This document shows, piece after piece, positions 1 to 64,000 of a stretch of 64,000 nucleotides of DNA. The DNA lies in contig OZ076409.1 of NCBI GenBank assembly GCA_964187785.1, forward strand, positions 86,428,001 through 86,492,000, written 5' to 3'. The notes below the pieces were generated by a model. The model was not told where the DNA came from. It did no database searches and was given only the letters and a program-made list of their open reading frames with translations. The DNA is from Amphiscolops sp. MND2022. Taxonomy: Eukaryota. The position numbers and the translations under genes were made by a program. Within the stretch, counting starts at the first letter, position 1; every line of letters starts with the position of its first letter.

Positions 1-1
1 A

Positions 2-1351
2 CTTGACAATTTCTCCTCTATTGTTGTGAACAGGAATGATTGCTGTTTGTAGCAAAACTTGAGCAGTTGTAGTGGCGGCTGCGGTAACTACTGTGTTTTC
101 GTGTGCCGAATTTGCAGCAGGCCTGTCAATATGTAACAATGAGTTGTGGGCTGCGCTGCATGCCTTGCATCTGAATTTTGATTGACATTTCTTAGCAGTG
201 TGATCCGGTTTCAGACAATTGAAGCACAATTTCTTCTCTAATGCAAACTGTCTGCGATCTGTAACGTCCATTGCACGAAATGAGTTACAACTGAACAGCT
301 TGTGTGACTCGCCACACTTGATGCAACAGCTTGTTGTGTTTGTCACTGCATTGCTTGACTTGTCAACTTCCACTTTACTTTTATTGACAGCATGCATAGA
401 ATTACTCCCCTTGTTTGATTGATGAGCTGCTTCCAATGCATGGCAGCGAGCAGTCATAAAAGAACTCAGTTGAGCATAGGTCTGCAGTGCAGTGCCTGGA
501 TGAGTCAATTCCCACTGACGGCGCGATTCAGGGTCCATTTTCTTTGAAGTATGATAAACGAGAAAAATGTCCATTTGGTCCATTGGCTGACCAAGGGCTG
601 TTAATGCAAGTCGAGCTTCATCAACTGTTTGCCACAATGAACGCAAGCCTTGATAACTGTCTTGTTTGGCTGAAGGTGCTTCGGCAATAGCAGCTATATG
701 CTCTCTAACGATTGCCCGTGTATTTTCATACCTTGTTCGCAACATGTCTCGAGCCACTTGATAATTTGCATCAGTGGTGGTGAGAGAAGAAATTAATCTG
801 TGTGGCTCACCCTTCAGAGCGCCTTTCAAGTAGAACAACTTTTGGCTATTAGATAAGTTTTGATTGTTATCTACCGAACCATTGAATAAATCAACGAAAG
901 AGGGCCATGCTGAATATGTTCCAGTAAATTGTGGCAAATCCAGTTTTGGCAATCGCAGTCGCGCAGCGTCATTTTCGACTCTGTTGCCGCGAACTGCTGG
1001 GGCATCTTGAACACTACGACGTTCGACAGTCAATACAAACTTCTCAATTGATTGAATTGCTCGAACAATGTTTCCGCTGTATTGATCACAAATCGTAAGT
1101 TCGTTGTCCATATCATCAATATTTATTCTGTCATGAATTTCTGAATTCAACTGATCTAGTGAGTTGTCCAATTTGCGAAGGACTTCTTTTTGTGTATTCA
1201 ATTCGAGTAAATCGTTCGGCGTGCTGTTTTCGGGTGCGGCTTGAACTAGTTCAGCGACTTGATTACATCTGCGTGTAACATTCCCACGAACGCCGCCACG
1301 CTCGCGCGTCAAGCGGTCAAGTCCATTATCGTTTGAATTAACTTCTTCCAT
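2..1351 (-). CDS. gag: BEL/Pao retrotransposon Gag(-protease) ORF, open for 450 codons and running off the window edge
   Basis: Hand translation from ATG at 1351 found no stop: MEEVNSNDNGLDRLTRERGG...RLRLPKLDLPQFTGTYSAWPSFVDLF (DUF1759-like), then Cys/His knuckles CIKCGESHKLFSC, CFNCLKPDHTAKKC, CKACSAAHNSLLH, then QVLLQTAIIPV (lead-in to protease). It is absent from the ORF track, probably because it has no stop inside the window. Confidence 0.9.
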   Translation of the reverse strand, partial: MEEVNSNDNGLDRLTRERGGVRGNVTRRCNQVAELVQAAPENSTPNDLLELNTQKEVLRKLDNSLDQLNSEIHDRINIDDMDNELTICDQYSGNIVRAIQSIEKFVLTVERRSVQDAPAVRGNRVENDAARLRLPKLDLPQFTGTYSAWPSFVDLFNGSVDNNQNLSNSQKLFYLKGALKGEPHRLISSLTTTDANYQVARDMLRTRYENTRAIVREHIAAIAEAPSAKQDSYQGLRSLWQTVDEARLALTALGQPMDQMDIFLVYHTSKKMDPESRRQWELTHPGTALQTYAQLSSFMTARCHALEAAHQSNKGSNSMHAVNKSKVEVDKSSNAVTNTTSCCIKCGESHKLFSCNSFRAMDVTDRRQFALEKKLCFNCLKPDHTAKKCQSKFRCKACSAAHNSLLHIDRPAANSAHENTVVTAAATTTAQVLLQTAIIPVHNNRGEIVK

Positions 1352-1400
1352 CGCTACTTCGGATTTCAGAAATTAATCGTAGAAAGGTAAAGAGGTTGTC

Positions 1401-1423
1401 TTCGAGCCTCTCAATGGCCACCA
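1401..1423 (-). promoter_or_regulatory. Primer-binding site (PBS) of the BEL/Pao element
   Basis: The plus strand reads TTCGAGC-CTCTC-AATGGCC-ACCA, matching a tRNA T-loop, 3' T-stem, 3' acceptor strand and ACCA. It lies 3 nt from an LTR-like end (AACA on the minus strand, 1427). tRNA-Ile identity is a guess from the GGCC acceptor stem. Confidence 0.75.
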
Positions 1424-1426
1424 AAA

Positions 1427-1620
1427 TGTTAGTGCTTAGATTAACTAACGGAATCCTTTTGTTCTTTTACACTGCAAATTGTTCCGTGATTGTTTTGTAT
1501 ATAATTGTAATTCAGTTATTTGAATGAAAACTTGTTTTGTAACAGAGCTTTATTCGAGACGATAATTGATTATAGCGGTAAATGTCACAAAGTGTGATCA
1601 AAACATGAAATCATTCAACA
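1427..1620 (-). repeat. 5' LTR of the BEL/Pao element (outer end approximate)
   Basis: Lies directly upstream of the PBS and ends in AACA. The outer boundary (1605 or about 1623) cannot be fixed without the second LTR. Confidence 0.55.
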
Positions 1621-1639
1621 ACATTAGCTTCAAGTCATA

Positions 1640-2168
1640 CTAATATTTCATGGCTCTTTATCATTGGTTTATCTTGAATAATCTTGAATAAAATACATGT
1701 CGAAACTTCGAAATTTCAGGTTTTGTCCCAAACAGATGTCGATATGCTCGCAACAACCGAACCCGGAAATTCACATTTCGAAGAAGCTCAAGAAGATGTG
1801 CAGATCGTAGACGGTGAAGTGAGTTGGGATGAAGAATGCGTTGAAGTGGTGATTGCATGTTCTGACGCACTTAAAAGTTTGGCTAACGTGGAACAATTTC
1901 TGCAGGGACAAGACGATGGATGGAACTATATGCGAAATTTCGAGAAAATACGGCAGTTTGTGGTGCGAAAGAGAAATGACAACTTTCAACAGCCATCAAT
2001 TACTGCATATTTCAATACACTTTAATTATTTGAATTAAATCGTGTATTGTCACATTTTCCCATTTTGTTACATAATGTGATATTAGACGAATTCGGATTA
2101 TGTCACGTTCGTTTAATATCACCTTTTCTAATCACACCAAGGAATGTGATATTAGGCAAACTATACTG
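1640..2168 (+). mobile_element. 3' remnant of a pogo/Tigger-like DNA transposon
   Basis: ORF 1684-2025 has an acidic tract, then DALKSLANVEQF...QQPSITAYF, the typical CENP-B/Tigger C-terminus. The element ends in ...CTATACTG followed by TA (2169-2170). Confidence 0.7.
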
Positions 2169-2570
2169 TATTTGGTAAGGTTGGGATGAGTTTGAGGAAA
2201 ATATCTCCGGTTTTCACGTATTTTACCAACAAGATGTTCGCCCCTCGTTTTAAAAAATGTTTCCAGCTTAGAAAACGGGTTTTGTGAGCCTGCAGGGTCA
2301 CAGTTTAGCGTAATTTTGATCAGAAGTTTCTAGAAAAAAATCCCATATTCCGGTTTTTGTGATAACTTCAGTTGAGAAATTCTTTACAACCTAAAAAGTT
2401 CCCATTAGAAACTTTATATCAGGGTTAAAAATTCGCAGTACCACTGTGCCTCTTGTTCAATTACGCTTCGGTTATCTTTGCAATATCGCCCATGACCTTC
2501 GTTTTGGCAAGCACTGGAATTCAATTAATCTACCAAAATTTCAGTAACGAAAACATGAAAAGAACTAACA

Positions 2571-3162
2571 TATTTTGTAGCTTCGGCCGTAGATCTAACG
2601 CAAAAAGAACCTGGACCTGTTCCATGCACAAACATTGCATCGAACTGTTTTTTCAACTTCATCTTTGGCAGTAAGTTGGTAGCCTCAACCATTCTGCTGT
2701 GAAAAGCTTCTTTGGGTCGTTTTTCATTCTGGTATGTGGTATTTGCTTCAGGTTTCGTAGAAGAGAGGTTTTTACCATTTTCTTTCTCCGGGTTACTTGT
2801 TTCCAAGTTTTGCTTCTGCTGGTTGTTTTGTTGCTGACTTTTCTCATTGGTTTGTTGCTGAGATCTCATTTCAGTGCAAGCTGACTCTGAAGATGAATAG
2901 TCATCGAACAAATCTTCAATTAAACTGTAGCCAAGTCTGTACACGTTGTCAAAGCCATTGCACGTACTTCTCAGCCTCTTGAAAATTTCCAACTCACAGC
3001 CCTCATTTGCAATTAGAAGATCTAACATATTATACAATTGTTTCAATTTTTCATCCAAAAGCGAGGATATTGAATCAATAATTTTGTCTTTTATCTCGGC
3101 AGCATGTTTCACACTGCTTTTTGATTCCCGAATAATGGATGATCTTGCCATTGATGACCTCT
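2571..3162 (-). CDS. Probable host exon, protein unknown (end weakly resembles the N-terminal strands of an extended Tudor domain)
   Basis: Open frame inside ORF 2525-3256, bounded by a TTTCAG acceptor (about 3163) and a GTTAGT donor (about 2570). Gln/Asn-rich linker followed by FDAMFVHGTGPGSFCVR. Confidence 0.35.
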
Positions 3163-3215
3163 GAAACAGATCAAACTGGACTGTTGAGTCTATAATAAAA
3201 AGCCACAATATGTTG

Positions 3216-3700
3216 CAGGGAGGTTCAATCAATAACTGAAAAAACAATCCTTGCAATAATGGCCAAAAATTATTGACTGGAAATTATCCCCCTCCCCAAT
3301 TATTGATTGCTAATTTCCCAAATATTGCCAATTTTTCAGATGATCATTTCAAAACGCATAACCATAGTTTGTCAAATTTTTTCAAAAGGCAGAGGACGGG
3401 GAAGGAAAAAGACAATGGCGCTGTGAATGTGATAAATTGAAAAGACAGGAGGGATCTGGCTGGATAAACATCCGAATGCTTATCTCGCAACATCTGGACG
3501 CTGCCAAACAATTGCAAAAGAAGTGCGATCCAGCGCAAGCAACACTTTTGACGAAGAAGAAGGTTAAATGTATACTCTTGTCTAGATTGTGTTTGTAACG
3601 ATCTTATTCCTTTTAGGTTCGTTGATCTGCCCAATACCAGAAAATTACGGTATCTATGTTCTAGAAACTGTGAGCGACAGGGATGCGTTTGAAAAATTTA
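3216..3700 (+). mobile_element. Degenerate hAT-like transposon 5' fragment, same group as the 43-46 kb elements
   Basis: Starts CAGGG at 3216 with CAAT/ATTG subterminal repeats. Translates as EDGEGKRQWRCECDKLKRQEGSGWINI...QH (BED-like) and DLIPFRFVDLPNTRK, matching the 44.7-kb FSFVEKPLVRK motif. Confidence 0.55.
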
Positions 3701-4000
3701 ATAAATATAGATTTTTTGAAACCTGTTTTTCAGGTATGGAACCAGTTTGTAGAATTTTTTCCACAAACTGGACCATGGTATTATTTTGAAATAGGCCCAG
3801 TTTGTAGAAATCAACAATTCAAGAAGAAAAACAATAAGACCAATAATGTAGGAATGATGCAATGTATAAAACGTGCCTCGGATATGTCCCAATTTCCTCT
3901 AGTGCCCCGCGGACCCTTAGGGCCGCTTATGTTCCCATCTTTGGCCATCACAAACGGCTTTGTTATATAACAACCCAAGCTCGACATGATTGTGAGAAAA

Positions 4001-4081
4001 TAGCCATTACAGGACTCGAACCTGCATCTCAAGACAGATCTAGCTAGCAGTCAAGCGCCTTAACCCTTAGACCAAATGGCT
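4001..4081 (-). pseudogene. tRNA-Ser(GCU)-like pseudogene or SINE head
   Basis: Perfect 7-bp acceptor stem AGCCATT/AATGGCT, D-stem GTC/GGC, T-arm GCAGG-TTCGAGT-CCTGT, long variable arm and loop CTGCTAG. The anticodon stem pairs poorly (CTTGA/CTAGA). Confidence 0.6.
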
Positions 4082-4089
4082 TATTTAAT

Positions 4090-5427
4090 CTCACCAATCA
4101 TTCGACTTATCACTAACAACGCCGTTGTTATAGTTATTGTACTTGGTTCAATTTATTTTTCTATCGGATTTACTTTCAGCTCACCTTTCGGGACCAGTTT
4201 ATTCCTCCTTGGTGATAGCCATTCTCTACCATTGATCGACTTCGTTTCATTTTTCGCAATGAGACGTCTGGCATTCGTTACGTAACTGTCGTTCACTTGT
4301 AATCCGCAAAACACTTATCACAAAAGCTTGAGTGAATTTCCGTTGAAGTCCACATATCTTTCGTCTTCGATAATTGGGCATACTTGTAATTTTTCTCCCT
4401 CTATTATTCGTTTTACTTCGTCCAGCGCAAAGATAGCTACCGGAGAGGCGGTGTCTATCACGGCATTGAATCTATCACTATTGATAGATCACTCCACGTA
4501 ATATGGTTTCGACTCATCGTTGCCTGCATCCACTTTCGAAACCATGTCCTGTCATCTTCGCCATATTTTTCTGAATCGACCCTTTGTACTTTTTTGCCAG
4601 TACCTCTTGCCAACTCTCAGGTTAAAGTCTTTTGGTTGCACACTCTTTCGAGATGCAACTTTCTCCCGCAATAGTTGCACATAGCGTTTGAACCTTTGCA
4701 CTTGTTCAACTGATCTAATGTAAAACTCCCTGCACCGCATCTCCAGCATTCTCTTTGGTTACAACTACTTCCTGCGCAAATGGACTCTTCCTTCACATTC
4801 GGTTCTTGTCTAATTTACCCAGAAGATTTCTGTCTTTTCAGACCGTCTTCGAAAGCAATGGCGCTCTGTATATATAGTTTTTTTAAACTTGCTTTTTATT
4901 CATGTTCAGGACGAAATTGTCATGTACGAACGCTTTAGTTTGGTTTCTGAAGCCGCAACGGGCAGCAAGTCCGTTAAGCACGTTCCAAAATTGATGTAAC
5001 GTTTCCGTGGGTTATTGTTTTCTCGAGAGAAAATTGTGTCGATCCAACCCCCGATTTCGACGTGTTTGAAAACATTCCATGCAGTTTCGTACTAGATCTC
5101 GTAAGTCAATTAGCAGAATATTTGGGAGTTTATCGATCAGCATTTTTCTTCCAGTTTTTCCACTGGATACGTACAATAAACTTACTAGTTTTCTTTTCGC
5201 GGGTACGTCTTCTAAAGTCCTCATCATGGCAGCAACTCTCGGGTTTTATTAGCCACCGACTCGCAAAAGTTCAGTCATTGAGATTGAGTGTCTGGCTAAG
5301 ACAGCAACCTCAAAAAGCTGCCCTCACTGTTCCCAATCGTATGCTGGCGGTTTTTCCGTCTTCTGCCAGAATTAACTGAGGCCCGGAAGGGGTGAATTTG
5401 AACTGTCTTCTTCGTCTCGCTGCGCCA
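4090..5427 (-). mobile_element. Degenerate Ty3/Gypsy gag-protease fragment with tRNA-Ser PBS
   Basis: Gag motif RGLDRHNFLSRKQ; protease motif AVIDTASPVAIFAL...KSINGREWL; many stops. PBS TGGCGCAGCGAG at 5416-5427 complements the 3' end of a tRNA-Ser (CTCGCTGCG-CCA). Confidence 0.75.
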
Positions 5428-5589
5428 TGTTGTAGCTCAAGCTCAGTGATAACTAGCTGAATAGATGAAAACTGTAACGGGATGTAAACTGTGTTGAATG
5501 ACGTATCATGTGGATGTGGCTAGATTTCTGATATTGCCACTTTTGCTTTTTGGCAGGTTGTCATTAATTGACAATTTTCACACAACTGT

Positions 5590-7030
5590 ATTCACATTAA
5601 GGAAGGTGATAAAGTAGCGCTCTACCACAAGCACTCAGGCGTATAGTGGTTGACGGTGTTTTTGCACTTTCAACTTTATCGCCTTCGCTTTCGCTACTGT
5701 AATGAAGGTAACCTGTGAACCAGGATCTAACAAGGCTCGTAGATGTACCTTTTGACCTGCTTTATTGTGGATGGGTACCATTGTTGCTGGAATTAGGGCA
5801 CCCGCGTTTGGAGGTTTACACCCACAATGCACAGTCAAAACAGACGTATCGGCTACTGACAAGCAGAACTAGCTATTGTTGTACTGGTAGAAGTTGACAC
5901 CCTCGCTGTTGGCTCGTTAGACCCATCGTGCGATGTTATCACAGGCTTTGGTCGGTGAAGTAGTGTGTGGTGTTTGGCTTTGCAAACCCTGCAGTTGAAT
6001 TTAGAACCGTATTCGCTCACACTGTGCCCAGTCTGCAAGCAATTGAAACAAGCACTCTTGTTCTTCACTGAGTCGTACTGACATCTTCTTGACTTCCTGT
6101 CAAGCATGAAGTTTATGTTCAACGTAACATGTTTCACTACACGTCACTGAGGCTGCCTAAGACTGATGCCGCGGCTCACGTTGAATGCTCATCTTGTTGG
6201 ATTGGGGAATGGTTTTGATTGCACCGCTCCCTAATACCCGGCTTCTTTCATCAATTTCATCAAGGAACTTGGATAAGTCATCCCAGTGAAAGACCTTTTT
6301 GTCAGGGTGTTTGAGTTGCCATTGCTTGCGTGACTCTGCATCAAGCTTGTTAGCGATGCAGAAAATCAATACGGCAGTCCTTTGGTTCACTGGTTGACCC
6401 AAAGCTTCTAGTGCACTCAGGTGCTCGTTGGTGGTTTCGTGAAGTTTCCTTAGGCCGGAACCTGATTCTACCTTCACGGACGACTGGGACAATATGGTTT
6501 GTCAATGAGCATGCACTATACTTCGTGTGTTGTCGTATCTGTCCTTCAATAGCTAACATGTGATAATTGGCATGTGTGATTCTAAGAGAGCAGAATATCT
6601 TTCCTGCATCGCCTTCTTTGCATGCCTTTAGGTAATTTAAGGTAATTTAGTCTCTCAGAGTCCGATAAAGGTCTCCTTGAGCACACTGATGCTTCGAAGA
6701 GGTCACTGAAGGGTAAGCAACTGGTGTAGGCTCCAGTGAATATTGGAATTTGGAGCTTCGATAAACGCATGCTTCCTGCAGTTGACGGACTTGAAGAGGT
6801 TGATGCAGCTGCCGTAAGCCCCGCCTTCAACTTGGCCTTGCTGTTGTCGATAAAAGCACTGAGTCTAGCTACGTTCATCCTAGTCTGGTAGTCTGAAGAT
6901 ACCTCCTGTTCTTGTGGTAACTCGATATCGTCTTCAATTTTGAGCTCGTTCAGCGTCCCATCTGAGGATTGTTTTGTTCTTGTTCTGAAATGTAGACAGT
7001 AGCACCTCTGCTTCACACAGCTTCTCACTA
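5590..7030 (-). mobile_element. Degenerate BEL/Pao gag-protease fragment
   Basis: LSKLQIPIFTGAYTS (DUF1759-like), CFNCLQTGHSVSE..CRVCKAKHHTLLH knuckles and protease LRALLDPGSQVTFIT. Frameshifted across four ORFs. Confidence 0.85.
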
Positions 7031-7439
7031 GTACCTGCGTGATCTGTTACGAGGTCATCAACTTTGCTCTCGTACTTTGTGAAGGCCGCCTTGTGTCCTG
7101 CCTCACACGCACATTTTTGTGAAAATATTCTTCCCAGTTGTTTGGATCTGCTTCAGCCATATCCGGGTCGGCAGACCATATGTTTGCACCGATGTCCCTC
7201 TTTCGGATGCGAGAATGCCTGGCTCGTAGCTCATGACGTAGAATCGCCCTCGGTTATATAATAGCGGACCACCTGACCACTATCAAGAAAAAAGACCGGT
7301 TTTCGGCGGAAGAGACTCAAACAAAACTGATTGAAAGCCTCATAAGCTTTAATAAACTAAACGGTTATTGCTTTTTGCATGTTTTTGCAGTTCAAGACAG
7401 TTCACACAGCTCCCATCATGGGAGTGAAGTTTTTGACAG

Positions 7440-7605
7440 TTAAATTCCGACGAAGAGCACGATCACATCGTACCGACCTTTTAACAGGTAAGAAAGGTCT
7501 CACGTCTTCAACTTGTGCATCTGATAGGACGAGAGTATTCAAGTTAGGGAATGTCAGGTTCCTTCGTTGTGAATCCGTGATAATCAGGTTACGAGTGCGC
7601 GAGGT
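7440..7605 (-). pseudogene. SGNH/GDSL esterase-like coding remnant
   Basis: Hand translation gives NLIITDSQRRNLTFPNLNTLVLSDAQVEDVRPFLP, then after a frameshift GRYDVIVLFVG. This resembles SGNH blocks I-III. Confidence 0.5.
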
Positions 7606-8572
7606 CTTGAAGAGTTGATATCGAATGAGGAATTATCAAATAGAAATGTCGTGAGGGAAAACACTACTTGCAGGATGTTTCTGTTTGATAAGTTTTCTTC
7701 TGAAGCTTAAATGCAACACTTAGGCTAACCTAAACAACGACAATATGTACCTGTAATAATAACTACATATAAATTACATTCATAACAATGGCTTACTAGC
7801 GAGATGACTCGAAAATTTGAGAACTTGATGTGATTCTGCTACGAAGGTGTTAGAGATCAACATTGCGTTGCCTTTTTGATGTTATCGGCAAGTAATCTCT
7901 TGCATACCTTGTTCATTCAAACCTCAAAAGTTTTGAAGCTTCAAACCTCAAAGTAGTGGCTGTGACAACTTGTCTGGAAAACTCTCACAGATGAGAGGGT
8001 TGCAATGAAAACATAACGTCAAATGATATAAATTATTGAAAAAAAAAATCAAACAAATGTTTTTCTCTGACCCGCCATGTTCTAAGAGTTCCACTTTTTT
8101 CTTCAGTACAAGTCTTGTCTTGATACTAAAAACCTCAGATGTTTTGATCGTCAGTGGGTATAAGCGTGATATTTAAAGTTCTCAAGCTGCCGACAACAAT
8201 TCGTTTCTCGTACGATGGAACGAGCGAGTGGTAATTATTCATTCGTACGCCGAATTCAATAAGATGAAGCGAGCAAATGTTCGTAATTATGCCTAATTGT
8301 TGTGATAAACCTATTAATTAAAGACGTTATTGATTGTTCATTTTTCACTGGAATCACTAAACTAGCAATCAAACGTCTTGCACGACGGAAGAATTGAGAA
8401 ATTTCTGGACACTCTGGTATCTGGAACTTTTCTGCGAAGGTGGTCGCCAACTGAACTCAATCAAGAATTGTTAGTTCATTCCTATTTCTTCATTACTTTC
8501 TGACAGATAGTATCATTTGGAAAAAAAATAAAGAAAAATAGCAGAGAACAGAAAGAAAGGAAGAGAAGAGCA

Positions 8573-11030
8573 TTGGACAGAAGGAAAAGAAGAGAAAAAA
8601 AAAGATCAAGGGAGCACATGCGTAGGGGCTCCAGATACAATCATGCAAAAATGAGAACCCGAGAAAATAGATTGGCCTCGCTCAGTGAACATCAGTGTGG
8701 AGATTGTGCTAACGCGCAACAAAACAGTAAGTGGATAGGATGCGAAAAATGCAAAGTGTGGATACACGCCAAATGCGGAAACATCCCGGAGGTCATCTTT
8801 GGTTCCTCGTCAACTCGGAGAACTTCAAATTTTTCTGCAATTCTTGCAAGGGGGAACCGATAACGGACGAGAAAGAGCCTGACATCGATATCCCAGCCCT
8901 AAAGAAAGAAATAGTTGAAACAATATAGAAGACAATGAAGAGCGCAAGCTACAAAGAAAAGCTACAAACAACTCCCCAAACGGCACTACCGAAACCTTTG
9001 GTGAAAACATTGACGCAACAATGTTCAGAGTCGGAAGCTGAAACAACAGCAGAACAATTGAAACGGTCTCGCGTAGTGCTAAAGCCAATGGACAATGAAA
9101 TCAAAACAAGTGTCGCGATCAGGAGAGAGTTCAACAAAACGTTCAAGGCAATTAGTATAAAGCACTGCAGAGTAACGAGTGGAGGGTCAATACTTTTTAA
9201 ATTCGAAGACAAACAAGCAGCGCAAGCTGTGGACAATCGTTGGAAACTAGAACTCTTTGGAGGGAACAAAGGCATCAAAACCCCTGGGGAGTACAATACA
9301 TGCGGTGTAGTCAAGCACACATACCAAGCCCTGACGGAAGAAGAAATAGTAACAGGAATTCAAGACAGTTTCCCTAAAGCACAGTGCGAGCTTTTCAGAA
9401 GTAAAACGGACAATAAAACTATCGGAATGGTGAAGGTGGACTTCAAAAGTAGACAGAGCCTACAAAAAGCGATAGATAGCAAGTTGAGTATGTACAGTCA
9501 GATATACATAGTTGAGGATAATAAAACGTAGACCAGAGTTATCAAGTATCCGAATTGCCAGGTATATGGTCATGTGCATCGGTACTGCTTTGAAGAGATT
9601 CAATGTGGGAAGTGTGACAACAAGCATGACACACGATTATGTACCGTAACAGAGTTTAAATGCCATCACTGTAAGGGGAACCATAAAGCAGGAACCATAG
9701 ACTGTCCAGTCTACATTGAAAATATGGAAAAATTCTCATATCAGTAGAATTCATGGCGAATCCACGCCCAGAGAGAAAGCGAACCCGGTAAAATATGTTC
9801 TGTCAACATATGTGGGTTTTCAGAGAAAAGCCGATTTTTGCTCAATCAGTGTATCTTCGAGAGAAACCCAGGTTTTATTTGCCTGCAAGAAACTGGGACC
9901 TTCAAGAAGTCAAACATCATTAACATGGCTACCTATCAAGACACCAATAAACAACAGAACAAAGGATGCGCAATTCTTGTGATGAATGGACTGAGCTTCA
10001 CACAACTGGTTGATATATCTGAGCAATCAAAAAGCATAGGACCCGTTTGGGGGGTTTTGGAATGGGACGGAGCTAGGTTCCTGGTTGGTTATACGTATCT
10101 GAAATTCGGTTATCAAAGAGGAGTTACGGAATTCCTCAAGATGTTGAAATGTGCGAAACCATGGTGCAAAGGGATAATCACTATGAGGGACATCAACGCT
10201 CGACATCTATCATGGGATGAGAAGACAAACACGTACGGCGAATATTGACAAATAACCTGAACTGTGAAGATTTCACAACCATAACAACAGAGACGCCAAC
10301 TTTCATTGCGGCAAATGAATGTAGTAAAATTGATTTCATGGTGATATCTAGCAACCTAACAGGCAAGACAACAAACATTTGCACCAATGAACTGGCCAAC
10401 CTTGATACGGGTGCACCGGCGAGGGGACACATACCTGTATGGGCAACCCTCCTTGGCAGGAAGTCCAGAAAGGCAAATCCTGTAGTCGAGAAACTGGATC
10501 TTCAATCAATGATTTCGTTCAATTGGACGACAGAAAAAGAGGAGCAATTAACAAAGGGTGTCGAAGAACCGAAAAACGAAGCTGAATGAGTGCTACAAGC
10601 TGTGGGACAATATTCGATTGGTGATTGAAACCTCAACTACCCGAAATTGTCAGAGAAAACGAATTTCTCCCCACTCCAAACCGTACTGGACCGAGGAACT
10701 TCCAGCTATTTCAAGAAATATGCGGAAAGCAGCTTTAACATCCTACCTGACCAGACACACGGACAACAGCCTCGAGGATTATAGGAGATGGAAAGAAGTT
10801 TTTGAGAATACCAAAAAGAATGCTCTAGAAGATCACTTGTCACATGAAACTTCCAAACTCAAAAGAGCGCAAGCAGAAAGTTTTTGGAGGCAGTTGAAGC
10901 GTATAACAAAATCTAAAACAAGCAATCAAATTGAATCACTCTGGAACGACCGGAAAAAAATACTGTCAGGAAATGTAAAAATTGAACACGAAATGTTCGA
11001 AACGTTTTTCGAAGCAAATTCGTCTACGCT
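8573..11030 (+). mobile_element. 5' half of a LINE (I/Jockey-like): ORF1 with PHD finger and CCHC knuckles, ORF2 APE endonuclease; degenerate
   Basis: PHD: CGDC...WIGCEKCKVWIHAKC...FFCNSC (8690-8850). Knuckles CQVYGHVHRYC, CGKCDNKHDTRLC, CHHCKGNHKA (9540-9710). APE motifs ICLQETG, DINARH, SKIDF, GHIP. Stops before the reverse transcriptase (RT). Confidence 0.85.
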
Positions 11031-11229
11031 TAGTAGTTGTATTTTCCTATTAGTAGTTCGAGAAGATAAAAAGGCGGTCTAAACTGGTAGAGTAATGAAT
11101 TGTGCGCTTCATAGGTGATTAAGGTATGCTTCTATCATTGAAAATGAAAGCCTAAAAACAGAAATGATAGTATGCCCAGCAGGGGCCTATTTTTGTAAAA
11201 AAAACTTCAGCACTGCAATACAAATCCGA

Positions 11230-14200
11230 ACTGTTCAAAAATTGTCAAAGTTTGTGGAAATACTCATCCGAAGTACAATTCCAGTTTTTGGGACGCTATA
11301 CTTTGCATATTTTTCAGTCTTTAGGGTTTAGCTAATACTTTTAAACAAAACACAATTCGAACAAGCACATACAATATAATAGGTACAAACAATGTCAATA
11401 GAGCATGTTTTATTCAACAGAAATTTGTTAGCAGCTGTTTCATCGTTCTCTTGGAATCCACTTCTTATCCACTGTGTGGGAAAAGGTAATTGGCCATAAT
11501 CGCGCTCCTCGTGAAGAAAGAGATAAGACTGCTCAAAAATTCCTGTAATCATATTGGTATTTATTGTTCATCAGTTGAGATAAAAAGATGAACGTTCTTA
11601 GCTCAAAAAAGTGAGAAATGCGAAGAATGGAGTGATTTTTTAGTAGCTGTTGTAAGAGGTTTTTGTACCAAAAATCCATTTGAAGCACTGTTTTTGAAAA
11701 TTTTCCAGTATTTTCAAACAACTTATGTCGGGTGACCAAGATGGGATCCCATATAAATAAACAGATAACATTTGTGATTTTTCTCTGTTGGGGTTTGCCA
11801 TGGAATTTTTTGCTTCGATGAAGAAAAGCTTCTTTGGGCTTTTGTAAATTTCATTCGCACAGAATCCGTCCATTTAAGGTTATGACTTACAATGATTCCC
11901 AGATCTTTCGTATAATCAACATTACGATACATATGCCGCATCGAACTAGCAAGATCTTGCTAGTTCGATTAACAGCCAATAAAAACGCGTTATTTTAGAA
12001 TGAAAACGCGTTTGCATTGGCTGTTAATCGAACTAGCAAGATCTTGCTAGTTCTTGCGGCATATGTATCCTGATGAACGTTTTTTAACAGACAGTCATTC
12101 GTAGTAACAGGGGTTAACCCCTTGAAATTTAAACAGCTAGCTTTCCCGAGATTGGTAATCATTCCATTTGATAAAATCCAGTTGTAGAAACGTGTCAGGT
12201 TATCGTGGAAATTCAGTGAGGAGAGAAAGAGCTTGAGATCATCGGCAAACAACCAAATCATAGCGTCAAGAAAAATACGCGGAAGGTCATGGATAAATAT
12301 AAGAAATAAAAATGATCCTAGAACTGACACTTGAGGGACTCCACTAGGTACTGACAGATGTTCGGAAAAATAGCTGTTAACATTGACAACTTGGGTTCTC
12401 CCATTAGGATAAGATTCAAAAAGCAGGAGGGGCTCTGAATCAAATCCAAAGAGCTTCAATTTAGATAATAAAATTTTGTTAGGGACTTTATCGAACGCTT
12501 TTTCCTAATCCAAATAGACGGAGAAAAAGGTGCTAGATTCATTGTGATACAGTGTTTCCCGATTGTCTATTATTTGAAGTACAGCATTTTTCCGGGATTG
12601 AAAGTCAAATTGTTTAGAGTGAAGTTGAGCTTGGAACAATTCAAAAAGATAAACGAAAAGCAGCCGTTCGAAAATTAGGGAGATTTTTGACAATAAACTA
12701 CTGGGACGGTAGTGTTCAATGCGGGCCTTGGATAAGCTTTTGTGCAAGGGTCTAATAAAAGCACCTTTCCATAATTCGGGGAAGATTTTGGAGTCAGTAA
12801 GAGAGTGAAAAAAGATACGCAAGAAGATCAGCAAACATTTGTGGAACAATTTTCAAAAGCTGACAGGAAAATTAATCATTGCTGGGATAAGTTGAAAATT
12901 TGGTTCTCAGAATTTCAATCAGGATAAGATCAGGTGGAATAGAAAATTTGAACACCTTGAGACTCATGAACTCCGCAGATGAGTATGCAACGCCAGTATA
13001 AAAACCGGTGTTGAACGTTTTTGCAGAGAACTTATTGAAACTTATGATTCTCAAGGCGTTCTGGACCATACCCTTTGGATAGTCAGAGGACTTTAAGCTT
13101 CTCAGCAGGGCGAAACAATCGGAGAGATTAGAAGTCATTGACCCAATAATGAAACAGACTTTATGCATATCGGAAAACTCTCGGAACTCAATTTCCAGTT
13201 CAGAAAGTCGCTGCTGATTGGTTTAGATGAGTTTCGGACAATTTTTCTTCTCATTGTGTTTAACATATTCAAAGTATGCATCATTAGTGGGCTGTCGAAA
13301 AAAGTGTTAGCTGTACGTTTCATTCATTTCTGCTTAAAGTTTGTTTTAACACTGCACCAAAGGAATTCAAAGAACCTAGTCACGTCGTTATTTTAAGTGA
13401 GTTTTCAAAGACAAAAAATTTCCAAGAATCAGTGAATTTTTCCAGATGTTGAGCTTGATTGCAACAGTATTGGGTCGGTTGCTTAGTGTTGATGGGTAAA
13501 ACTCTGGAGTCAATTCGTAAAATATATGGATAATGATAGCTTAGCTGAAGGTCTCGGTGCCCCGACAGTAGACAAAAGCACCATCTGAGGTTGTCAGGAT
13601 ATTACCAAGAGTGTTTCCCAGTTTATGCGTAGGGGTATCATGAATAAGTGGTTCAAAGGAAAAACCGCGAAAGGTATTCACAACATCCTGTTGTCTTTGA
13701 ACAGAGCAAGACATTGAGTGTCAGTTACAAGATCGCAGATTGAGATCGCCTACGAGGAAGTAAGTAACGTTTGAGTAAATTTGGTTAGACCTGAGTTGAC
13801 ATTTTTGAATGAAAAGTTCAAGTTGCTCTGGTATGACTCTGTAATCGCTTGTTCTTGGTGGCAAATGAACACAGATAAAAGCAAGGGCATGAGATTGAGA
13901 TGAGGCGAAGCAGACACCAAAAATTAGTCTAAATTGAATATTATTTCGTTTGAAGTCACGTTGCTTATTTTTCTATGAAGAATCACTACCCCACCGTGTT
14001 GACCGTCAGGCCTGTCAGCCCTGGTTACTACCTGAAATTGTCAAAAGAGGGTAAAATTTTCGCTGAGTTTTGGTGTCTAGCCAGGTTTCGGTTAATATAA
14101 CTATTTCAATTTCACTAAGCATAAAGTAGTCGAATAGAATCAGTTGCTTGCTGATTGGATTATTGGATTGAACGTTAAGATTCAGGATTTGTGTTTTTGA

Positions 14201-14950
14201 TTGTCAATGGGTAGTATTTTGGATCGTTGTTTTGTTTTTGAGTTTTTCATATAGTATGGCCAAGTTATCCATTTCTCCAGGGTCAATGTGTACACCGTTG
14301 AGGAATAATTTCACATCTCTTATTCTCAAAGAATCTCAATTTAATCCAAACTGAATCAGCTCATTTTGTTTTCTTAGCAGATTTGTCTCTTTTATCCGAT
14401 CCTTCCAGCAGAGTTTTGGTTCAACGAAGGAAGATCCTAATACGTTTCAGAAGGAAAGCGTTGCTCAAAGCGTTATGCGGCGATCATAGCTGGAAGTTAG
14501 CTAGATCTTAATGGCATTTGGTCTGGCAGTTGATTCTGGCTTGAGTTTACCGAGTGTTCAGAGGTTTTTTATCCTGGAAGAGGCAATTTTCAGTGTCTCG
14601 CGAAAAGTTTGCACATTTGGGTCTTCATGTTTGGTAGACGATTCTGAAATGTTGTACAGAACAATGGTTTCTTGAGCTTTGCTATCTTAATCACGTTCAT
14701 CAAGGGTTTTCCACATAGCGTCTACATACAAAAGAGGATGATTTGAATTTGGAATCTGTCCATCTGTTTCAGAAGTGGCCAGTTTTTGTTCGATGGACTT
14801 TACTGTTTGTGCTGTTTCAGACAACACTCACCCAAGTTGCTTTTTACATTCACCTAATTACGACAGAGATTCTCGAAGCAAACACTCGAGAGGAACTTCT
14901 TTAGCTTTAGACGTGATGGTTTGTATCCCTATTTGGCAAAGTGTTAAAAT
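11230..14950 (-). mobile_element. Degenerate near-full-length CR1/L2-group LINE
   Basis: RT motifs HYRPSSLLSKISLIFE, GVPQVSVLGSFLFLIFIHDL, LFADDLKL, KDLGIIVS; APE remnant ILTETWL near 14080; ORF1 C-terminal IRDVKLFLNG near 14320. Many stops and frameshifts. Confidence 0.85.
11920..12075. mobile_element. 156-bp palindromic MITE with CA...TG ends and 2-bp TSD (CMC/EnSpm-like)
   Basis: Terminal inverted repeat (TIR) CATTACGATACATATGCCGCA / CATCAGGATACATATGCCGCA; AA duplicated at 11918-11919 and 12076-12077. Removing it restores the LINE frame ...KNVDYTKDLG. Confidence 0.75.
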
Positions 14951-15083
14951 TTCACTGATAGTAGGATAGTAGTCGGGTGTTGATAATATACGCGAGCGAA
15001 GTTCACCCACGTTTCAAAGAGATAAACGAATACAAAGAGAGAAGTGAATAGGGGTAATGGTAAAGAGCTGTGAGGGTGGATGG

Positions 15084-16595
15084 CTAAGGTTGGCCGAAGC
15101 GTTGGTTTCGGTGTTGCATGAAGGCTGGCTTAGGCAGTTTCTTGGTGAAGTTGTCGGCCACATTTGCAGTTGTTGGTGTGTATTCCAGTTGCATTTTCTT
15201 TGCTTCTATGAGTTCCCGGATGAAATGATGCCTCGTCACGATGTGCTTGGCCCGCTTGTGGGAGACTGGATTTTTGGCTAGGGCGATTGCTCCCTGGTTG
15301 TCACCGTAGACAAGAATAGGCTTCGTGACCATCGACAAACCAGAGATGAAAGCCAGCAGCCCCTGCATGAATATGGTTTCCTGTGCTGCTAAAGCTAAAG
15401 CTACTTACTCAGCCTCACAAGAACTAAGTGCAACACAAGCTTGTTTCTTAGAAGCCCAAGACACCAGACTACTATCCCTGTTTACCTTTAAGCAAAAGCT
15501 AGAAGTTGACTTCCTATCATCCTCATCGGTCGCCCAGTCCGAGTCAGAGTTTCTGAAGAGCGCGAAAGCTGTACCCCTGATAAAAACTAATGTATGATTA
15601 GTAGACCCCTTCAAGTAGCGAAGTAAATGCTTAAGTGCCACCCAGTGCTCCTTGCCCTGATTAGAAACAAAATGTGCTAAGTTATACACTGCAAAGCAAA
15701 TATCAGGCCTACTAACAACCGAAAGATACATCAAGTTACCGACTAGGCTGCGATAGGCCTTGTTACATCTTGCCATCATTGGCGCCTCACTCGCCACATT
15801 CTCAGGACAATGTTTTTTGATTGCTTAGTACCTGGTACTTGGGGTGTTGACGTCGGCATGCACTCACTCATGTTCCCTTTCGCTAAGATATCCCAGACGT
15901 ACGACCTTTGACTAAGTTCTATGCATCCCGTTGACTGACTTATGTTACAACCGATAAACCAAGTCATAAGACCCCTCTCCTTGATGCTAAAGTCCCGTTG
16001 AAGATCTTTTTTGAACGACGAGGCCAATTTTTCTTCAACTGAAAAGTACAAGATATCGTCCACCCAAATAAGTACAAAGACGTTTGAGTCCCCGTACCTT
16101 AGGCGAAAAAGGCAGTAATCAATTTCAGAGCGTACAAAACCATTTGCTAGGAACCAAGTTGTTAGCTTGCAGTTCCACTCCCGGCCGGCTTGTTTTAAAC
16201 TGTTAAGACATCTTAGAAGCTTGCAATAGAGTTTTTCGCCGTTACTCCCCGCTTGAACAAATCCCTCCTGTTGCTCTAAGTAAATTCCATCTTGAAGCTC
16301 TGCGTTCAATTAGGCGGAACAAACATCGAGTTGGAAAACAAAAGCCCTCATTTGTGCCGCTAAAGATAGACAAAGTCTCAATGTTGTGAGCTTTGCTGTT
16401 GGAGCAAATGTTTCGCTATAGTCAGACCCAAAAACTTGCAAAAACTCTTGAGCTACAAATCGAGCCTTGAATTTTCCAATTGAACCATCATCTTTCCTTT
16501 TTACTTTGAGAACCCACTGACTACCGATAGGTTTTTTGCCTTCCGGTAACTCCGCGAAAATCCATGTTTTGTTTTTCAAAAGCGGCGAACATTCT
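15084..16595 (-). mobile_element. pol: Ty1/Copia element, 3' half (RT and RNase H)
   Basis: KNKTW..LPEGKKPIGSQWV, KARFVAQ, ETFAPTA, LIWVDDIL, YRSLVGNLMYL, DSDWA, WASKKQACVALSSCEAE, DNQGAIALAKNPVSHKRAKHI, NVADNFTK. Confidence 0.95.
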
Positions 16596-19375
16596 TGTAA
16601 CGGCTGCTTGCCCTTACCCTGCGCTGAGGCTTGACAATTTTTACGCCGCCCTGATCCGTTGCTTAGTACTGTGGACCGTTACTAAACAATTCCTGGTTTT
16701 CTTGTGTTTTTAAAGGACAGTATCTTTTGGCTGTGGGTCCGATGTGACCCGTGGAATCTCCTTCGATACCGTTTTGCACTTGTATGGATCCGATGTGATC
16801 CGTAACGCACTTCCCTCACTGTATCTTCACACGCTCCGGCTCTCCAACTATGAGAGTCGCTCTAACTCTAGCGAAAAGTTGTGAAGATTGAAAAGTTGAA
16901 TAATTAGTCTCTTGGTCATCAGACCCAACTTGACTATAGCTATTCAGTCGTGAAAACCAAAATCTAACAATGGTAAAAATGTGGTTTACTCTACAGTAAA
17001 TATAAGCAAATATCAGTTGAAATATGTTGTATAAGTAAATGACATTTACCGTATTTCTTTGAATACAGGCCACGGCTTTCAAAATTTTTCCCGCACGGAT
17101 TTTGCGGCCTATATTCGGGGGCGGCTTCTATTCGAGGGCGGCTTGTATTCCTGAAATTTGTTTCCGAGACATTGCTGGCGGCAAACAATGCACTGCTAAC
17201 TCATTGCTCACAAAATGAATAATTTCTCAGAAATGGAAATTCTCTGATTTTGTTTGTTCACGTGTTTGTTTTGATTCTCTTTGTGAAAGCCCGTTATTGT
17301 TTGATATGTAGAATATTGTTTTCAGAGAAGTCTGAAAGAAAATCTTACAGTTTAAAAAGTAAAGTGGAAGTTATTAAGAAAGCTGAGTTATCATCCAACT
17401 GATCAGCGGCCGATTTCTATCAAATCAATGAGAAACAGGTTCGCAATTGGAGATATGACAAAGCCAAAATTATTCAATTATTGGACATTCCAGGAGATAG
17501 AGCACGAAATAAAGAACGAAAGCGGTTAGCTGGCGGTGGGCGCCGCCACTTTTCGGACGAGTCGTCAAATTTGAACAATATTCAACGCAACCGTGAGAAA
17601 AATCTCCACGTTTCCTGCAAAATGATCAAAACTTGGGCCCTAAACGAAGCTCAATCTACTGACGTTCAAATCTTTTGTGCCAGTCGAGGCTGGTTATCTC
17701 GATCCCTAGTTCGAAATAAATCAACAATCAGAAGAAGTACGACCACTGGGCAGAAGCTACCAACTCAATTATCCCAGAAAAGAATAGATTTCATTCTCTA
17801 CAATAAAAGGCATCGTGAATCGTATCAATTTGGTTCTTCAATTATTGTTAACATGGACGAGACGCTAATGTGGGCCGATATGCCCTCCAGTACAACTATT
17901 ACAGAAAAAGGGTCGAAGACAGTACCGATAAACTCTACTGGCCATGAAAAATACCGACTCACTGTTTGTCTTGCGGCCAGAGCAGATGGTACAAAACTGT
18001 TGCCTCTTATTGTTATTCCGGGGAAAAAGATTTCAACATAGCTTTGTACTATAAAAGGGGTAATTGTGAGATGCTCCAAAAATGGGTGGATGAATGAGGA
18101 ACTAACCCTGGACTGGTTGAATTCAGTTTGGGGTAACTTGAGCTTCCCAAAACGATTTCTCGTGTGGGATTCATTCCATTGCCATATATCTGACAAAGTT
18201 AAGGGAGCTGTTAAAGGAAGAAACGGCATTATGAGTGTCATACCCGGCGGATGTACGAAGTTTTTGCATTATGTTGACTTGAGTCTCAACAAACCAGTGA
18301 AAGACCACTATCGATACTTTTATGATGAGTGTTTAAGAATTGGTCCATTTGAGTATACACGGGGAGGAAACTTGAAAACTCCTAGTTTCAGAACTCAAAT
18401 TGAATGGTTGCTGACAGCCTGGAGAAAAATACCTTCCGAAGTGGTACGACGAAGTTTCGACGCTTGTGGCATAACTCAATGCGATTCATCTTCAATTCAC
18501 TGCTTGAAACCTGATGCCCAGCTTTTTCAGCTGCAACTTTGCTGTTAAGAGAACTCAACTCCGAGACAGTGAGACAAGGCAACACGGATTTTGAAGTTGT
18601 GTTCGTTGTGGCGCCAAGCATGGACTATGATGAGAATTGCACCGAAGAAGAAGAACTCAATGACGATGGCATTTTAGTTACCATGCAAGTTGTTCAGATT
18701 TCTGAAACTAGTGATGAGGCTTCTGTTATGTTGACTTTGATTGATGAAATTCAAGTTTTCCATGACAGTTTTAAACTTTTGATAACTCAATTACAAGCAG
18801 CGGCTTCTAATCGGGGGCGGCTTATAAGATAAAATTTTCAGGCTTAGTGCGGCTTGTAATCGGGGGCGGCTTTTATTCGGTGGCGACTTCTATTCGACGA
18901 AATACGGTAAGTGAATTATTGAATATATTGGCTATGTAAACAAACAATTGTGTGGGTCTTGAATGTAGATTAGGTGGGCTCGAAAGCATGTTTACACAAA
19001 GTAAATATCATTAATTTCAACAGAGTTACATTCTTCTAAAGTGGTCAAAGGGGTAAATAGCAACGTTTACAATTCGGCTCAAATGACCTTGAATACTACA
19101 CATGTGTGGGGTAAAGGGGGTTTTAGTGGGTGAATGAACTTGACATTTAGCCGGTGTGTTTGGGTTAGGTACTTGCATACGTGTGCCAAGTTTCATGGCT
19201 CTATAACTAGTAGTTGTCGAGAAATTTCTGACTGGAGGGGGGGGGGTTCGCCGATTTGGTCCCCCTCGACGCTTCAGCAAAATATCTTCTAAATTTTTAA
19301 AGAGTTTAAGTTCTTGTTTTTCAACCAGCATGTTCCATATCGAATTTCTCTGCCTGCTGATGACTGGCGCCAACA
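16596..19375 (-). repeat. BEL 3' LTR (about 0.93 kb), interrupted by a pogo transposon
   Basis: Direct repeat of 25177-26090, roughly 10% divergent by eye. Confidence 0.9.
17049..18907 (+). mobile_element. pogo-family (Tc1/mariner superfamily) DNA transposon with disrupted DDE_1 transposase
   Basis: TIR CCGTATTTC(TTT/GTC)GAATA; TA TSD confirmed by the empty site GACATT-TA-AGTGAATT in the other LTR (about 25626). Motifs ASRGWL, NMDET, TGHEK..TVCLAARADGTKLLPL, KNGWM, LVWDSFHCH, IPGGCT. Subterminal GGCGGCTT repeats. Confidence 0.95.
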
Positions 19376-22300
19376 TTGCTGGTCCTGATTTTCTCAGGAA
19401 AAATACTTTCAAAGAACATGGGTGTCTGTTTCACTACTGGTCTTTTGAGTTTTCAACTTCTGTTTTCACCAGCGCTGATCTCACTCACCCATCGTTTCTA
19501 TGGTAGACTTCCAACACTCTCTCCCCATCTTGTAGTGTGCTCTTTTCATACTCTCATCTACTTTCCAGACCAAATCATTGACTTCCAGTTGTCTAACTTC
19601 TTCTTTATTCCATTTATATCTCTCATTTCATTGCGGTAAATATTTTCTGTTCCATCTTCTCCAAATCAAATCTGCATATGCTTTTGATACACTGAATTTT
19701 CTTCGAAGATCTGAATATCGCTGAGCGTCAAGATTGAATGGGGTTGCTGGACTCGCACGTCCTAGCAGGAAGTGGTTTGGAGTCCAAATCTTCAGGATCA
19801 CCACTGACACTAGTCAGAGGTCTCGCATTCAATATCTGCTGAACCAGACACATTGTTGTCGATAATACATCATATGTCAGTGTTCTGTGTTTCCCACTAT
19901 TGCCATCATAGCTTTCTTGCAGCTTCTGACCATTCGCTCCCAAATACCTCCAAAATGCGGCGCACCTGGGGCGTTGAACTTCCATTTTATTTGCTTTTGA
20001 GCCAAAGACTGCTCAACGTCTGATTGATACCAAGCTTCTATCAATTGTCGCATTTCTCTAGTTGCGCCTGCAAATTCGTTTCAATATCACTTAGTATGAT
20101 ATTAGGTTTTCCTCTTCTTGTCTTCTTGCGATGTGTCTCGTAATTGCAGCAAGACATACGTCGCCTTCCAGGCTGGGCACGATTTCAACATGCACAGCTC
20201 TTGTTGTCAAACATGTGAATAGAAAACACCATCGTTTCAAAGATTCCCTCGTGAATCTCACTTCGAATGGTCCAAAATAGTCTACTCCAGTGTTGGCAAA
20301 AGGGAAAAACCTTTCTTCCAATCTTTCTTTAGGTAAGTCTGTCATGAAATGTTGAACTCCTCCAATTTGTTGCTTCCTGCACTTAACACACGTCAGCTTC
20401 ACGTTGTTGAGCGCGTTTCGGAGTCCAATTACCCAGTAATTCTGCTGCAAAATGCTGCGGACAAACTTCGTTCCTATGGTAGTTACTTTCACGCGCATCT
20501 TCAGTCAATTTCCTCACTATTGGATGCCTCGCTGATAGCAAAGTTGGATGTTTCATTTCATGACTCGCATCAGCATGACGTAGTCGTCCTTTCAATTGCA
20601 TTCGGTTCTGATCGTCCATAAATGGTGACAGTTTGTTCAAGTGATCAGATGCTGCCATGGGTTTACCTGCAGCCAATGCTTTATAGGCTAGACCAAAACT
20701 TTCCATCTGGCTCTTCCTCAGTAACAGTTGGATCACTGCTGCAATTCTTCTAGAATTACCATCTTTTTTTGATTTTTGATTTGAAGCAAAAGCAATAGGC
20801 GAAGATCCGGGTCATTTGTCTGAGCGTACCGAACTTCTCCCAATCAATGTCCTTTTCTTCTGACAAGACTTCAAAGACTGGTTCTATGTCTTCTTTTTTT
20901 TTGCTGAAGCAACTGTGGTGAGGTTTGTGGCAGAGCATGTTTTTTCGCTCAAAGCCATGACAGCCCTGTGAACCACTCACTCATTTCTATTTCATGGACG
21001 GATTTTCCTCTTGTTCCAATGTCGGCAGGGTTTAAGGTTCCTTCGACATGTCTCCACTGATCAATTGTTGAACTCTCAAGAATTTCAGCGACTCTGTTCG
21101 TTACAAACACGGGTTCTTTCTTGTCAGCCCCTTGCAACCATTGTAAAACAGTTGTCGAATCCGTCTAAAAGAAGGTTCGTTCAATTTCAACGTGGTGTGC
21201 GTCTACGATCAGTTGTTTCAATCGGGTTCCATAAATAGCTGCTTGTAGCTCTAGTCGGGGCAATGAGTGTTGCTTCATTGGCGCTACTCGGCATTTCCCT
21301 ACCACATAGGTCAGCTCTCCAGTTTGTTGATCCCTAAAGTACGCTACTATGCACATAGCGTCCAAAGATGCATCAGCGAAAACATGCAAGTCCACTACTT
21401 CAGCATTTTTTGATAAATGATTTCTTTTGAGAGTCATCTCATTCAGGTGACTCAACTCCGATGCCCAATTCTTGAAAGCTATCTCTCCTTCTGGAGATAC
21501 TTGTTCGTGGCACGATTGCCCATGCTTTTTCAAAATTCCTTTGAGCAACAATCGCATCCTCACAGTGAAGGGGGAGAACAATCTAACACAGAGGATACTT
21601 GGGATAATACTACTCGCTGTGTGACCTTCGCAGACACTTCTTTTCCCATACCACGGCAGATCTCAAGACTGTCAAACTTCACATTCCACTGGAGTCCCAA
21701 GATTGATGGTGCCAAGGGTTCAGCTTCGAACGTCCTACTCAGCGCGCCTGATCTATCTTCAGGAGATATTTCTTTCATTGCTTTCTCGGAGTTGCAAATC
21801 CATTTCGTTAGTTGGAATCCACCATCGGCTAAGTACTTTCACAAGCTTGTGTACATTTTAACAGCTATCCACTGAAGCTACTGATTTCACAAAATCGTCC
21901 ATGTAGAAATTTCTGTTTATCAACTTTGCAACCATCCCATTGTCATCTCTGCAATCTCGTCCGACTTGTTGCAAAGCATAGTTCACACATGTTGGCAAAC
22001 TCTTAGCTCCAAACATGTGTCTTCCATATTCATACACAGCGATAGGTTCAGTGGTGTTTTCTCTCCACAGAAAGCTCAGTACAATGCAATAAGAAAGGGT
22101 ACTTTCACTTGGAGAAACATCGCTTCAACGTCTGCTGTCAAGGCAACTTGCTTCTTGAAGATAACTCCTGTCAGCGATTTTAGAAGGTCTGGACCGGCCA
22201 TCAAGTTGTCATTAAGTGAAACACCTCCGAACTTTGAGGCAGCATTGCATACTCGTCTCGCTTTGTCCGGCTTGTTCGGGTTCAGCACAGGAAGGTGCGG

Positions 22301-25176
22301 GACGTACCACTGAAGATCTCTTTTGGTGTTTCGAGCTCTGTTTCGTCCAGAACTCTCACGATTTTTTTTCACGTCCTCATCAATGGTCTCTTGGTAGCGT
22401 TGTCTGAAGTTTTCATCCTTTTCCAATCGGCGCGCGAGATACTTCAATTGACTCACTGCTGAACTGTAATTGTTTGGTGAATGCGACTTTGCATTTTTCC
22501 AATGTAGCCCGACCTCGTTCCTCTCTCCGTCGAATTTCGTGGTTGCTTTCAGAATTTCGAGGTCCTTGTTGTCCTCTTTGGACCTTCCAGATACACTGCA
22601 GTTGGAAGCATACGATTCCATGCTCCACCAAGTTTTCACTTGATCCGCTAATAAGTCCACTTCTGCAGCAACCAAGTTTTCAGTTGCAAATTTTGCAGTC
22701 TCATGTTGGGGCAAGGGTCCACTGCGCATCCATGCCAGCTCCGTTCGCACTGCCCACAGCTTTGAGTTTCCACATTTTCTATATCCGGTTGCTTTGTGCA
22801 AGTGGTAACAATCTTGGCCCATTATGACTTTGACATCTTTCAAGTTGACGGTAGAGTCCTTCAAGACTGACAGGTGACGGTATGATCCTTCAATCTCTTG
22901 ACGTTGTATGGTCGATTTCCCGCGTTTACGTTGGGATGACTATAGGCAGTGATGTTTTCATTGACTTTTCCGTCTTGATCACCAATCTTGACTCGATGTC
23001 TTTTGCTACTGATATCTGACGTACCATGAATCCCTGCAACATTCAAATCCATTGGCTGACCCGTCAGATTTAGCGTTTTCGTCAGACTTTCGTCCACAAA
23101 CGACAAACAAGCTCCGGAGTCGAACAAAGCGAACGTTTTCAAAGTTTTGCCTCCACTCCCTATTGTTACTGGAATGACTGGAAGCACTCCACTGCGTCTC
23201 TTTGAGCACAGTTCAGAAACTGCCTCGACATTTTCAACATTTTGCTTTTGTTCCACGTTCTTGTATGTTCGATGTAGCAATCTGTGATGAGGTTTATCGC
23301 AACCATTTACATCGCAGAGTCTACCAGAGCAGTTCCTCATCTGATGCGCGTCTGACAAACATTTGAAGCACAGCTTCAGTTCTTTCGCCTTTTGTCCTCT
23401 TTCTTCAACGTTCATCTTCTTGAATTTCTCACATTTCCATATCGGATGTTTGCCATCTTTCAGCACACGCTCTCGCTGGTATTTCGAGTTGTCACTGGCT
23501 GTGTTTGTTGCTGATGTTGCAAACGTGGAGCCTCTGGCCTTTTCCTTGTAGCTCGACTTGCGCGATCAGCATTCGGGTTTGAAGACAAAAGCAATTCATC
23601 TTGAACATCTGCTATATCATTGAGGCATTCACTGAACAAAGCGAGTCCAGGTTGATACAGTCATTTGCTTCACATGAGTGAGCCACTTCGTTTTCATGTC
23701 CAGTGTTAACTTCCTTGTGGCGCTTCCCAAGACTCCCTCTGAGTTTAGGTCTCCCACGTACTTGAATTGTGTCAGAACATTCACGCAACTCGACACTATT
23801 CTCGCAAACTTGATCAATGCGGCTCCGTCATAAGGTTTCATAGGGGGAAAGGAGTATATTCTCTTCAACTGAGCATTCACAACCATCTGCGGTTTTCCAA
23901 AGTTTCCAACTAGAACGTTCCACTCCATATTGTACATCTCAGCGGTGTAACCAAGGCCAGCAACGCTTCTTTAGATTTGCCCGCGACCAACGTTTTTAGG
24001 TGATCCATCTTTATACTGCCGTCCATGTTTGCTGCGCGGACAGTTGCTTGAAATAGTTGCAACCACTGTGGGGTTGCACTACTCGGGTTGCCTCCATTCG
24101 TAGACGATACTCAGTTTGACTGCCAGCACCTTTGACAGTCTTTGTTCTGTCCATTTCAATACCTCGCTTAGCGGCTTCTGTATATGGTCCGTTGCACTGA
24201 GGGTTTAAAGTCCCTCACTTGCGCAGAGTATTGTCCTCTGTGAGTTGATTGTACTGTAATCACTGGTGCTGACACGGACGTTTGCTGATAACCTGGTGGC
24301 ACGTTAATCGACAATGCCACGTTTTCAGCTTCTTCTGTCTTGTCCATCCATCCTGAGACTTTCGTCAGATTGTCATCTGGAGTCCTACCCGGTGCGATAC
24401 TTCGGAAGCTAGACCCACAACTACTCGGAACTTTAGCCCTTCCTATTTTTTTTCATCTTTCAAAGCATTTAGTTCCGAACTCGTCTCACAATTGACGTTT
24501 CGAGAACACAGATTTTTTGTTGCTTTTGGTTTTGTCACCATGCGAATGTATACTCAATTCTTCTATTTGCCGCGATTCAGTTTCTCTTCTTCGATCTGGT
24601 CTTTCATCTGGGTTGTGACCATCGAGTTCCTTTTGCTCGGCGTCTGGTTCCGGTTCCTTTCGTGTTGAGGTACCCTTTTTACTAGATTTATCTGCTGCCG
24701 AGTTTGCGCGAGCTTCTAATCGTTTTATTCGGCGTCTTCAAGACTTCGCAAAATGGCTCCTTCGTCTCCTGACTTCAACAGACCTTCAATTTTTGTTTTG
24801 ATGTCAGACCGTTTCTGCAGCAATTCTTGACATGCGGCAGCATAATCTTCTTCGTCGACATCTTTGCCATTTGCGATTGAATCTTCCCGCAACTTTTGGT
24901 TGCTAACCATTACTTTATCAATAGCACGTTTCTCTTCTTCAAGATCCCAATAGTTTAGTAATTGGTTTTCATCTTCCAATGCTGACATCAATTTTTTCAC
25001 CCTTTCAATGCTATAGTTTTTCTGCTGCATCTCAACCAATTGGCTCTGCGTTGCTTTATTCAAGGCTGAGAACATTTCGGGTATCTGCGGTTGGTACTTG
25101 ACTTTGATTGCATTTTCGACTGTCTTAATGAGCCGATCTCTCCTGTTTATGGTATATGTTTGTCTTAGCAGTAAAT

Positions 25177-26090
25177 CTTACCCTGCGCTGAGGCTTGACA
25201 ATTTTTACGCAGCCCTGATCCGTTGCTTAGTACTGTGGACCGTTACTAAACAATTCGTGGTTTTCGTGTGTTTTTAAAGGACTGTATCACTTGGATGGTG
25301 GGTCCGATCTGACCCGTGGAATCTCCTGCGATCCCGTTTTGCACTTGTTGGGATCCGATGTGATCCGTAACACACTTGCTTCACTGTATCTTCACGCGCT
25401 CCGGCACTCCAACTATGAGAGTAGCTACTTAGTCGCTCTAACTCTAGCGAAAAGATGTGAATATTGAGAAGTTGATTAATTAGTCTCTTGGTCCTCAGAC
25501 CCATCTTGACTATAGCTATTCAGTCGTGAAATTCTCTATCTAATAATGGAATAAATGTTGTTTACATTTCTACAGTAAAAATAAGCAAATATCAGTTGAA
25601 ATATGTTGTATAAATAAATGACATTTAAGTGAATTATTGAAATTATTGGCTATGTAAACAAACAATAGTTAGGGTCTTGAATGTAGATTAGGTGGGCTCG
25701 AAAGCATGTGTACAATAAGTAAGTATCATTACTTTCAACAGAGTTATATTCTAAAGTGGTCATAGGGGTAAATAGCAATGTTTACATTTCGGCTCAAATG
25801 ATGTTGAATACTACACATGTGTGGGGTAAAACGGGGTTATAGTGGGTGAATGAACTTAACGTTTACCCGGTGTGTTTGTGTTAGGTACTTGCATACATGT
25901 GCCAAGTTTCATGGCTCTATGACTAGTAGTTGTCGAGAAAACTCCGATTGGGGGGAGGGGGTTCGCCGATTTGGTCCCCCTTGATGCCTCATCAAAATTT
26001 TATCTAGGTTTTTAAAGAGTTTAAGTTCTTGTTTCTCAACCAGGATGTTTCAAATCGAATTTCTCTGCCTGCTGATGACTGGCACCAACA
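25177..26090 (-). repeat. BEL 5' LTR, missing its last 17 bp or so and the PBS
   Basis: Colinear with 16613-17048 plus 18908-19375. Homology stops at CTTACCCTGCG (25177) and continues straight into gag-like sequence. Confidence 0.85.
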
Positions 26091-28930
26091 ATTCTTTTTC
26101 AATTGCCCGCTGCCACTCCGCTTTTTCAGGAGAAGACATTGCCTCATTGAAGGTCAGGTTATCTTCAATGTCTTCAGACAGAAGAAATTCTGCAACATCA
26201 TCAGGGTTAACGTAGTTTTGGAATCGCAGAGGTGGTTTATGCGGACAGCCACTGCGCGAGCAAGGAAAAGTGTGATATTCAGAAGAGTCAGTTTGTGGGG
26301 CAGTGTTTTGTACAATGTTTTGCTCTGCATTTTTGACAGTCATTTTGGTGTCGTTTTGATTGGATTTTTCAAAACCCTTTTGGCTAGAAGGCACTGAGTA
26401 AGGTTCTGACATATCGAAATTTTTTCGGCTGAAAGGTTGGAAGGAAGGAATGAAGTTTTCGTTAGTTCCGCACTCAGTGAAAGACACGATTTTGTCACCC
26501 AAACTTTCATTGCAGCTTTCGATTGGAAAACGTTCGCTTGAAGAACCCTCTTATGAAGAGGATTTTGCAAAGAAGCGTGTTCATTGAAAGACACAATCCG
26601 GGAGGCTGAGGTGTTGCCTGTTTTGGGATCAAAGAGAATATAGGCATTTTACTTGGCGCGTAACCAACAAAATGTCCTTCAGTGGCTTTTGGTGAGAGTT
26701 TATCTTGATGCGTTTCAATAAATTTGTAGGCGACGCGCCCAAAAACTCGAAAATTAGAAAGATCCGGTTTTTCGCCAAAGAACATATCAAAAGGCGTTTT
26801 CCCTTTCAGCAAGCTTGATATCAAACAGCGATTGGTAATATAAAAAGCAGTATCCAAGGCCCTTACCCAAAATTCGTTTTCATAGTTTGCTTTTTTGAGC
26901 AGGCACGGCGCCATCTCGACTGTAGTGCGCCAACGACGTTCACAAACACCATTTTGATGAAGCGAATATGGAGCAGTGAACTCTCTTTTTATCCCTTTTT
27001 GGATGCAAAAATCAGCAAATGTTTTACCAGAGTACTCTGTACCGTTGCCTGTAGGGAGTACCTTTGATGTCCCCACTTGAGCGCAAAGAACTTTAAACTT
27101 TTGGAAACATTCGCTTTTGGACTTAATAAAAAAATCGCCCCAAAACGACAAAAAACTGTTAACAAAAGAAATAGCAAAACGTTGACCGCCCATGGAAATT
27201 GTGGGCATTGGCCCCAAAACATCAGAGAAAACTAGTTTTACAGATTTTCGAGGCTGCGGGTTGTTGGAAACAGGAGCTTTGTGGGACTTCGAAATTTAAC
27301 AAACTTTACACTCACATGTTTTTTCATAACTAGGACCCAGGAAATTCATCCCCAAAACACACGATGAAAGTCGCTCAATATCACCCATGTTGTTGTGACC
27401 AAGACGTTGATGCCACAAAAGACTGTTCGTATTCTCCCCCGAAGTACCACAAAACTCAGGGAATTTAGCGTTCAAAAGATAGAGGTTTTCGTTTTTGATA
27501 ATTGGAAAGGTTGTTCCATTGGGAGCTACCATTTTTGACTCTTTACCAAATTCAACTTTCACCCCTTTTGGCTAAGTTTGCTCACGCTGATCAAGTTCTG
27601 AGCATGATCAGAAAGAAAAAGACAATTGGAAAACGTTTTGAAATGTTCCTTTTCCCCAGCGTCCAAAAGGCATACACGAACATTGCCAATCCCCTCGACT
27701 TTGGAAAAACTATCATTTGCATTTTTGACACAGCGTTCAACTTTGTCAGAAAAGTCGGTAAAAAGAGACCGATCACTGAACATATGTGGCGAAGCGCCTG
27801 AATCTACAACAAAGTTCCATTCCAAGCAGGAAAACGAAAACTCTTCAGAAAAATTAGAAAACCCCACGGTTGAGGTGTTTACTTTTTGCTTTAAATGAGG
27901 AAACCTTTTGAAACAACGGTTTCCATCGTGATCAAAAAGTATGCAAAAACTGCACTGGGTAACTTTGCAGTCGGCTTGTTTATGTTCCGTCTTGCTACAC
28001 CGCCTACATTTTCCCAAAAATTTTTCGCTCGGAAATATTTTACCAAGTGTTTTGTATTTGACACTTTTGGAAAACAATGCTACATTTTCAGATGTACTGA
28101 ATGTCGATGCCCCAGAACAGTTTCTTGAGTTTTCGAAATGTTTAACGCCTTTTTTACTTCTGCGAGCGTCGCTTTTTCCTTCGAAAAGTCATGGACGGTT
28201 TTAAAATAGTCGTACTCTTTAGTACGATTGACGTAAGTATAATTTCTCTAACTTTTCCCCTTGCTAACTCTAACTGCTTACTCACATGCTCTGCTCGCGT
28301 CAGGTAGCACTGCGCGAGTGGTGAACTTCTCCAACAAGTTCATTAGGCGGGGCTCTCCGTGCTGTTGAAGTGGTTGCGCAGCATCTCTCAGGCCTTCTGG
28401 CCGTCTCCTTTGCAGTCTTTGGTCAGCATCAGCACGCTTCGGCGATCCAGACATTGGACGAGGTAGGCCCAGTGTTCGTACTTCTCCTCGTTTATCCCAG
28501 CCTCGCCTCCAGTCAGCTCTTTGAGCAGCTTGGCCCTCTTCGTGAAGCAAAAACGCTCGAAACGTTCTTGCCAGACTGGGAAGTCGTCGTCGTTACCAGA
28601 GAACTGCAGATGTGACAGCGATTTGTCCATCCCTCACAACTCGCAAAGAAAGCGCGAAGTAACTAAACAAAAATGTAGAACGACCGAAAGATTGAAAATT
28701 TTGAGCTGTTAGGAGGGCGAGTAAACAAATTTTTTCTCGGGCGCGATTGTAGAAATGGCGAAGACGAAAAATGCGATCATTCAAACAACGAAGTAATTGG
28801 TATAGACAAAAATTGGCAAAAAATTAGTTTGTTTTTGCAAACTCACCGAGTACTGGGCCCAGAACCTATTGTGGGCATCTCTGAAGTAGTCGTGAAGACA
28901 TCGTGAGTTCACGAGTTTATTGGCGTTATG
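26091..28930 (-). mobile_element. Ty1/Copia element, 5' half (gag, zinc knuckle, protease, integrase)
   Basis: FSGNDDDFPVWQERF, CRRCSKTEHKQADC, VVDSGASPHM, LWHQRLGH, CECKVC, PYSLHQNGVCER, FWVRALDTA. It joins the 3' half as EKE-CSPLL-KNKTW once the BEL insert is removed. Confidence 0.95.
28853..28866 (-). promoter_or_regulatory. Copia half-tRNA(iMet)-type PBS
   Basis: GGTTCTGGGCCCAG directly after an LTR-like end (...CCCACA ATA). It differs by one base from the Drosophila copia PBS GGTTATGGGCCCAG. Confidence 0.8.
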
Positions 28931-30145
28931 ATAGATTTAAACGAAACTATTCTATAGTTAAAAAACCATAGTCAAATTTTTGAAAAAATCTGGCAAAACT
29001 GAATATTCTAACCCATCTTCATGGAGACCTATTTCACTTACTTCCCATTGAGGAAAAGTAGTTGAACGAGTGATAGATAGAAGACTAAGATCATCAGATA
29101 TTCTCGACATTGATGAACAACAATTTGGTTTTCAGCCAGGCAAGTCAAGTTTGCACTACTTATACAAATTATATCATGATATCTTAGCAATGAACAACTT
29201 ACCAATAGCAACAGTATATGATCTAGAGAAAACTTTTGATTCCATAAATCAAACTTTTTTGCTAAGCAAACTAATGAACAGTGGTTTAAATGGTCCAATG
29301 TTAGCTACTATAAAATCTTTTTATCAAATCGGAAAGTCAGTATTCAAGTCAATGATTATATCGACATGTCATTTGTCATCTTAATGATTTACCTCAGGAG
29401 GCTGTACTGTCGCCATTTTTCTTTATATTCTATATGAAGGGCTTCCATGATGCGGACTTAACATATAAGTATGCAGATGAGAGTACTTCTCTTTCAAGCA
29501 AAGAATACCTAAGCACATCTTTAGAAAAGGGGAAAAACTGGAGGTAAAACTGAAGATATGAATTTCTCGAAAGAAATGTTTCAGTCCGACTATAAATTTG
29601 TTGAGAGAAGTAAAATACTTGGCCTATGGTTTGAATGAGATTTGAGTTTCAAAACACATGCTGCCATTATCTCTGCCTCAATGGTTAATTTCTGTAAAGA
29701 AACTAGTATATTTATAACGCAAGAATTAAATCCATTTTACGCTGTACGTATCTTTGATTCATATGTGAAACCACGTGTTACGTACCGTATGATTATCTGG
29801 TTTCATCAAAATATGACATCTCTGGACAAGATGTGGTGGAGTGTTCATAAATCTGGCTTTGGGGAAAGAAACCACCAAGTATCGAAACACGTAGATAGTA
29901 TTTTGACCCCCTAGTAAAATTTGGCCTCCGTCTCTACTCTACACTAATCAAGTATTATTGTTTCTACATTCAACTGCTAGAAGTGCAGATATTCTGAACC
30001 CAGGTAATTTAGCAATCATACCCCAACATATTCCTATGGTGACATTATTTTTGGTACACAAACTTTCAATTGTAAATCGTGATCCTGATGAAATTAAGGC
30101 AATAGACATAAAATATGCCAGAAAATCCTCAATCAGTACTTTTAA

Positions 30146-30572
30146 GGGGTAACCTGAAACAGGTTGAAAACGATCGACAAAACTGCGGTCGAAGGAATCT
30201 TCGAAGTAAACTTGTCAACGAGAATGAGATCGAATCAATGTTTTCAAACCCCTAGCGTTTTCAAATAATATTTTTGGCCGTCGGATATGCCCCCATTTCC
30301 TCTAGTGCCAGCGGCCCCTAGGGGCCGCCTATGTTCCCATCTTGCTCTGCGAGGTCGAACAGGAGCAAAGACCTAGCGGGAACGGAGATCGCGAAGCAAT
30401 CGTAGTTGGAGCTGGTCTTTGCGACGGTGAGGGCGAGCATGCATACACCGTATTTGACCCCATATTTAGTGGACAAAAGTACCTAAATTGTTTTGAACGC
30501 TTCTAAACGCTTCGAAAGATTTTTCGACTTTTTTCGATCAGTATTTTGTCGACCTGTTTCGTGGCATCCCTT
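30146..30572. mobile_element. MITE flanked by TTAA (Kolobok/piggyBac-like), carrying cassette B
   Basis: Imperfect TIR around GAAACAGGT(T/C)GA; TTAA on both sides (30142-30145 and 30573-30576). Confidence 0.55.
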
Positions 30573-31094
30573 TTAAGAAGGAGGTGGATGAGTATTGCAG
30601 GCACTTATGGCAACGAGAAATAAAGCAAGGTCTTATGTACTCAAATTACTCAGGGCTTAAAGTAAGAAACAGCATCTTGAAAATGCTAGCATCATATCCT
30701 AGGCAAATTTTTGTCAAAACGCTACGTTTCCTCTTGAATGATTTTGAAGTACGCGAAGTATTATTCAGAATTAATACGAACGAAACCGGTATTTGTCCCT
30801 ACTGTAGAGTTATCGATGATACTGCACATTTCTTATTTTCCTGCGTCTCATACCAAGAACACCGAGGGTGTTTCATTAAGGAGCTTAAAAATCAAAAACT
30901 GGCGAAACGCTGGTTTGCGAAAACAAGCATGTTATAAGCGCGTTGGCTGGATTTATTGCAAACATCGATTAATTTTTATAACCCTGCAATCTTCACTTGC
31001 GTTCCTTCTGTGTCAATTCTATTTATTATTTTCTTTGTTTTGGAATCAATGATAGAAAATCATTTCTACTGTCACATCCCGAAGATTAACTGAT

Positions 31095-31126
31095 TTCTTC
31101 TTCTTCTTCTTCTTCTTCTTCTTCTT
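31095..31126 (+). repeat. (TTC)10 microsatellite, probable LINE tail
   Basis: Read directly from the sequence. Confidence 0.9.
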
Positions 31127-31220
31127 GGTTACATAGTAACAGGTACTTAGTAAATTTAGCAGGTACATAATCAGTTCATCTGAACTTTGAGTTTATGATG
31201 ACGTAATGGTCTTCAGCGAC

Positions 31221-32203
31221 GGGGAATTCTCACACAGCAGAAGTCTCGTACAGGTAAATGGTCACTTGGCTTAATGCCATTTGGCTTAAAGTCATTTGGC
31301 TTAATGCAATTGGTCACATGGATTAATTTTTTTAAGCTAAGTGTCTCTGGTATTGGTCACTTGGCTTAAAGTCATTTGACTTAAAACCACTTAGTTGAAA
31401 ACACGTGGCATATTTTGTCGAATTTATCATTTTAACGTAGTCAGCGTATTATTATAACATGTCATATCAAGTACCCCTCGGGTATTTCCCCATTTCCTCT
31501 AGTGCCCTGCGGCCCCTTGGGGCCGCTCGAATTCCCATCTTGCTAAGCGAGGTCGAACAGGAGCAAAGACCTAGCGGGAACTGAGATCGCGAAGCGATCG
31601 TACTGGGAGCTGGTCTTTGCGACGGTGACATCGAGCGTGCATACACCGCATATGCCCCACATTATAATATTTCCGGGAGTTGACTTATTCATTCCGGGAG
31701 TTGGAATGAAGTTGGCTTTAATTTTGTGGTCACTTGGCTTAAAATTTTTAGGCCAAATGATTCGACGAAAAAATTAAGCCAAATGACTTTAAGCCAAGTG
31801 ACTTGTGACCCTCATACAGCAGAAAATGAAAATTCGGTCCCATACAGCCGAATATTTGTTAGTGCTTCAATCGGATTGCCTGAAGTTTCCAATCGAATTG
31901 AATTCTTTAAGTTGAAAACGCGTGTCAAATTTTGCCCGAATTATTACTATTACGTAGGCAGGTACGCTCACATACTTCTAGTGCCCTAAATGCAGGAGTG
32001 AAGCGGAGCGACGTGTCATTTGGCAATGCCTCAATGTTGTTACTTGGCGAAGGGAGCGAAGCGACCGAGCCATTCAACAAATATGCTAACCTTTCAAAGA
32101 AATCAAATTCCATACATACAAGCTGTAACAGCACTGAATGCTAGTAATTTGAATTCTGCTGTATGGGACCAAATTTTCATTTTCTGCTGTATGAATAGGC
32201 CCC
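31221..32203. mobile_element. GGGG-ended MITE with 8-bp TSD, carrying cassette A and a nested MITE
   Basis: TSD TCAGCGAC at 31213-31220 and 32204-32211. A 36-bp inverted repeat CATACAGCAGAAAATGAAAATT(C/T)GGTCCCATACAGC lies at about 31813 and about 32158-32193. Confidence 0.8.
31253..31810. mobile_element. Foldback-like MITE with modular TIRs, carrying cassette B
   Basis: TIRs built from GTCA(C/T)TTGGCTTAA subrepeats; imperfect 8-9-bp TSD CTCGTACA(G)/CTCATACA(G). Confidence 0.75.
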
Positions 32204-32983
32204 TCAGCGACCTCTAAAAGATAACCGCGGCTATCCCAGAAAACCAATTTAGTCTGAAACTCTTTAAGGATTTAGCGAAAATTTTATATTTTTGTCTGAC
32301 ATGATGAAACGAGGTGACATTTCCAAGGAGTTCTACCAGAAAGTACGACCAGTCGGATCGCAGCCTGCAAGACTTTACGGCCTCGCGAAAGTCCATGAAA
32401 AAGAATCCCATCTTCGTCCTATCCTGTCCATGCCTGGCTCACAATATGAAAAGTTTTCGAAAGAATTGGCTGAGATCATCAAGAAGCTTCCTGAAGCCGG
32501 TATAAGGACGGATAGAAGAATAGTGCTACAAACCATACAGTCTACGAAATTGGAAGATGATGAAATGGTGGTCAGTCTTGACATTGAAGGACTTTTCACC
32601 AACGTACCATTAGATGAAGCCTTTGAACTCACAGTAAATTTGCTATATCAAGACGATGACCATACACTTAGTTTCAGCAGATCAACCTTTCGAACACTTT
32701 TACAGATAGTGGCAAAAGACGTTGTGCTCCTTACTCACCGAGGTACTTTCCAGCAGATAGACGGTGTAGCAATGGGGAGCCCACTTGAGCCATTACTGGC
32801 GAATATTTTTGTCTCCCGGTTTGATGCTGAATTGGGATCCTTCAGCAAACTTTACACTTCCGCTATGTCAATGATGTGATACGGACATTACGGATAGGTG
32901 GGAGACAGTAGCTCCTTGACTTTCTTAACTCGATGAATCCAAACCTAAAGTTCACTATCGGGGAACCCGATGAAACAAATGGG

Positions 32984-33332
32984 GGGTGGCTGTAAATAGG
33001 TCAAATTTTTCTGGTCGAAAGGACAGAGGTCGAACCTTTTGATCGAATTGCAGGGATCGAATGGAATGCCGTCGATTTTTATCGTATTTGTTGTATGGCT
33101 CGGACGCTTCGCTCCCTTCGCCAAGTAGCAACATTGAGGCATGGCCATATAGCACGTCGCTCCGCTTCGCTTCGCTCCAGCGTTCAGGGCAATAGGGGTA
33201 TGTGAACATATCTGAATACGTTATAAAAATTTCGATCCGAGTTGTTTCGATCCTATTCGAAAATTTGGTATGTCGACCTGAGGACTAACTCTGATTTTCG
33301 ATCCGGTTCCTTCGACCTATTTCCGCCCACCA
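32984..33332. mobile_element. 349-bp Mutator-like MITE, copy 1 (carries cassette A)
   Basis: TIR GGGTGG...AAATAGGTC; 9-bp TSD ACAAATGGG. Removing it restores the Penelope frame DETNGLALLDM. Confidence 0.9.
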
Positions 33333-33987
33333 ACAAATGGGCTAGCGTTACTTGATATGAAAATTCGTCGATTTACTGATGGAACGTTATCATCTGAGGG
33401 GTACAGAAAAAATACTGACACTGGTATTCTGCTCAATTTTCACGCCCTTGGGCCGAAGACTTACAAACGAGCGTTGATCTCTGGTTTTATACATAGAATC
33501 TTCAACACCACGAGCTCTTGGTTATCACTCAACAAATCGCTCAAAGAAGCCAAGTTCTACGAAATAACCAGTATCCAAGGTCGTTTGTTGAAAATGTCAC
33601 AAACTACACCCTCAGTAAATTCCTATGTACCACAAATGTCACTGCGAACAACAACAAAGAGAAAAAAAAATAGGGATGTACAGCTAATAATGCCGGTTGA
33701 ATACAGAGGAAACGTGAGTGAAAATTTTATGAGCAAAGTGAAGAAACTGCTCCCTGGCTCATCGTTTTACTAATGCACAGCAAAACTGCGAAGCCAGATA
33801 TGTCAATTGAAAGCGCCTATTCCATATGCTTATAGGAGTAAAGTGGTCTATGAAATAACGTGTCCAGCTTGCTCTGGTGCCTACATTGGACAAACAGTCC
33901 GACACCTTGCCACAAGACTCAAAGAACATGGGATGAAAAGCGCTCCAGTCTTCAAGCATTTTCAGGCATGCAATGAGGAACTAACCC

Positions 33988-35514
33988 TCATTAGGTCTAT
34001 CAGATCTGTCAGATCTATCCCCCCACTTAGATCTATCAGCAGCGTTCGACACCGTGGATCATGAAATACTTCTGTCAATTTTATTTCAAATTGGGATTAT
34101 TGGTCAGGCGCATTCCTTGATAAAATCCTACCTGAATGGTCGAACACAATGTGTCCTTATTGATGGAAGCTACTCTGAGGATAAATCTATTGAAACAGGT
34201 GTTCCTCAAGGATCGATCTTAGGGACAGTGCTCTTCATTCTATACTTACTCCCTTTGAGGTCTTTACTTGATGAATTTCTTGCTAGTTATCATATCTATG
34301 CTAATGACATAACGATTTACTTGGAATTTGATCTGGGGACAACCTTTGCCAATTTCCTGAAACATTAGAAGATAATTGCCAGTGATTTGAAACTATTAGC
34401 CGCCTTGAAAATAAAAGTAAGCAGTTCGAAAACTCAATGTATGTTCGTTACGAATCAAAGAACTCGCCTTCCCGAGACAATCACTATTGATGGGATCAGA
34501 ATTGAGATCAATGATAGTGTCAAAGTTTTGAGAGTTACTTTGGATAACAAGTTACGTTTCTCTTCTTTCGTCAACAGCACATGTGCGAAGTCCTACTATC
34601 ACCTCAGAAGGATAACATCAATTCGAAAATATTTGTCTTTCGACCTCACAAAGTTATTGATTCTCACTTTCGTTATCAGATTATTGTAACTCACTGTTAT
34701 ATGGTGCTCCGGACTACATGATTAAAAAATTGCAAAGAGTTCAGAATAGAGCAGCATGCCTCCTTTTTCACCAGAGAAATTCCAATGTTAACCTACTTTT
34801 GAATGAACTTCATTGGCTTCCTGTTGAAAAAAGAATTAAGTACAAAATCTTATGCTTCGTATACCGTCTTTATAATGACTTGCTTGTGCCTATTTACTTG
34901 TCGGTACCGTTTTTCAGGTATCAGCAACTTGATCAGTACGATCTGAGAAGTTCCAGAGAACGAAAATGGACTGTCAGAATTACCAACAATACCTATGGAA
35001 AACGATGCTTCTGGGTATCAGGCGCTGAATTGTGGAACTCACTACCATGTGATCTTGTATTGAGCCCTTCATATGACACTTTCCAAGCACGACTAAAGAC
35101 ATACGGGTGGCTGTAAATAGGTCGAATTTTTCTGGTCGAAAGGACAGAGATCGAACCTTTTGATCGAATTGCAGGGATTGAATGGAATGCCGTCGAATTT
35201 TATCGTATTTGTTGTATGGCTCGGACGCTTCGCTCCCTTCGCCAAGTAGCAACATTGAGGCATGGCCATATAGCACGTCGTTCCGCTTCGCTTCGCTCCT
35301 GCATTCAGGGCACTAGGGGTATGTGAACATATCTGAATACGTTATAAAAATTTCGATCCGAGTTGTTTCGATCCTATTCGAAAATTTGGTATGTCGACCT
35401 GAGGACTAACTCTGATTTTCGATCCCGTTGCTTCGACCTATTTCCGCCCACCCAAGACATACCTATTCTGAACGCTTTGAGTGTTAAAAAAGCGTCATTT
35501 ACATTTTGAACTTC
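33988..35514 (+). mobile_element. 5'-truncated L2-like LINE
   Basis: LDLSAAFDTVDH, GVPQGSILGTVLF, LQRVQNRAA, LHWLPVEKRIKYK, ELWNSLP; possible AACCC TSD. Confidence 0.9.
35105..35453. mobile_element. 349-bp Mutator-like MITE, copy 2 (carries cassette A)
   Basis: Near-identical to 32984-33332; 9-bp TSD AAGACATAC at 35096-35104 and 35454-35462. Confidence 0.9.
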
Positions 35515-35688
35515 AACCCCTGATCACGCCCGATTTCTTGACGCAGTGTCTGACAGCAAAACTCTTTTGGCACTCGAAGCTGTCTATTTCAAAAGACAGA
35601 ACCCCTCTTAACACCAAAGAGGAATTCAAGGCTCGCAGCCTGCATTTTGCCTTTTAGCGCACGAGCCGCCCACCCCTATCACCACAAA

Positions 35689-36040
35689 GATGGACCTGGC
35701 CAAGCAGACAACACTTGCTAATTTGATGCTTCGGTTGCGACTAACTGTAAACGACACCGATTACTTAGCTTGACTGATATCGGAAAATGCTTCCCCATAA
35801 GCAGTGCATCCGTCCAAAAGGAACGGCCAAAAGGAAAGGTACCGCCCAAAAGGAACGGCCAAAAGGAAAGGTACCGTCCAAAAGGAACGGCCAAGAGGAA
35901 AGGTTTAATAGTGCCGTTCAGAATGTAATCCTGCCCTTTGGGACAATGATTTGGTATAAATAGAGTTGATTTCTTATCATTTATTCGTTATTAATTTAAC
36001 CTTCATTCAAATCAGTCGTCTTTTGTTATTCGACCCCACA
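35689..36040 (+). repeat. Gypsy 5' LTR (truncated; last 352 bp retained)
   Basis: Matches 41302-41646, ends CCCACA and contains a TATAAATAG box. Confidence 0.85.
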
Positions 36041-36043
36041 AAT

Positions 36044-36060
36044 TGGTGACCTCGACGTGA
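36044..36060 (+). promoter_or_regulatory. PBS complementary to tRNA-Trp
   Basis: TGGTGACCTCGACGTGA matches the complement of the eukaryotic tRNA-Trp 3' end TCACGTCGGGGTCA-CCA at 16 of 17 positions. Confidence 0.85.
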
Positions 36061-36890
36061 CGGAAGATCCGACACAATTGGAAGACTCTACCATTGCTTA
36101 TAATCACACATCTAACGGAGGTAGCGGTGATCGCACAAACAATGCTCAAGTGGGGAGAATAACAATCAAACCTCCAACTTCTTATAGAAGCAACCCGCAA
36201 GTCTGGTTCAGACAACTCGAGTCCCAATTTGCACTAGCAAATATCACCAGTTCCCAAACAAAGTTTCACCACGTCATGGGCGCATTACCAGAGGACGTCG
36301 CAATCAACATCCCACTGGACGTTACTTCTTACGAATCTCTAAAGGAGCAGATAATTGGAATCTATCAAAAAAGTCGACAGGAGTTATTGGAGGAGGCCTT
36401 AGGTTCAATTTCCCTTGACGGCCAAAAACCGTCAGTCTGTTTCCTACGCATAAAACGCAAATTAGAAGATTGCCATTTAACCGTCGATGACCAATTTTTA
36501 CGCCACAAATTCCTCCAAGCGTTACCCCCAACGACACTTGTTGCCCTGTCCGCACATCATAATTTGGCCTTGGACGATTTCGCTAAACTTGCGGATACGA
36601 TATACCAGTATTCAACGTTCGATTATCACGTAGCAGCAGTAAGACCCGATACTAAGCCCGAACATGATTCTGTTTCCCCGAACAGAAACTTTCAACACAA
36701 TCCTAGACAGCAAAAGGGAGGGATGTTTCCCTTCAGTGCGGGGCAAAAACCAAAAACTTGCCAATTTCACGTCTTCTACGCAAATAATGCCAAGCGGTGT
36801 AAACCCTGGTGTAAGTGTCCTGGTCAAAAACCACAGTTGATTGATGCTTCATCACGACCAGCAACCCCAAACAACCCAGCGTCAAACTAA
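36057..36890 (+). CDS. gag: Gypsy Gag
   Basis: [50 protein letters not shown] and terminal [18 protein letters not shown]. No ATG precedes the conserved domain; the listed GTG overlaps the PBS. Confidence 0.9.
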
Positions 36891-39800
36891 GAACCCCTAA
36901 CGTAGTGGCAGCTTGCACTGGGGGTGATTTATTCATTGAGATCGCTGCCTGTATCATTTCTAGCCAGCAAAAATTTCTTATAGACACAGGATCAATGGTG
37001 TCCATTGTTAAACCCAATTTAATCCATCCAGTTACTATTCTGCCTTCCAACGCAGTCCTATCCACCATTAAAGGTGACGCGTTGAACGTTTACGGAAAAG
37101 TTACTATACCAATTGAAATCCCTTCCTTACGACGGTGCATCAGCCATACCTTTTTTGTCGCTGACGTGTCGTGTAATATTCTTGGTATTGATTTCTTGTC
37201 GTCTACGAACGATTTCTCAATTGATTGCAAAAACGGCCGCCTCAAGGATAACACAACATTGTTGTCTACTGCAACTCAATTTAAAAAGTGCAACCACGTC
37301 TCTGTGAACAAAGTTGAGACAGTGATACCTGATATCGGAAACGACGAGCTGAAATCAATGATGATCAAAAATGCAGAAGTTTCCGGTGATGTTGATTTCA
37401 ACAGCACAGCTCAACACCAAACGCTACATCGTATTGAACTGACGGGTAAAGGCCCGTATGGCAGCCCGAGGCGTTTGTGCCCCGAGAAATACAGGATCGC
37501 CAAACAGTGTTTCGATTCCATGATAGCAACAGGGATATGTCGTCCATCATGCTGCCAATATGCCTCCCCATTGCATATGGTACCTAAAAAGGAACCTAAC
37601 GATTGGAGGCCTTGTGGAGATTACCGACGATTAAATTCAGTCACTAAAAGGGATTTCTACCCCCTTCCACAACTATCGGATTTCAATCTTTATGGCAAAA
37701 AAGTTTTTAGTAAGTTAGACTTAGTAAAAGCATACCATCAGATACCAGTACATCCCGATGACATAGAGAAAACTGCTGTGACAACACCGTTTGGTCTTTT
37801 TGAATTTCTACGAATGCCATTTGGTCTCCGAAATGCAGGACAGACATTCCAACGCTTCATGAACACAGTTTTCCAAGGATAAGATATGGTTTTCACCTTC
37901 GTGGACGACGTCCCAATTGCATCAGACGATATAACGACTCACTTGAAAGACATCGAAACGGTATTGGAACGCCTGAAGCAATACGGACTGCGCTGCTCTA
38001 TAAAGAAATGCGAATGGATGAAAAATGAGATCGAATTCCTCGGATTTTTGATCACTGCTGAAGGTTTACAACCCAAAGCGGACAAAGTCGAAGCTATTCA
38101 ACGATGGCCGTGTCCCACGAGTTACAAAAGTTTGCAAAGTATGATGGGAATGTTCTCTTTTTATCGACAACATGTTCCTCATTATGCAGAAATAGTCGAA
38201 CCTCTCCAAACGTTGCTCAATGATAGTCAGTTATCCCGTACTTCAAATTCGACTATCGACACACCACTGCGTTGGGAACCCTTCCACGATGACGCTTTGA
38301 TATTATTGAAGAACAAACTTTCTGAACGTACCATGTTACACAATTTGTCTCCAGATGGTACTCTCACTCTCACTACTGATGCTTCTGACAGAACAATTGG
38401 CGGAGTCTTACACGACAACAGAACGGACGGGACAAACGTGCCTCTAGCATTCTTTTCACGAAAATTATCTGTCGCAGAACGCAATTATTCTGCTTTTGAT
38501 AAAGAACTTTTAGCAATTTTTGCCGCAACACAGAAATTTCGACGGTTTATTGAAGGTCGTTACTGTGTCGTTTTTACCGACCACAAACCCATTGTTGCGT
38601 CCTTTCGAAAAACAACCGACCACTCCCCTCGACAATCCCGGCAGTTTTCGTTTTTGTCGGAATTTATTGACGACATTGTTCACATTGCTGGTGACAGCAA
38701 TGTGGTAGCTGATTGTCTATCACGTCCCGAAGAAGAAGAGAGTTGCGTACAACAGCCGAAACTTGTATCTGCTGTAACTTGTGACCCTTTCGACTTACAG
38801 GCAATCGCTGAAGCACAAACACAAGAGTTTAAGGAGGAAATGTGTCAGGTGTACAGTCAAGGCACCAAAATTGTTACTATTCCACCAGACATAAAATTAC
38901 TCTGCGATAATACTCTCATTCCCCGCCCAATAGTTCCACCAGAGTTACGGAGAAAACTGTTCCTCAACTTTCACAACATGTCACATCCGAACTGGAAGGC
39001 AACTAATAAACTAATTTCAGCAGGTTTCACCTGGCCGCATTTGGCTTCGGACGTGAAGGCTTGGTGCAAGGAATGTTTACACTGTCAGAAAAGCAACGTT
39101 ACACGACACACAATAACGCCTCCTGCATCAACCGCAGGTAATCCAGCCCGTTTCCAGCATTTACATTTGGACATAGTAGGTCCTCTGCCTGCAGTGTCGA
39201 ATTGCCCGAATAGATATATTCTTTCCTTCATCGATCGATCAACAAACTGGATAGAAGCAACTCCCATTAGTTCTATCACCGCAGAAGTCGTGGCTGAAAC
39301 ATTTATTTCTACTTGGTTTTCGCGGTTCGGAGTCCCACTCTACATTACTGCCGATCAAGGACGCCAGTTCGAATCTGATTTGTTCTCCGAATTATCCAAA
39401 TTGCTTGGTTTTGCACGTCTTCGTACTACACCTTATCACCCCCAAGCCAATGGTAAAATCGAAAGGTACCATCGAACTTTAAAAGCTTCTTTAACAGCCT
39501 CACCTTTACCGTGGACTCAAGCTTTACCGGTCGTTTTATTCAGTCATAGAATTCTGCCCAATGCTATGGGAATATCCCCTTTTCAACTGGTAACCGGATC
39601 GGATGCTTTTGTTCCCACTATTTTTGAAGAAAAACAAGGACATGCATTCACTCGTGATTACGTCTCTAAACTGGCCACGCATTTGCAGTTATTACAATTT
39701 ACAACACCTTCATTGACTCCTCATTCCGGTTCCAAGCAGTATGTTCCTCGGGACCTTCAGGAGTGCAGTCATGTTTGGCTACGAGTTGATCGTACCAGGC

Positions 39801-40156
39801 GTCCCTTGGAAGCACCCTATAGTGGTCCCTTTCCTGTTCTGGAACGCAATGATAAAACAATGTTGATACAATGCACAAACGGCCCTACCCGAGTGAGTTT
39901 AACCAGAGTTAAACCTTGCTACCTTCCATCAGAGCCACATATCAAACCAACTGTGGCAAAATTGTCAGAGGACAATGGGTCCTTTTGTTCTTGTGGGGGA
40001 CCTTTTAACACCGATATGATCGGCTGCGACGGTCCTAATTGTGTCATACAATGGTTTCATTTTCCGTGTGTAGGAGTTGACAAATCTCCTCAAGGCAAGT
40101 GGTTTTGTCCTACTTGCAGGGAACAACGAGTACAGAAAACCGTTTCATTCGCATGA
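36845..40156 (+). CDS. pol: Gypsy Pol (PR-RT-RNase H-IN-PHD) with one in-frame TAA at 37880-37882
   Basis: ORFs 36905 and 37886 share a frame. Motifs [82 protein letters not shown], then a PHD finger. Confidence 0.92.
39983..40117 (+). other. ING-type PHD finger (C4HC3) at the integrase C-terminus
   Basis: [45 protein letters not shown]; all eight zinc ligands are present. Confidence 0.92.
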
Positions 40157-40492
40157 TATATGTCAACACTCCGTTATTTCATGGGGGACCTCTGTAACCT
40201 ACCCACCCTGGATATCGGAAAAATTATTTCAATTCCAATTTTAGTCACCTATTTTTTTTAGACAACACATTATATTAAACGTATAATTCAAGCCGTGGTA
40301 TTGATGGGCAACAATGCATTGAGACAACTTATCATGATTACGTAATTACGTAGTAGTATGATGACTCATATGAGTCATTTCAGAAATCACCAGAAATCAG
40401 AAATGTGACCACACTTCAAAACGACACAAAGGATCGTTTTCAACCCATGGAATCACTTCTCTTCAAAAAACAGCACCAAACAGTCGGGAGAA

Positions 40493-41413
40493 ATGCAAAT
40501 CAGCTCACACGAAATGTCCCTTCTGCAACTCTACAGGACCGCCAAAATGCAGCTCGGAGGGATGTTACCAAACCTCGCCAATTTGACATTGATGTCTATT
40601 ACGCCGCAGAATGGAATGGTTGCTATTACACAGTCAACTGAGTTGTTCGCTCAAGTGCCGGTGGACAATGAGCAAATTGTTAGCAATCCTGCACCTAGAA
40701 CACTTCCCCGCAATCCGACACCACAGAAACAGCGTGAACACCACTTATCCAGCTCTTCGGATTCGAGCAGCAGTTCGTCCGAGACCGATTAAGAACCACC
40801 AACCGAAAGGCCGCAGAAGAAAAAGGACGGCAAGAAAGAACGGTCCTCGGCCGCCAAAGAATTGGCACGACCCCCAGCTAACGAGTGGCACAACAACCTG
40901 GTACCGCTGAATAAGCTGGCCAGCCTGTCCACATCGCAGATAAGCAAATTAGACGATGTCGACGATCAAATCCGTGACCTCACGCCGGAGATTGATGACA
41001 TCAACCTTCCCTTTCAAAGTGAAGGTTTAGCCAAAAAAGTGCCTCCAGGAGCCAAATTTGGTAATTGTGTTATTTCACGAAAGAGTGGCATGACAGGTTT
41101 TGAGATCAACAATATGTGCCGAGCCATGGGACGTTTCGCTGGTTTGAAGTACGACCAGATTGAAGCAAACGACAAGCCAAATTACATGACCCGAGCTACT
41201 TATGCTGCAGTGTTGGTTCACCGTCCGTGGTTGGTGGCGCAAATAATCGACATCCCGAGGTCAACATTGCGGAAAAGAGTCAAGGTTTTTGCGAAAAAAG
41301 TGATGGACCTGGCCAAGCAGACAACACTTGCTAATTTGATGCTTCGGTTGCGACTAACTGTAAACGACACCGATTACTTAGCTTCACTGATATCGGAAAA
41401 TGTTTCCCCATAA
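40493..41413 (+). CDS. Orphan ORF of about 306 codons inside the long LTR; one internal TAA at 40790-40792
   Basis: ORFs 40493 and 40862 are in the same frame and the intervening codons are open. Ser/acidic and basic linker, then a globular-looking C-terminal half; no recognised domain. Confidence 0.6.
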
Positions 41414-41422
41414 GCAGTGCAT

Positions 41423-41518
41423 CCGTCCAAAAGGAACGGCCAAAAGGAAAGGTACCGCCCAAAAGGAACGGCCAAAAGGAAAGGTACCGTCCAAAAGGAA
41501 CGGCCAAAAGGAAAGGTT
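41423..41518 (+). repeat. 3 x 32-bp tandem repeat in the LTR (also at 35810-35905)
   Basis: Unit CCG(T/C)CCAAAAGGAACGGCCAAAAGGAAAGGTA, located between the ORF stop and the TATA box. Confidence 0.9.
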
Positions 41519-42323
41519 TAATAGTGCCGTTTAGAATGTAATCCTGCCCTTTGGGACAATGATTTGGTATAAATAGAGTTGATTTCTTATCATTTATTCG
41601 TTATTAATTTAACCTTCATTCGAATCAGTCGTTATTCGACCCCACAGTAGCATCTACCTTTATCCTTAGAACTCTACTATCTGTGCTTTTTAGCCTTTCT
41701 TTATTTTATGTTTTATACTTGTGTTTTTTAGATAAACTGAAGATGATCTCATAAATGATCGAAAAGCTTCTTTTGAACACAATGCTTTTTCTCTTTCACG
41801 AAAATTTTGTAGTATTTTAGGACTTTTCGGCTTTATTTCGGCTGTTTTGCAATGAAAATAATTATATGTCATAACAGATACAGTCAACTCCTGTTAATTA
41901 GTATCCGAATAGTTCGGATCTTCGTTTAATTTCGGATGCATCCGAGACCCCCGTTTCAGGATGTCCGAAGGAATGCCATCTGGTCAGTTCGTATTTTTCA
42001 TCATTCGTACTATTTTATTCGGTCCCTAGCAATACGAATTAGGTGGATTCAACTATATCCAAAAATTGCCTTTGAGGTTCAACAGTGTTGCAATACAATT
42101 TCATGCATCCCTGAGCTAGTACATGACCTGATTCCCGCATCAAATAAATCTGTCTTTGTTGATATTGCTGTTTATGCAGCGATTAGTCCTTTCAAATTAT
42201 TGTATATTGAGTGTCAGCAATAATAGTGTTTTCAGTAGGCGCTTTTTGGTAGAAAGTGTAAGACTTACATTTTTTTCGTCAGTCACCCAGTAACGTCCAC
42301 TATTATAAATTTCATCGAACAAC

Positions 42324-42590
42324 GCCGGTAGCTAGCGGTTAACGCGGATTTCCAGGCCTGGTAACGAGGATTAGCAGCAGGAGCACATGGGTTCAAATCC
42401 CGGACTGAATTTTAATGCTCGCAAAATTTGAGGAGACACCATGCAGGGACCGGCAATTAGTAATTGGCTTTCCAATAATTGCAATTTAATTGGTTTCAAT
42501 GATTGTTTTGATGCTTCAGCCAATTATCAATTAATATGTGTCCCATGGTCCTTCTTTTGGGTTTTTTCGACACTATGCGACTCTTCCTGT
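42324..42590 (+). mobile_element. tRNA-derived SINE-like repeat, copy 1
   Basis: A box TAGCTAGCGGTTAA, B box GGTTCAAATCC; head and body (ending CACTATGCGACT) are shared with 60249-60410. Confidence 0.6.
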
Positions 42591-43049
42591 TTTTTTTTTA
42601 CCGGAGCCCTCCTTCGATTTTTGGCACAAACAGCGTATTGAGAGCATAGATAGCCCCTTAAGATTTTCGGCGCGATACGATTTAACGAAGAATTGTGGAA
42701 AAGGCCTATGGTTTTCCGATTACGGGAAGCACTGACTTTTCTTCCAACTGTTGTTCACTGGGGTCTCCTTCAATTTTTAGCAGAGACAATGTTCGGGAGC
42801 ATAGGTGGGCCTCCTAGGGCGTTTTCGGCACTTCGGGTGCGCCGGAAACGTTGTCGAATGCTTTCACAATGAACTAATGCGGTTTATTAGCAGCATTTGT
42901 AACTTTCTGCAGATATAGTGTTTTTAATGGATGAATTGACGACTTACTTTAGTGTTTTGACTGTATAATTTTAGTTCATTGTTGTACGCATCTACTTTAA
43001 AGAGGAGGACGCGGAGATTTATTGAATAGTTGGAATTGTTATTTTCCGC

Positions 43050-45975
43050 CAGGGATTGGAAAGCCATAATGGCCATAACCATATATGGCCATAAATATAG
43101 GGAAATTATTTATGGTACTGGGTTTAAAAATGGCCATTATTTATGGAAAGCCATCCATATATGGCACCCTATTTTCACTATATAATTTTAAAGTTTCATA
43201 ATGATCAACCAATAATTTTTCAACTTATAATTTTCAGATTGACATGGATCTCCAAAATAAATCAGTTGTTGAGTTCTTTTTCACTCCTGTTGGTGATGAC
43301 ATTTTCAAGTGCAGGGATAGGAAAAATTGATTGCAATTATTTTTTTATTTTTTAAGAGAACCAATCAATTAATTGAATTTGAGAAAAAATCAATCAATTA
43401 TTGCACTTTACAGCAAATAATTGGTTTCTTTCTCAGCTTGAGACAGAACATCATTAACTGTTCTTATGTCCCAAAATCGCTTATTTGTTCTTAAATATAA
43501 TTGTTCTTCGAGATTCGTCGGGTTCAATCGTTGCCGGAAATCACTCGATGCAATACCAGCGCTACTAAAAAACGTTCTAGAATGTTTGAAGTTGACAAAA
43601 TGAAGCGGGTATCGGCATATTTTGTCGATGGTGCTTGTTTCTTCTTGTTCAGAATCATGCTAGCAAAATCATCACAAGTATCTGGGACGTCTTCTTCCAC
43701 CACGATGTGCTTTCTGAGGTTTTTACATGCCAGTTGCTCGTCAATCGTCATTTCTTTTTCCTTACCATCCTGAATTTTCACTATTCCAGATTCGAAGTTG
43801 GGGCTTCTAATTATTCTCGCAGTGGGAGACAAATACTTGTCAGAACCATCAAGATCGGGGAATTTCCGTTTGATTTCATTGAAAAGAAGCCGGACGCAAG
43901 AAGCATCAGTACTCTCTCGTTGCAAAGCCATGGTAACTGAATCTAATGTCGCCAATTTTTGTTGAACTTCGGAAAATGTGGCATTTTCTTTCGGAGATGG
44001 AATGAATTCCAATGTTTTCTTCATCAAAGTACACCATAAATTATTTCAGCTGCATATAACGGTTTATCATTTGATGTGTGCTAGACCAACGTGTTATATT
44101 GGCTTGAATAGGTCTCAGTTGTGTGAATTGCCTCAAGGTTGTTGGCTTTCTTCGTAAGGCTGACGTAATTATCAATCCTCTGCTGCTTACCATCATCTTT
44201 GTCGTAGTCCGGGTGTTGGGTTTTTATGTGGTTCAGCAAGTTAGTCCAACCACTTCCTTTTTTTGCTTCATCTGCTTTTTGCATTGACATTGCCAAATGT
44301 CCGGCTCATCTACAGGCGCAGGCTGATGGAAGTATTGCATGCAGATGGCCTTAATTGGCTTGGATGTCATATCACAACCTGAAAATGTGAAAAAAAAGTT
44401 ATTCAACCCAAAGCTGCTTTGCATGACATTGAAAAATGAAAATGAAGCATTTCACTCAGACATGTCAGATTGTAGTGGAAACGAATTTTTCAATTAATTG
44501 ATACTTCACCAATCAATTATTCAATTATTGGTTTCGGGCCCAATCAATTAATTTTGCCAATTAATTGCAATTAAATTAATTGGCAATCAATTATTTCCAA
44601 TCCCTGTTCAAGTGTCTATGCAATAAACGGATCAAGCAAAGGCTACACCAATCTCATGAGTCACCTGAAGAATGTCCAAAAAGAAACTTGGGAGAACGAC
44701 TATAGGAAGTCAAAATTTTTCGGTGGATGGAATGGGTGATTCTAGAAGTTCGTGAGTTCAGTTTCGTTGAAAAACCTCTGGTGCGTAAGAATACCAAGTT
44801 GGAGCCCATTTGTCAAAAAACGCTCCAAATGTATATCGACTTAGTTACTGTTCAAGTGGAGGAAAAATTGCCGACGCTCTACCAAGCAACCTTGGAAATA
44901 TTGTGGATGGATGGTCGCAGCAAAGTTCAGCAGATCGATTTGTTGCATTTTATTGATAAATGTGATTCGGAAATCGCTGAGCTCCTCCGGAACCCTTCTG
45001 TAGAATTGAAGATACAAGATCTGATTGTCGATTTCACTGATATACAATCAGTCATGAATCTTATTTTGATAAGTTTTGCGGTCTGCTTTTGTTGCAAAAA
45101 CTGATGTTTCGAATGTTAATTAAATGCTTAGTTTGAGGCACCCGATGTTGATTGGTGGACTTGATCAAGTGAAAGCGAACAGAACAACAATTAGGTCGAA
45201 AACAAAACAAACAAAGGTGTGAGATTCATGATTCAAAGTTCGATATATTATGCAACAATGGAAAGTTCTCGTTTGAAATGTCAAGTACATGACTCAATCG
45301 GTAACTTTGAAACTTCAAGAAGAGTCTGTTACAATGGCAGAAGTTCGGCGCCTTTTCGATGCTCTCATTCTCAGGTTCCATTCCATGTGCAAGTATCTCA
45401 GTGAGCGTGCTGATGTTGTCGAAAATCGGCAATTCGAAGCGGCTGTTGTGAGGTCTTTTACGACTCCCTATGAAGACGTGAAATTGACTGAAAAAGTTCA
45501 TCTGGGACGTTTTAGTACACAGCGTGAATCCATTTCACCTGCAAGTCAGCCTGACACTGGTAACAAATCATTCACAGAGGCGGTCCTCCTGAACCCATTC
45601 CCGCATGTAAAACGATGAATAATTTGAATTGGGTCCCACTGACTTCCAATATTGTGGATAGAGTATTCACCAAAGTCAAAAATATCAGAACCCCATTGCG
45701 TAACGGAATCCTTCCAATTCATTTTGAGGAGAATTTGTATCTAGTTGTCAATCAAAAGTATTGGAACATTGATACTCTGTCCTAGGTTTTTCAATCTGAT
45801 TGATTGATTGATAATTCTGAAATTTGCTCTTCGATTTTTTTCAAGTTTGTTTCTGTAGACCATATATATGCCCAATATGGCCATTATTTATGGAAAAAGA
45901 GAAAAATATGTATATATTTGTGGTAGTGAAATTTCAGGTACCATATTTATGGCCATACCATAATTCCAATCCCTG
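43050..45975 (+). mobile_element. hAT DNA transposon (outer), degenerate transposase
   Basis: TIR CAGGGATTGGAA; 8-bp TSD TTTTCCGC at 43042-43049 and 45976-45983; ATGGCCATA subterminal repeats. ORF from ATG 43244 reads FKC|LCNK..KGYTNLMSHL, FSFVEKPLVRK, WVPLTSNIVDRVF. Confidence 0.9.
43312..44606 (-). mobile_element. hAT DNA transposon (inner, internally deleted), nested in opposite orientation
   Basis: TIR CAGGGAT(A/T)GGAAA; 8-bp TSD TTCAAGTG at 43304-43311 and 44607-44614; CAATTAATT subterminal repeats. Encodes WQCQCKK..GSGWTNLLNHIKTQH and RFILSTSNILERF. Confidence 0.9.
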
Positions 45976-46062
45976 TTTTCCGCCCACATATAATGGAGGA
46001 AAATCATGATCTGTGATGCGTTGTTTCCCAAATTCTGCGAAATCCCCTCCCAGTTCCTCCAT

Positions 46063-48476
46063 CTACTTCACTTATAGTTGAAGTATATAGCTACTTGACT
46101 ATCTTGGCTCCATCCACTACTTGACTATTTTAGTTACTTGAACTGCACTTGCCAAAACTCCACCATGGCGCAGTTGGTTGTGCGTCTGCCTGGCAGACAC
46201 GAGGTCGTGGGGTTCGAACCCGGGCTGATGCGTCATCTTTTTAGCGGAAAATATCCCGGTGTTTAGCGGGCGTCCTGTTAACTTATTGGATAGCTTCGTA
46301 CAAGAAAGTGTCGTGGAGACTAGAGCAAATATTCAAAAACTTCCTTTGGCCAACCAAGGCTAATTTGAAGTCGATGGCGTCAACTGGCTAGGGTGCGAAA
46401 AATGTCGAACCTCGGATTGGCAGTTCGTGTATGGGTTACAGCTTCGATGATTTCAAATCTCCAAATGTAAATTTTCACTCAGTCCCTGGAGACTGCCAGA
46501 GTAATGATGACCAAAATTCACGAGATGAAGACAACATTAAGAAGAAATTCAGAATGAGGTCCAACTTTCGTCAACTGTCAAAGCAGTAAAGCCTAAAAAC
46601 CCTCAAGGTAAATTTTATTTGGATATTTTGAAATCCAAATATGACCCCCTCCCAAGTTAGCTGCGTTCTTCGCGAATTTCGGATTACTAAGCGGGAGAAA
46701 ATAAAACTCGGTGAATCATTGAGCATGCGGAAGAAGAGTTGGAATCGGCCATGAGAGTCTTGAGCTTTGAAGCCAAACAGCTCATCTTCCAGACGCTTGT
46801 GTGCCAACTGGTTAGACAACTAACCGGCTTGTGCTCCGGAATATTTTACTGAGAAATTTCTGGCTCTTCTTCCATCTACTTCACTTATAGTTAGCTACTT
46901 GACTATCTTGGCTCCATCCACTACTTGACTATTTTAGTTACTTGAACTGCACTTGCCAAAACTCCACCATGGCGCAGTTGGTTGTGCGTCTGCCTGGCAG
47001 ACACGAGGTCGTGGGGTTCGAACCCGGGCTGATGCGTCATCTTTTTAGCGGAAAATATCCCGGTGTTTAGCGGGCGTCCTGTTAACTTATTGGATAGCTT
47101 CGTACAAGAAAGTGTCGTGGAGACTAGAGCAAATATTCAAAAACTTCCTTTGGCCAACCAAGGCTAATTTGAAGTCGATGGCGTCAACTGGCTAGGGTGC
47201 GAAAAATGTCGAACCTCGGATTGGCAGTTCGTGTATGGGTTACAGCTTCGATGATTTCAAATCTCCAAATGTAAATTTTCACTCAGTCCCTGGAGACTGC
47301 CAGAGTAATGATGACCAAAATTCACGAGATGAAGACAACATTAAGAAGAAATTCAGAATGAGGTCCAACTTTCGTCAACTGTCAAAGCAGTAAAGCCTAA
47401 AAACCCTCAAGGTAAATTTTATTTGGATATTTTGAAATCCAAATATGACCCCCTCCCAAGTTAGCTGCGTTCTTCGCGAATTTCGGATTACTAAGCGGGA
47501 GAAAATAAAACTCGGTGAATCATTGAGCATGCGGAAGAAGAGTTGGAATCGGCCATGAGAGTCTTGAGCTTTGAAGCCAAACAGCTCATCTTCCAGACGC
47601 TTGTGTGCCAACTGGTTAGACAACTAACCGGCTTGTGCTCCGGAATATTTTACTGAGAAATTTCTGGCTCTTCTTCCATCTACTTCACTTATAGTTAGCT
47701 ACTTGACTATCTTGGCTCCATCCACTACTTGACTATTTTAGTTACTTGAACTGCACTTGCCAAATATCCACCATGGCGCAGTTGGTTGTGCGTCTGCCTG
47801 GCAGACACGAGGTCGTGGAGTTCGAACCCGGGCTGATGCGCCATCTTTTTAGCGGAAAATATCCCGGTGCTAAGCGGGCGTCCTGTTAACTTATTGGATA
47901 GTGTACAAGATTTCGTACAAGAAAGTGTCGTGGAGACAAGAGCAAATTTTCAAAAACTTCCCTTGGCCAAGCATGGCCAATTTGACGTCGATGGGGTCAA
48001 CTGGCTAGGGTGCGAAAAATGTCGAACCTCGGTTCACGGTTCGTGTATGGGTTACAGCGTCGATGATTTCAAATCGCCAAATGTTATTTTAACTCAGTTC
48101 CTGGAGACTGCCAGAGAAGTGACCAAAATTCACGAGATGAAGACCACATTAGGAAGAAATTGAGAAAGACGTCCACCTTCCGTCAACTGTCAAAGCAGTA
48201 AAGCCTAAAAATCCTCAAGGTAAATTGTATTTGGATGTTTTGAAATCCAAATATGACCCAAGTGAGCTGCGTTCTTCGTGGATTTTGGAATACAAAGCGG
48301 GAGAAAATAAAAACCGCAGGTGAATCATTGAGCATGAGGAAGAAGTTGGAATCGGCCATGAGAGTCTTGAGCTTTGAAGCCAAAGAGCTCCTCTTCCAGA
48401 CGCTTGTGTGCCACCCAGTTAGACAACTGACCGGCTTGTGCTCCGGAATATTTTACTGAGAAATTTCTGGCTCTTG
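46063..48476 (+). repeat. Tandem array of three 804-bp units, each a spacer plus a tRNA-headed SINE-like element
   Basis: Heads CACCATGGCGCAGTTGGTT...GGTTCGAACC at 46161, 46965 and 47769 (804-bp spacing). Units 1 and 2 appear identical; the body of unit 3 is clearly diverged. Confidence 0.9.
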
Positions 48477-48479
48477 CCG

Positions 48480-49400
48480 AGCCCCGCTCCGATGTACGAA
48501 ACATCCTCGAAATTCGAAGAACCAATTTCTCAAGATATCTTTGATCCCCAGTTCGAAAATGGCCAGTTCACGAAGCAGAAGATATTAAACATTCATAGCC
48601 AACTACCTGCGAATGAGAGCAAAACACGTCGATCTGCTCCAATCCTGTTCCGCGATGTCAGCGATAATATCTCAGCATATCCTACAGATCTTCAAAAAGT
48701 GTTGCAAAGCTCAGTCTTCGCTTGTTTAGAAAAAAGCTATTGTGAGTTTTGACCAATAGAACCAATCTAATTAATATGCATACCATCAGAAATATTCGAG
48801 CGAATACTGTTCAAGCGTTTGATCCTGCAAGTCAAACCCTGTCGGCATCAAGGTCAATGTGGATTTGTGCCCTGCCGATCCACAAAGCTACAACTGTTTA
48901 TGCTCCCGTAAATATACCCTGGGTTGGAGAACAATTTGTGCGTCGATGTTATGCTGATTTCAGTGAAGCCTTCGACTACTTTGATCACGGAATTTCGCCC
49001 CGAAAAATTGACCGGTTTCACATTGAGGGAATACTTGCGGAGACAGCTTCATCTTCAGATGGTCTCAAAGGAACCGCGTTAACGAAAGTCTGTTTCCAAA
49101 ATGAGATTCGAAAGCGGAGTATCCCAGGGATCTCTGGTTGGACCTTCAATGTTCCTCAGATAGATAATTGTTACTAAAGCTAATAGGACTGAATCGAAGA
49201 GCTTAGCAATCAGCGCTAGATGAAGTCTACACATGGATACAGTACAGCAAATAGCTTTCAAATTTTGACAAGTGCTCTTTTTTGACGTTCAAGGGTGATA
49301 TGGAGACTTTTTATCTGGAAAACGACCCTCTAGAAAATGATCCCCGATTGATTCTACAAAACGACCAGAAATGAAACCATTATATGGACAAAGCTGGTTC
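48480..49400 (+). mobile_element. Highly degenerate LINE RT fragment
   Basis: YADFSEAFDYFDHGI and SIPGISGWTF resemble RT domains 3-4 (YxDFxKAFDxVxH; GVPQGSxLGP). Confidence 0.55.
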
Positions 49401-50221
49401 GAAAGGATTCAACTTTTTTTAGTATGAGCAAGCGTAATGTTTCAATCACTTCCGAAACTAGATCTCTACGAAGCATGATTGTTCCTAAAATTTTATTATG
49501 CTATCTATTGAGGAGTTTTTGTATGTCTTCAGACAACTGGAAAATTTGCAGAAAAGTCGTTCAATAATCTTGGGGAAAAACTATCTTGTATAGACTCAAA
49601 CTTTTATGGCTGACAATGTATCTACACCTGAACGACTTCTTCGTGCTTTCGAAACTGATACGAAGTCCTACCGCATTGATGATTTGAGACTGCCGGAAAT
49701 GATTTTCTTTGTCCGCGGAGTATTGAAATGCCCAACAAATTCCAAATACAGGAGGCTTTCTCTCAGAGAACCACGAGAGTAGTGAACTTCTTAAAGCGAA
49801 CATCTTGGATTGCGTTCAGCAAAGCCTGAAACACCAGCAACTGCAATTATTTTGAAAGAATTTTGTAGACTTCGATGAAAATCTGTTCATGGAGAATTGT
49901 ATGCGACTGTCTTAGAAAAATTACCGGAACAAGTGGAATCAATCACAGTATCATGTGTCGTGTGCAGACCCCTACTACCTGAAAAGCTGACAGCATTGGT
50001 GAATGATGCATAGTATCGCGTGTCGTGTGCCATGTCCTAATCCACTGACAACTTGCCAATGGTAAGAAACGGCAGGCAGCTTCCAGAGAGAATACTTACC
50101 ACGTGATTGAGTGACTGTGACGGTGTGAGAAGCCCCTTGCGGATTTTCATAGAAGCCCTACTACTAGTAGTAGTAGCTTGGAACTTCGATATTGACTTAC
50201 ATTCTTCTCGATTACTCTAAT

Positions 50222-50623
50222 GGGGATGGTTCAAATCGTAGAATATTCAAAGCGTCGAAAGCAGTTTACACGCAGTAAATACTGCGCGTCATAGTCACGT
50301 GACCAAACTTTCATTCAATGAACCAATCAAATTCAGTGAAATGAATACAGCACAAGCGACGAACTAATTACGATAACGTAGTCAGCTATGTCCACATACT
50401 CCTAGTGCCCTAAATGCAGAAGCGAAGCGGAGCGACGTGCCATTTGACCATGCCTCAATGTTGCTACTTGGCGAAGGGAGCGAAGCGACCAAGCCATACA
50501 ACAAATATGCTAACCTCTTCAAATTATAACCTGAAAATAATCGCTGCTACGGAATTCTTTCGACGCTTTTAATAGCTTTGATTTTTTCGACGGTTTGAAT
50601 ATTCTACGATTTGAATAGTCACC
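50222..50623. mobile_element. 402-bp Mutator-like MITE carrying cassette A
   Basis: Inverted repeat TTCAAATCGTAGAATATTCAAA(G/C)CGTCGAAA; perfect 9-bp TSD TACTCTAAT at 50213-50221 and 50624-50632. Confidence 0.85.
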
Positions 50624-53600
50624 TACTCTAATAAATAGTATGCATTAACTAAGAAGTCAAAGTTTGTCCGAGTCAGCTTTCGTTTGGTAGCTTTTTTAGG
50701 TGAGTGCAAACACAGTGTCGTTGATTTAGAGAAGCCAATCAATTTTATTATCACGCTTGACAGCATTAAGTACATATAACCTCAGTTTTTCCCGGCTTAA
50801 GTTTTTGGTTCTGTAGAATATTTACTTTATGCTTGCATTGATGCCAAATTTGATATGCCGAGATTGAACGAATGCACATGAATTAAATGATAACACCATC
50901 GCAGATACCTACCTGCGTCCTTTGGAGTGTATAGCTATAAAATTTTGCTTTCCGTGTAACTCCCTGAGGTTCTTTGCTATGTTCATTTTTCCTTGGTCTA
51001 AATTGCTAATATAAAGACGGTCAGAATTTCCACTCATCAATCCTGTTACTTGGTTGATTGAATTCACTGAATAAATTCATCTTTTTGCTTTAAAAAACGT
51101 CTGATTTGAGGCAATGCAGGAGATTATTCTCATTACGATGCTTAAAACTCTATTAAGTAGACAGACTGTACGCTAATATGGATTCACTTTTTGCACGAAC
51201 CAAGGCTTCATTTTTCTTTGAAGCGTTCGGCTTTTTAGCCTTCATCTTTTTCTTCCCAAATGCAAAGAGAATAAAGCCTTCTAATTGGCGCAGCTGGTCC
51301 CAGTTAACCTTTACTTAATGAATTATATTGCACATCACAGTGGTGCTCAATTCTAACCATTCCCATACTGCTTCCTACTGTTTTCACTGTCACCAAGTAC
51401 ACTAGCGGCACCTAGACTGCTGACTATTCTCACTTGAATCTTCCTCCACCAGTATACCGAATGATCAGTCTGCTTCTAAAAGTGCTATTATTGTGGCCAA
51501 TTGTATTGACCATTGAACCATCCAATGCTTTTGTTTTCTACTTCTGACATTTTTAGTATCGTCGATTATAACTTCACGTCCGCCCATATCGCTTGTCTCA
51601 ATGCAGTACTTAAAGAAACTATTTCTTTATCCTTGGAGCCTTCGTTGTGTGTTATGGCGTAGTTTTATTTCGGTGCCGCCTTTCATTTTAAACTAGCTTC
51701 TTGCTACTAGAGTGGTACTGTTTTTATTCATAATCGCAAGCTTTTGCTCTTATTGTTCTTAGGATTAGTCTATTTTCCCATAAAACTGACACTGAATTTT
51801 ACAAGGCTTGCATGAGTTTTTCTAGTTCCTAAACCAGAAAGTGCGCCAATTTTCGATGTAACTTTTTTCTACTTATTGGATGGAGAAAGTACCACATAGA
51901 TTTTTTTCGAAACAGCGGAAAGAAATGTTGGGTTAATTAATTCAGCACTCAAAATTAATCAAAATAGGTCACAAAATTAACTCAGCACTGTGAAGCCATA
52001 TAGTAGTATCATGATATCTACATTTTGTTGCTTTTTTACAGATTGTTATAGTGAGCGATTCCATTTCTTGATCAAGTTCCTGCTTAAAACAAATACCCAA
52101 GCTTTCACAGCTGTCCGGAATGTGAATTGCATTTGCCTTGGTGCTTAGTTTGGTTTGACATATGCTTCTCCGTGTGATTTTTTTTAATTGTTTGACCAGT
52201 GAAGAAATTTTCGCTTTCAAATGAAGAAATTTGAAGAACCTGTATTGGCCGCAAGGGTGTTTTTAACTTCCCCAATTTAGTCTTCTGAAGTACGGATGCA
52301 ACTTATCTGTAAAGGGTCGATTTTCCTGACTTCCATAGCAACCTTCATAAAAAGACCGACCTATAGCTAAATTGAGAAGCAGTCTGTTCTCCTAGGAATT
52401 GTGCTCTTGACGCAGATGTGTAGAAGACACGTAAGGGTCATTTCATTGATGGTGTCAATTTTGGGTGTTTTTCAACACTGGGGAGCCTTCACTGTTGGAA
52501 TATCGGGGCAGCTCGCTACTGTCACTGGTTTTGTTCCGCTGTCACTTTCGTTCGATATTCTACGCATGTTATCCGGACATAAGGATCCACTCATTTGGTT
52601 TTCCATCACTTCTCATGTCTTCAATCTCATTTCTCCAAGCTCTCCTCTAATTGGTTCCTTTTGTCTTTCATTTTCCTCATTGTGTGCCGCACGGCTTCTA
52701 GGTGTTAAATTTGGAGTTGATTTTCAAGGCACGTATGACAATGTTATATTGTTTGAGTTTCTAATTGTCGTTGCTCCCCACGCTTCTCCCACTTTATATA
52801 GATACACCTTCGTACCTCCTCCATTGTATATGACTGTGACGCTTCCTACGCAAAAATATACATTTTGAAAATCTGCATTGAAAAATCTCATCGCTGTCAT
52901 CTTTCCCTTCATTCTATTACATGATTGCTGTTTTCTAAATGAACGTGTTTCTTAACGTCAGTTTTCGGGTATACATCTTCGATTTTATTCTTATTATGCA
53001 AGCAATTGCTGCTTCGAGCCCGAATTTCATCAGCACTTCGTGGTTTTTCTCTGTTAGGAATTAAACTTCCCAACCTACGTTCAACTGTTCAACGTAGCTC
53101 CGAATTTAGCGAATGGCGGCGATAATTAAGTGTGGGCGTTTTGAACAAGTGGTGGAAGAACAAGTGTTATAAATTGATCTTAAATGGGGCATTTACTAGT
53201 GGAAATGCGAATTGTTGCGTTATACTCAACTATTTTTATTGATCTTTTCACAATTACACAACAATTTGCCTAGTATTTACTTCCGTATAACCAAATTTAC
53301 TCCCCAAATCGTAAGCAAATTAGGAAACACTAAGGTTTTTAATCTTTACGGAAGAGTCGCTTCAATTCAATCGTTTGATCCTAGATCGAATTTAGTTTGG
53401 TATGTTTAGCTCTGATTTTTGGTCTGCGAAATCACATGTCGACTATAATAATGGTGGCTTCTTAGGATACCAGCTTGCTTCTATGCAGAAACTTTTGTTT
53501 CTAAATTGAAATATACTAACATATAACGTAAAATATATCGGACGTAACGTTTAGAACTTGGTTATAGCGCATTCCGTACAGTCAAAATTTTGTTATCTTG

Positions 53601-56013
53601 TTTGACTCACGAAACTAAAAAACAAGAAAGGTAGTTTAATTTCTTTGGAAATTTTCTTGGTTCAGAAATTTTGTTCGATTGTTTCTTGTGCAGCCATTGC
53701 TATGCTTCAGGTAATACTGTAGTTGCAATTTATTTAGCAATATTTTACCACGAGTGATTATCATTTGATTGCCAATATTGAGTATTTACAAAGTCCACTT
53801 TTTCAATTTCGGAAATGTAGGCCACCATTTTATGCTATCGTGTTGATAAGGCTGTTTCGTAAGCATAAAACATGATAAACACGGTACATTCAATTAAATA
53901 AGAAATCTTCTGATATGAATATCTTGAGTGTTGCGTTTACCAGACAAATCGGTGCCTGGAAACCACCCACCGCAGCTATAGCCTGTTTCTATTTTTTTCT
54001 GCTGAGCTTTTGTACATTGGATCGTTATATGAAAATGTCAATTGCAGATTTTCATCTAAATTAATGCTCTTTTCGCATTAATTGAATTTTTAAGCAACGC
54101 TGACTTCTCGTGACTTGATGAGTTTTTGCCCATGAGTGTCACTACACTATGGAAAGCCAGTTTTTAGCAACTAAGCAACCGAGTTTTCTCCGCCCGTATC
54201 CCATATTTGCTCGTAGTGGTTTTTCGGCGGATGCCAATTAGAATTAAATGAAGAGCTTTTTGCTAACTTGCGTGATTGTAGATAATCCTTAGTCAAGCTT
54301 GGCTCTGATTGCTACAGCTTTTTCAAAATTCTTCATCAGTTGTTCGTTTAGAACGACCCGGCCACTTAACGTTGAAGCGTTGTTTGAAAGTGTTGTCTCG
54401 ACTGATCCGTATGTTGCATTATTGCGTTTCTCTCGATTGTCTAGGCTTCCATTATCGACTGTTTTCTTTATCAATCCTGCTTTTTATACTGTTATTCTGT
54501 AACATTGAGCCATTCTATCGAGGCGGGCGCTACAGCGAGACTTGTTTTCAGGAAACATTCACCTTGTGCGTTGCAGATGATGGCAAATTCCAATGCAAAA
54601 TGTTGGAATCAAGTTCATAAAAGACTGCCATTGTTGCCTTTATTTTCCGTTTCTTTAGTAGCTACAATTCAGTATGACGTAATATACAATGCAAATGTGA
54701 TAGGGGTGAATCTTTAAGAGGGAGCTGAATACATTAGGATAGGAAAAAGTTATGCTACGTGACATTTCATTTTGGTGTTTGAACCTGCAAGTCGTTACCC
54801 GTTGACTTTTTTCTGTAACTGTTACAAGTACCAGGTATGTATATGCACCTGGGCTGATGAATTTATACTGCTAAAAGTCTATAAAAACCTTCAATTCAGC
54901 TGGCTTCATTGTTCTTTATCAAATGAAGTCAACAAGTCTTGTTAGCTCAGTCAACTTTTTCTGACTTGAACGCGTAACGTGAGCTTTAAAAAGCTTGCAC
55001 GACCTCTTCTGGGTTAGTTGGCGGTTGCGAAGGTACGGAATTTTAATGAAGAATTCGGGTCATCAATTGACATAAAGGTTGTATTTCAAGCGACTTAGAG
55101 GGGATGCGAGAAACACCAAAAAATTAATAGGTCGGCGTCCTTTTTCCCTGGAAGCAAGTTGACGTTCGAGTGTAGCTACGGAGGCGTCTTTATCAGCTTT
55201 ATTTTACACATTGACTCAGGGTTGGCGGTAATTTCCTTTTCTAAATTAATGCTTTCCATTCTATACATCTAGACTCTATTTAAATACGTAAGTTTGCGAA
55301 TTATATTGCCAATTTACCTATGGCATTGAATATGCGATATTGGGAATTTCAATAAGTGCGGACTGCTCTCACTGTGGACTGTGTTGAAATGAAATTATCG
55401 CATGTCGTTATATACACCACTCATGCCCTTGCTTACCAATACCTAATTGCCTCCGTTCTGTATGTTGTGCCTCGTTGCCCATTACGTCATAAGTGATCAT
55501 GGTAGTTATCGCTTGAAGATGTTCCCTCTCTCCATATGCCTGCAAATTTGCCGCTAGCCATTTACCAAATTAACGCTACGTCTACATTTGCGATGCAAAA
55601 TGTTATTACAGTTTCCCCGTGTTCCTTCCCACCACTCATATTCAGTGTGTGGGTTTTGAAGACAGTTTTTGCATTTTAAAACATTCATAATTATAATTCT
55701 TGCTGCAATCCCGGAAGCTACTGAACAGCTCCGAGATTATGCGCTTTTTACTAGGGTATTTTATTACATACCATGTCACTTGTTTTCCGCTTACAGACTG
55801 GAACGGAGGCATTTATTTGTTAATAGCGAACGAAATTCGAGAAAGTTGTTCAAACTAGAACGTGATAACTAACAGGAAGTGGTTACTTTATAAGCTTGTC
55901 TTTCTTCTTGAGTTCAGCAAATAGTATTTGAGCATTGATTATTACAGCATTCAATAATTTATTTGATTGAACCAAACGAGAGCTGCGACTGCTGCTGCTA
56001 AGTAATTCAAGTC

Positions 56014-57780
56014 ATGTCCACTACTAGTAGTGTTACCTTGTGCCCAACAATCCTTATCGATCAGCCCCCGCCGCCCGCTGATGGCGAAATGAGTGTTGCC
56101 AGCTCTGCATCTGTTATTGCGACAAGGCCAGTGTTTGTTGATGGTTGTTGCATTGAAAAGCCCAACAATGTTTGTGCTTCTAGTCAACCAACCGGTGATA
56201 AGCAGGAAAAGAAATCTAAAAAATTCCTGTCTGCCCCCGAGTTGAATTTGTTTCGCCTGCGACGCCGACGTCATTCATCGTCGGATACGACGGCGATAGC
56301 ATCAAATGACGCGTCATTTTCGTCCACTCTTTCAATCTCACCGTCCACTGCTGGTCAGTCCTCCAGCAGTCTTGTGGCCATGTTTCCAACCAGAAGACTT
56401 TCATCTGGCGAAGCCTCCACGTCAAGTTACCTCCAACATAATCATCGCCCTAGAAGTGCCACTACACTCAGTATTTCTAATGTTTTCAAAAAATCTAAAT
56501 CTAAAACAGTTTTAGATGAGAGAGATAATGGTTCGCTGTTGTCTCATTCCACGTCTATGTATCAGCAGAGCGGAGACGACCACAGACGGAAAAACAGCAG
56601 CGACCAGACCAATGCCACAGCAAAGCCAGCTAGGAGTAGAAAATATTCCAGCAGCAAGCGAGAATTCCCTCCGGTTTCTTTGCCAGCGAATCCAGCAGCT
56701 TCTGCAGACCAAGAATGTACCACCGCAGAAAATGTTTCCATCATCTTTACTGACTATTCCCTCGTTGAGCCGGCGACAGGTTTCGTTGACAGTTGCAATA
56801 CAAAGAAAGAATTGTGTCAAAAAATGCCACCCACTAATGTCGAGCCCTCAGTTTCAATAACATCTCTTCAGGAAACCGATCTGTACACCGACGATGATTA
56901 CGATGACCTTATTGACAAACAGTATTCAACAACATTAGACAATACAGAGTTTGAATCAACAATGGTGGAAGGTTTTGTTGATGATGAAAACAAAGCCAAC
57001 TCGTCAGGTCAACGTAACAAGAAGCGAACTCTATCATTATCCGTGCCATCAACCAAAGATTTGTTGAAGAACCCAACTCGTTCTCTGACCGAGAACTTTG
57101 CGAATTTGAGAAATCGACTTCAGGGTTTCAGTAGCGAAGGTGCAACTCAAACTTACACAAGCCGACATGTTTCGCAACTCAATGTGAGTAGTCAGCCAAA
57201 AAATAGACAAATAAAACAGTCTCAGACATTATCGAATTTCATCTCATCTAAACATGATTCTAATTTCTTATCAAATGGATGTTACGTCATTCAATCATCA
57301 AAACGTTCATTTTTGTTCAGCTCTGCAGCCAAATATACATCTTTACCAATGGTCACTTGCAAATGTATCATAGCATCTGATGCAGATAAACACGGCAAAG
57401 CTATTTTTGAGAGACTCAAATCAATCAAAAGCAATGCACATAAAGGATCGGATGGCACTGCTGAGTCATCGATGGGAGACGTCATAGGAGAGGTTGTGTA
57501 TGATACCACGAGCATGGGCTTCATGAGAGCAGCCACGACGAGAGTGATGAAACTGTCTGACGCCGTCGACCTCATGAATGTGTTGGAACCCGCTGTGAAT
57601 AATGTCTTGTTTTTCTCCTTCTTGGGGTGCTATGGCCATGGTTTGACTTTTGTGCCAAGCAAACGAAATCTTGAGAAGCTGCTGTTGCAATTGGAGATAC
57701 CATATGATGACGATGAACTTGATGACAAGGACTCACGACGCATTTTATACAATCTAGTCGTTCTCCGGTTAGTAGTTTAA
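56014..57780 (+). CDS. Host protein-coding ORF or large exon, 588 aa; Ser/Thr-rich disordered N-terminus and folded-looking C-terminus
   Basis: 1767-bp uninterrupted ORF with ATG start and no transposon motifs. A possible GTTAGT donor at about 57767 means the true C-terminus may be spliced. Confidence 0.75.
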   Translation: MSTTSSVTLCPTILIDQPPPPADGEMSVASSASVIATRPVFVDGCCIEKPNNVCASSQPTGDKQEKKSKKFLSAPELNLFRLRRRRHSSSDTTAIASNDASFSSTLSISPSTAGQSSSSLVAMFPTRRLSSGEASTSSYLQHNHRPRSATTLSISNVFKKSKSKTVLDERDNGSLLSHSTSMYQQSGDDHRRKNSSDQTNATAKPARSRKYSSSKREFPPVSLPANPAASADQECTTAENVSIIFTDYSLVEPATGFVDSCNTKKELCQKMPPTNVEPSVSITSLQETDLYTDDDYDDLIDKQYSTTLDNTEFESTMVEGFVDDENKANSSGQRNKKRTLSLSVPSTKDLLKNPTRSLTENFANLRNRLQGFSSEGATQTYTSRHVSQLNVSSQPKNRQIKQSQTLSNFISSKHDSNFLSNGCYVIQSSKRSFLFSSAAKYTSLPMVTCKCIIASDADKHGKAIFERLKSIKSNAHKGSDGTAESSMGDVIGEVVYDTTSMGFMRAATTRVMKLSDAVDLMNVLEPAVNNVLFFSFLGCYGHGLTFVPSKRNLEKLLLQLEIPYDDDELDDKDSRRILYNLVVLRLVV

Positions 57781-59051
57781 TTTTTTCCAGGGTATACTTT
57801 TTTCAGGGGTCCCTAGAAACTTTCTGAGTCTAAAATAGTCAGCCGCCTCTCAGATTAACCTGACCTCGACTGGTGTTGTCTCAATGTTCAATCAAAGCAC
57901 AACGATAGCCCGCAATATTGTGTTAGATTAAGAGATTAAAGCAGACCCTCAGCAATTACGAACACAGGAGGACAATTTTCTGCCCGCCACACTTTTCAAA
58001 CATAGTTGGAATGATCAAAATATTTTGTTAATTACGTAGTTCTTCGAGCAAGTTTTCCGCAAATAATACAAGAGTTACAAAAACGTTTTTAATCAACGTG
58101 TATCAAATCGTTTTTAATGAACGCAAAATTTCAGTTTGAAAGCATGTGGGTTGAGAGGAAAACCTCCCGTTCATCGTTCTATTTGGGATTCATCAATCGG
58201 CAATTTACATTTCTTGGTAATGCCTGCCTTCGGAAAAAACTTCCCTGAAAATCTATATACATCGTGCCCGTAATTCCAGTCGACGATGCTTTAAATTGGT
58301 AAACGTTTTAGTGGAAACTGCGAAACTGGTATCTCTCATATTTTGTTGACTGAATAAATATCATCTCCCCTTCTCTATCATTCTCGTTTGTATTACACGG
58401 GAAAATAGTTCAATTCGTGAAATTGGACATAGTTTATCCAAAACCAGATGTCTCATTTTTGATGTGGTGTCACCTGAGTGACAGGAATTCATTTTTCGGA
58501 CCACTTTTCAGTTGGGGGCGTCTGATTATGCGCTTTCCCGTATTCTCTCCGTAGGCTACTAAGTTGCTGACAAGTGGTTCATTATAAATTTGAAGTCTTC
58601 GATTTGTTTTTCTTTCAATTTTTGAATCTCTTCTACTCAGAAAATTTCCAGCCGGGAACGGCCCAAATCGACGCCCAGCTCAAGGTTCAGAAGAGAGAAA
58701 AGTGCTTCAACCCTATTTAGCATCGCGGTACGTATTTGCACCACTTAAGATCTGCTAACTTCTAAAGGCACCAGCCCACCGTATGGTAAAGAAAACTCTT
58801 GAATAAGACTTTTAGACAAAATAACATAGAATTGCACGCATTTTCACGGATTGTTGACTTGATGTCTCCAAAATCAGAAAAACGGGACCAAAAAAATCAA
58901 AGAAAAAATAGCGCAAAATTTCCGATTTTCCTGTTTTCGTATTTGGCCTTTTTATACTACTGGGGACAAGATTAGGTCAAAGGGGCCCTAGCATGTTTTA
59001 AAACAAGCTGAACTGCAGCCAGAGACACCACGCGTGCAAAGTCCGAAGCCA

Positions 59052-59128
59052 GTGCGGCGAAGCCGCACGCCAGCGGAGGACTTCGCGCAAAAAACTTTGC
59101 GCGCAAGGGGCCCGCGCTAGCGGGCCCC
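59052..59128. other. Cluster of three perfect GC-rich hairpins
   Basis: GTGCGGC-GAA-GCCGCAC, GCGCAAA-AAAC-TTTGCGC and GGGGCCCGC-GCTA-GCGGGCCCC. Confidence 0.8.
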
Positions 59129-60248
59129 CAGCCCAGCAGTTTAAAAATTGATTTGAAAGCCCTGATGCTCCTCTTTCGAACGCTGTATAAATCATTTGTC
59201 GGACTCAAATACTTTTGGAGATATTGCGGTTTAAAGTTTAAGCACCAGATTTTTGGATGCATCCAGAAATTTCCACCTCCATTCCGGGTTAAATCTGCAA
59301 AGGAAAACTATTTTGAAACTTTATCAAACGTACAGTGCCGAAAAATACACGGAAAACCCATAAGATTGGAAAACAGCTTTTTCCTTATCTCGACGCATCA
59401 AAAAGCCAATTTTGAGAAGATAGAATTCATTTTCTTTTGGAAAAGTCTCATAGTGCCGAAAAACTCAAAGTGCGAGACCTTCTAGTTCGCAAAACGCTTT
59501 TTCCAAGACGAAAACTTTGTAAAACCTCATTGATTGGCAATTATTAAGAAAACTTTCATGAGTCCCACAGGAACAAAAAAAAATCAAATAGCTGCTCCTT
59601 GAGACCCGAAAAACTATTTTACTTCACTGAAAGCCTCAAAAAAATTATATGGAAAAAGTTGTTTTCAAAAATTTCAAAATTCTTCGGCTAGTCGCATTGT
59701 GGCCCCAAAACTATGAGGCTGCCGTCTACGCTCTCAAAACGGAAGGGGTACCCTTTTGTCTTGACTCAACTTTTGCAAGCATAAAAAATTCGGAACTCAA
59801 ACCCACGTACTCCTGTTAATGCTTGCAACGGGACCATTGGCGCCGTTAGGTGAAATTTATGAAATGTTTTATAAGTGGAAGTTACAGGGTGACTGAAAAA
59901 AACTTGCCATTGTAAGAGTCTTGCGTATTTTACTGAAAAATGCCTACCAACAAGACCATACAGATGGAAAACACAAGTTAGTCGAACGACAATTCGTGTC
60001 GATAAGTTGCTTAGCAATGGAATCTTGTCAAGAAATGTTGACTTGCTGGTGAGCTATTTTGTGTCTTAAATAGATAAAAGGTACTGTGTTCCTGTGCGCA
60101 GCTTTGTAATCTGACTCCCAGTAAAAATTGTGTTTCTGGGCGGCGCTTTAGATAAAAAGCCGGCTACTGTAGTTGCGTTTTGAAAGACCAGCGAACTGAC
60201 ACATTTCTCTAACTTCTATCAGTTGTAACCAACTTGCTCCTTTCTTTT

Positions 60249-60410
60249 GGTCTAGCGGTTAACCGCGGATTTCCTGGCCTGATGATATCGCCTGAGAGCA
60301 GGTGTACGTGGGTTCGAGTCCGACACTAAAATTTTTTATGCTTGCAAAGGTTATGGAAAGGCCAATGGGTCCCCCTTAATGATTATTTTTCGGCACTATG
60401 CGACTTTTTA
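60249..60410 (+). mobile_element. tRNA-derived SINE-like repeat, copy 2
   Basis: A box GGTCTAGCGGTTAA, B box GGTTCGAGTCC; similar to 42324-42590. Confidence 0.6.
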
Positions 60411-60484
60411 TTGTTCGTAGCTATTACACTACTCTGAACCTTCAGCGGCCAAATTGGAACAGCCAAAGGTGCAGCTTCAAGATT

Positions 60485-61130
60485 GCTTTTTCCCTGATCT
60501 CTACTTTCTCTCATCAGTGCTTGTAAATTTGGCTAGATACTTAAGCCGGCTTCTCTGTATTTCCAGCGGAGTGGCAATTCTAGCCTAAATCAAAATCGTC
60601 AATGTGGCGGTTCCTCATCGAAGCGCCTCCTTGACACAAATGATTTTTGTGTTTGTTACGTTTTTAGAGTCTATTGTTTATGTTTTTCGAAAATTGGAAT
60701 TGCTCAAGTTGCAGTTGTTTTTCGAAGCCCTTCTCTTCTGATCTCTATGCTCTCCGTTTTTCCGGACCTTAGTCTTTATTTGGCTAGATAATTAAGCCGG
60801 CTTCGCTGTATTTGCCAGCGGAGTGGCAATTCTAGCCTACATCGTAATAGTCAATATGGTGATTCCTCATCGAAACGCCTCCTTGACACAAATGACTTTT
60901 GTGTTTTCGCTACTTCAGTTAGTTTTTTGGAGTATCCTAGCATGTTTACTTTCCCTATTTGGTATATAGAAAGATGCTTTTCCCTGATCTCAACGTTCTA
61001 ACGTTTCCCTGAATTTAGTCCTTCTCATTTTGGCTAGATACTTAAGCCGGCTTCTCTGTATTTCCAGGGGAGTGGCAATTCTAGCCTAAATCAAAATTGT
61101 CAAAGTGGTGATTCCTCAGCGAAGCGCCAC
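60485..61130. repeat. Diverged tandem repeat, period about 250 bp, about 3 copies
   Basis: Core TTTGGCTAGATACTTAAGCCGGCTTC...GAGTGGCAATTCTAGCCTA recurs; GGCTAG anchors at 60531, 60782 and 61032. Confidence 0.85.
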
Positions 61131-61447
61131 AATGACCGACACTGTGTCATTTTTTTCCTGTGGAACAGTTACTTTGATTTGGTTCTCAGTTATGTGCTCC
61201 TTGAAGATTGAAGCTGGCTTGTTTCGGAATAAATCCAATATCGGAATTATCATCAGACATTCCTCGGTCGATTGACTAACCCCTGTCTTTGGTTTATAAA
61301 AACTTTGGCCCTTTAAAACAACAAAGCAGAAAACTCAGTGCCATTCATTTAGCAGGTTTACTTGAAATTGTCAAACTAAATGTTCCAAGTTATTTCTTGT
61401 CAAATCTGGATGTCAGTATCAGTGGTTCCTTTCGGGAGTGAATTTAG

Positions 61448-61911
61448 ACCTAACCATTATAACGTCTGGGCTATTTAACCAAATGATCGATTTCACTGTT
61501 TTCTCTTTTAGCAAACTGAAACTGTTGCGGGAGTTCGTGAAGTACGTGCAGTCGGCCTTGCCTAACTACACGCTTTCGTTGGTGTTGGTCCTGCCACTGC
61601 ACTTGAGCGATACATATCACCTCAATTCGAGGAGCATCTCAAATGGAGAGTTGCTTCATGACCTGTCTCTCAATGTAGTCACTGCTTTGCAGAAAGACAT
61701 GGGCAGACGTTGCGAGGTCTTGTTCGTGGACTCACGTGCGAAAAATGACTTCATTGTGGACAAGATTCTGGAAGTGTTGTCTACCGATGCCTCTGCGAAG
61801 GACAATGAGTCATCAGAGAATGGCAGAGGTACCGCAGACTTGGGTTACATGAGAGCGACTCTGCCTTTGATACACCAAGCCTTTACCCCAAGTACTGCTC
61901 AATGTTATTAA
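61448..61911 (+). CDS. Probable host exon, protein unknown
   Basis: 157-codon open frame with protein-like composition, raised GC relative to its flanks and a TTTAG acceptor at about 61447. Confidence 0.4.
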
Positions 61912-64000
61912 TTTTATTGCCAATGTCAGATATTTAATGATGTGATTTAAAATTCGTGTTTGTTTTTCATCCAACCAAAGGAAACTCAGAGCAAAATGAC
62001 AGCAAAAGGAAAAAGTGCTGCAACTGTTGAGAATAATGTGAAGAGAAAGGTAAATCATCTCGCGTTGATTCATGATCGTCTTTCCTCTTTTCTCCACTTT
62101 TCATATGCTGTGTGTGCTTCATAAATTGAGTGAATGTAAACATGTTCAATTTACAACGGAAACAGTTTATCAATAAAATTACCTTGTAATTGAACGTACA
62201 TGAAGAAAAGGGTCTTCTTTGATTGAACCATTCGAATGGTTTGCACAAAATGTACTTTTTTGTATCATTTAAAGTCTATTTTGGAATGTTCATGAGGTAA
62301 AGAAATGTCTAAATGAAATAGTTAAAATTTAATTCCTTAGGCTGAATTCAATTAATGGAACGATGTCACATGGGAAGTCTTTTTGTCTTCGCCAATGCTG
62401 CGAAATTGTAAAATACACTTCGAGGTGTACTCATGTCGCTTTTGCAGATAAGGTAAACAGCTGTCAAATGGGATATGTGGCCAAATTTTAAATCCAGGGC
62501 TCACACAAACAATTGACGCTAAATGAAAAGAAACTTCAAATTTTGTTTGCAAATCTGAAATCTATTTCTGCTCAATGAAAATCGTGGTTATTTTTACAGG
62601 TTGTCATATTTTCACAAAAAATACATTAAGCAAGTTTATTCATCTGCAACTTGAAATGGATTTGTTATTTTCTGCCAATGTATATTTGTGGGCTGAAATT
62701 CTGAAGTAAAACCTCCGACTGATTTGGATACAAAACGAGCTATATACGCTGCAATTCTCCCACATTTTAAATTCATATTTGGCTTTTCGCAAATTAATGG
62801 AATACGGAGTCACTCAAGTTGATGTAAATTTGCCATCGGAGCTCCTAGATTTTTGAATGAAATTTGACTTTCACTTAATTTATCACCCTCCCCCTAAAAA
62901 ATGAAAACAATTTTTGCCGCTACATTGCGGTGTTTCCTGTTACGAAAGCTTCACCCTGTGGAAATAGGAATTTTGACATGTGCTTTTAATGGATTAGTGA
63001 GTTTTGCGAAATATTTTGAATTCACATCGTGGTTAAGGTCGCATAGTCTCCGATTTGATACTTTTCAGCTTTACACGCTGTTCAGTTTCGAAGTGAAATA
63101 GTATGTTCGAATAGAAAGTTCCAACAGGACGATTAAATTTACGCAAATTCCTGTATCGACTTCTCTCGCATCAAAGCAGTGTCTTTTTTCGACGCCCAAT
63201 TCTCACAATCTTTCCATTTCCAAAATTAAAAACGTGCGAAGTATTTTGGAAACCGCTTTTTTGAAGATTGTTTAAATCTATGTCTAGATCCGTTTTTGCA
63301 TTTGAAGGTATGAATGTCAAATTTCTTTTGCACGTTCTCTATACGTCTGCCCAAAGAAACGGAAAGTATCGCAATGACACTGCGACTCTAGTTTGGTATC
63401 CCTGTCAAATTTACAGGCAGCAGTTTTTGCAGATAGCACACATTCTAATTACTGAACAATATATTCGCTTGTTTCATCTTGTAAAAAAATATTTGGCTTT
63501 AGTTTGTGGATAGTTTGTGATTTTCTTTCTCATGCGTTGTTGTCATCTCATGCTAATGGATTTAAACGAGTTAAAAGCTTGCCGAAGATGCAGTGATCAT
63601 TTCTATAAAAATAAATTAGTTTAAATGATTAATTCAACGATTCTACAATTTCTATACTACAGTATAAGAAATGGGGCGCGTGAACGGATGCAAGCAAAGA
63701 ATTTGCAAGGAATGAGTACGAAGTGATTTGATTGCTTAATTCTTCAATTCGCTTCCAATCTCTCGTTTTCTTTATTCGCTCGAGCAGTTCTCGCGCTTTC
63801 AACACTAGCGTTGACCGGAAAATACTTTGTGTGCTACCGTCCCCTGCTTGTGCGGAAAGAGGATTATCCCACGCGTCGTACTTAATAAACGACAGGAAAA
63901 ACAACTTGAACGTTCCCGCTATGAAAAGACGTTTGATTTTGTTTGATTTGAAAAAGAATTGGTTCAACGAAGTATTCTGAGATAAATTATTTCAACTTGT

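What the first reader, a model, noticed from the sequence alone, without database searches (positions are those of the whole stretch)
30283..50515. Two GC-hairpin cassettes recur inside five unrelated MITE families
Seen: cassette A (about 130 bp) occurs at 31965-32091, 33085-33211 (reverse), 35206-35332 (reverse) and 50386-50515. Cassette B (about 180 bp) occurs at 30283-30463 and 31481-31660, and partially at 3880-3942. Their hosts have unrelated TIRs and different TSDs: TTAA-flanked, foldback-like 8-9 bp, GGGG/8 bp, and two different 9-bp-TSD families. A and B share CTAGTGCC near one end, contain GCGAAGC or GATCGC-GAA-GCGATC, and have loose ATATG-containing direct repeats at both ends; B also has GCGGCCCC-NN-GGGGCCGC. 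Established: d(GCGAAGC) is an exceptionally stable GNA-loop ssDNA mini-hairpin, and hairpin-plus-CTAG ends typify Helitron rolling-circle elements. Inference: a tiny passenger element that moves via ssDNA and targets MITE interiors, or a functional module (protein-binding site, origin or promoter) repeatedly acquired by non-autonomous elements.
Basis: partly seen in the sequence, partly recalled or inferred. Interest (0 to 1): 0.7.

Follow-up and report, generated by a model that had tools for sequence, protein, structure and literature searches.

The report
Shared core inside many MITE families
Two related GC-rich segments of about 150 and 190 bp form the shared middle of at least eleven different miniature transposon (MITE) families in this repeat-rich eukaryotic genome; they were most likely handed from family to family by nested insertion and faulty DNA repair, not by moving on their own.

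Summary
The repeats are real. Cassette A occurs four times and cassette B two and a third times at the stated places, inside five different TIR-and-TSD shells.

Other contigs of the same assembly show both cassettes are high-copy: 244 ORF clusters for A and 835 for B. They sit in at least 11 shells. A and B share homologous ends, so they are two versions of one core.

The Helitron or ssDNA-passenger reading fails:
- CTAG lies inside the conserved block, not at an end.
- Cassette ends are not fixed.
- A is not unusually structured, and its GCGAAGC is a variable (AGCGA)n microsatellite.
- B's stems show no compensatory change, and one stem is broken in a whole amplified subfamily.
- No empty sites were found.

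What the data show instead:
- Shell pairs share blocks of about 260 bp (core plus flank) of differing extent.
- Each shell carries its own core subtype.
- Chimeric arms exist.
- Nesting is heavy and the cores are preferred landing sites: 15% of one family's insertions hit B, which covers 0.7% of the DNA.

Best reading: a core carried by cut-and-paste MITEs and re-shelled by nesting plus repair or recombination. The closest precedent is the coral CMITEs. Function and origin remain open.

The parts
31943..32098 (+). Cassette A, copy A1, in shell H4
   Evidence: 89% identical to A4 over 157 bp.
33079..33225 (-). Cassette A, copy A2, in shell H1
35200..35346 (-). Cassette A, copy A3, in the second H1 copy
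50367..50523 (+). Cassette A, copy A4, in shell H5
30278..30466 (+). Cassette B, copy B1, in shell H6
31475..31663 (+). Cassette B, copy B2, in shell H3
3876..3941 (+). Cassette B, first 66 nt only, with the type-c left flank
   Evidence: The same left flank occurs in L038 and L040.
32984..33322 (-). Shell H1 (TIR GGGTGGsnGnAAATAGGTCGAA), 9-bp TSD ACAAATGGG
   Evidence: 97% identical to the second copy. TSD read. Further 9-bp TSDs for this family.
35105..35453 (-). Shell H1, second copy, 9-bp TSD AAGACATAC
31221..32203 (+). Shell H4 (TIR GGGG..TCAyACAGCAGAAAATG), 8-bp TSD TCAGCGAC. It carries A1 and has H3 nested in its left TIR.
   Evidence: 42-nt arms, 95% complementary. TSD read.
31243..31810 (+). 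Shell H3 (foldback-like, GGTAAATGGTCACTTGGCTTAA repeats), 8-bp TSD CTCGTACA/CTCATACA. It carries B2.
   Evidence: Other copies with TSDs TGTTCACA and TTCCCGC. This is the commonest context among the 120 listed of 835 B clusters.
50222..50622 (+). Shell H5 (TIR GGGGATGGTTCAAATCGTAGAATATTC), 9-bp TSD TACTCTAAT. It carries A4.
   Evidence: 31-nt arms, 97% complementary. TSD read.
30147..30569 (+). Shell H6 (TIR GGGTAACCTGAAACAGG), 8-bp TSD CTTTTAAG. It carries B1.
50264..50524 (+). Inner block of about 260 bp (about 100 nt of flank left of cassette A, then A and its 16-nt right extension) shared with a different shell, H12
   Evidence: over 90% identical inside the block; arms outside it do not align.
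30251..30512 (+). Inner block of about 260 bp (B plus 27 nt on the left and about 46 nt on the right, bounded by a short inverted repeat GCGTTTTCAAA/TTTGAACGC) shared with a different shell, H8
31393..31444 (+). 52-nt block left of B2 in H3, homologous to the block left of A1 in H4 (31910-31961). It ends in TAACGTAGTCAG.
   Evidence: 77% identical, E = 5.5e-6. Also.

Best explanation
What it is. A and B are two diverged versions of one GC-rich core segment of about 150-190 bp. The core is the central, non-TIR part of a large network of mosaic MITEs in a TE-rich eukaryotic genome that is probably metazoan.

How it moves. The core has no mobility of its own. It travels with the cut-and-paste transposition of its shells. 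Each shell has its own TIRs, subterminal repeats and an 8- or 9-bp TSD.

How it passes between shells (inferred). A core-bearing MITE lands inside another MITE, or MITEs land in and around a core. The cores are preferred landing sites, so this happens often. Abortive gap repair with template switching, a deletion, or unequal recombination between cores then leaves the core between new TIRs, with a variable remnant of its previous flanks. The new shell then amplifies.

Shown: the copies, the shells, the mosaic shared flanks, the per-shell core subtypes, the nesting, the insertion preference and one recombinant.
Inferred: the repair step that makes a new shell, and that the core itself is neutral filler.
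For: 1. Many shells. A lies in H1, H2/H2b, H4, H5 and H12. B lies in H3, H6, H7, H8, H9 and H11. TIRs and TSDs were read; flank clusters are.
2. High copy number in one assembly: 244 ORF clusters for A and 835 for B.
3. A and B share ends: 24/30 matches on the left (0 of 20000 shuffles reach this score) and 20/26 on the right (p = 0.0009).
4. The shared sequence has no fixed ends.
  - Left of A: H2 shares only about 5 nt; H1, H3, H4, H5 and H12 share about 25 nt (..TAACGTAGTCAG); H3 and H4 share 52 nt; H5 and H12 share about 125 nt.
  - The right extension CTAACCTCTTCAAA is in H2, H4, H5 and H12 but not in H1.
  - H6 and H8 share a block of about 260 bp around B, bounded by its own short inverted repeat, which looks like the remnant of an earlier shell.
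5. Cores differ between shells by only a few diagnostic sites, while the arms do not align. Subtypes follow shells, which fits one acquisition per shell followed by amplification.
6. Nesting is seen directly.
  - H3 in H4 (window).
  - H2 in the A of H1, and H1 in B (L036).
  - H3 in B and H2 in B (L037).
  - H3 in A (L038).
7. Insertion preference. 17 of 115 H1 right flanks run into B, which covers 0.71% of sampled DNA (P = 1e-16), at 14 or more different junctions.
8. A chimera exists: H2 left arm + A + H1 right arm, inside a 312-bp tandem duplication.
9. After insertion the core decays about as fast as the arms: 3.5% versus 4.7% amino-acid mismatch over 116 copies.
10. Precedents. CMITEs have a conserved internal region with differing TIRs (PMC2872659). 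Animal Pack-TIRs arise by gap filling or replication-fork switching (PMC8277862).
Against: - No intermediate was caught in the act. There is no shell whose core still carries complete TIRs of an older shell; the H6/H8 inner inverted repeat is only 10-12 nt.
- In every shell the whole core is kept, from the left ATATG region to the right one. A purely neutral capture model does not predict this.
- The shortest shared boundaries (H2 on the left, H1 on the right) fall at the ATATG motifs. That would also fit a site-specific or microhomology-guided event.
- The sample is small: 64 kb of window plus about 122 kb of other contigs. Those contigs were chosen because they hold cassettes.
- No autonomous transposase matching any shell was found.
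Confidence: 0.5

Rival explanations
1. The cassette is a discrete passenger element that inserts by itself into MITE interiors. The mechanism would be Helitron/HUH-type ssDNA transposition or an ATATG-centred site-specific recombination. A and B would be two subfamilies with common ends.
For: - A and B share about 30 nt at one end and about 26 nt at the other but differ inside, as subfamilies of one mobile element do.
- Both ends carry an ATATG-containing direct repeat.
- The shortest shared boundaries fall at these motifs.
- In B, read in reverse, a GC hairpin lies 6 nt before CTAG.
- In H1 the cassette sits exactly at the centre of the shell's palindrome.
Against: - CTAG is internal; 22 or more conserved nt follow it in all shells.
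- Most shells share flank well beyond the repeats, and to differing extents.
- No junction-spanning empty site occurs in 186 kb.
- No free-standing copy with sharp ends was seen. One B context (H9) is unresolved.
- A has no significant structure.
- The direct repeat of A is not significant.
- No Rep/Hel, HUH or tyrosine-recombinase ORF was found.
Confidence: 0.12
2. The core is a functional module that makes its carrier MITE more successful, which is why every shell keeps it whole. Candidate roles: a transposition enhancer, a non-palindromic spacer that stabilises foldback elements, or a promoter or protein-binding site. How it spreads between shells could be the same as in the best explanation.
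For: - The complete core is retained in all 11 or more shells and sits centrally.
- The core-bearing families are the abundant ones.
- The CMITE authors proposed the same for their conserved core.
- The block left of A in H5 and H12 carries CACGTG, CCAAT and TATA-like motifs.
- In 7 H1 copies the core is slightly better conserved than the arms: 96.2% versus 92.7% and 94.3%.
Against: - There are no compensatory changes in any of B's 23 stem pairs.
- The G-to-A change that breaks the GATCGC/GCGATC stem is fixed in the H6, H7 and H8 copies sampled (5 of 14 aligned B copies), and H7 and H8 recur as several copies each.
- A has no stable fold.
- Over 116 copies the difference between core and arm is small: 3.5% versus 4.7%, p = 0.03.
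- No RNA family matches.
- Ascertainment: only core-bearing shells were looked for.
Confidence: 0.2
3. All shells descend vertically from one ancestral core-bearing MITE. The TIRs and arms diverged along with their transposases while the core stayed conserved.
For: All shells share one architecture: G-rich termini, subterminal short repeats, 8-9-bp TSDs and a central core.
Against: - Cores of different shells differ at only a few sites while the arms cannot be aligned at all. That would require extreme selection on the core alone.
- The shared flanks are mosaic: H1 has the left extension but not the right, and H2 the reverse.
- The same left block precedes A in H4 and B in H3.
Confidence: 0.1

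Closest known systems
CMITEs of Acropora corals (Wang et al. 2010, PMC2872659)
   Same: Several MITE families have different TIRs but an internal region that is better conserved between families than the TIRs. They also show tandem arrays and new elements created by nested insertion. The origin of the core is unknown.
   Different: - The CMITE core is 75 bp and unrelated in sequence.
- All CMITE families are piggyBac-type (TTAA, CCYT ends) and about 100 bp long.
- Here there are two related cores of 150-190 bp in shells of 340-570 bp with 8- or 9-bp TSDs.
- Here the shared flanks are mosaic, and the cores are insertion hot spots.
Pack-MULEs / Pack-TIRs: TIR elements that pick up foreign DNA between their ends (Tan et al. 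2021, PMC8277862)
   Same: A TIR shell carries sequence that is not its own. The proposed origins are gap filling or replication-fork/template switching followed by transposition. Many shells here start with GGG, and two have 9-bp TSDs as Mu does (PMC2774946).
   Different: Pack elements carry fragments of single-copy host genes, usually a different one in each element. Here the same repeat-derived core recurs in many shells, and no parent gene is known.
pearl / DTC84 / HINE-type modular elements of bivalves and insects (PMC3879986, PMC7492417)
   Same: [quoted passage not shown] A microsatellite lies next to the core, a palindrome lies in the core, and core and flanks vary independently.
   Different: Those elements are Helentron-type, have AA/TT targets and hold tandem core repeats. 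Here each shell holds a single core, has clear TIRs and makes 8-9-bp TSDs.
Helitrons
   Same: In B read in reverse, a GC-rich hairpin lies shortly before a CTAG.
   Different: The CTAG is not terminal. The ends are not fixed. No A/T target or empty site was seen, and no Rep/Hel partner. A lacks the hairpin.

Membership tests
Helitron / Helentron | Constant element ends: 5'-TC and 3'-CTRR at the very termini | tested here: not met
   CTAG lies 24-28 nt inside the conserved block, and 22 or more conserved nt follow it in every shell. The shared extent differs between shells.
Helitron / Helentron | GC-rich hairpin a few nt upstream of the 3' CTRR | tested here: inconclusive
   B read in reverse has GCGGCCCC..GGGGCCGC 6 nt before CTAG. 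A has no comparable hairpin.
Helitron / Helentron | Insertion without TSD between A and T (or T and T), shown by empty sites | tested here: not met
   No junction-spanning empty site for any of 11 shells in 186 kb. The bases flanking the cassette are not consistently A/T.
Helitron / Helentron | Autonomous partner encoding Rep/helicase with the same ends | tested here: inconclusive
   None among the ORFs scanned, but only about 186 kb of the genome was available.
MITE (the shells) | Terminal inverted repeats | tested here: met
   arms of 31-44 nt at 72-97% complementarity for H2-H7. H1's are imperfect (read). None was found for H9.
MITE (the shells) | Target-site duplication of constant length per family | tested here: met
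   - H1: 9 bp in 5 insertions.
- H5: 9 bp.
- H2, H3, H4, H6, H7, H11: 8 bp.
MITE (the shells) | Small, non-coding, high copy number | tested here: met
   Shells are 340-570 bp. There are 244 and 835 ORF clusters of cassette-bearing copies, all from one assembly.
MITE (the shells) | Autonomous transposon with matching TIRs | tested here: inconclusive
   No DDE transposase domain in the ORFs scanned. The superfamily is not assigned; Mutator-like is a guess from the GGG ends and 8-9-bp TSDs.
CMITE-type group (MITE families with a common conserved core) | Internal region more conserved between families than the TIRs | tested here: met
CMITE-type group (MITE families with a common conserved core) | The CMITE core sequence itself, TTAA TSD and CCYT termini | tested here: not met
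   No match to the published core. TSDs are 8-9 bp and termini are G-rich.
Pack-TIR / Pack-MULE | The internal fragment is copied from a host locus outside transposons | not testable with these tools
   The assembly cannot be searched by DNA here. Exact-word scans of public metagenome and viral contigs gave only chance matches.
Tyrosine-recombinase (Crypton-like) or integron-like cassette | Short direct repeats at both junctions with host-specific sequence immediately outside them | tested here: inconclusive
   ATATG repeats are present but weak. The outside sequence is host-specific only for H2 (left) and H1 (right); elsewhere it is shared between shells.
SINE / small RNA gene | Pol III head (tRNA, 5S or 7SL) or a match to a known RNA family | tested here: not met
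   No Rfam or tRNA match on any cassette. The tRNA-like sequence at 4001-4081 is a separate repeat.

The most novel reading that the evidence does not exclude
The core is an exchangeable unit in its own right, a parasite of parasites. It would be inserted into MITEs, or swapped between them (A for B in the same framework), by recombination centred on its ATATG-bearing ends. Its pull on incoming transposons would be part of a cycle that keeps generating new MITE families.
Probability: 0.12. Interest if true: 0.75.

Novelty: new variant of a known kind. Interest (0 to 1): 0.45.

Why it matters
How new MITE families arise is an old open question, and so is why some carry internal sequence unrelated to any transposase gene. 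The coral CMITE core has been called a mystery since 2010.

This genome offers a much richer case:
- two related cores;
- a dozen shells;
- more than a thousand copies;
- visible mosaic breakpoints;
- a measurable insertion preference for the cores.

With the full assembly one could date each re-shelling event, find intermediates, and test directly whether the core helps transposition or merely attracts it. For genome annotation, it also warns that clustering repeats by internal similarity will merge families that different transposases mobilise.

Tried and rejected
- Rfam, at gathering threshold on the whole window and in sensitive mode on 29800-35800 and 50100-50700: nothing on the cassettes.
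- tRNA scans: one tRNA-like sequence at 4001-4081, none in the loci, none in a cassette.
- Exact-word scans of public metagenome and viral contigs with cassette 17- to 20-mers: only word-length chance hits in GC-rich prokaryotic contigs.
- A protein-word search with the diverged A1 ORF found no candidates and was wasted.
- Covariation test on B's three stems: none.
- Empty-site search for 11 shells: none.
- Pfam scan of large unassigned ORFs for a transposase, Rep/Hel or recombinase: none.
- CMITE core sequence in the window: absent.
- Composite-transposon idea (each arm a whole small MITE): the H1 arms have no inner TIR, so it was dropped for H1.
- SINE idea from the tRNA-like sequence next to the partial B: the tRNA-like repeat is a separate element, with conserved sequence upstream of the tRNA part rather than downstream.
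- The organism was not identified. All related contigs come from one ENA metagenome-assembly record. The window is not taken for human.
Full report
**Observation**

The four A copies align over about 146-157 bp at 82-89% identity. The two full B copies align over 190 bp at 86%. A further 64-66 nt of B's left end lies at 3876-3941. These are far beyond chance (E = 1e-34 to 1e-60).

The window has no N. It is a TE-rich eukaryotic stretch, and I do not take it for human:
- a Gypsy-type element at 35689-41646;
- copia-type integrase and RT pieces;
- other RT fragments.

**Getting more of the genome**

Public DNA scans gave only chance word matches. The window's own ORFs are on record, however. The window lies on a 401,757-bp contig of one ENA metagenome-assembly record, annotated with prokaryote-style ORFs. 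One such 'gene' of 84 aa runs across cassette A2.

I used it as a protein query and found 244 clusters, all from long contigs of ENA assemblies. A 74-aa ORF across a B copy found 835 clusters, some with up to 274 members. Every contig then fetched came from that same assembly record. So both cassettes are high-copy repeats of this genome.

Seven 12-20-kb loci around such ORFs were fetched (L035-L041, about 122 kb). They hold 16 more A and 24 more B pieces.

**The shells**

I read the junctions, scanned for inverted repeats and clustered the flanks. This gives the following shells.

- A lies in:
  - H1 (GGGTGGGCGGAAATAGG.., 9-bp TSD in five insertions);
  - H2 and H2b (GGGTCAGGGACATTTCG.., 8 bp);
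  - H4 (GGGGAATTCTCACACAGCAG.., 8 bp);
  - H5 (GGGGATGGTTCAAATCG.., 9 bp);
  - H12 (TTTTCGGAATAATGG repeats).
- B lies in:
  - H3 (GGTAAATGGTCACTTGGCTTAA.., 8 bp);
  - H6 (GGGTAACCTGAAACAGG.., 8 bp);
  - H7 (..GGGCAATAAGTTCGA, 8 bp);
  - H8 (GGCAAATTGTC repeats, in tandem arrays);
  - H9 (TTAGATC repeats, no TIR found);
  - H11 (GGGAACAGAACGTTTCGGC.., 8 bp).

A1's shell, H4, has the 8-bp TSD TCAGCGAC, and H3 with B2 is nested in H4's left TIR with its own 8-bp TSD.

The shells have different TIR sequences and different subterminal repeat motifs. They share one architecture and G-rich termini, so 'unrelated' is too strong. Their superfamily could not be assigned because no transposase was found.

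**The cassettes**

- A and B are homologous at both ends: 24/30 on the left, including CTAGTGCCC (0 of 20000 shuffles), and 20/26 on the right (p = 0.0009). Their interiors differ. They are two versions of one core.
- A is not a hairpin cassette. Its fold is no better than shuffled sequence. Its GCGAAGC motifs belong to an (AGCGA)n run that varies from 1 to 4 units between copies.
- B has three inverted repeats (8, 9 and 6 bp; z = -2.1). Across 14 copies none of the 23 pairs shows a compensatory change.
- The G-to-A change that breaks the GATCGC/GCGATC stem is present in the sampled H6, H7 and H8 copies (5 of the 14 aligned), and H7 and H8 recur as several copies each.
- No Rfam family or tRNA model matches.
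- After insertion the core decays about like the arms: 3.5% versus 4.7% amino-acid mismatch over 116 H1 copies, and 96% versus 93-94% DNA identity in 7 copies.

**Why it is not a Helitron-like passenger**

- The CTAG is 24-28 nt inside the conserved block in every context.
- The sequence shared between shells has no fixed ends.
  - To the left of A, H2 shares about 5 nt; H1, H3, H4, H5 and H12 share about 25 nt; H3 and H4 share 52 nt; H5 and H12 share about 125 nt.
  - To the right of A, H2, H4, H5 and H12 share 16 nt more than H1.
  - B shows three or more flank types, each shared by several shells. H6 and H8 share a block of about 260 bp bounded by its own short inverted repeat.
- The same left block precedes A in H4 and, 36 nt further out, B in H3.
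- No junction-spanning empty site exists for any shell in the 186 kb.

**What the data favour**

- Core subtypes follow shells. For example, one G/A site separates H1 from H2, H4, H5 and H12, and B has H3-specific and H6/H8-specific sites. The cores of different shells differ at only a few positions while the arms cannot be aligned. That fits one recent acquisition per shell followed by amplification. It does not fit slow divergence of TIRs around an ancient core.
- Nesting is everywhere: H3 in H4; H2 in the A of H1; H1, H2 and H3 in B; H3 in A.
- The cores are preferred landing sites. Of 115 H1 right flanks read from the protein hits, 17 run straight into B at 14 or more different junctions. 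B covers 0.71% of the DNA sampled away from the query genes (P = 1e-16). H3 ends abut A at six or more positions in the same set.
- One locus shows H2 left arm + A + H1 right arm inside a 312-bp tandem duplication. This is the product expected of unequal recombination between two A cores.

**Mechanism (inferred)**

Shells move by cut-and-paste, and cores ride along. Frequent nesting into and around cores sets up configurations such as a core-bearing MITE inside another MITE, or two copies of one MITE around a core. Abortive gap repair, template switching, deletion or unequal exchange then carves out a new TIR-core-TIR element. That element keeps a variable remnant of the old flanks.

Gap filling and fork switching are the documented routes for animal Pack-TIRs (PMC8277862). 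Why the whole core is always kept is not explained by this alone. A benefit to the carrier, or a role of the ATATG-bearing ends in the exchange, remains possible. Both are listed as rivals.

**Comparison with known systems**

- The closest precedent is the CMITE group of Acropora. It has six piggyBac-type MITE families whose 75-bp internal region is better conserved than their TIRs, plus tandem arrays and a new element created by nested insertion. The core's origin is unexplained (PMC2872659). The sequence there is unrelated, and the shells differ in kind (TTAA versus 8-9 bp).
- Modular pearl/DTC84/HINE elements share the idea of flanks acting as a cassette for cores, but they are Helentron-type.

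I therefore rate this a new variant of a known kind. It is richer and more tractable than CMITE, but not a new category.

**Limits**

- Only 186 kb of the genome was readable, and the extra loci were chosen through cassette-bearing ORFs.
- The organism is unknown. A CNNM-type gene in L037 suggests a metazoan.

Noticed in passing
window 4001-4081 (-); L038 1560-1690 and 2345-2470: A tRNA-like sequence (Rfam tRNA 46 bits; ARAGORN gives an odd anticodon) recurs with about 50 nt of conserved sequence upstream of the tRNA part. Each time it lies 60-85 nt from a B copy cut at B position about 67. It is probably a separate tRNA-derived dispersed repeat.
   Followed up: partly
L035-L039 and the protein hits P0002-P0120: MITE family H1 lands in cassette B about 18 times more often than B's share of the DNA predicts (17 of 115 flanks versus 0.8% expected), at many different positions. 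H3 likewise abuts cassette A at six or more positions. The GC-rich cores act as insertion hot spots.
   Followed up: yes
L037 9835-10460: A 312-bp tandem duplication whose repeat joins the H2 left arm, cassette A and the H1 right arm. This is the product expected of unequal recombination between A cores of neighbouring MITEs.
   Followed up: partly
window 50275-50385; L041 about 15950-16075: The block of about 125 nt left of cassette A that H5 and H12 share contains CACGTG, CCAAT and a TATAAAA-like motif in promoter-like spacing. No tool here can test a eukaryotic promoter.
   Followed up: no
L037 8700-9760 and 14070-14540: B copies with GGCAAATTGTC-repeat arms stand head to tail (B, about 200-bp spacer, B, and so on). 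This is a tandem MITE array like those reported for CMITEs.
   Followed up: partly
window 35689-41646: A Gypsy-type LTR retrotransposon with LTRs 96.6% identical (35689-36040 and 41302-41646). Its long ORFs (36057-40156) carry DUF7041, RT, RNase H and integrase domains.
   Followed up: partly
window 46054-48475: A unit of about 810 bp repeated three times in tandem (90-95% identity).
   Followed up: no
window 11920-12075: A 156-bp near-perfect palindrome (87.5% identity), probably a small foldback element.
   Followed up: no
L039 9497-9565 and 9597-9752: Short palindromic MITEs that carry the H2/H2b terminal motifs (GGGACATTTGGGCGAC; ACGTTTCGTCACCAGCC) but no cassette. They are core-less relatives of core-bearing shells, not precise empty sites.
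   Followed up: partly
window 56014-57780 (+): A 588-aa ORF with no Pfam match even at E = 0.1.
   Followed up: partly

What the first reader, a model, noticed from the sequence alone, without database searches (positions are those of the whole stretch)
40193..41646. Orphan ORF of about 306 codons inside an unusually long Gypsy LTR
Seen: a PPT-like GGGGGA and TGTAAC follow the pol stop by about 30 bp, implying a 1454-bp LTR. Within it, 40493-41413 is one frame broken only by a TAA at 40790, ending upstream of the 32-bp repeats and TATA box. The 5' LTR remnant holds the last 36 or so codons, with a TCA-to-TGA change. The protein has a Ser/acidic and a Lys/Arg-rich linker, then a distinct domain (KFGNCVISRK...CRAMGRFAGLKY...YAAVLVHRPWL). 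It shows no env-like transmembrane segment that I can see. Established: U3-encoded accessory genes exist in retroviruses (MMTV sag, HIV nef overlap) but are unusual in Metaviridae. Inference: an accessory gene such as a transactivator or anti-silencing factor, possibly working with the PHD-integrase.
Basis: partly seen in the sequence, partly recalled or inferred. Interest (0 to 1): 0.75.

Follow-up and report, generated by a model that had tools for sequence, protein, structure and literature searches.

The report
Gypsy retrotransposon's own DNA-binding gene
This is a broken copy of a conserved third gene that a lineage of Gypsy jumping genes carries behind its enzymes; its protein is predicted to be a nuclear DNA-binding regulator that likely switches the element on, as accessory genes of complex retroviruses do.

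Summary
The reading frame is real, but it is no orphan. 8 of 15 listed members of a 25-member cluster run open through the window's stop. Relatives at 29-30% identity exist, one on a contig of the same length and source as a 58%-identical Gag. So it is an old accessory gene of a CsRn1-type Gypsy lineage; the window copy is dead. Its C-terminal ~170 residues fold confidently, with no transmembrane stretch. Three members weakly hit helix-turn-helix families at one site; no structural match is significant. The 1454-bp LTR is not established. 14 of 15 other Gag-bearing contigs show one copy of the gene, and an independent copy joins foreign sequence where the window's 5' LTR begins. This favours a ~346-bp LTR overlapped by the last ~37 codons. 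Against that: a canonical purine tract follows pol, and 23 of 39 contigs with the gene have no listed Gag. Best mechanism (0.45, inferred): a foamy-virus-Tas-like regulator made from an internal promoter. No DNA of other copies and no RNA data were obtained.

The parts
35689..36040 (+). 5' LTR as present; its left end lacks the TG and shows no target-site duplication
   Evidence: 340 matches, 5 mismatches, one 7-nt gap to 41302-41646; flanks compared
36044..36055 (+). primer-binding site of tRNA-Trp type
   Evidence: 11 of 12 bases match the CsRn1-type site printed in PMC2582038
36057..36890 (+). gag with DUF7041 and a CX2HX9CX3C motif
   Evidence: Pfam E 3.7e-16; motif found
36845..40156 (+). 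pol (protease, RT, RNase H, integrase) in the -1 frame to gag, with an in-frame stop at 37880-37882
39986..40120 (+). PHD-like finger at the integrase C-terminus
   Evidence: Pfam PHD E 0.0036, below the curated cut-off
40181..40195 (+). G-rich polypurine-tract-like site followed by TGT at 40193: candidate upstream LTR start, in use or vestigial
40193..40492 (+). 300-bp non-coding spacer, candidate internal promoter: two AP-1-type sites (40362, 40371), one TTACGTAA palindrome (40338), a 12-mer at 40211 shared with the LTR
   Evidence: motif positions; post-hoc shuffle fractions 0.0012, 0.0062 and 15 of 2000; function inferred
40493..41413 (+). accessory ORF3, 306 codons, broken by a stop at 40790-40792 and a small in-frame deletion in this copy
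   Evidence: start region conserved in P0049 and P0040
41225..41284 (+). predicted helix-turn-helix within the folded C-terminal domain
   Evidence: helices 125-132 and 136-156 of the model; weak Pfam HTH hits at this site in 3 of 6 proteins
41286..41302 (+). T5 run, purine run and TG at 41301: candidate downstream priming site and start of the short LTR
   Evidence: junction of P0044 at codon 41300
41301..41646 (+). 3' LTR, short form (346 bp): 12-mer at 41389, six CCAAAAGGAA repeats 41427-41513, TATAAA 41568, end CCCCACA
   Evidence: end fits the CsRN1 3' motif in PMC3601003

Best explanation
The stretch is a dead copy of a conserved third gene of a CsRn1-type Gypsy retrotransposon, whose product is predicted to be a nuclear helix-turn-helix DNA-binding protein that likely activates the element's own promoter. 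Shown: the gene, its open natural copies, its distant relatives and the lack of a membrane anchor. Predicted: a folded C-terminal domain with a helix-turn-helix, behind a disordered Ser-rich and basic linker that would carry a nuclear signal. Inferred and untested: the 300-bp spacer with bZIP-type sites acts as an internal promoter, the protein binds a site in U3 (the shared 12-mer or the six repeats) and raises transcription from the TATA box, as foamy-virus Tas does.
Against: No HTH hit reaches a curated cut-off, and 3 of 6 proteins scanned have none. All structural Z are below 5, which the tool calls a common level; Foldseek found nothing at E 0.001. No transcript, localisation or binding data. 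Spacer motifs were picked after looking. For the LTR: the window's 5' copy lacks TG and a 4-bp duplication; a canonical purine tract and TGT follow pol; 23 of 39 ORF contigs have no listed Gag, of which at most 6 can hide under one 7-contig Gag record; same-contig pairs exist (P0041/P0048 93%, P0003/P0035 96%). Ten of 25 cluster members were not listed, identical LTR copies would be counted once, and contig length is only a proxy for contig identity.
Confidence: 0.45

Rival explanations
1. Same protein, opposite or indirect effect: it binds the element's DNA as a repressor or as an anti-silencing factor of the VANC kind, not as a direct activator.
For: An HTH gives no sign of effect. Sequence-specific anti-silencing proteins of transposons are known in plants (PMC13547354 passages). 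Repeated short motifs in U3.
Against: No family or fold match to VANC or MAIN was seen; the layout resembles complex retroviruses more than Mutator elements.
Confidence: 0.2
2. It is an RNA-handling factor like HIV Rev or Cer1 CERV that helps export or package unspliced genomic RNA.
For: An animal LTR retrotransposon does encode such a nuclear accessory protein (PMC10309623 abstract). Ser-rich and basic stretches suit phosphorylation and RNA binding. A T-run plus AG at 40252-40261 could be a splice acceptor.
Against: The conserved, confidently folded part carries the HTH-like segment; no RNA-binding family was hit.
Confidence: 0.15
3. Layout rival: the LTR always starts at 40193 (1454 bp), the whole gene lies in U3 like MMTV sag, and the window's 5' LTR is simply cut. 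(Probability of this layout; it does not exclude the best mechanism.)
For: Canonical purine tract and TGT 36 nt after pol; no TG and no duplication at the 5' copy; 23 of 39 ORF contigs lack a listed Gag, as solo LTRs would; same-contig pairs.
Against: Gag-bearing contigs should show two copies; 14 of 15 show one, and the exception is three copies broken at the same point. P0044 joins foreign sequence within 2 nt of where the window's 5' LTR begins.
Confidence: 0.2
4. It is an integration or chromatin-targeting helper that works with the PHD-bearing integrase.
For: Co-occurrence with a PHD-like finger in the window; DNA-binding fold predicted.
Against: No test of an interaction; whether distant ORF-bearing relatives have the PHD was not seen.
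Confidence: 0.1
5. It is a captured fragment with no function, carried passively.
For: Most listed records are broken or partial.
Against: Full-length open relatives at about 30% identity with both end domains kept; broken copies are expected after insertion.
Confidence: 0.04

Closest known systems
Foamy-virus Tas/Bel region
   Same: [quoted passage not shown] Size of about 300 aa and overlap of the bel region with U3 are recalled, not from a call.
   Different: Host element is a Gypsy without env; no Pfam hit to any retroviral accessory family at E up to 1; promoter and activation are untested here.
CsRn1 clade of Ty3/Gypsy (CsRn1, PwRn1, AgCR, Kabuki, Boudicca)
   Same: tRNA-Trp primer site, CX2HX9CX3C Gag motif, -1 gag/pol overlap, LTR end motif and ~330-bp LTR size.
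   Different: The passages read describe gag and pol only; a search for CsRn1 + ORF3 + retrotransposon gave 1 paper, a database article not opened. Here there is a PHD-like finger and a non-env ORF3.
Non-env ORF3s of bdelloid rotifer LTR elements and additional ORFs of plant elements
   Same: Family-specific extra ORF between pol and the 3' LTR, some nuclear and proposed as regulators (PMC5408684; PMC7264820).
   Different: Those are esterases, exonucleases, coiled-coil or membrane proteins, or antisense ORFs; this is a sense ORF with a predicted HTH overlapping U3.
Oikopleura Tor3b/4b internal promoter; C. elegans Cer1 CERV
   Same: Animal LTR elements with a third gene made from a promoter after pol (PMC4402516) or with a nuclear accessory protein (PMC10309623).
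   Different: Tor's third gene is a membrane Env; CERV is made from a spliced RNA and exports RNA. Neither was compared by sequence here.
MMTV sag and HIV nef (recalled)
   Same: Gene inside U3 (sag) or overlapping the purine tract and U3 (nef).
   Different: Membrane-associated immune modulators of vertebrate retroviruses; only the layout is alike.

Membership tests
CsRn1 clade | tRNA-Trp primer-binding site | tested here: met
   11 of 12 bases match the site printed in PMC2582038
CsRn1 clade | Gag motif CX2HX9CX3C | tested here: met
   found in 5 of 5 Gags tested, the window's included
CsRn1 clade | 4-bp target-site duplication | tested here: inconclusive
   flanks differ, but the 5' end looks damaged
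CsRn1 clade | LTR end motifs TGTGGYG ... MSYYAMA | tested here: inconclusive
   3' end CCCCACA fits; neither candidate start fits fully
CsRn1 clade | RT phylogeny with named members | not tested
   no named reference RTs were in hand; only a quick Gag tree of unnamed relatives
Env / env-like ORF3 | signal peptide and transmembrane anchor | tested here: not met
   best 19-residue hydropathy 1.05; soluble helical model
Helix-turn-helix proteins | HTH profile match above cut-off | tested here: inconclusive
   best E 0.0045, 17.1 bits against a cut-off of 22; 3 of 6 proteins hit at the same site
Helix-turn-helix proteins | structural match to an HTH domain | tested here: inconclusive
Foamy-virus Tas | sequence homology to Tas/Bel families | tested here: not met
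   no such Pfam family at E up to 1 among 8 and 19 members scanned
Foamy-virus Tas | internal promoter and activation of the LTR | not testable with these tools
   no RNA holder listed
U3-encoded genes (sag type) | whole ORF present in both LTRs | tested here: inconclusive
   window: no; 14 of 15 other Gag contigs show one copy, but 23 of 39 ORF contigs lack Gag; no DNA of other copies

The most novel reading that the evidence does not exclude
This Gypsy lineage encodes its own transcription factor and uses two plus-strand priming sites, one on each side of that gene, so that it makes either a short LTR or a long LTR carrying the gene; recombination of long LTRs would then scatter solo regulator genes through the host genome. 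This would reconcile one copy per gag-bearing element with many gag-less copies and with both purine tracts.
Probability: 0.2. Interest if true: 0.8.

Novelty: new variant of a known kind. Interest (0 to 1): 0.55.

Why it matters
Self-encoded transcriptional regulators are a mark of complex retroviruses; Gypsy elements are thought to rely on host factors. A conserved, non-env, HTH-type third gene in a CsRn1-type lineage, kept down to 30% identity, would be a tractable case of a simple retrotransposon regulating itself, and a new protein family with no significant match in Pfam, PHROGs or the PDB. If both priming sites are used, LTR length would be a switch and solo LTRs would spread a regulator gene.

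Full report
1. Observation. The window holds a Gypsy element at 35689-41646: gag with DUF7041, pol in the -1 frame with an in-frame stop at 37880-37882, and a PHD-like finger ending the integrase. Pol stops at 40156; a G5 run and TGT follow, the TG at 40193. The frame 40493-41413 has 306 codons and one internal stop at 40790-40792. Only 41302-41646 is repeated upstream, at 35689-36040, with 5 mismatches and one 7-nt gap. The 5' copy lacks the TG that precedes the match in the 3' copy, and the flanks show no duplication.

2. The ORF is a family. The C-terminal 206 residues found 19 proteins among 574 candidates, 17 among 1.84 billion representatives, and a profile found 33 among 7841 candidates. 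The top cluster has 25 members; of the 15 listed, 8 are 260-291 aa and run open through the window's stop to the same end. One member, P0031, is the window's own product (99.5%). A divergent subfamily (P0049, 41% over 202 aa) keeps the same start region, as does P0040. P0040 (297 aa) and P0047 (301 aa) are full-length relatives at 30% and 29%. Open frames at this distance imply selection (inference; dN/dS could not be run). The window copy is dead.

3. It travels with the element. A Gag search gave 85 proteins among 684 candidates. I used contig length as a key, which is a proxy. P0047 and Gag P0070 share source and length 5379; P0070 is 58% identical to the near-identical Gag P0062. P0049 and Gag P0121 share 157796. 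Of 24 contigs with an own-family Gag, 16 have a listed ORF record. The element meets the CsRn1 marks that I could test: tRNA-Trp primer site, CX2HX9CX3C motif, -1 overlap (PMC2582038 passages) and the LTR end motif (PMC3601003 passages). That paper places the clade in invertebrate animals, so the host is likely one (inference). An RT tree was not made.

4. Where does the LTR start? For a short LTR: (a) of the 15 Gag-bearing contigs other than the window's, 14 show no overlapping second ORF record; the exception has three copies broken at one point. If both LTRs held the gene, older copies should show two diverged records; five hidden pairs among the 25 cluster members would escape a list of 15 with probability 0.075, three with 0.25. 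(b) P0044 has an unrelated N-terminus and starts to match (83%) at codon 41300, within 2 nt of where the window's 5' copy begins; as several other fragments have junctions elsewhere, this is modest evidence. (c) A T5 run and a purine run precede TG 41301, and 346 bp fits the clade's 330. For a long LTR: (d) the tract behind pol is canonical and rare in the window; (e) the 5' copy lacks TG and duplication; (f) 23 of 39 ORF contigs have no listed Gag, at most 6 explained by one 7-contig Gag record, though the Gag search covered only 154-490 aa whereas the ORF had three searches; (g) same-contig pairs exist. The table holds 50 own-family records and leaves out six divergent-subfamily records, the distant relatives, P0044 (no contig length), sister-family Gags and unlisted members. 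My odds, by judgement: short LTR with vestigial upstream tract and gag-less derivatives 0.5, both starts in use or used in turn 0.3, long only 0.2.

6. Mechanism. The 5' LTR transcript would not place this ORF first, so it needs a splice or its own promoter (inference). The 300-bp spacer holds two AP-1-type sites and a TTACGTAA palindrome, and shares a 12-mer with U3; shuffles give 0.0012, 0.0062 and 15 of 2000, all chosen after looking. I commit to a Tas-like loop: host bZIP factors would fire the internal promoter, the protein would enter the nucleus, bind U3 and raise gag-pol transcription (0.45). Rivals: repressor or anti-silencing factor 0.2, RNA export 0.15, integration helper 0.1, no function 0.04. 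None of these steps was observed.

7. Known systems. Foamy viruses have an internal promoter and Tas (PMC7828637 figure legends). Tor4b elements start env RNA in the space after pol (PMC4402516 passages). Cer1 encodes the nuclear CERV (PMC10309623 abstract and outline). Rotifer and plant elements carry varied extra ORFs (PMC5408684 and PMC7264820 passages). PHD fingers occur on Ginger1 transposases (PMC2836005 passages). VANC context came from PMC13547354 passages. Passages of PMC12801592, PMC6338049 and PMC8220671 added nothing on an ORF3 in this clade. MMTV sag and HIV nef are recalled. Nine searches showed no report of this family; the library lacks most subscription papers. Two earlier notes of this scan describe analogous regulators in fungal Gypsy LTRs; they are unchecked, and sequence look-ups found no look-alike.

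8. Verdict. A real, conserved, undescribed accessory gene of a CsRn1-type Gypsy lineage; a new variant of a known kind. Function and LTR boundary are open and directly testable. Interest 0.55.

Noticed in passing
window 39986-40120: The integrase ends in a PHD-like finger, where chromoviruses carry a chromodomain (recalled); it could guide integration to histone marks.
   Followed up: partly
proteins P0041, P0048, P0049: Three records of the divergent subfamily stop at the same point at the start of the folded domain, while P0037 reads on: an inherited break or a split gene.
   Followed up: no
proteins P0167, P0161: Two Gag copies break at the same residue; P0167 runs on into the reverse strand of the primer site and LTR end (window 36052-35999), suggesting a shared inverted rearrangement.
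   Followed up: no
protein P0153: One copy has Gag and protease in one frame (452 aa); most copies need the -1 shift.
   Followed up: no
window 46088-48475: Three-copy tandem repeat of period about 804 bp, the first two copies identical in the blocks shown.
   Followed up: no
window 32984-33331 and 35105-35452: A 348-bp repeat at 97% identity lies just upstream of the element, with inverted partial copies at 31948-32089 and 50373-50513; probably a small non-autonomous transposon.
   Followed up: partly
window 8900-35100, 43500-45100: Dense decayed transposons: by my reading of the frames (names recalled, not scanned) LINE, Copia, BEL/Pao, pogo-like and hAT-like remains.
   Followed up: no
window 56002-57780: A 592-codon Ser-rich open frame, likely a large exon of a host gene.
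   Followed up: no
Gag relatives P0067, P0069, P0074: Close Gag relatives lie on 4.3-4.9 kb contigs, too short to hold gag-pol plus the ORF: they either lack it or it was assembled apart.
   Followed up: partly
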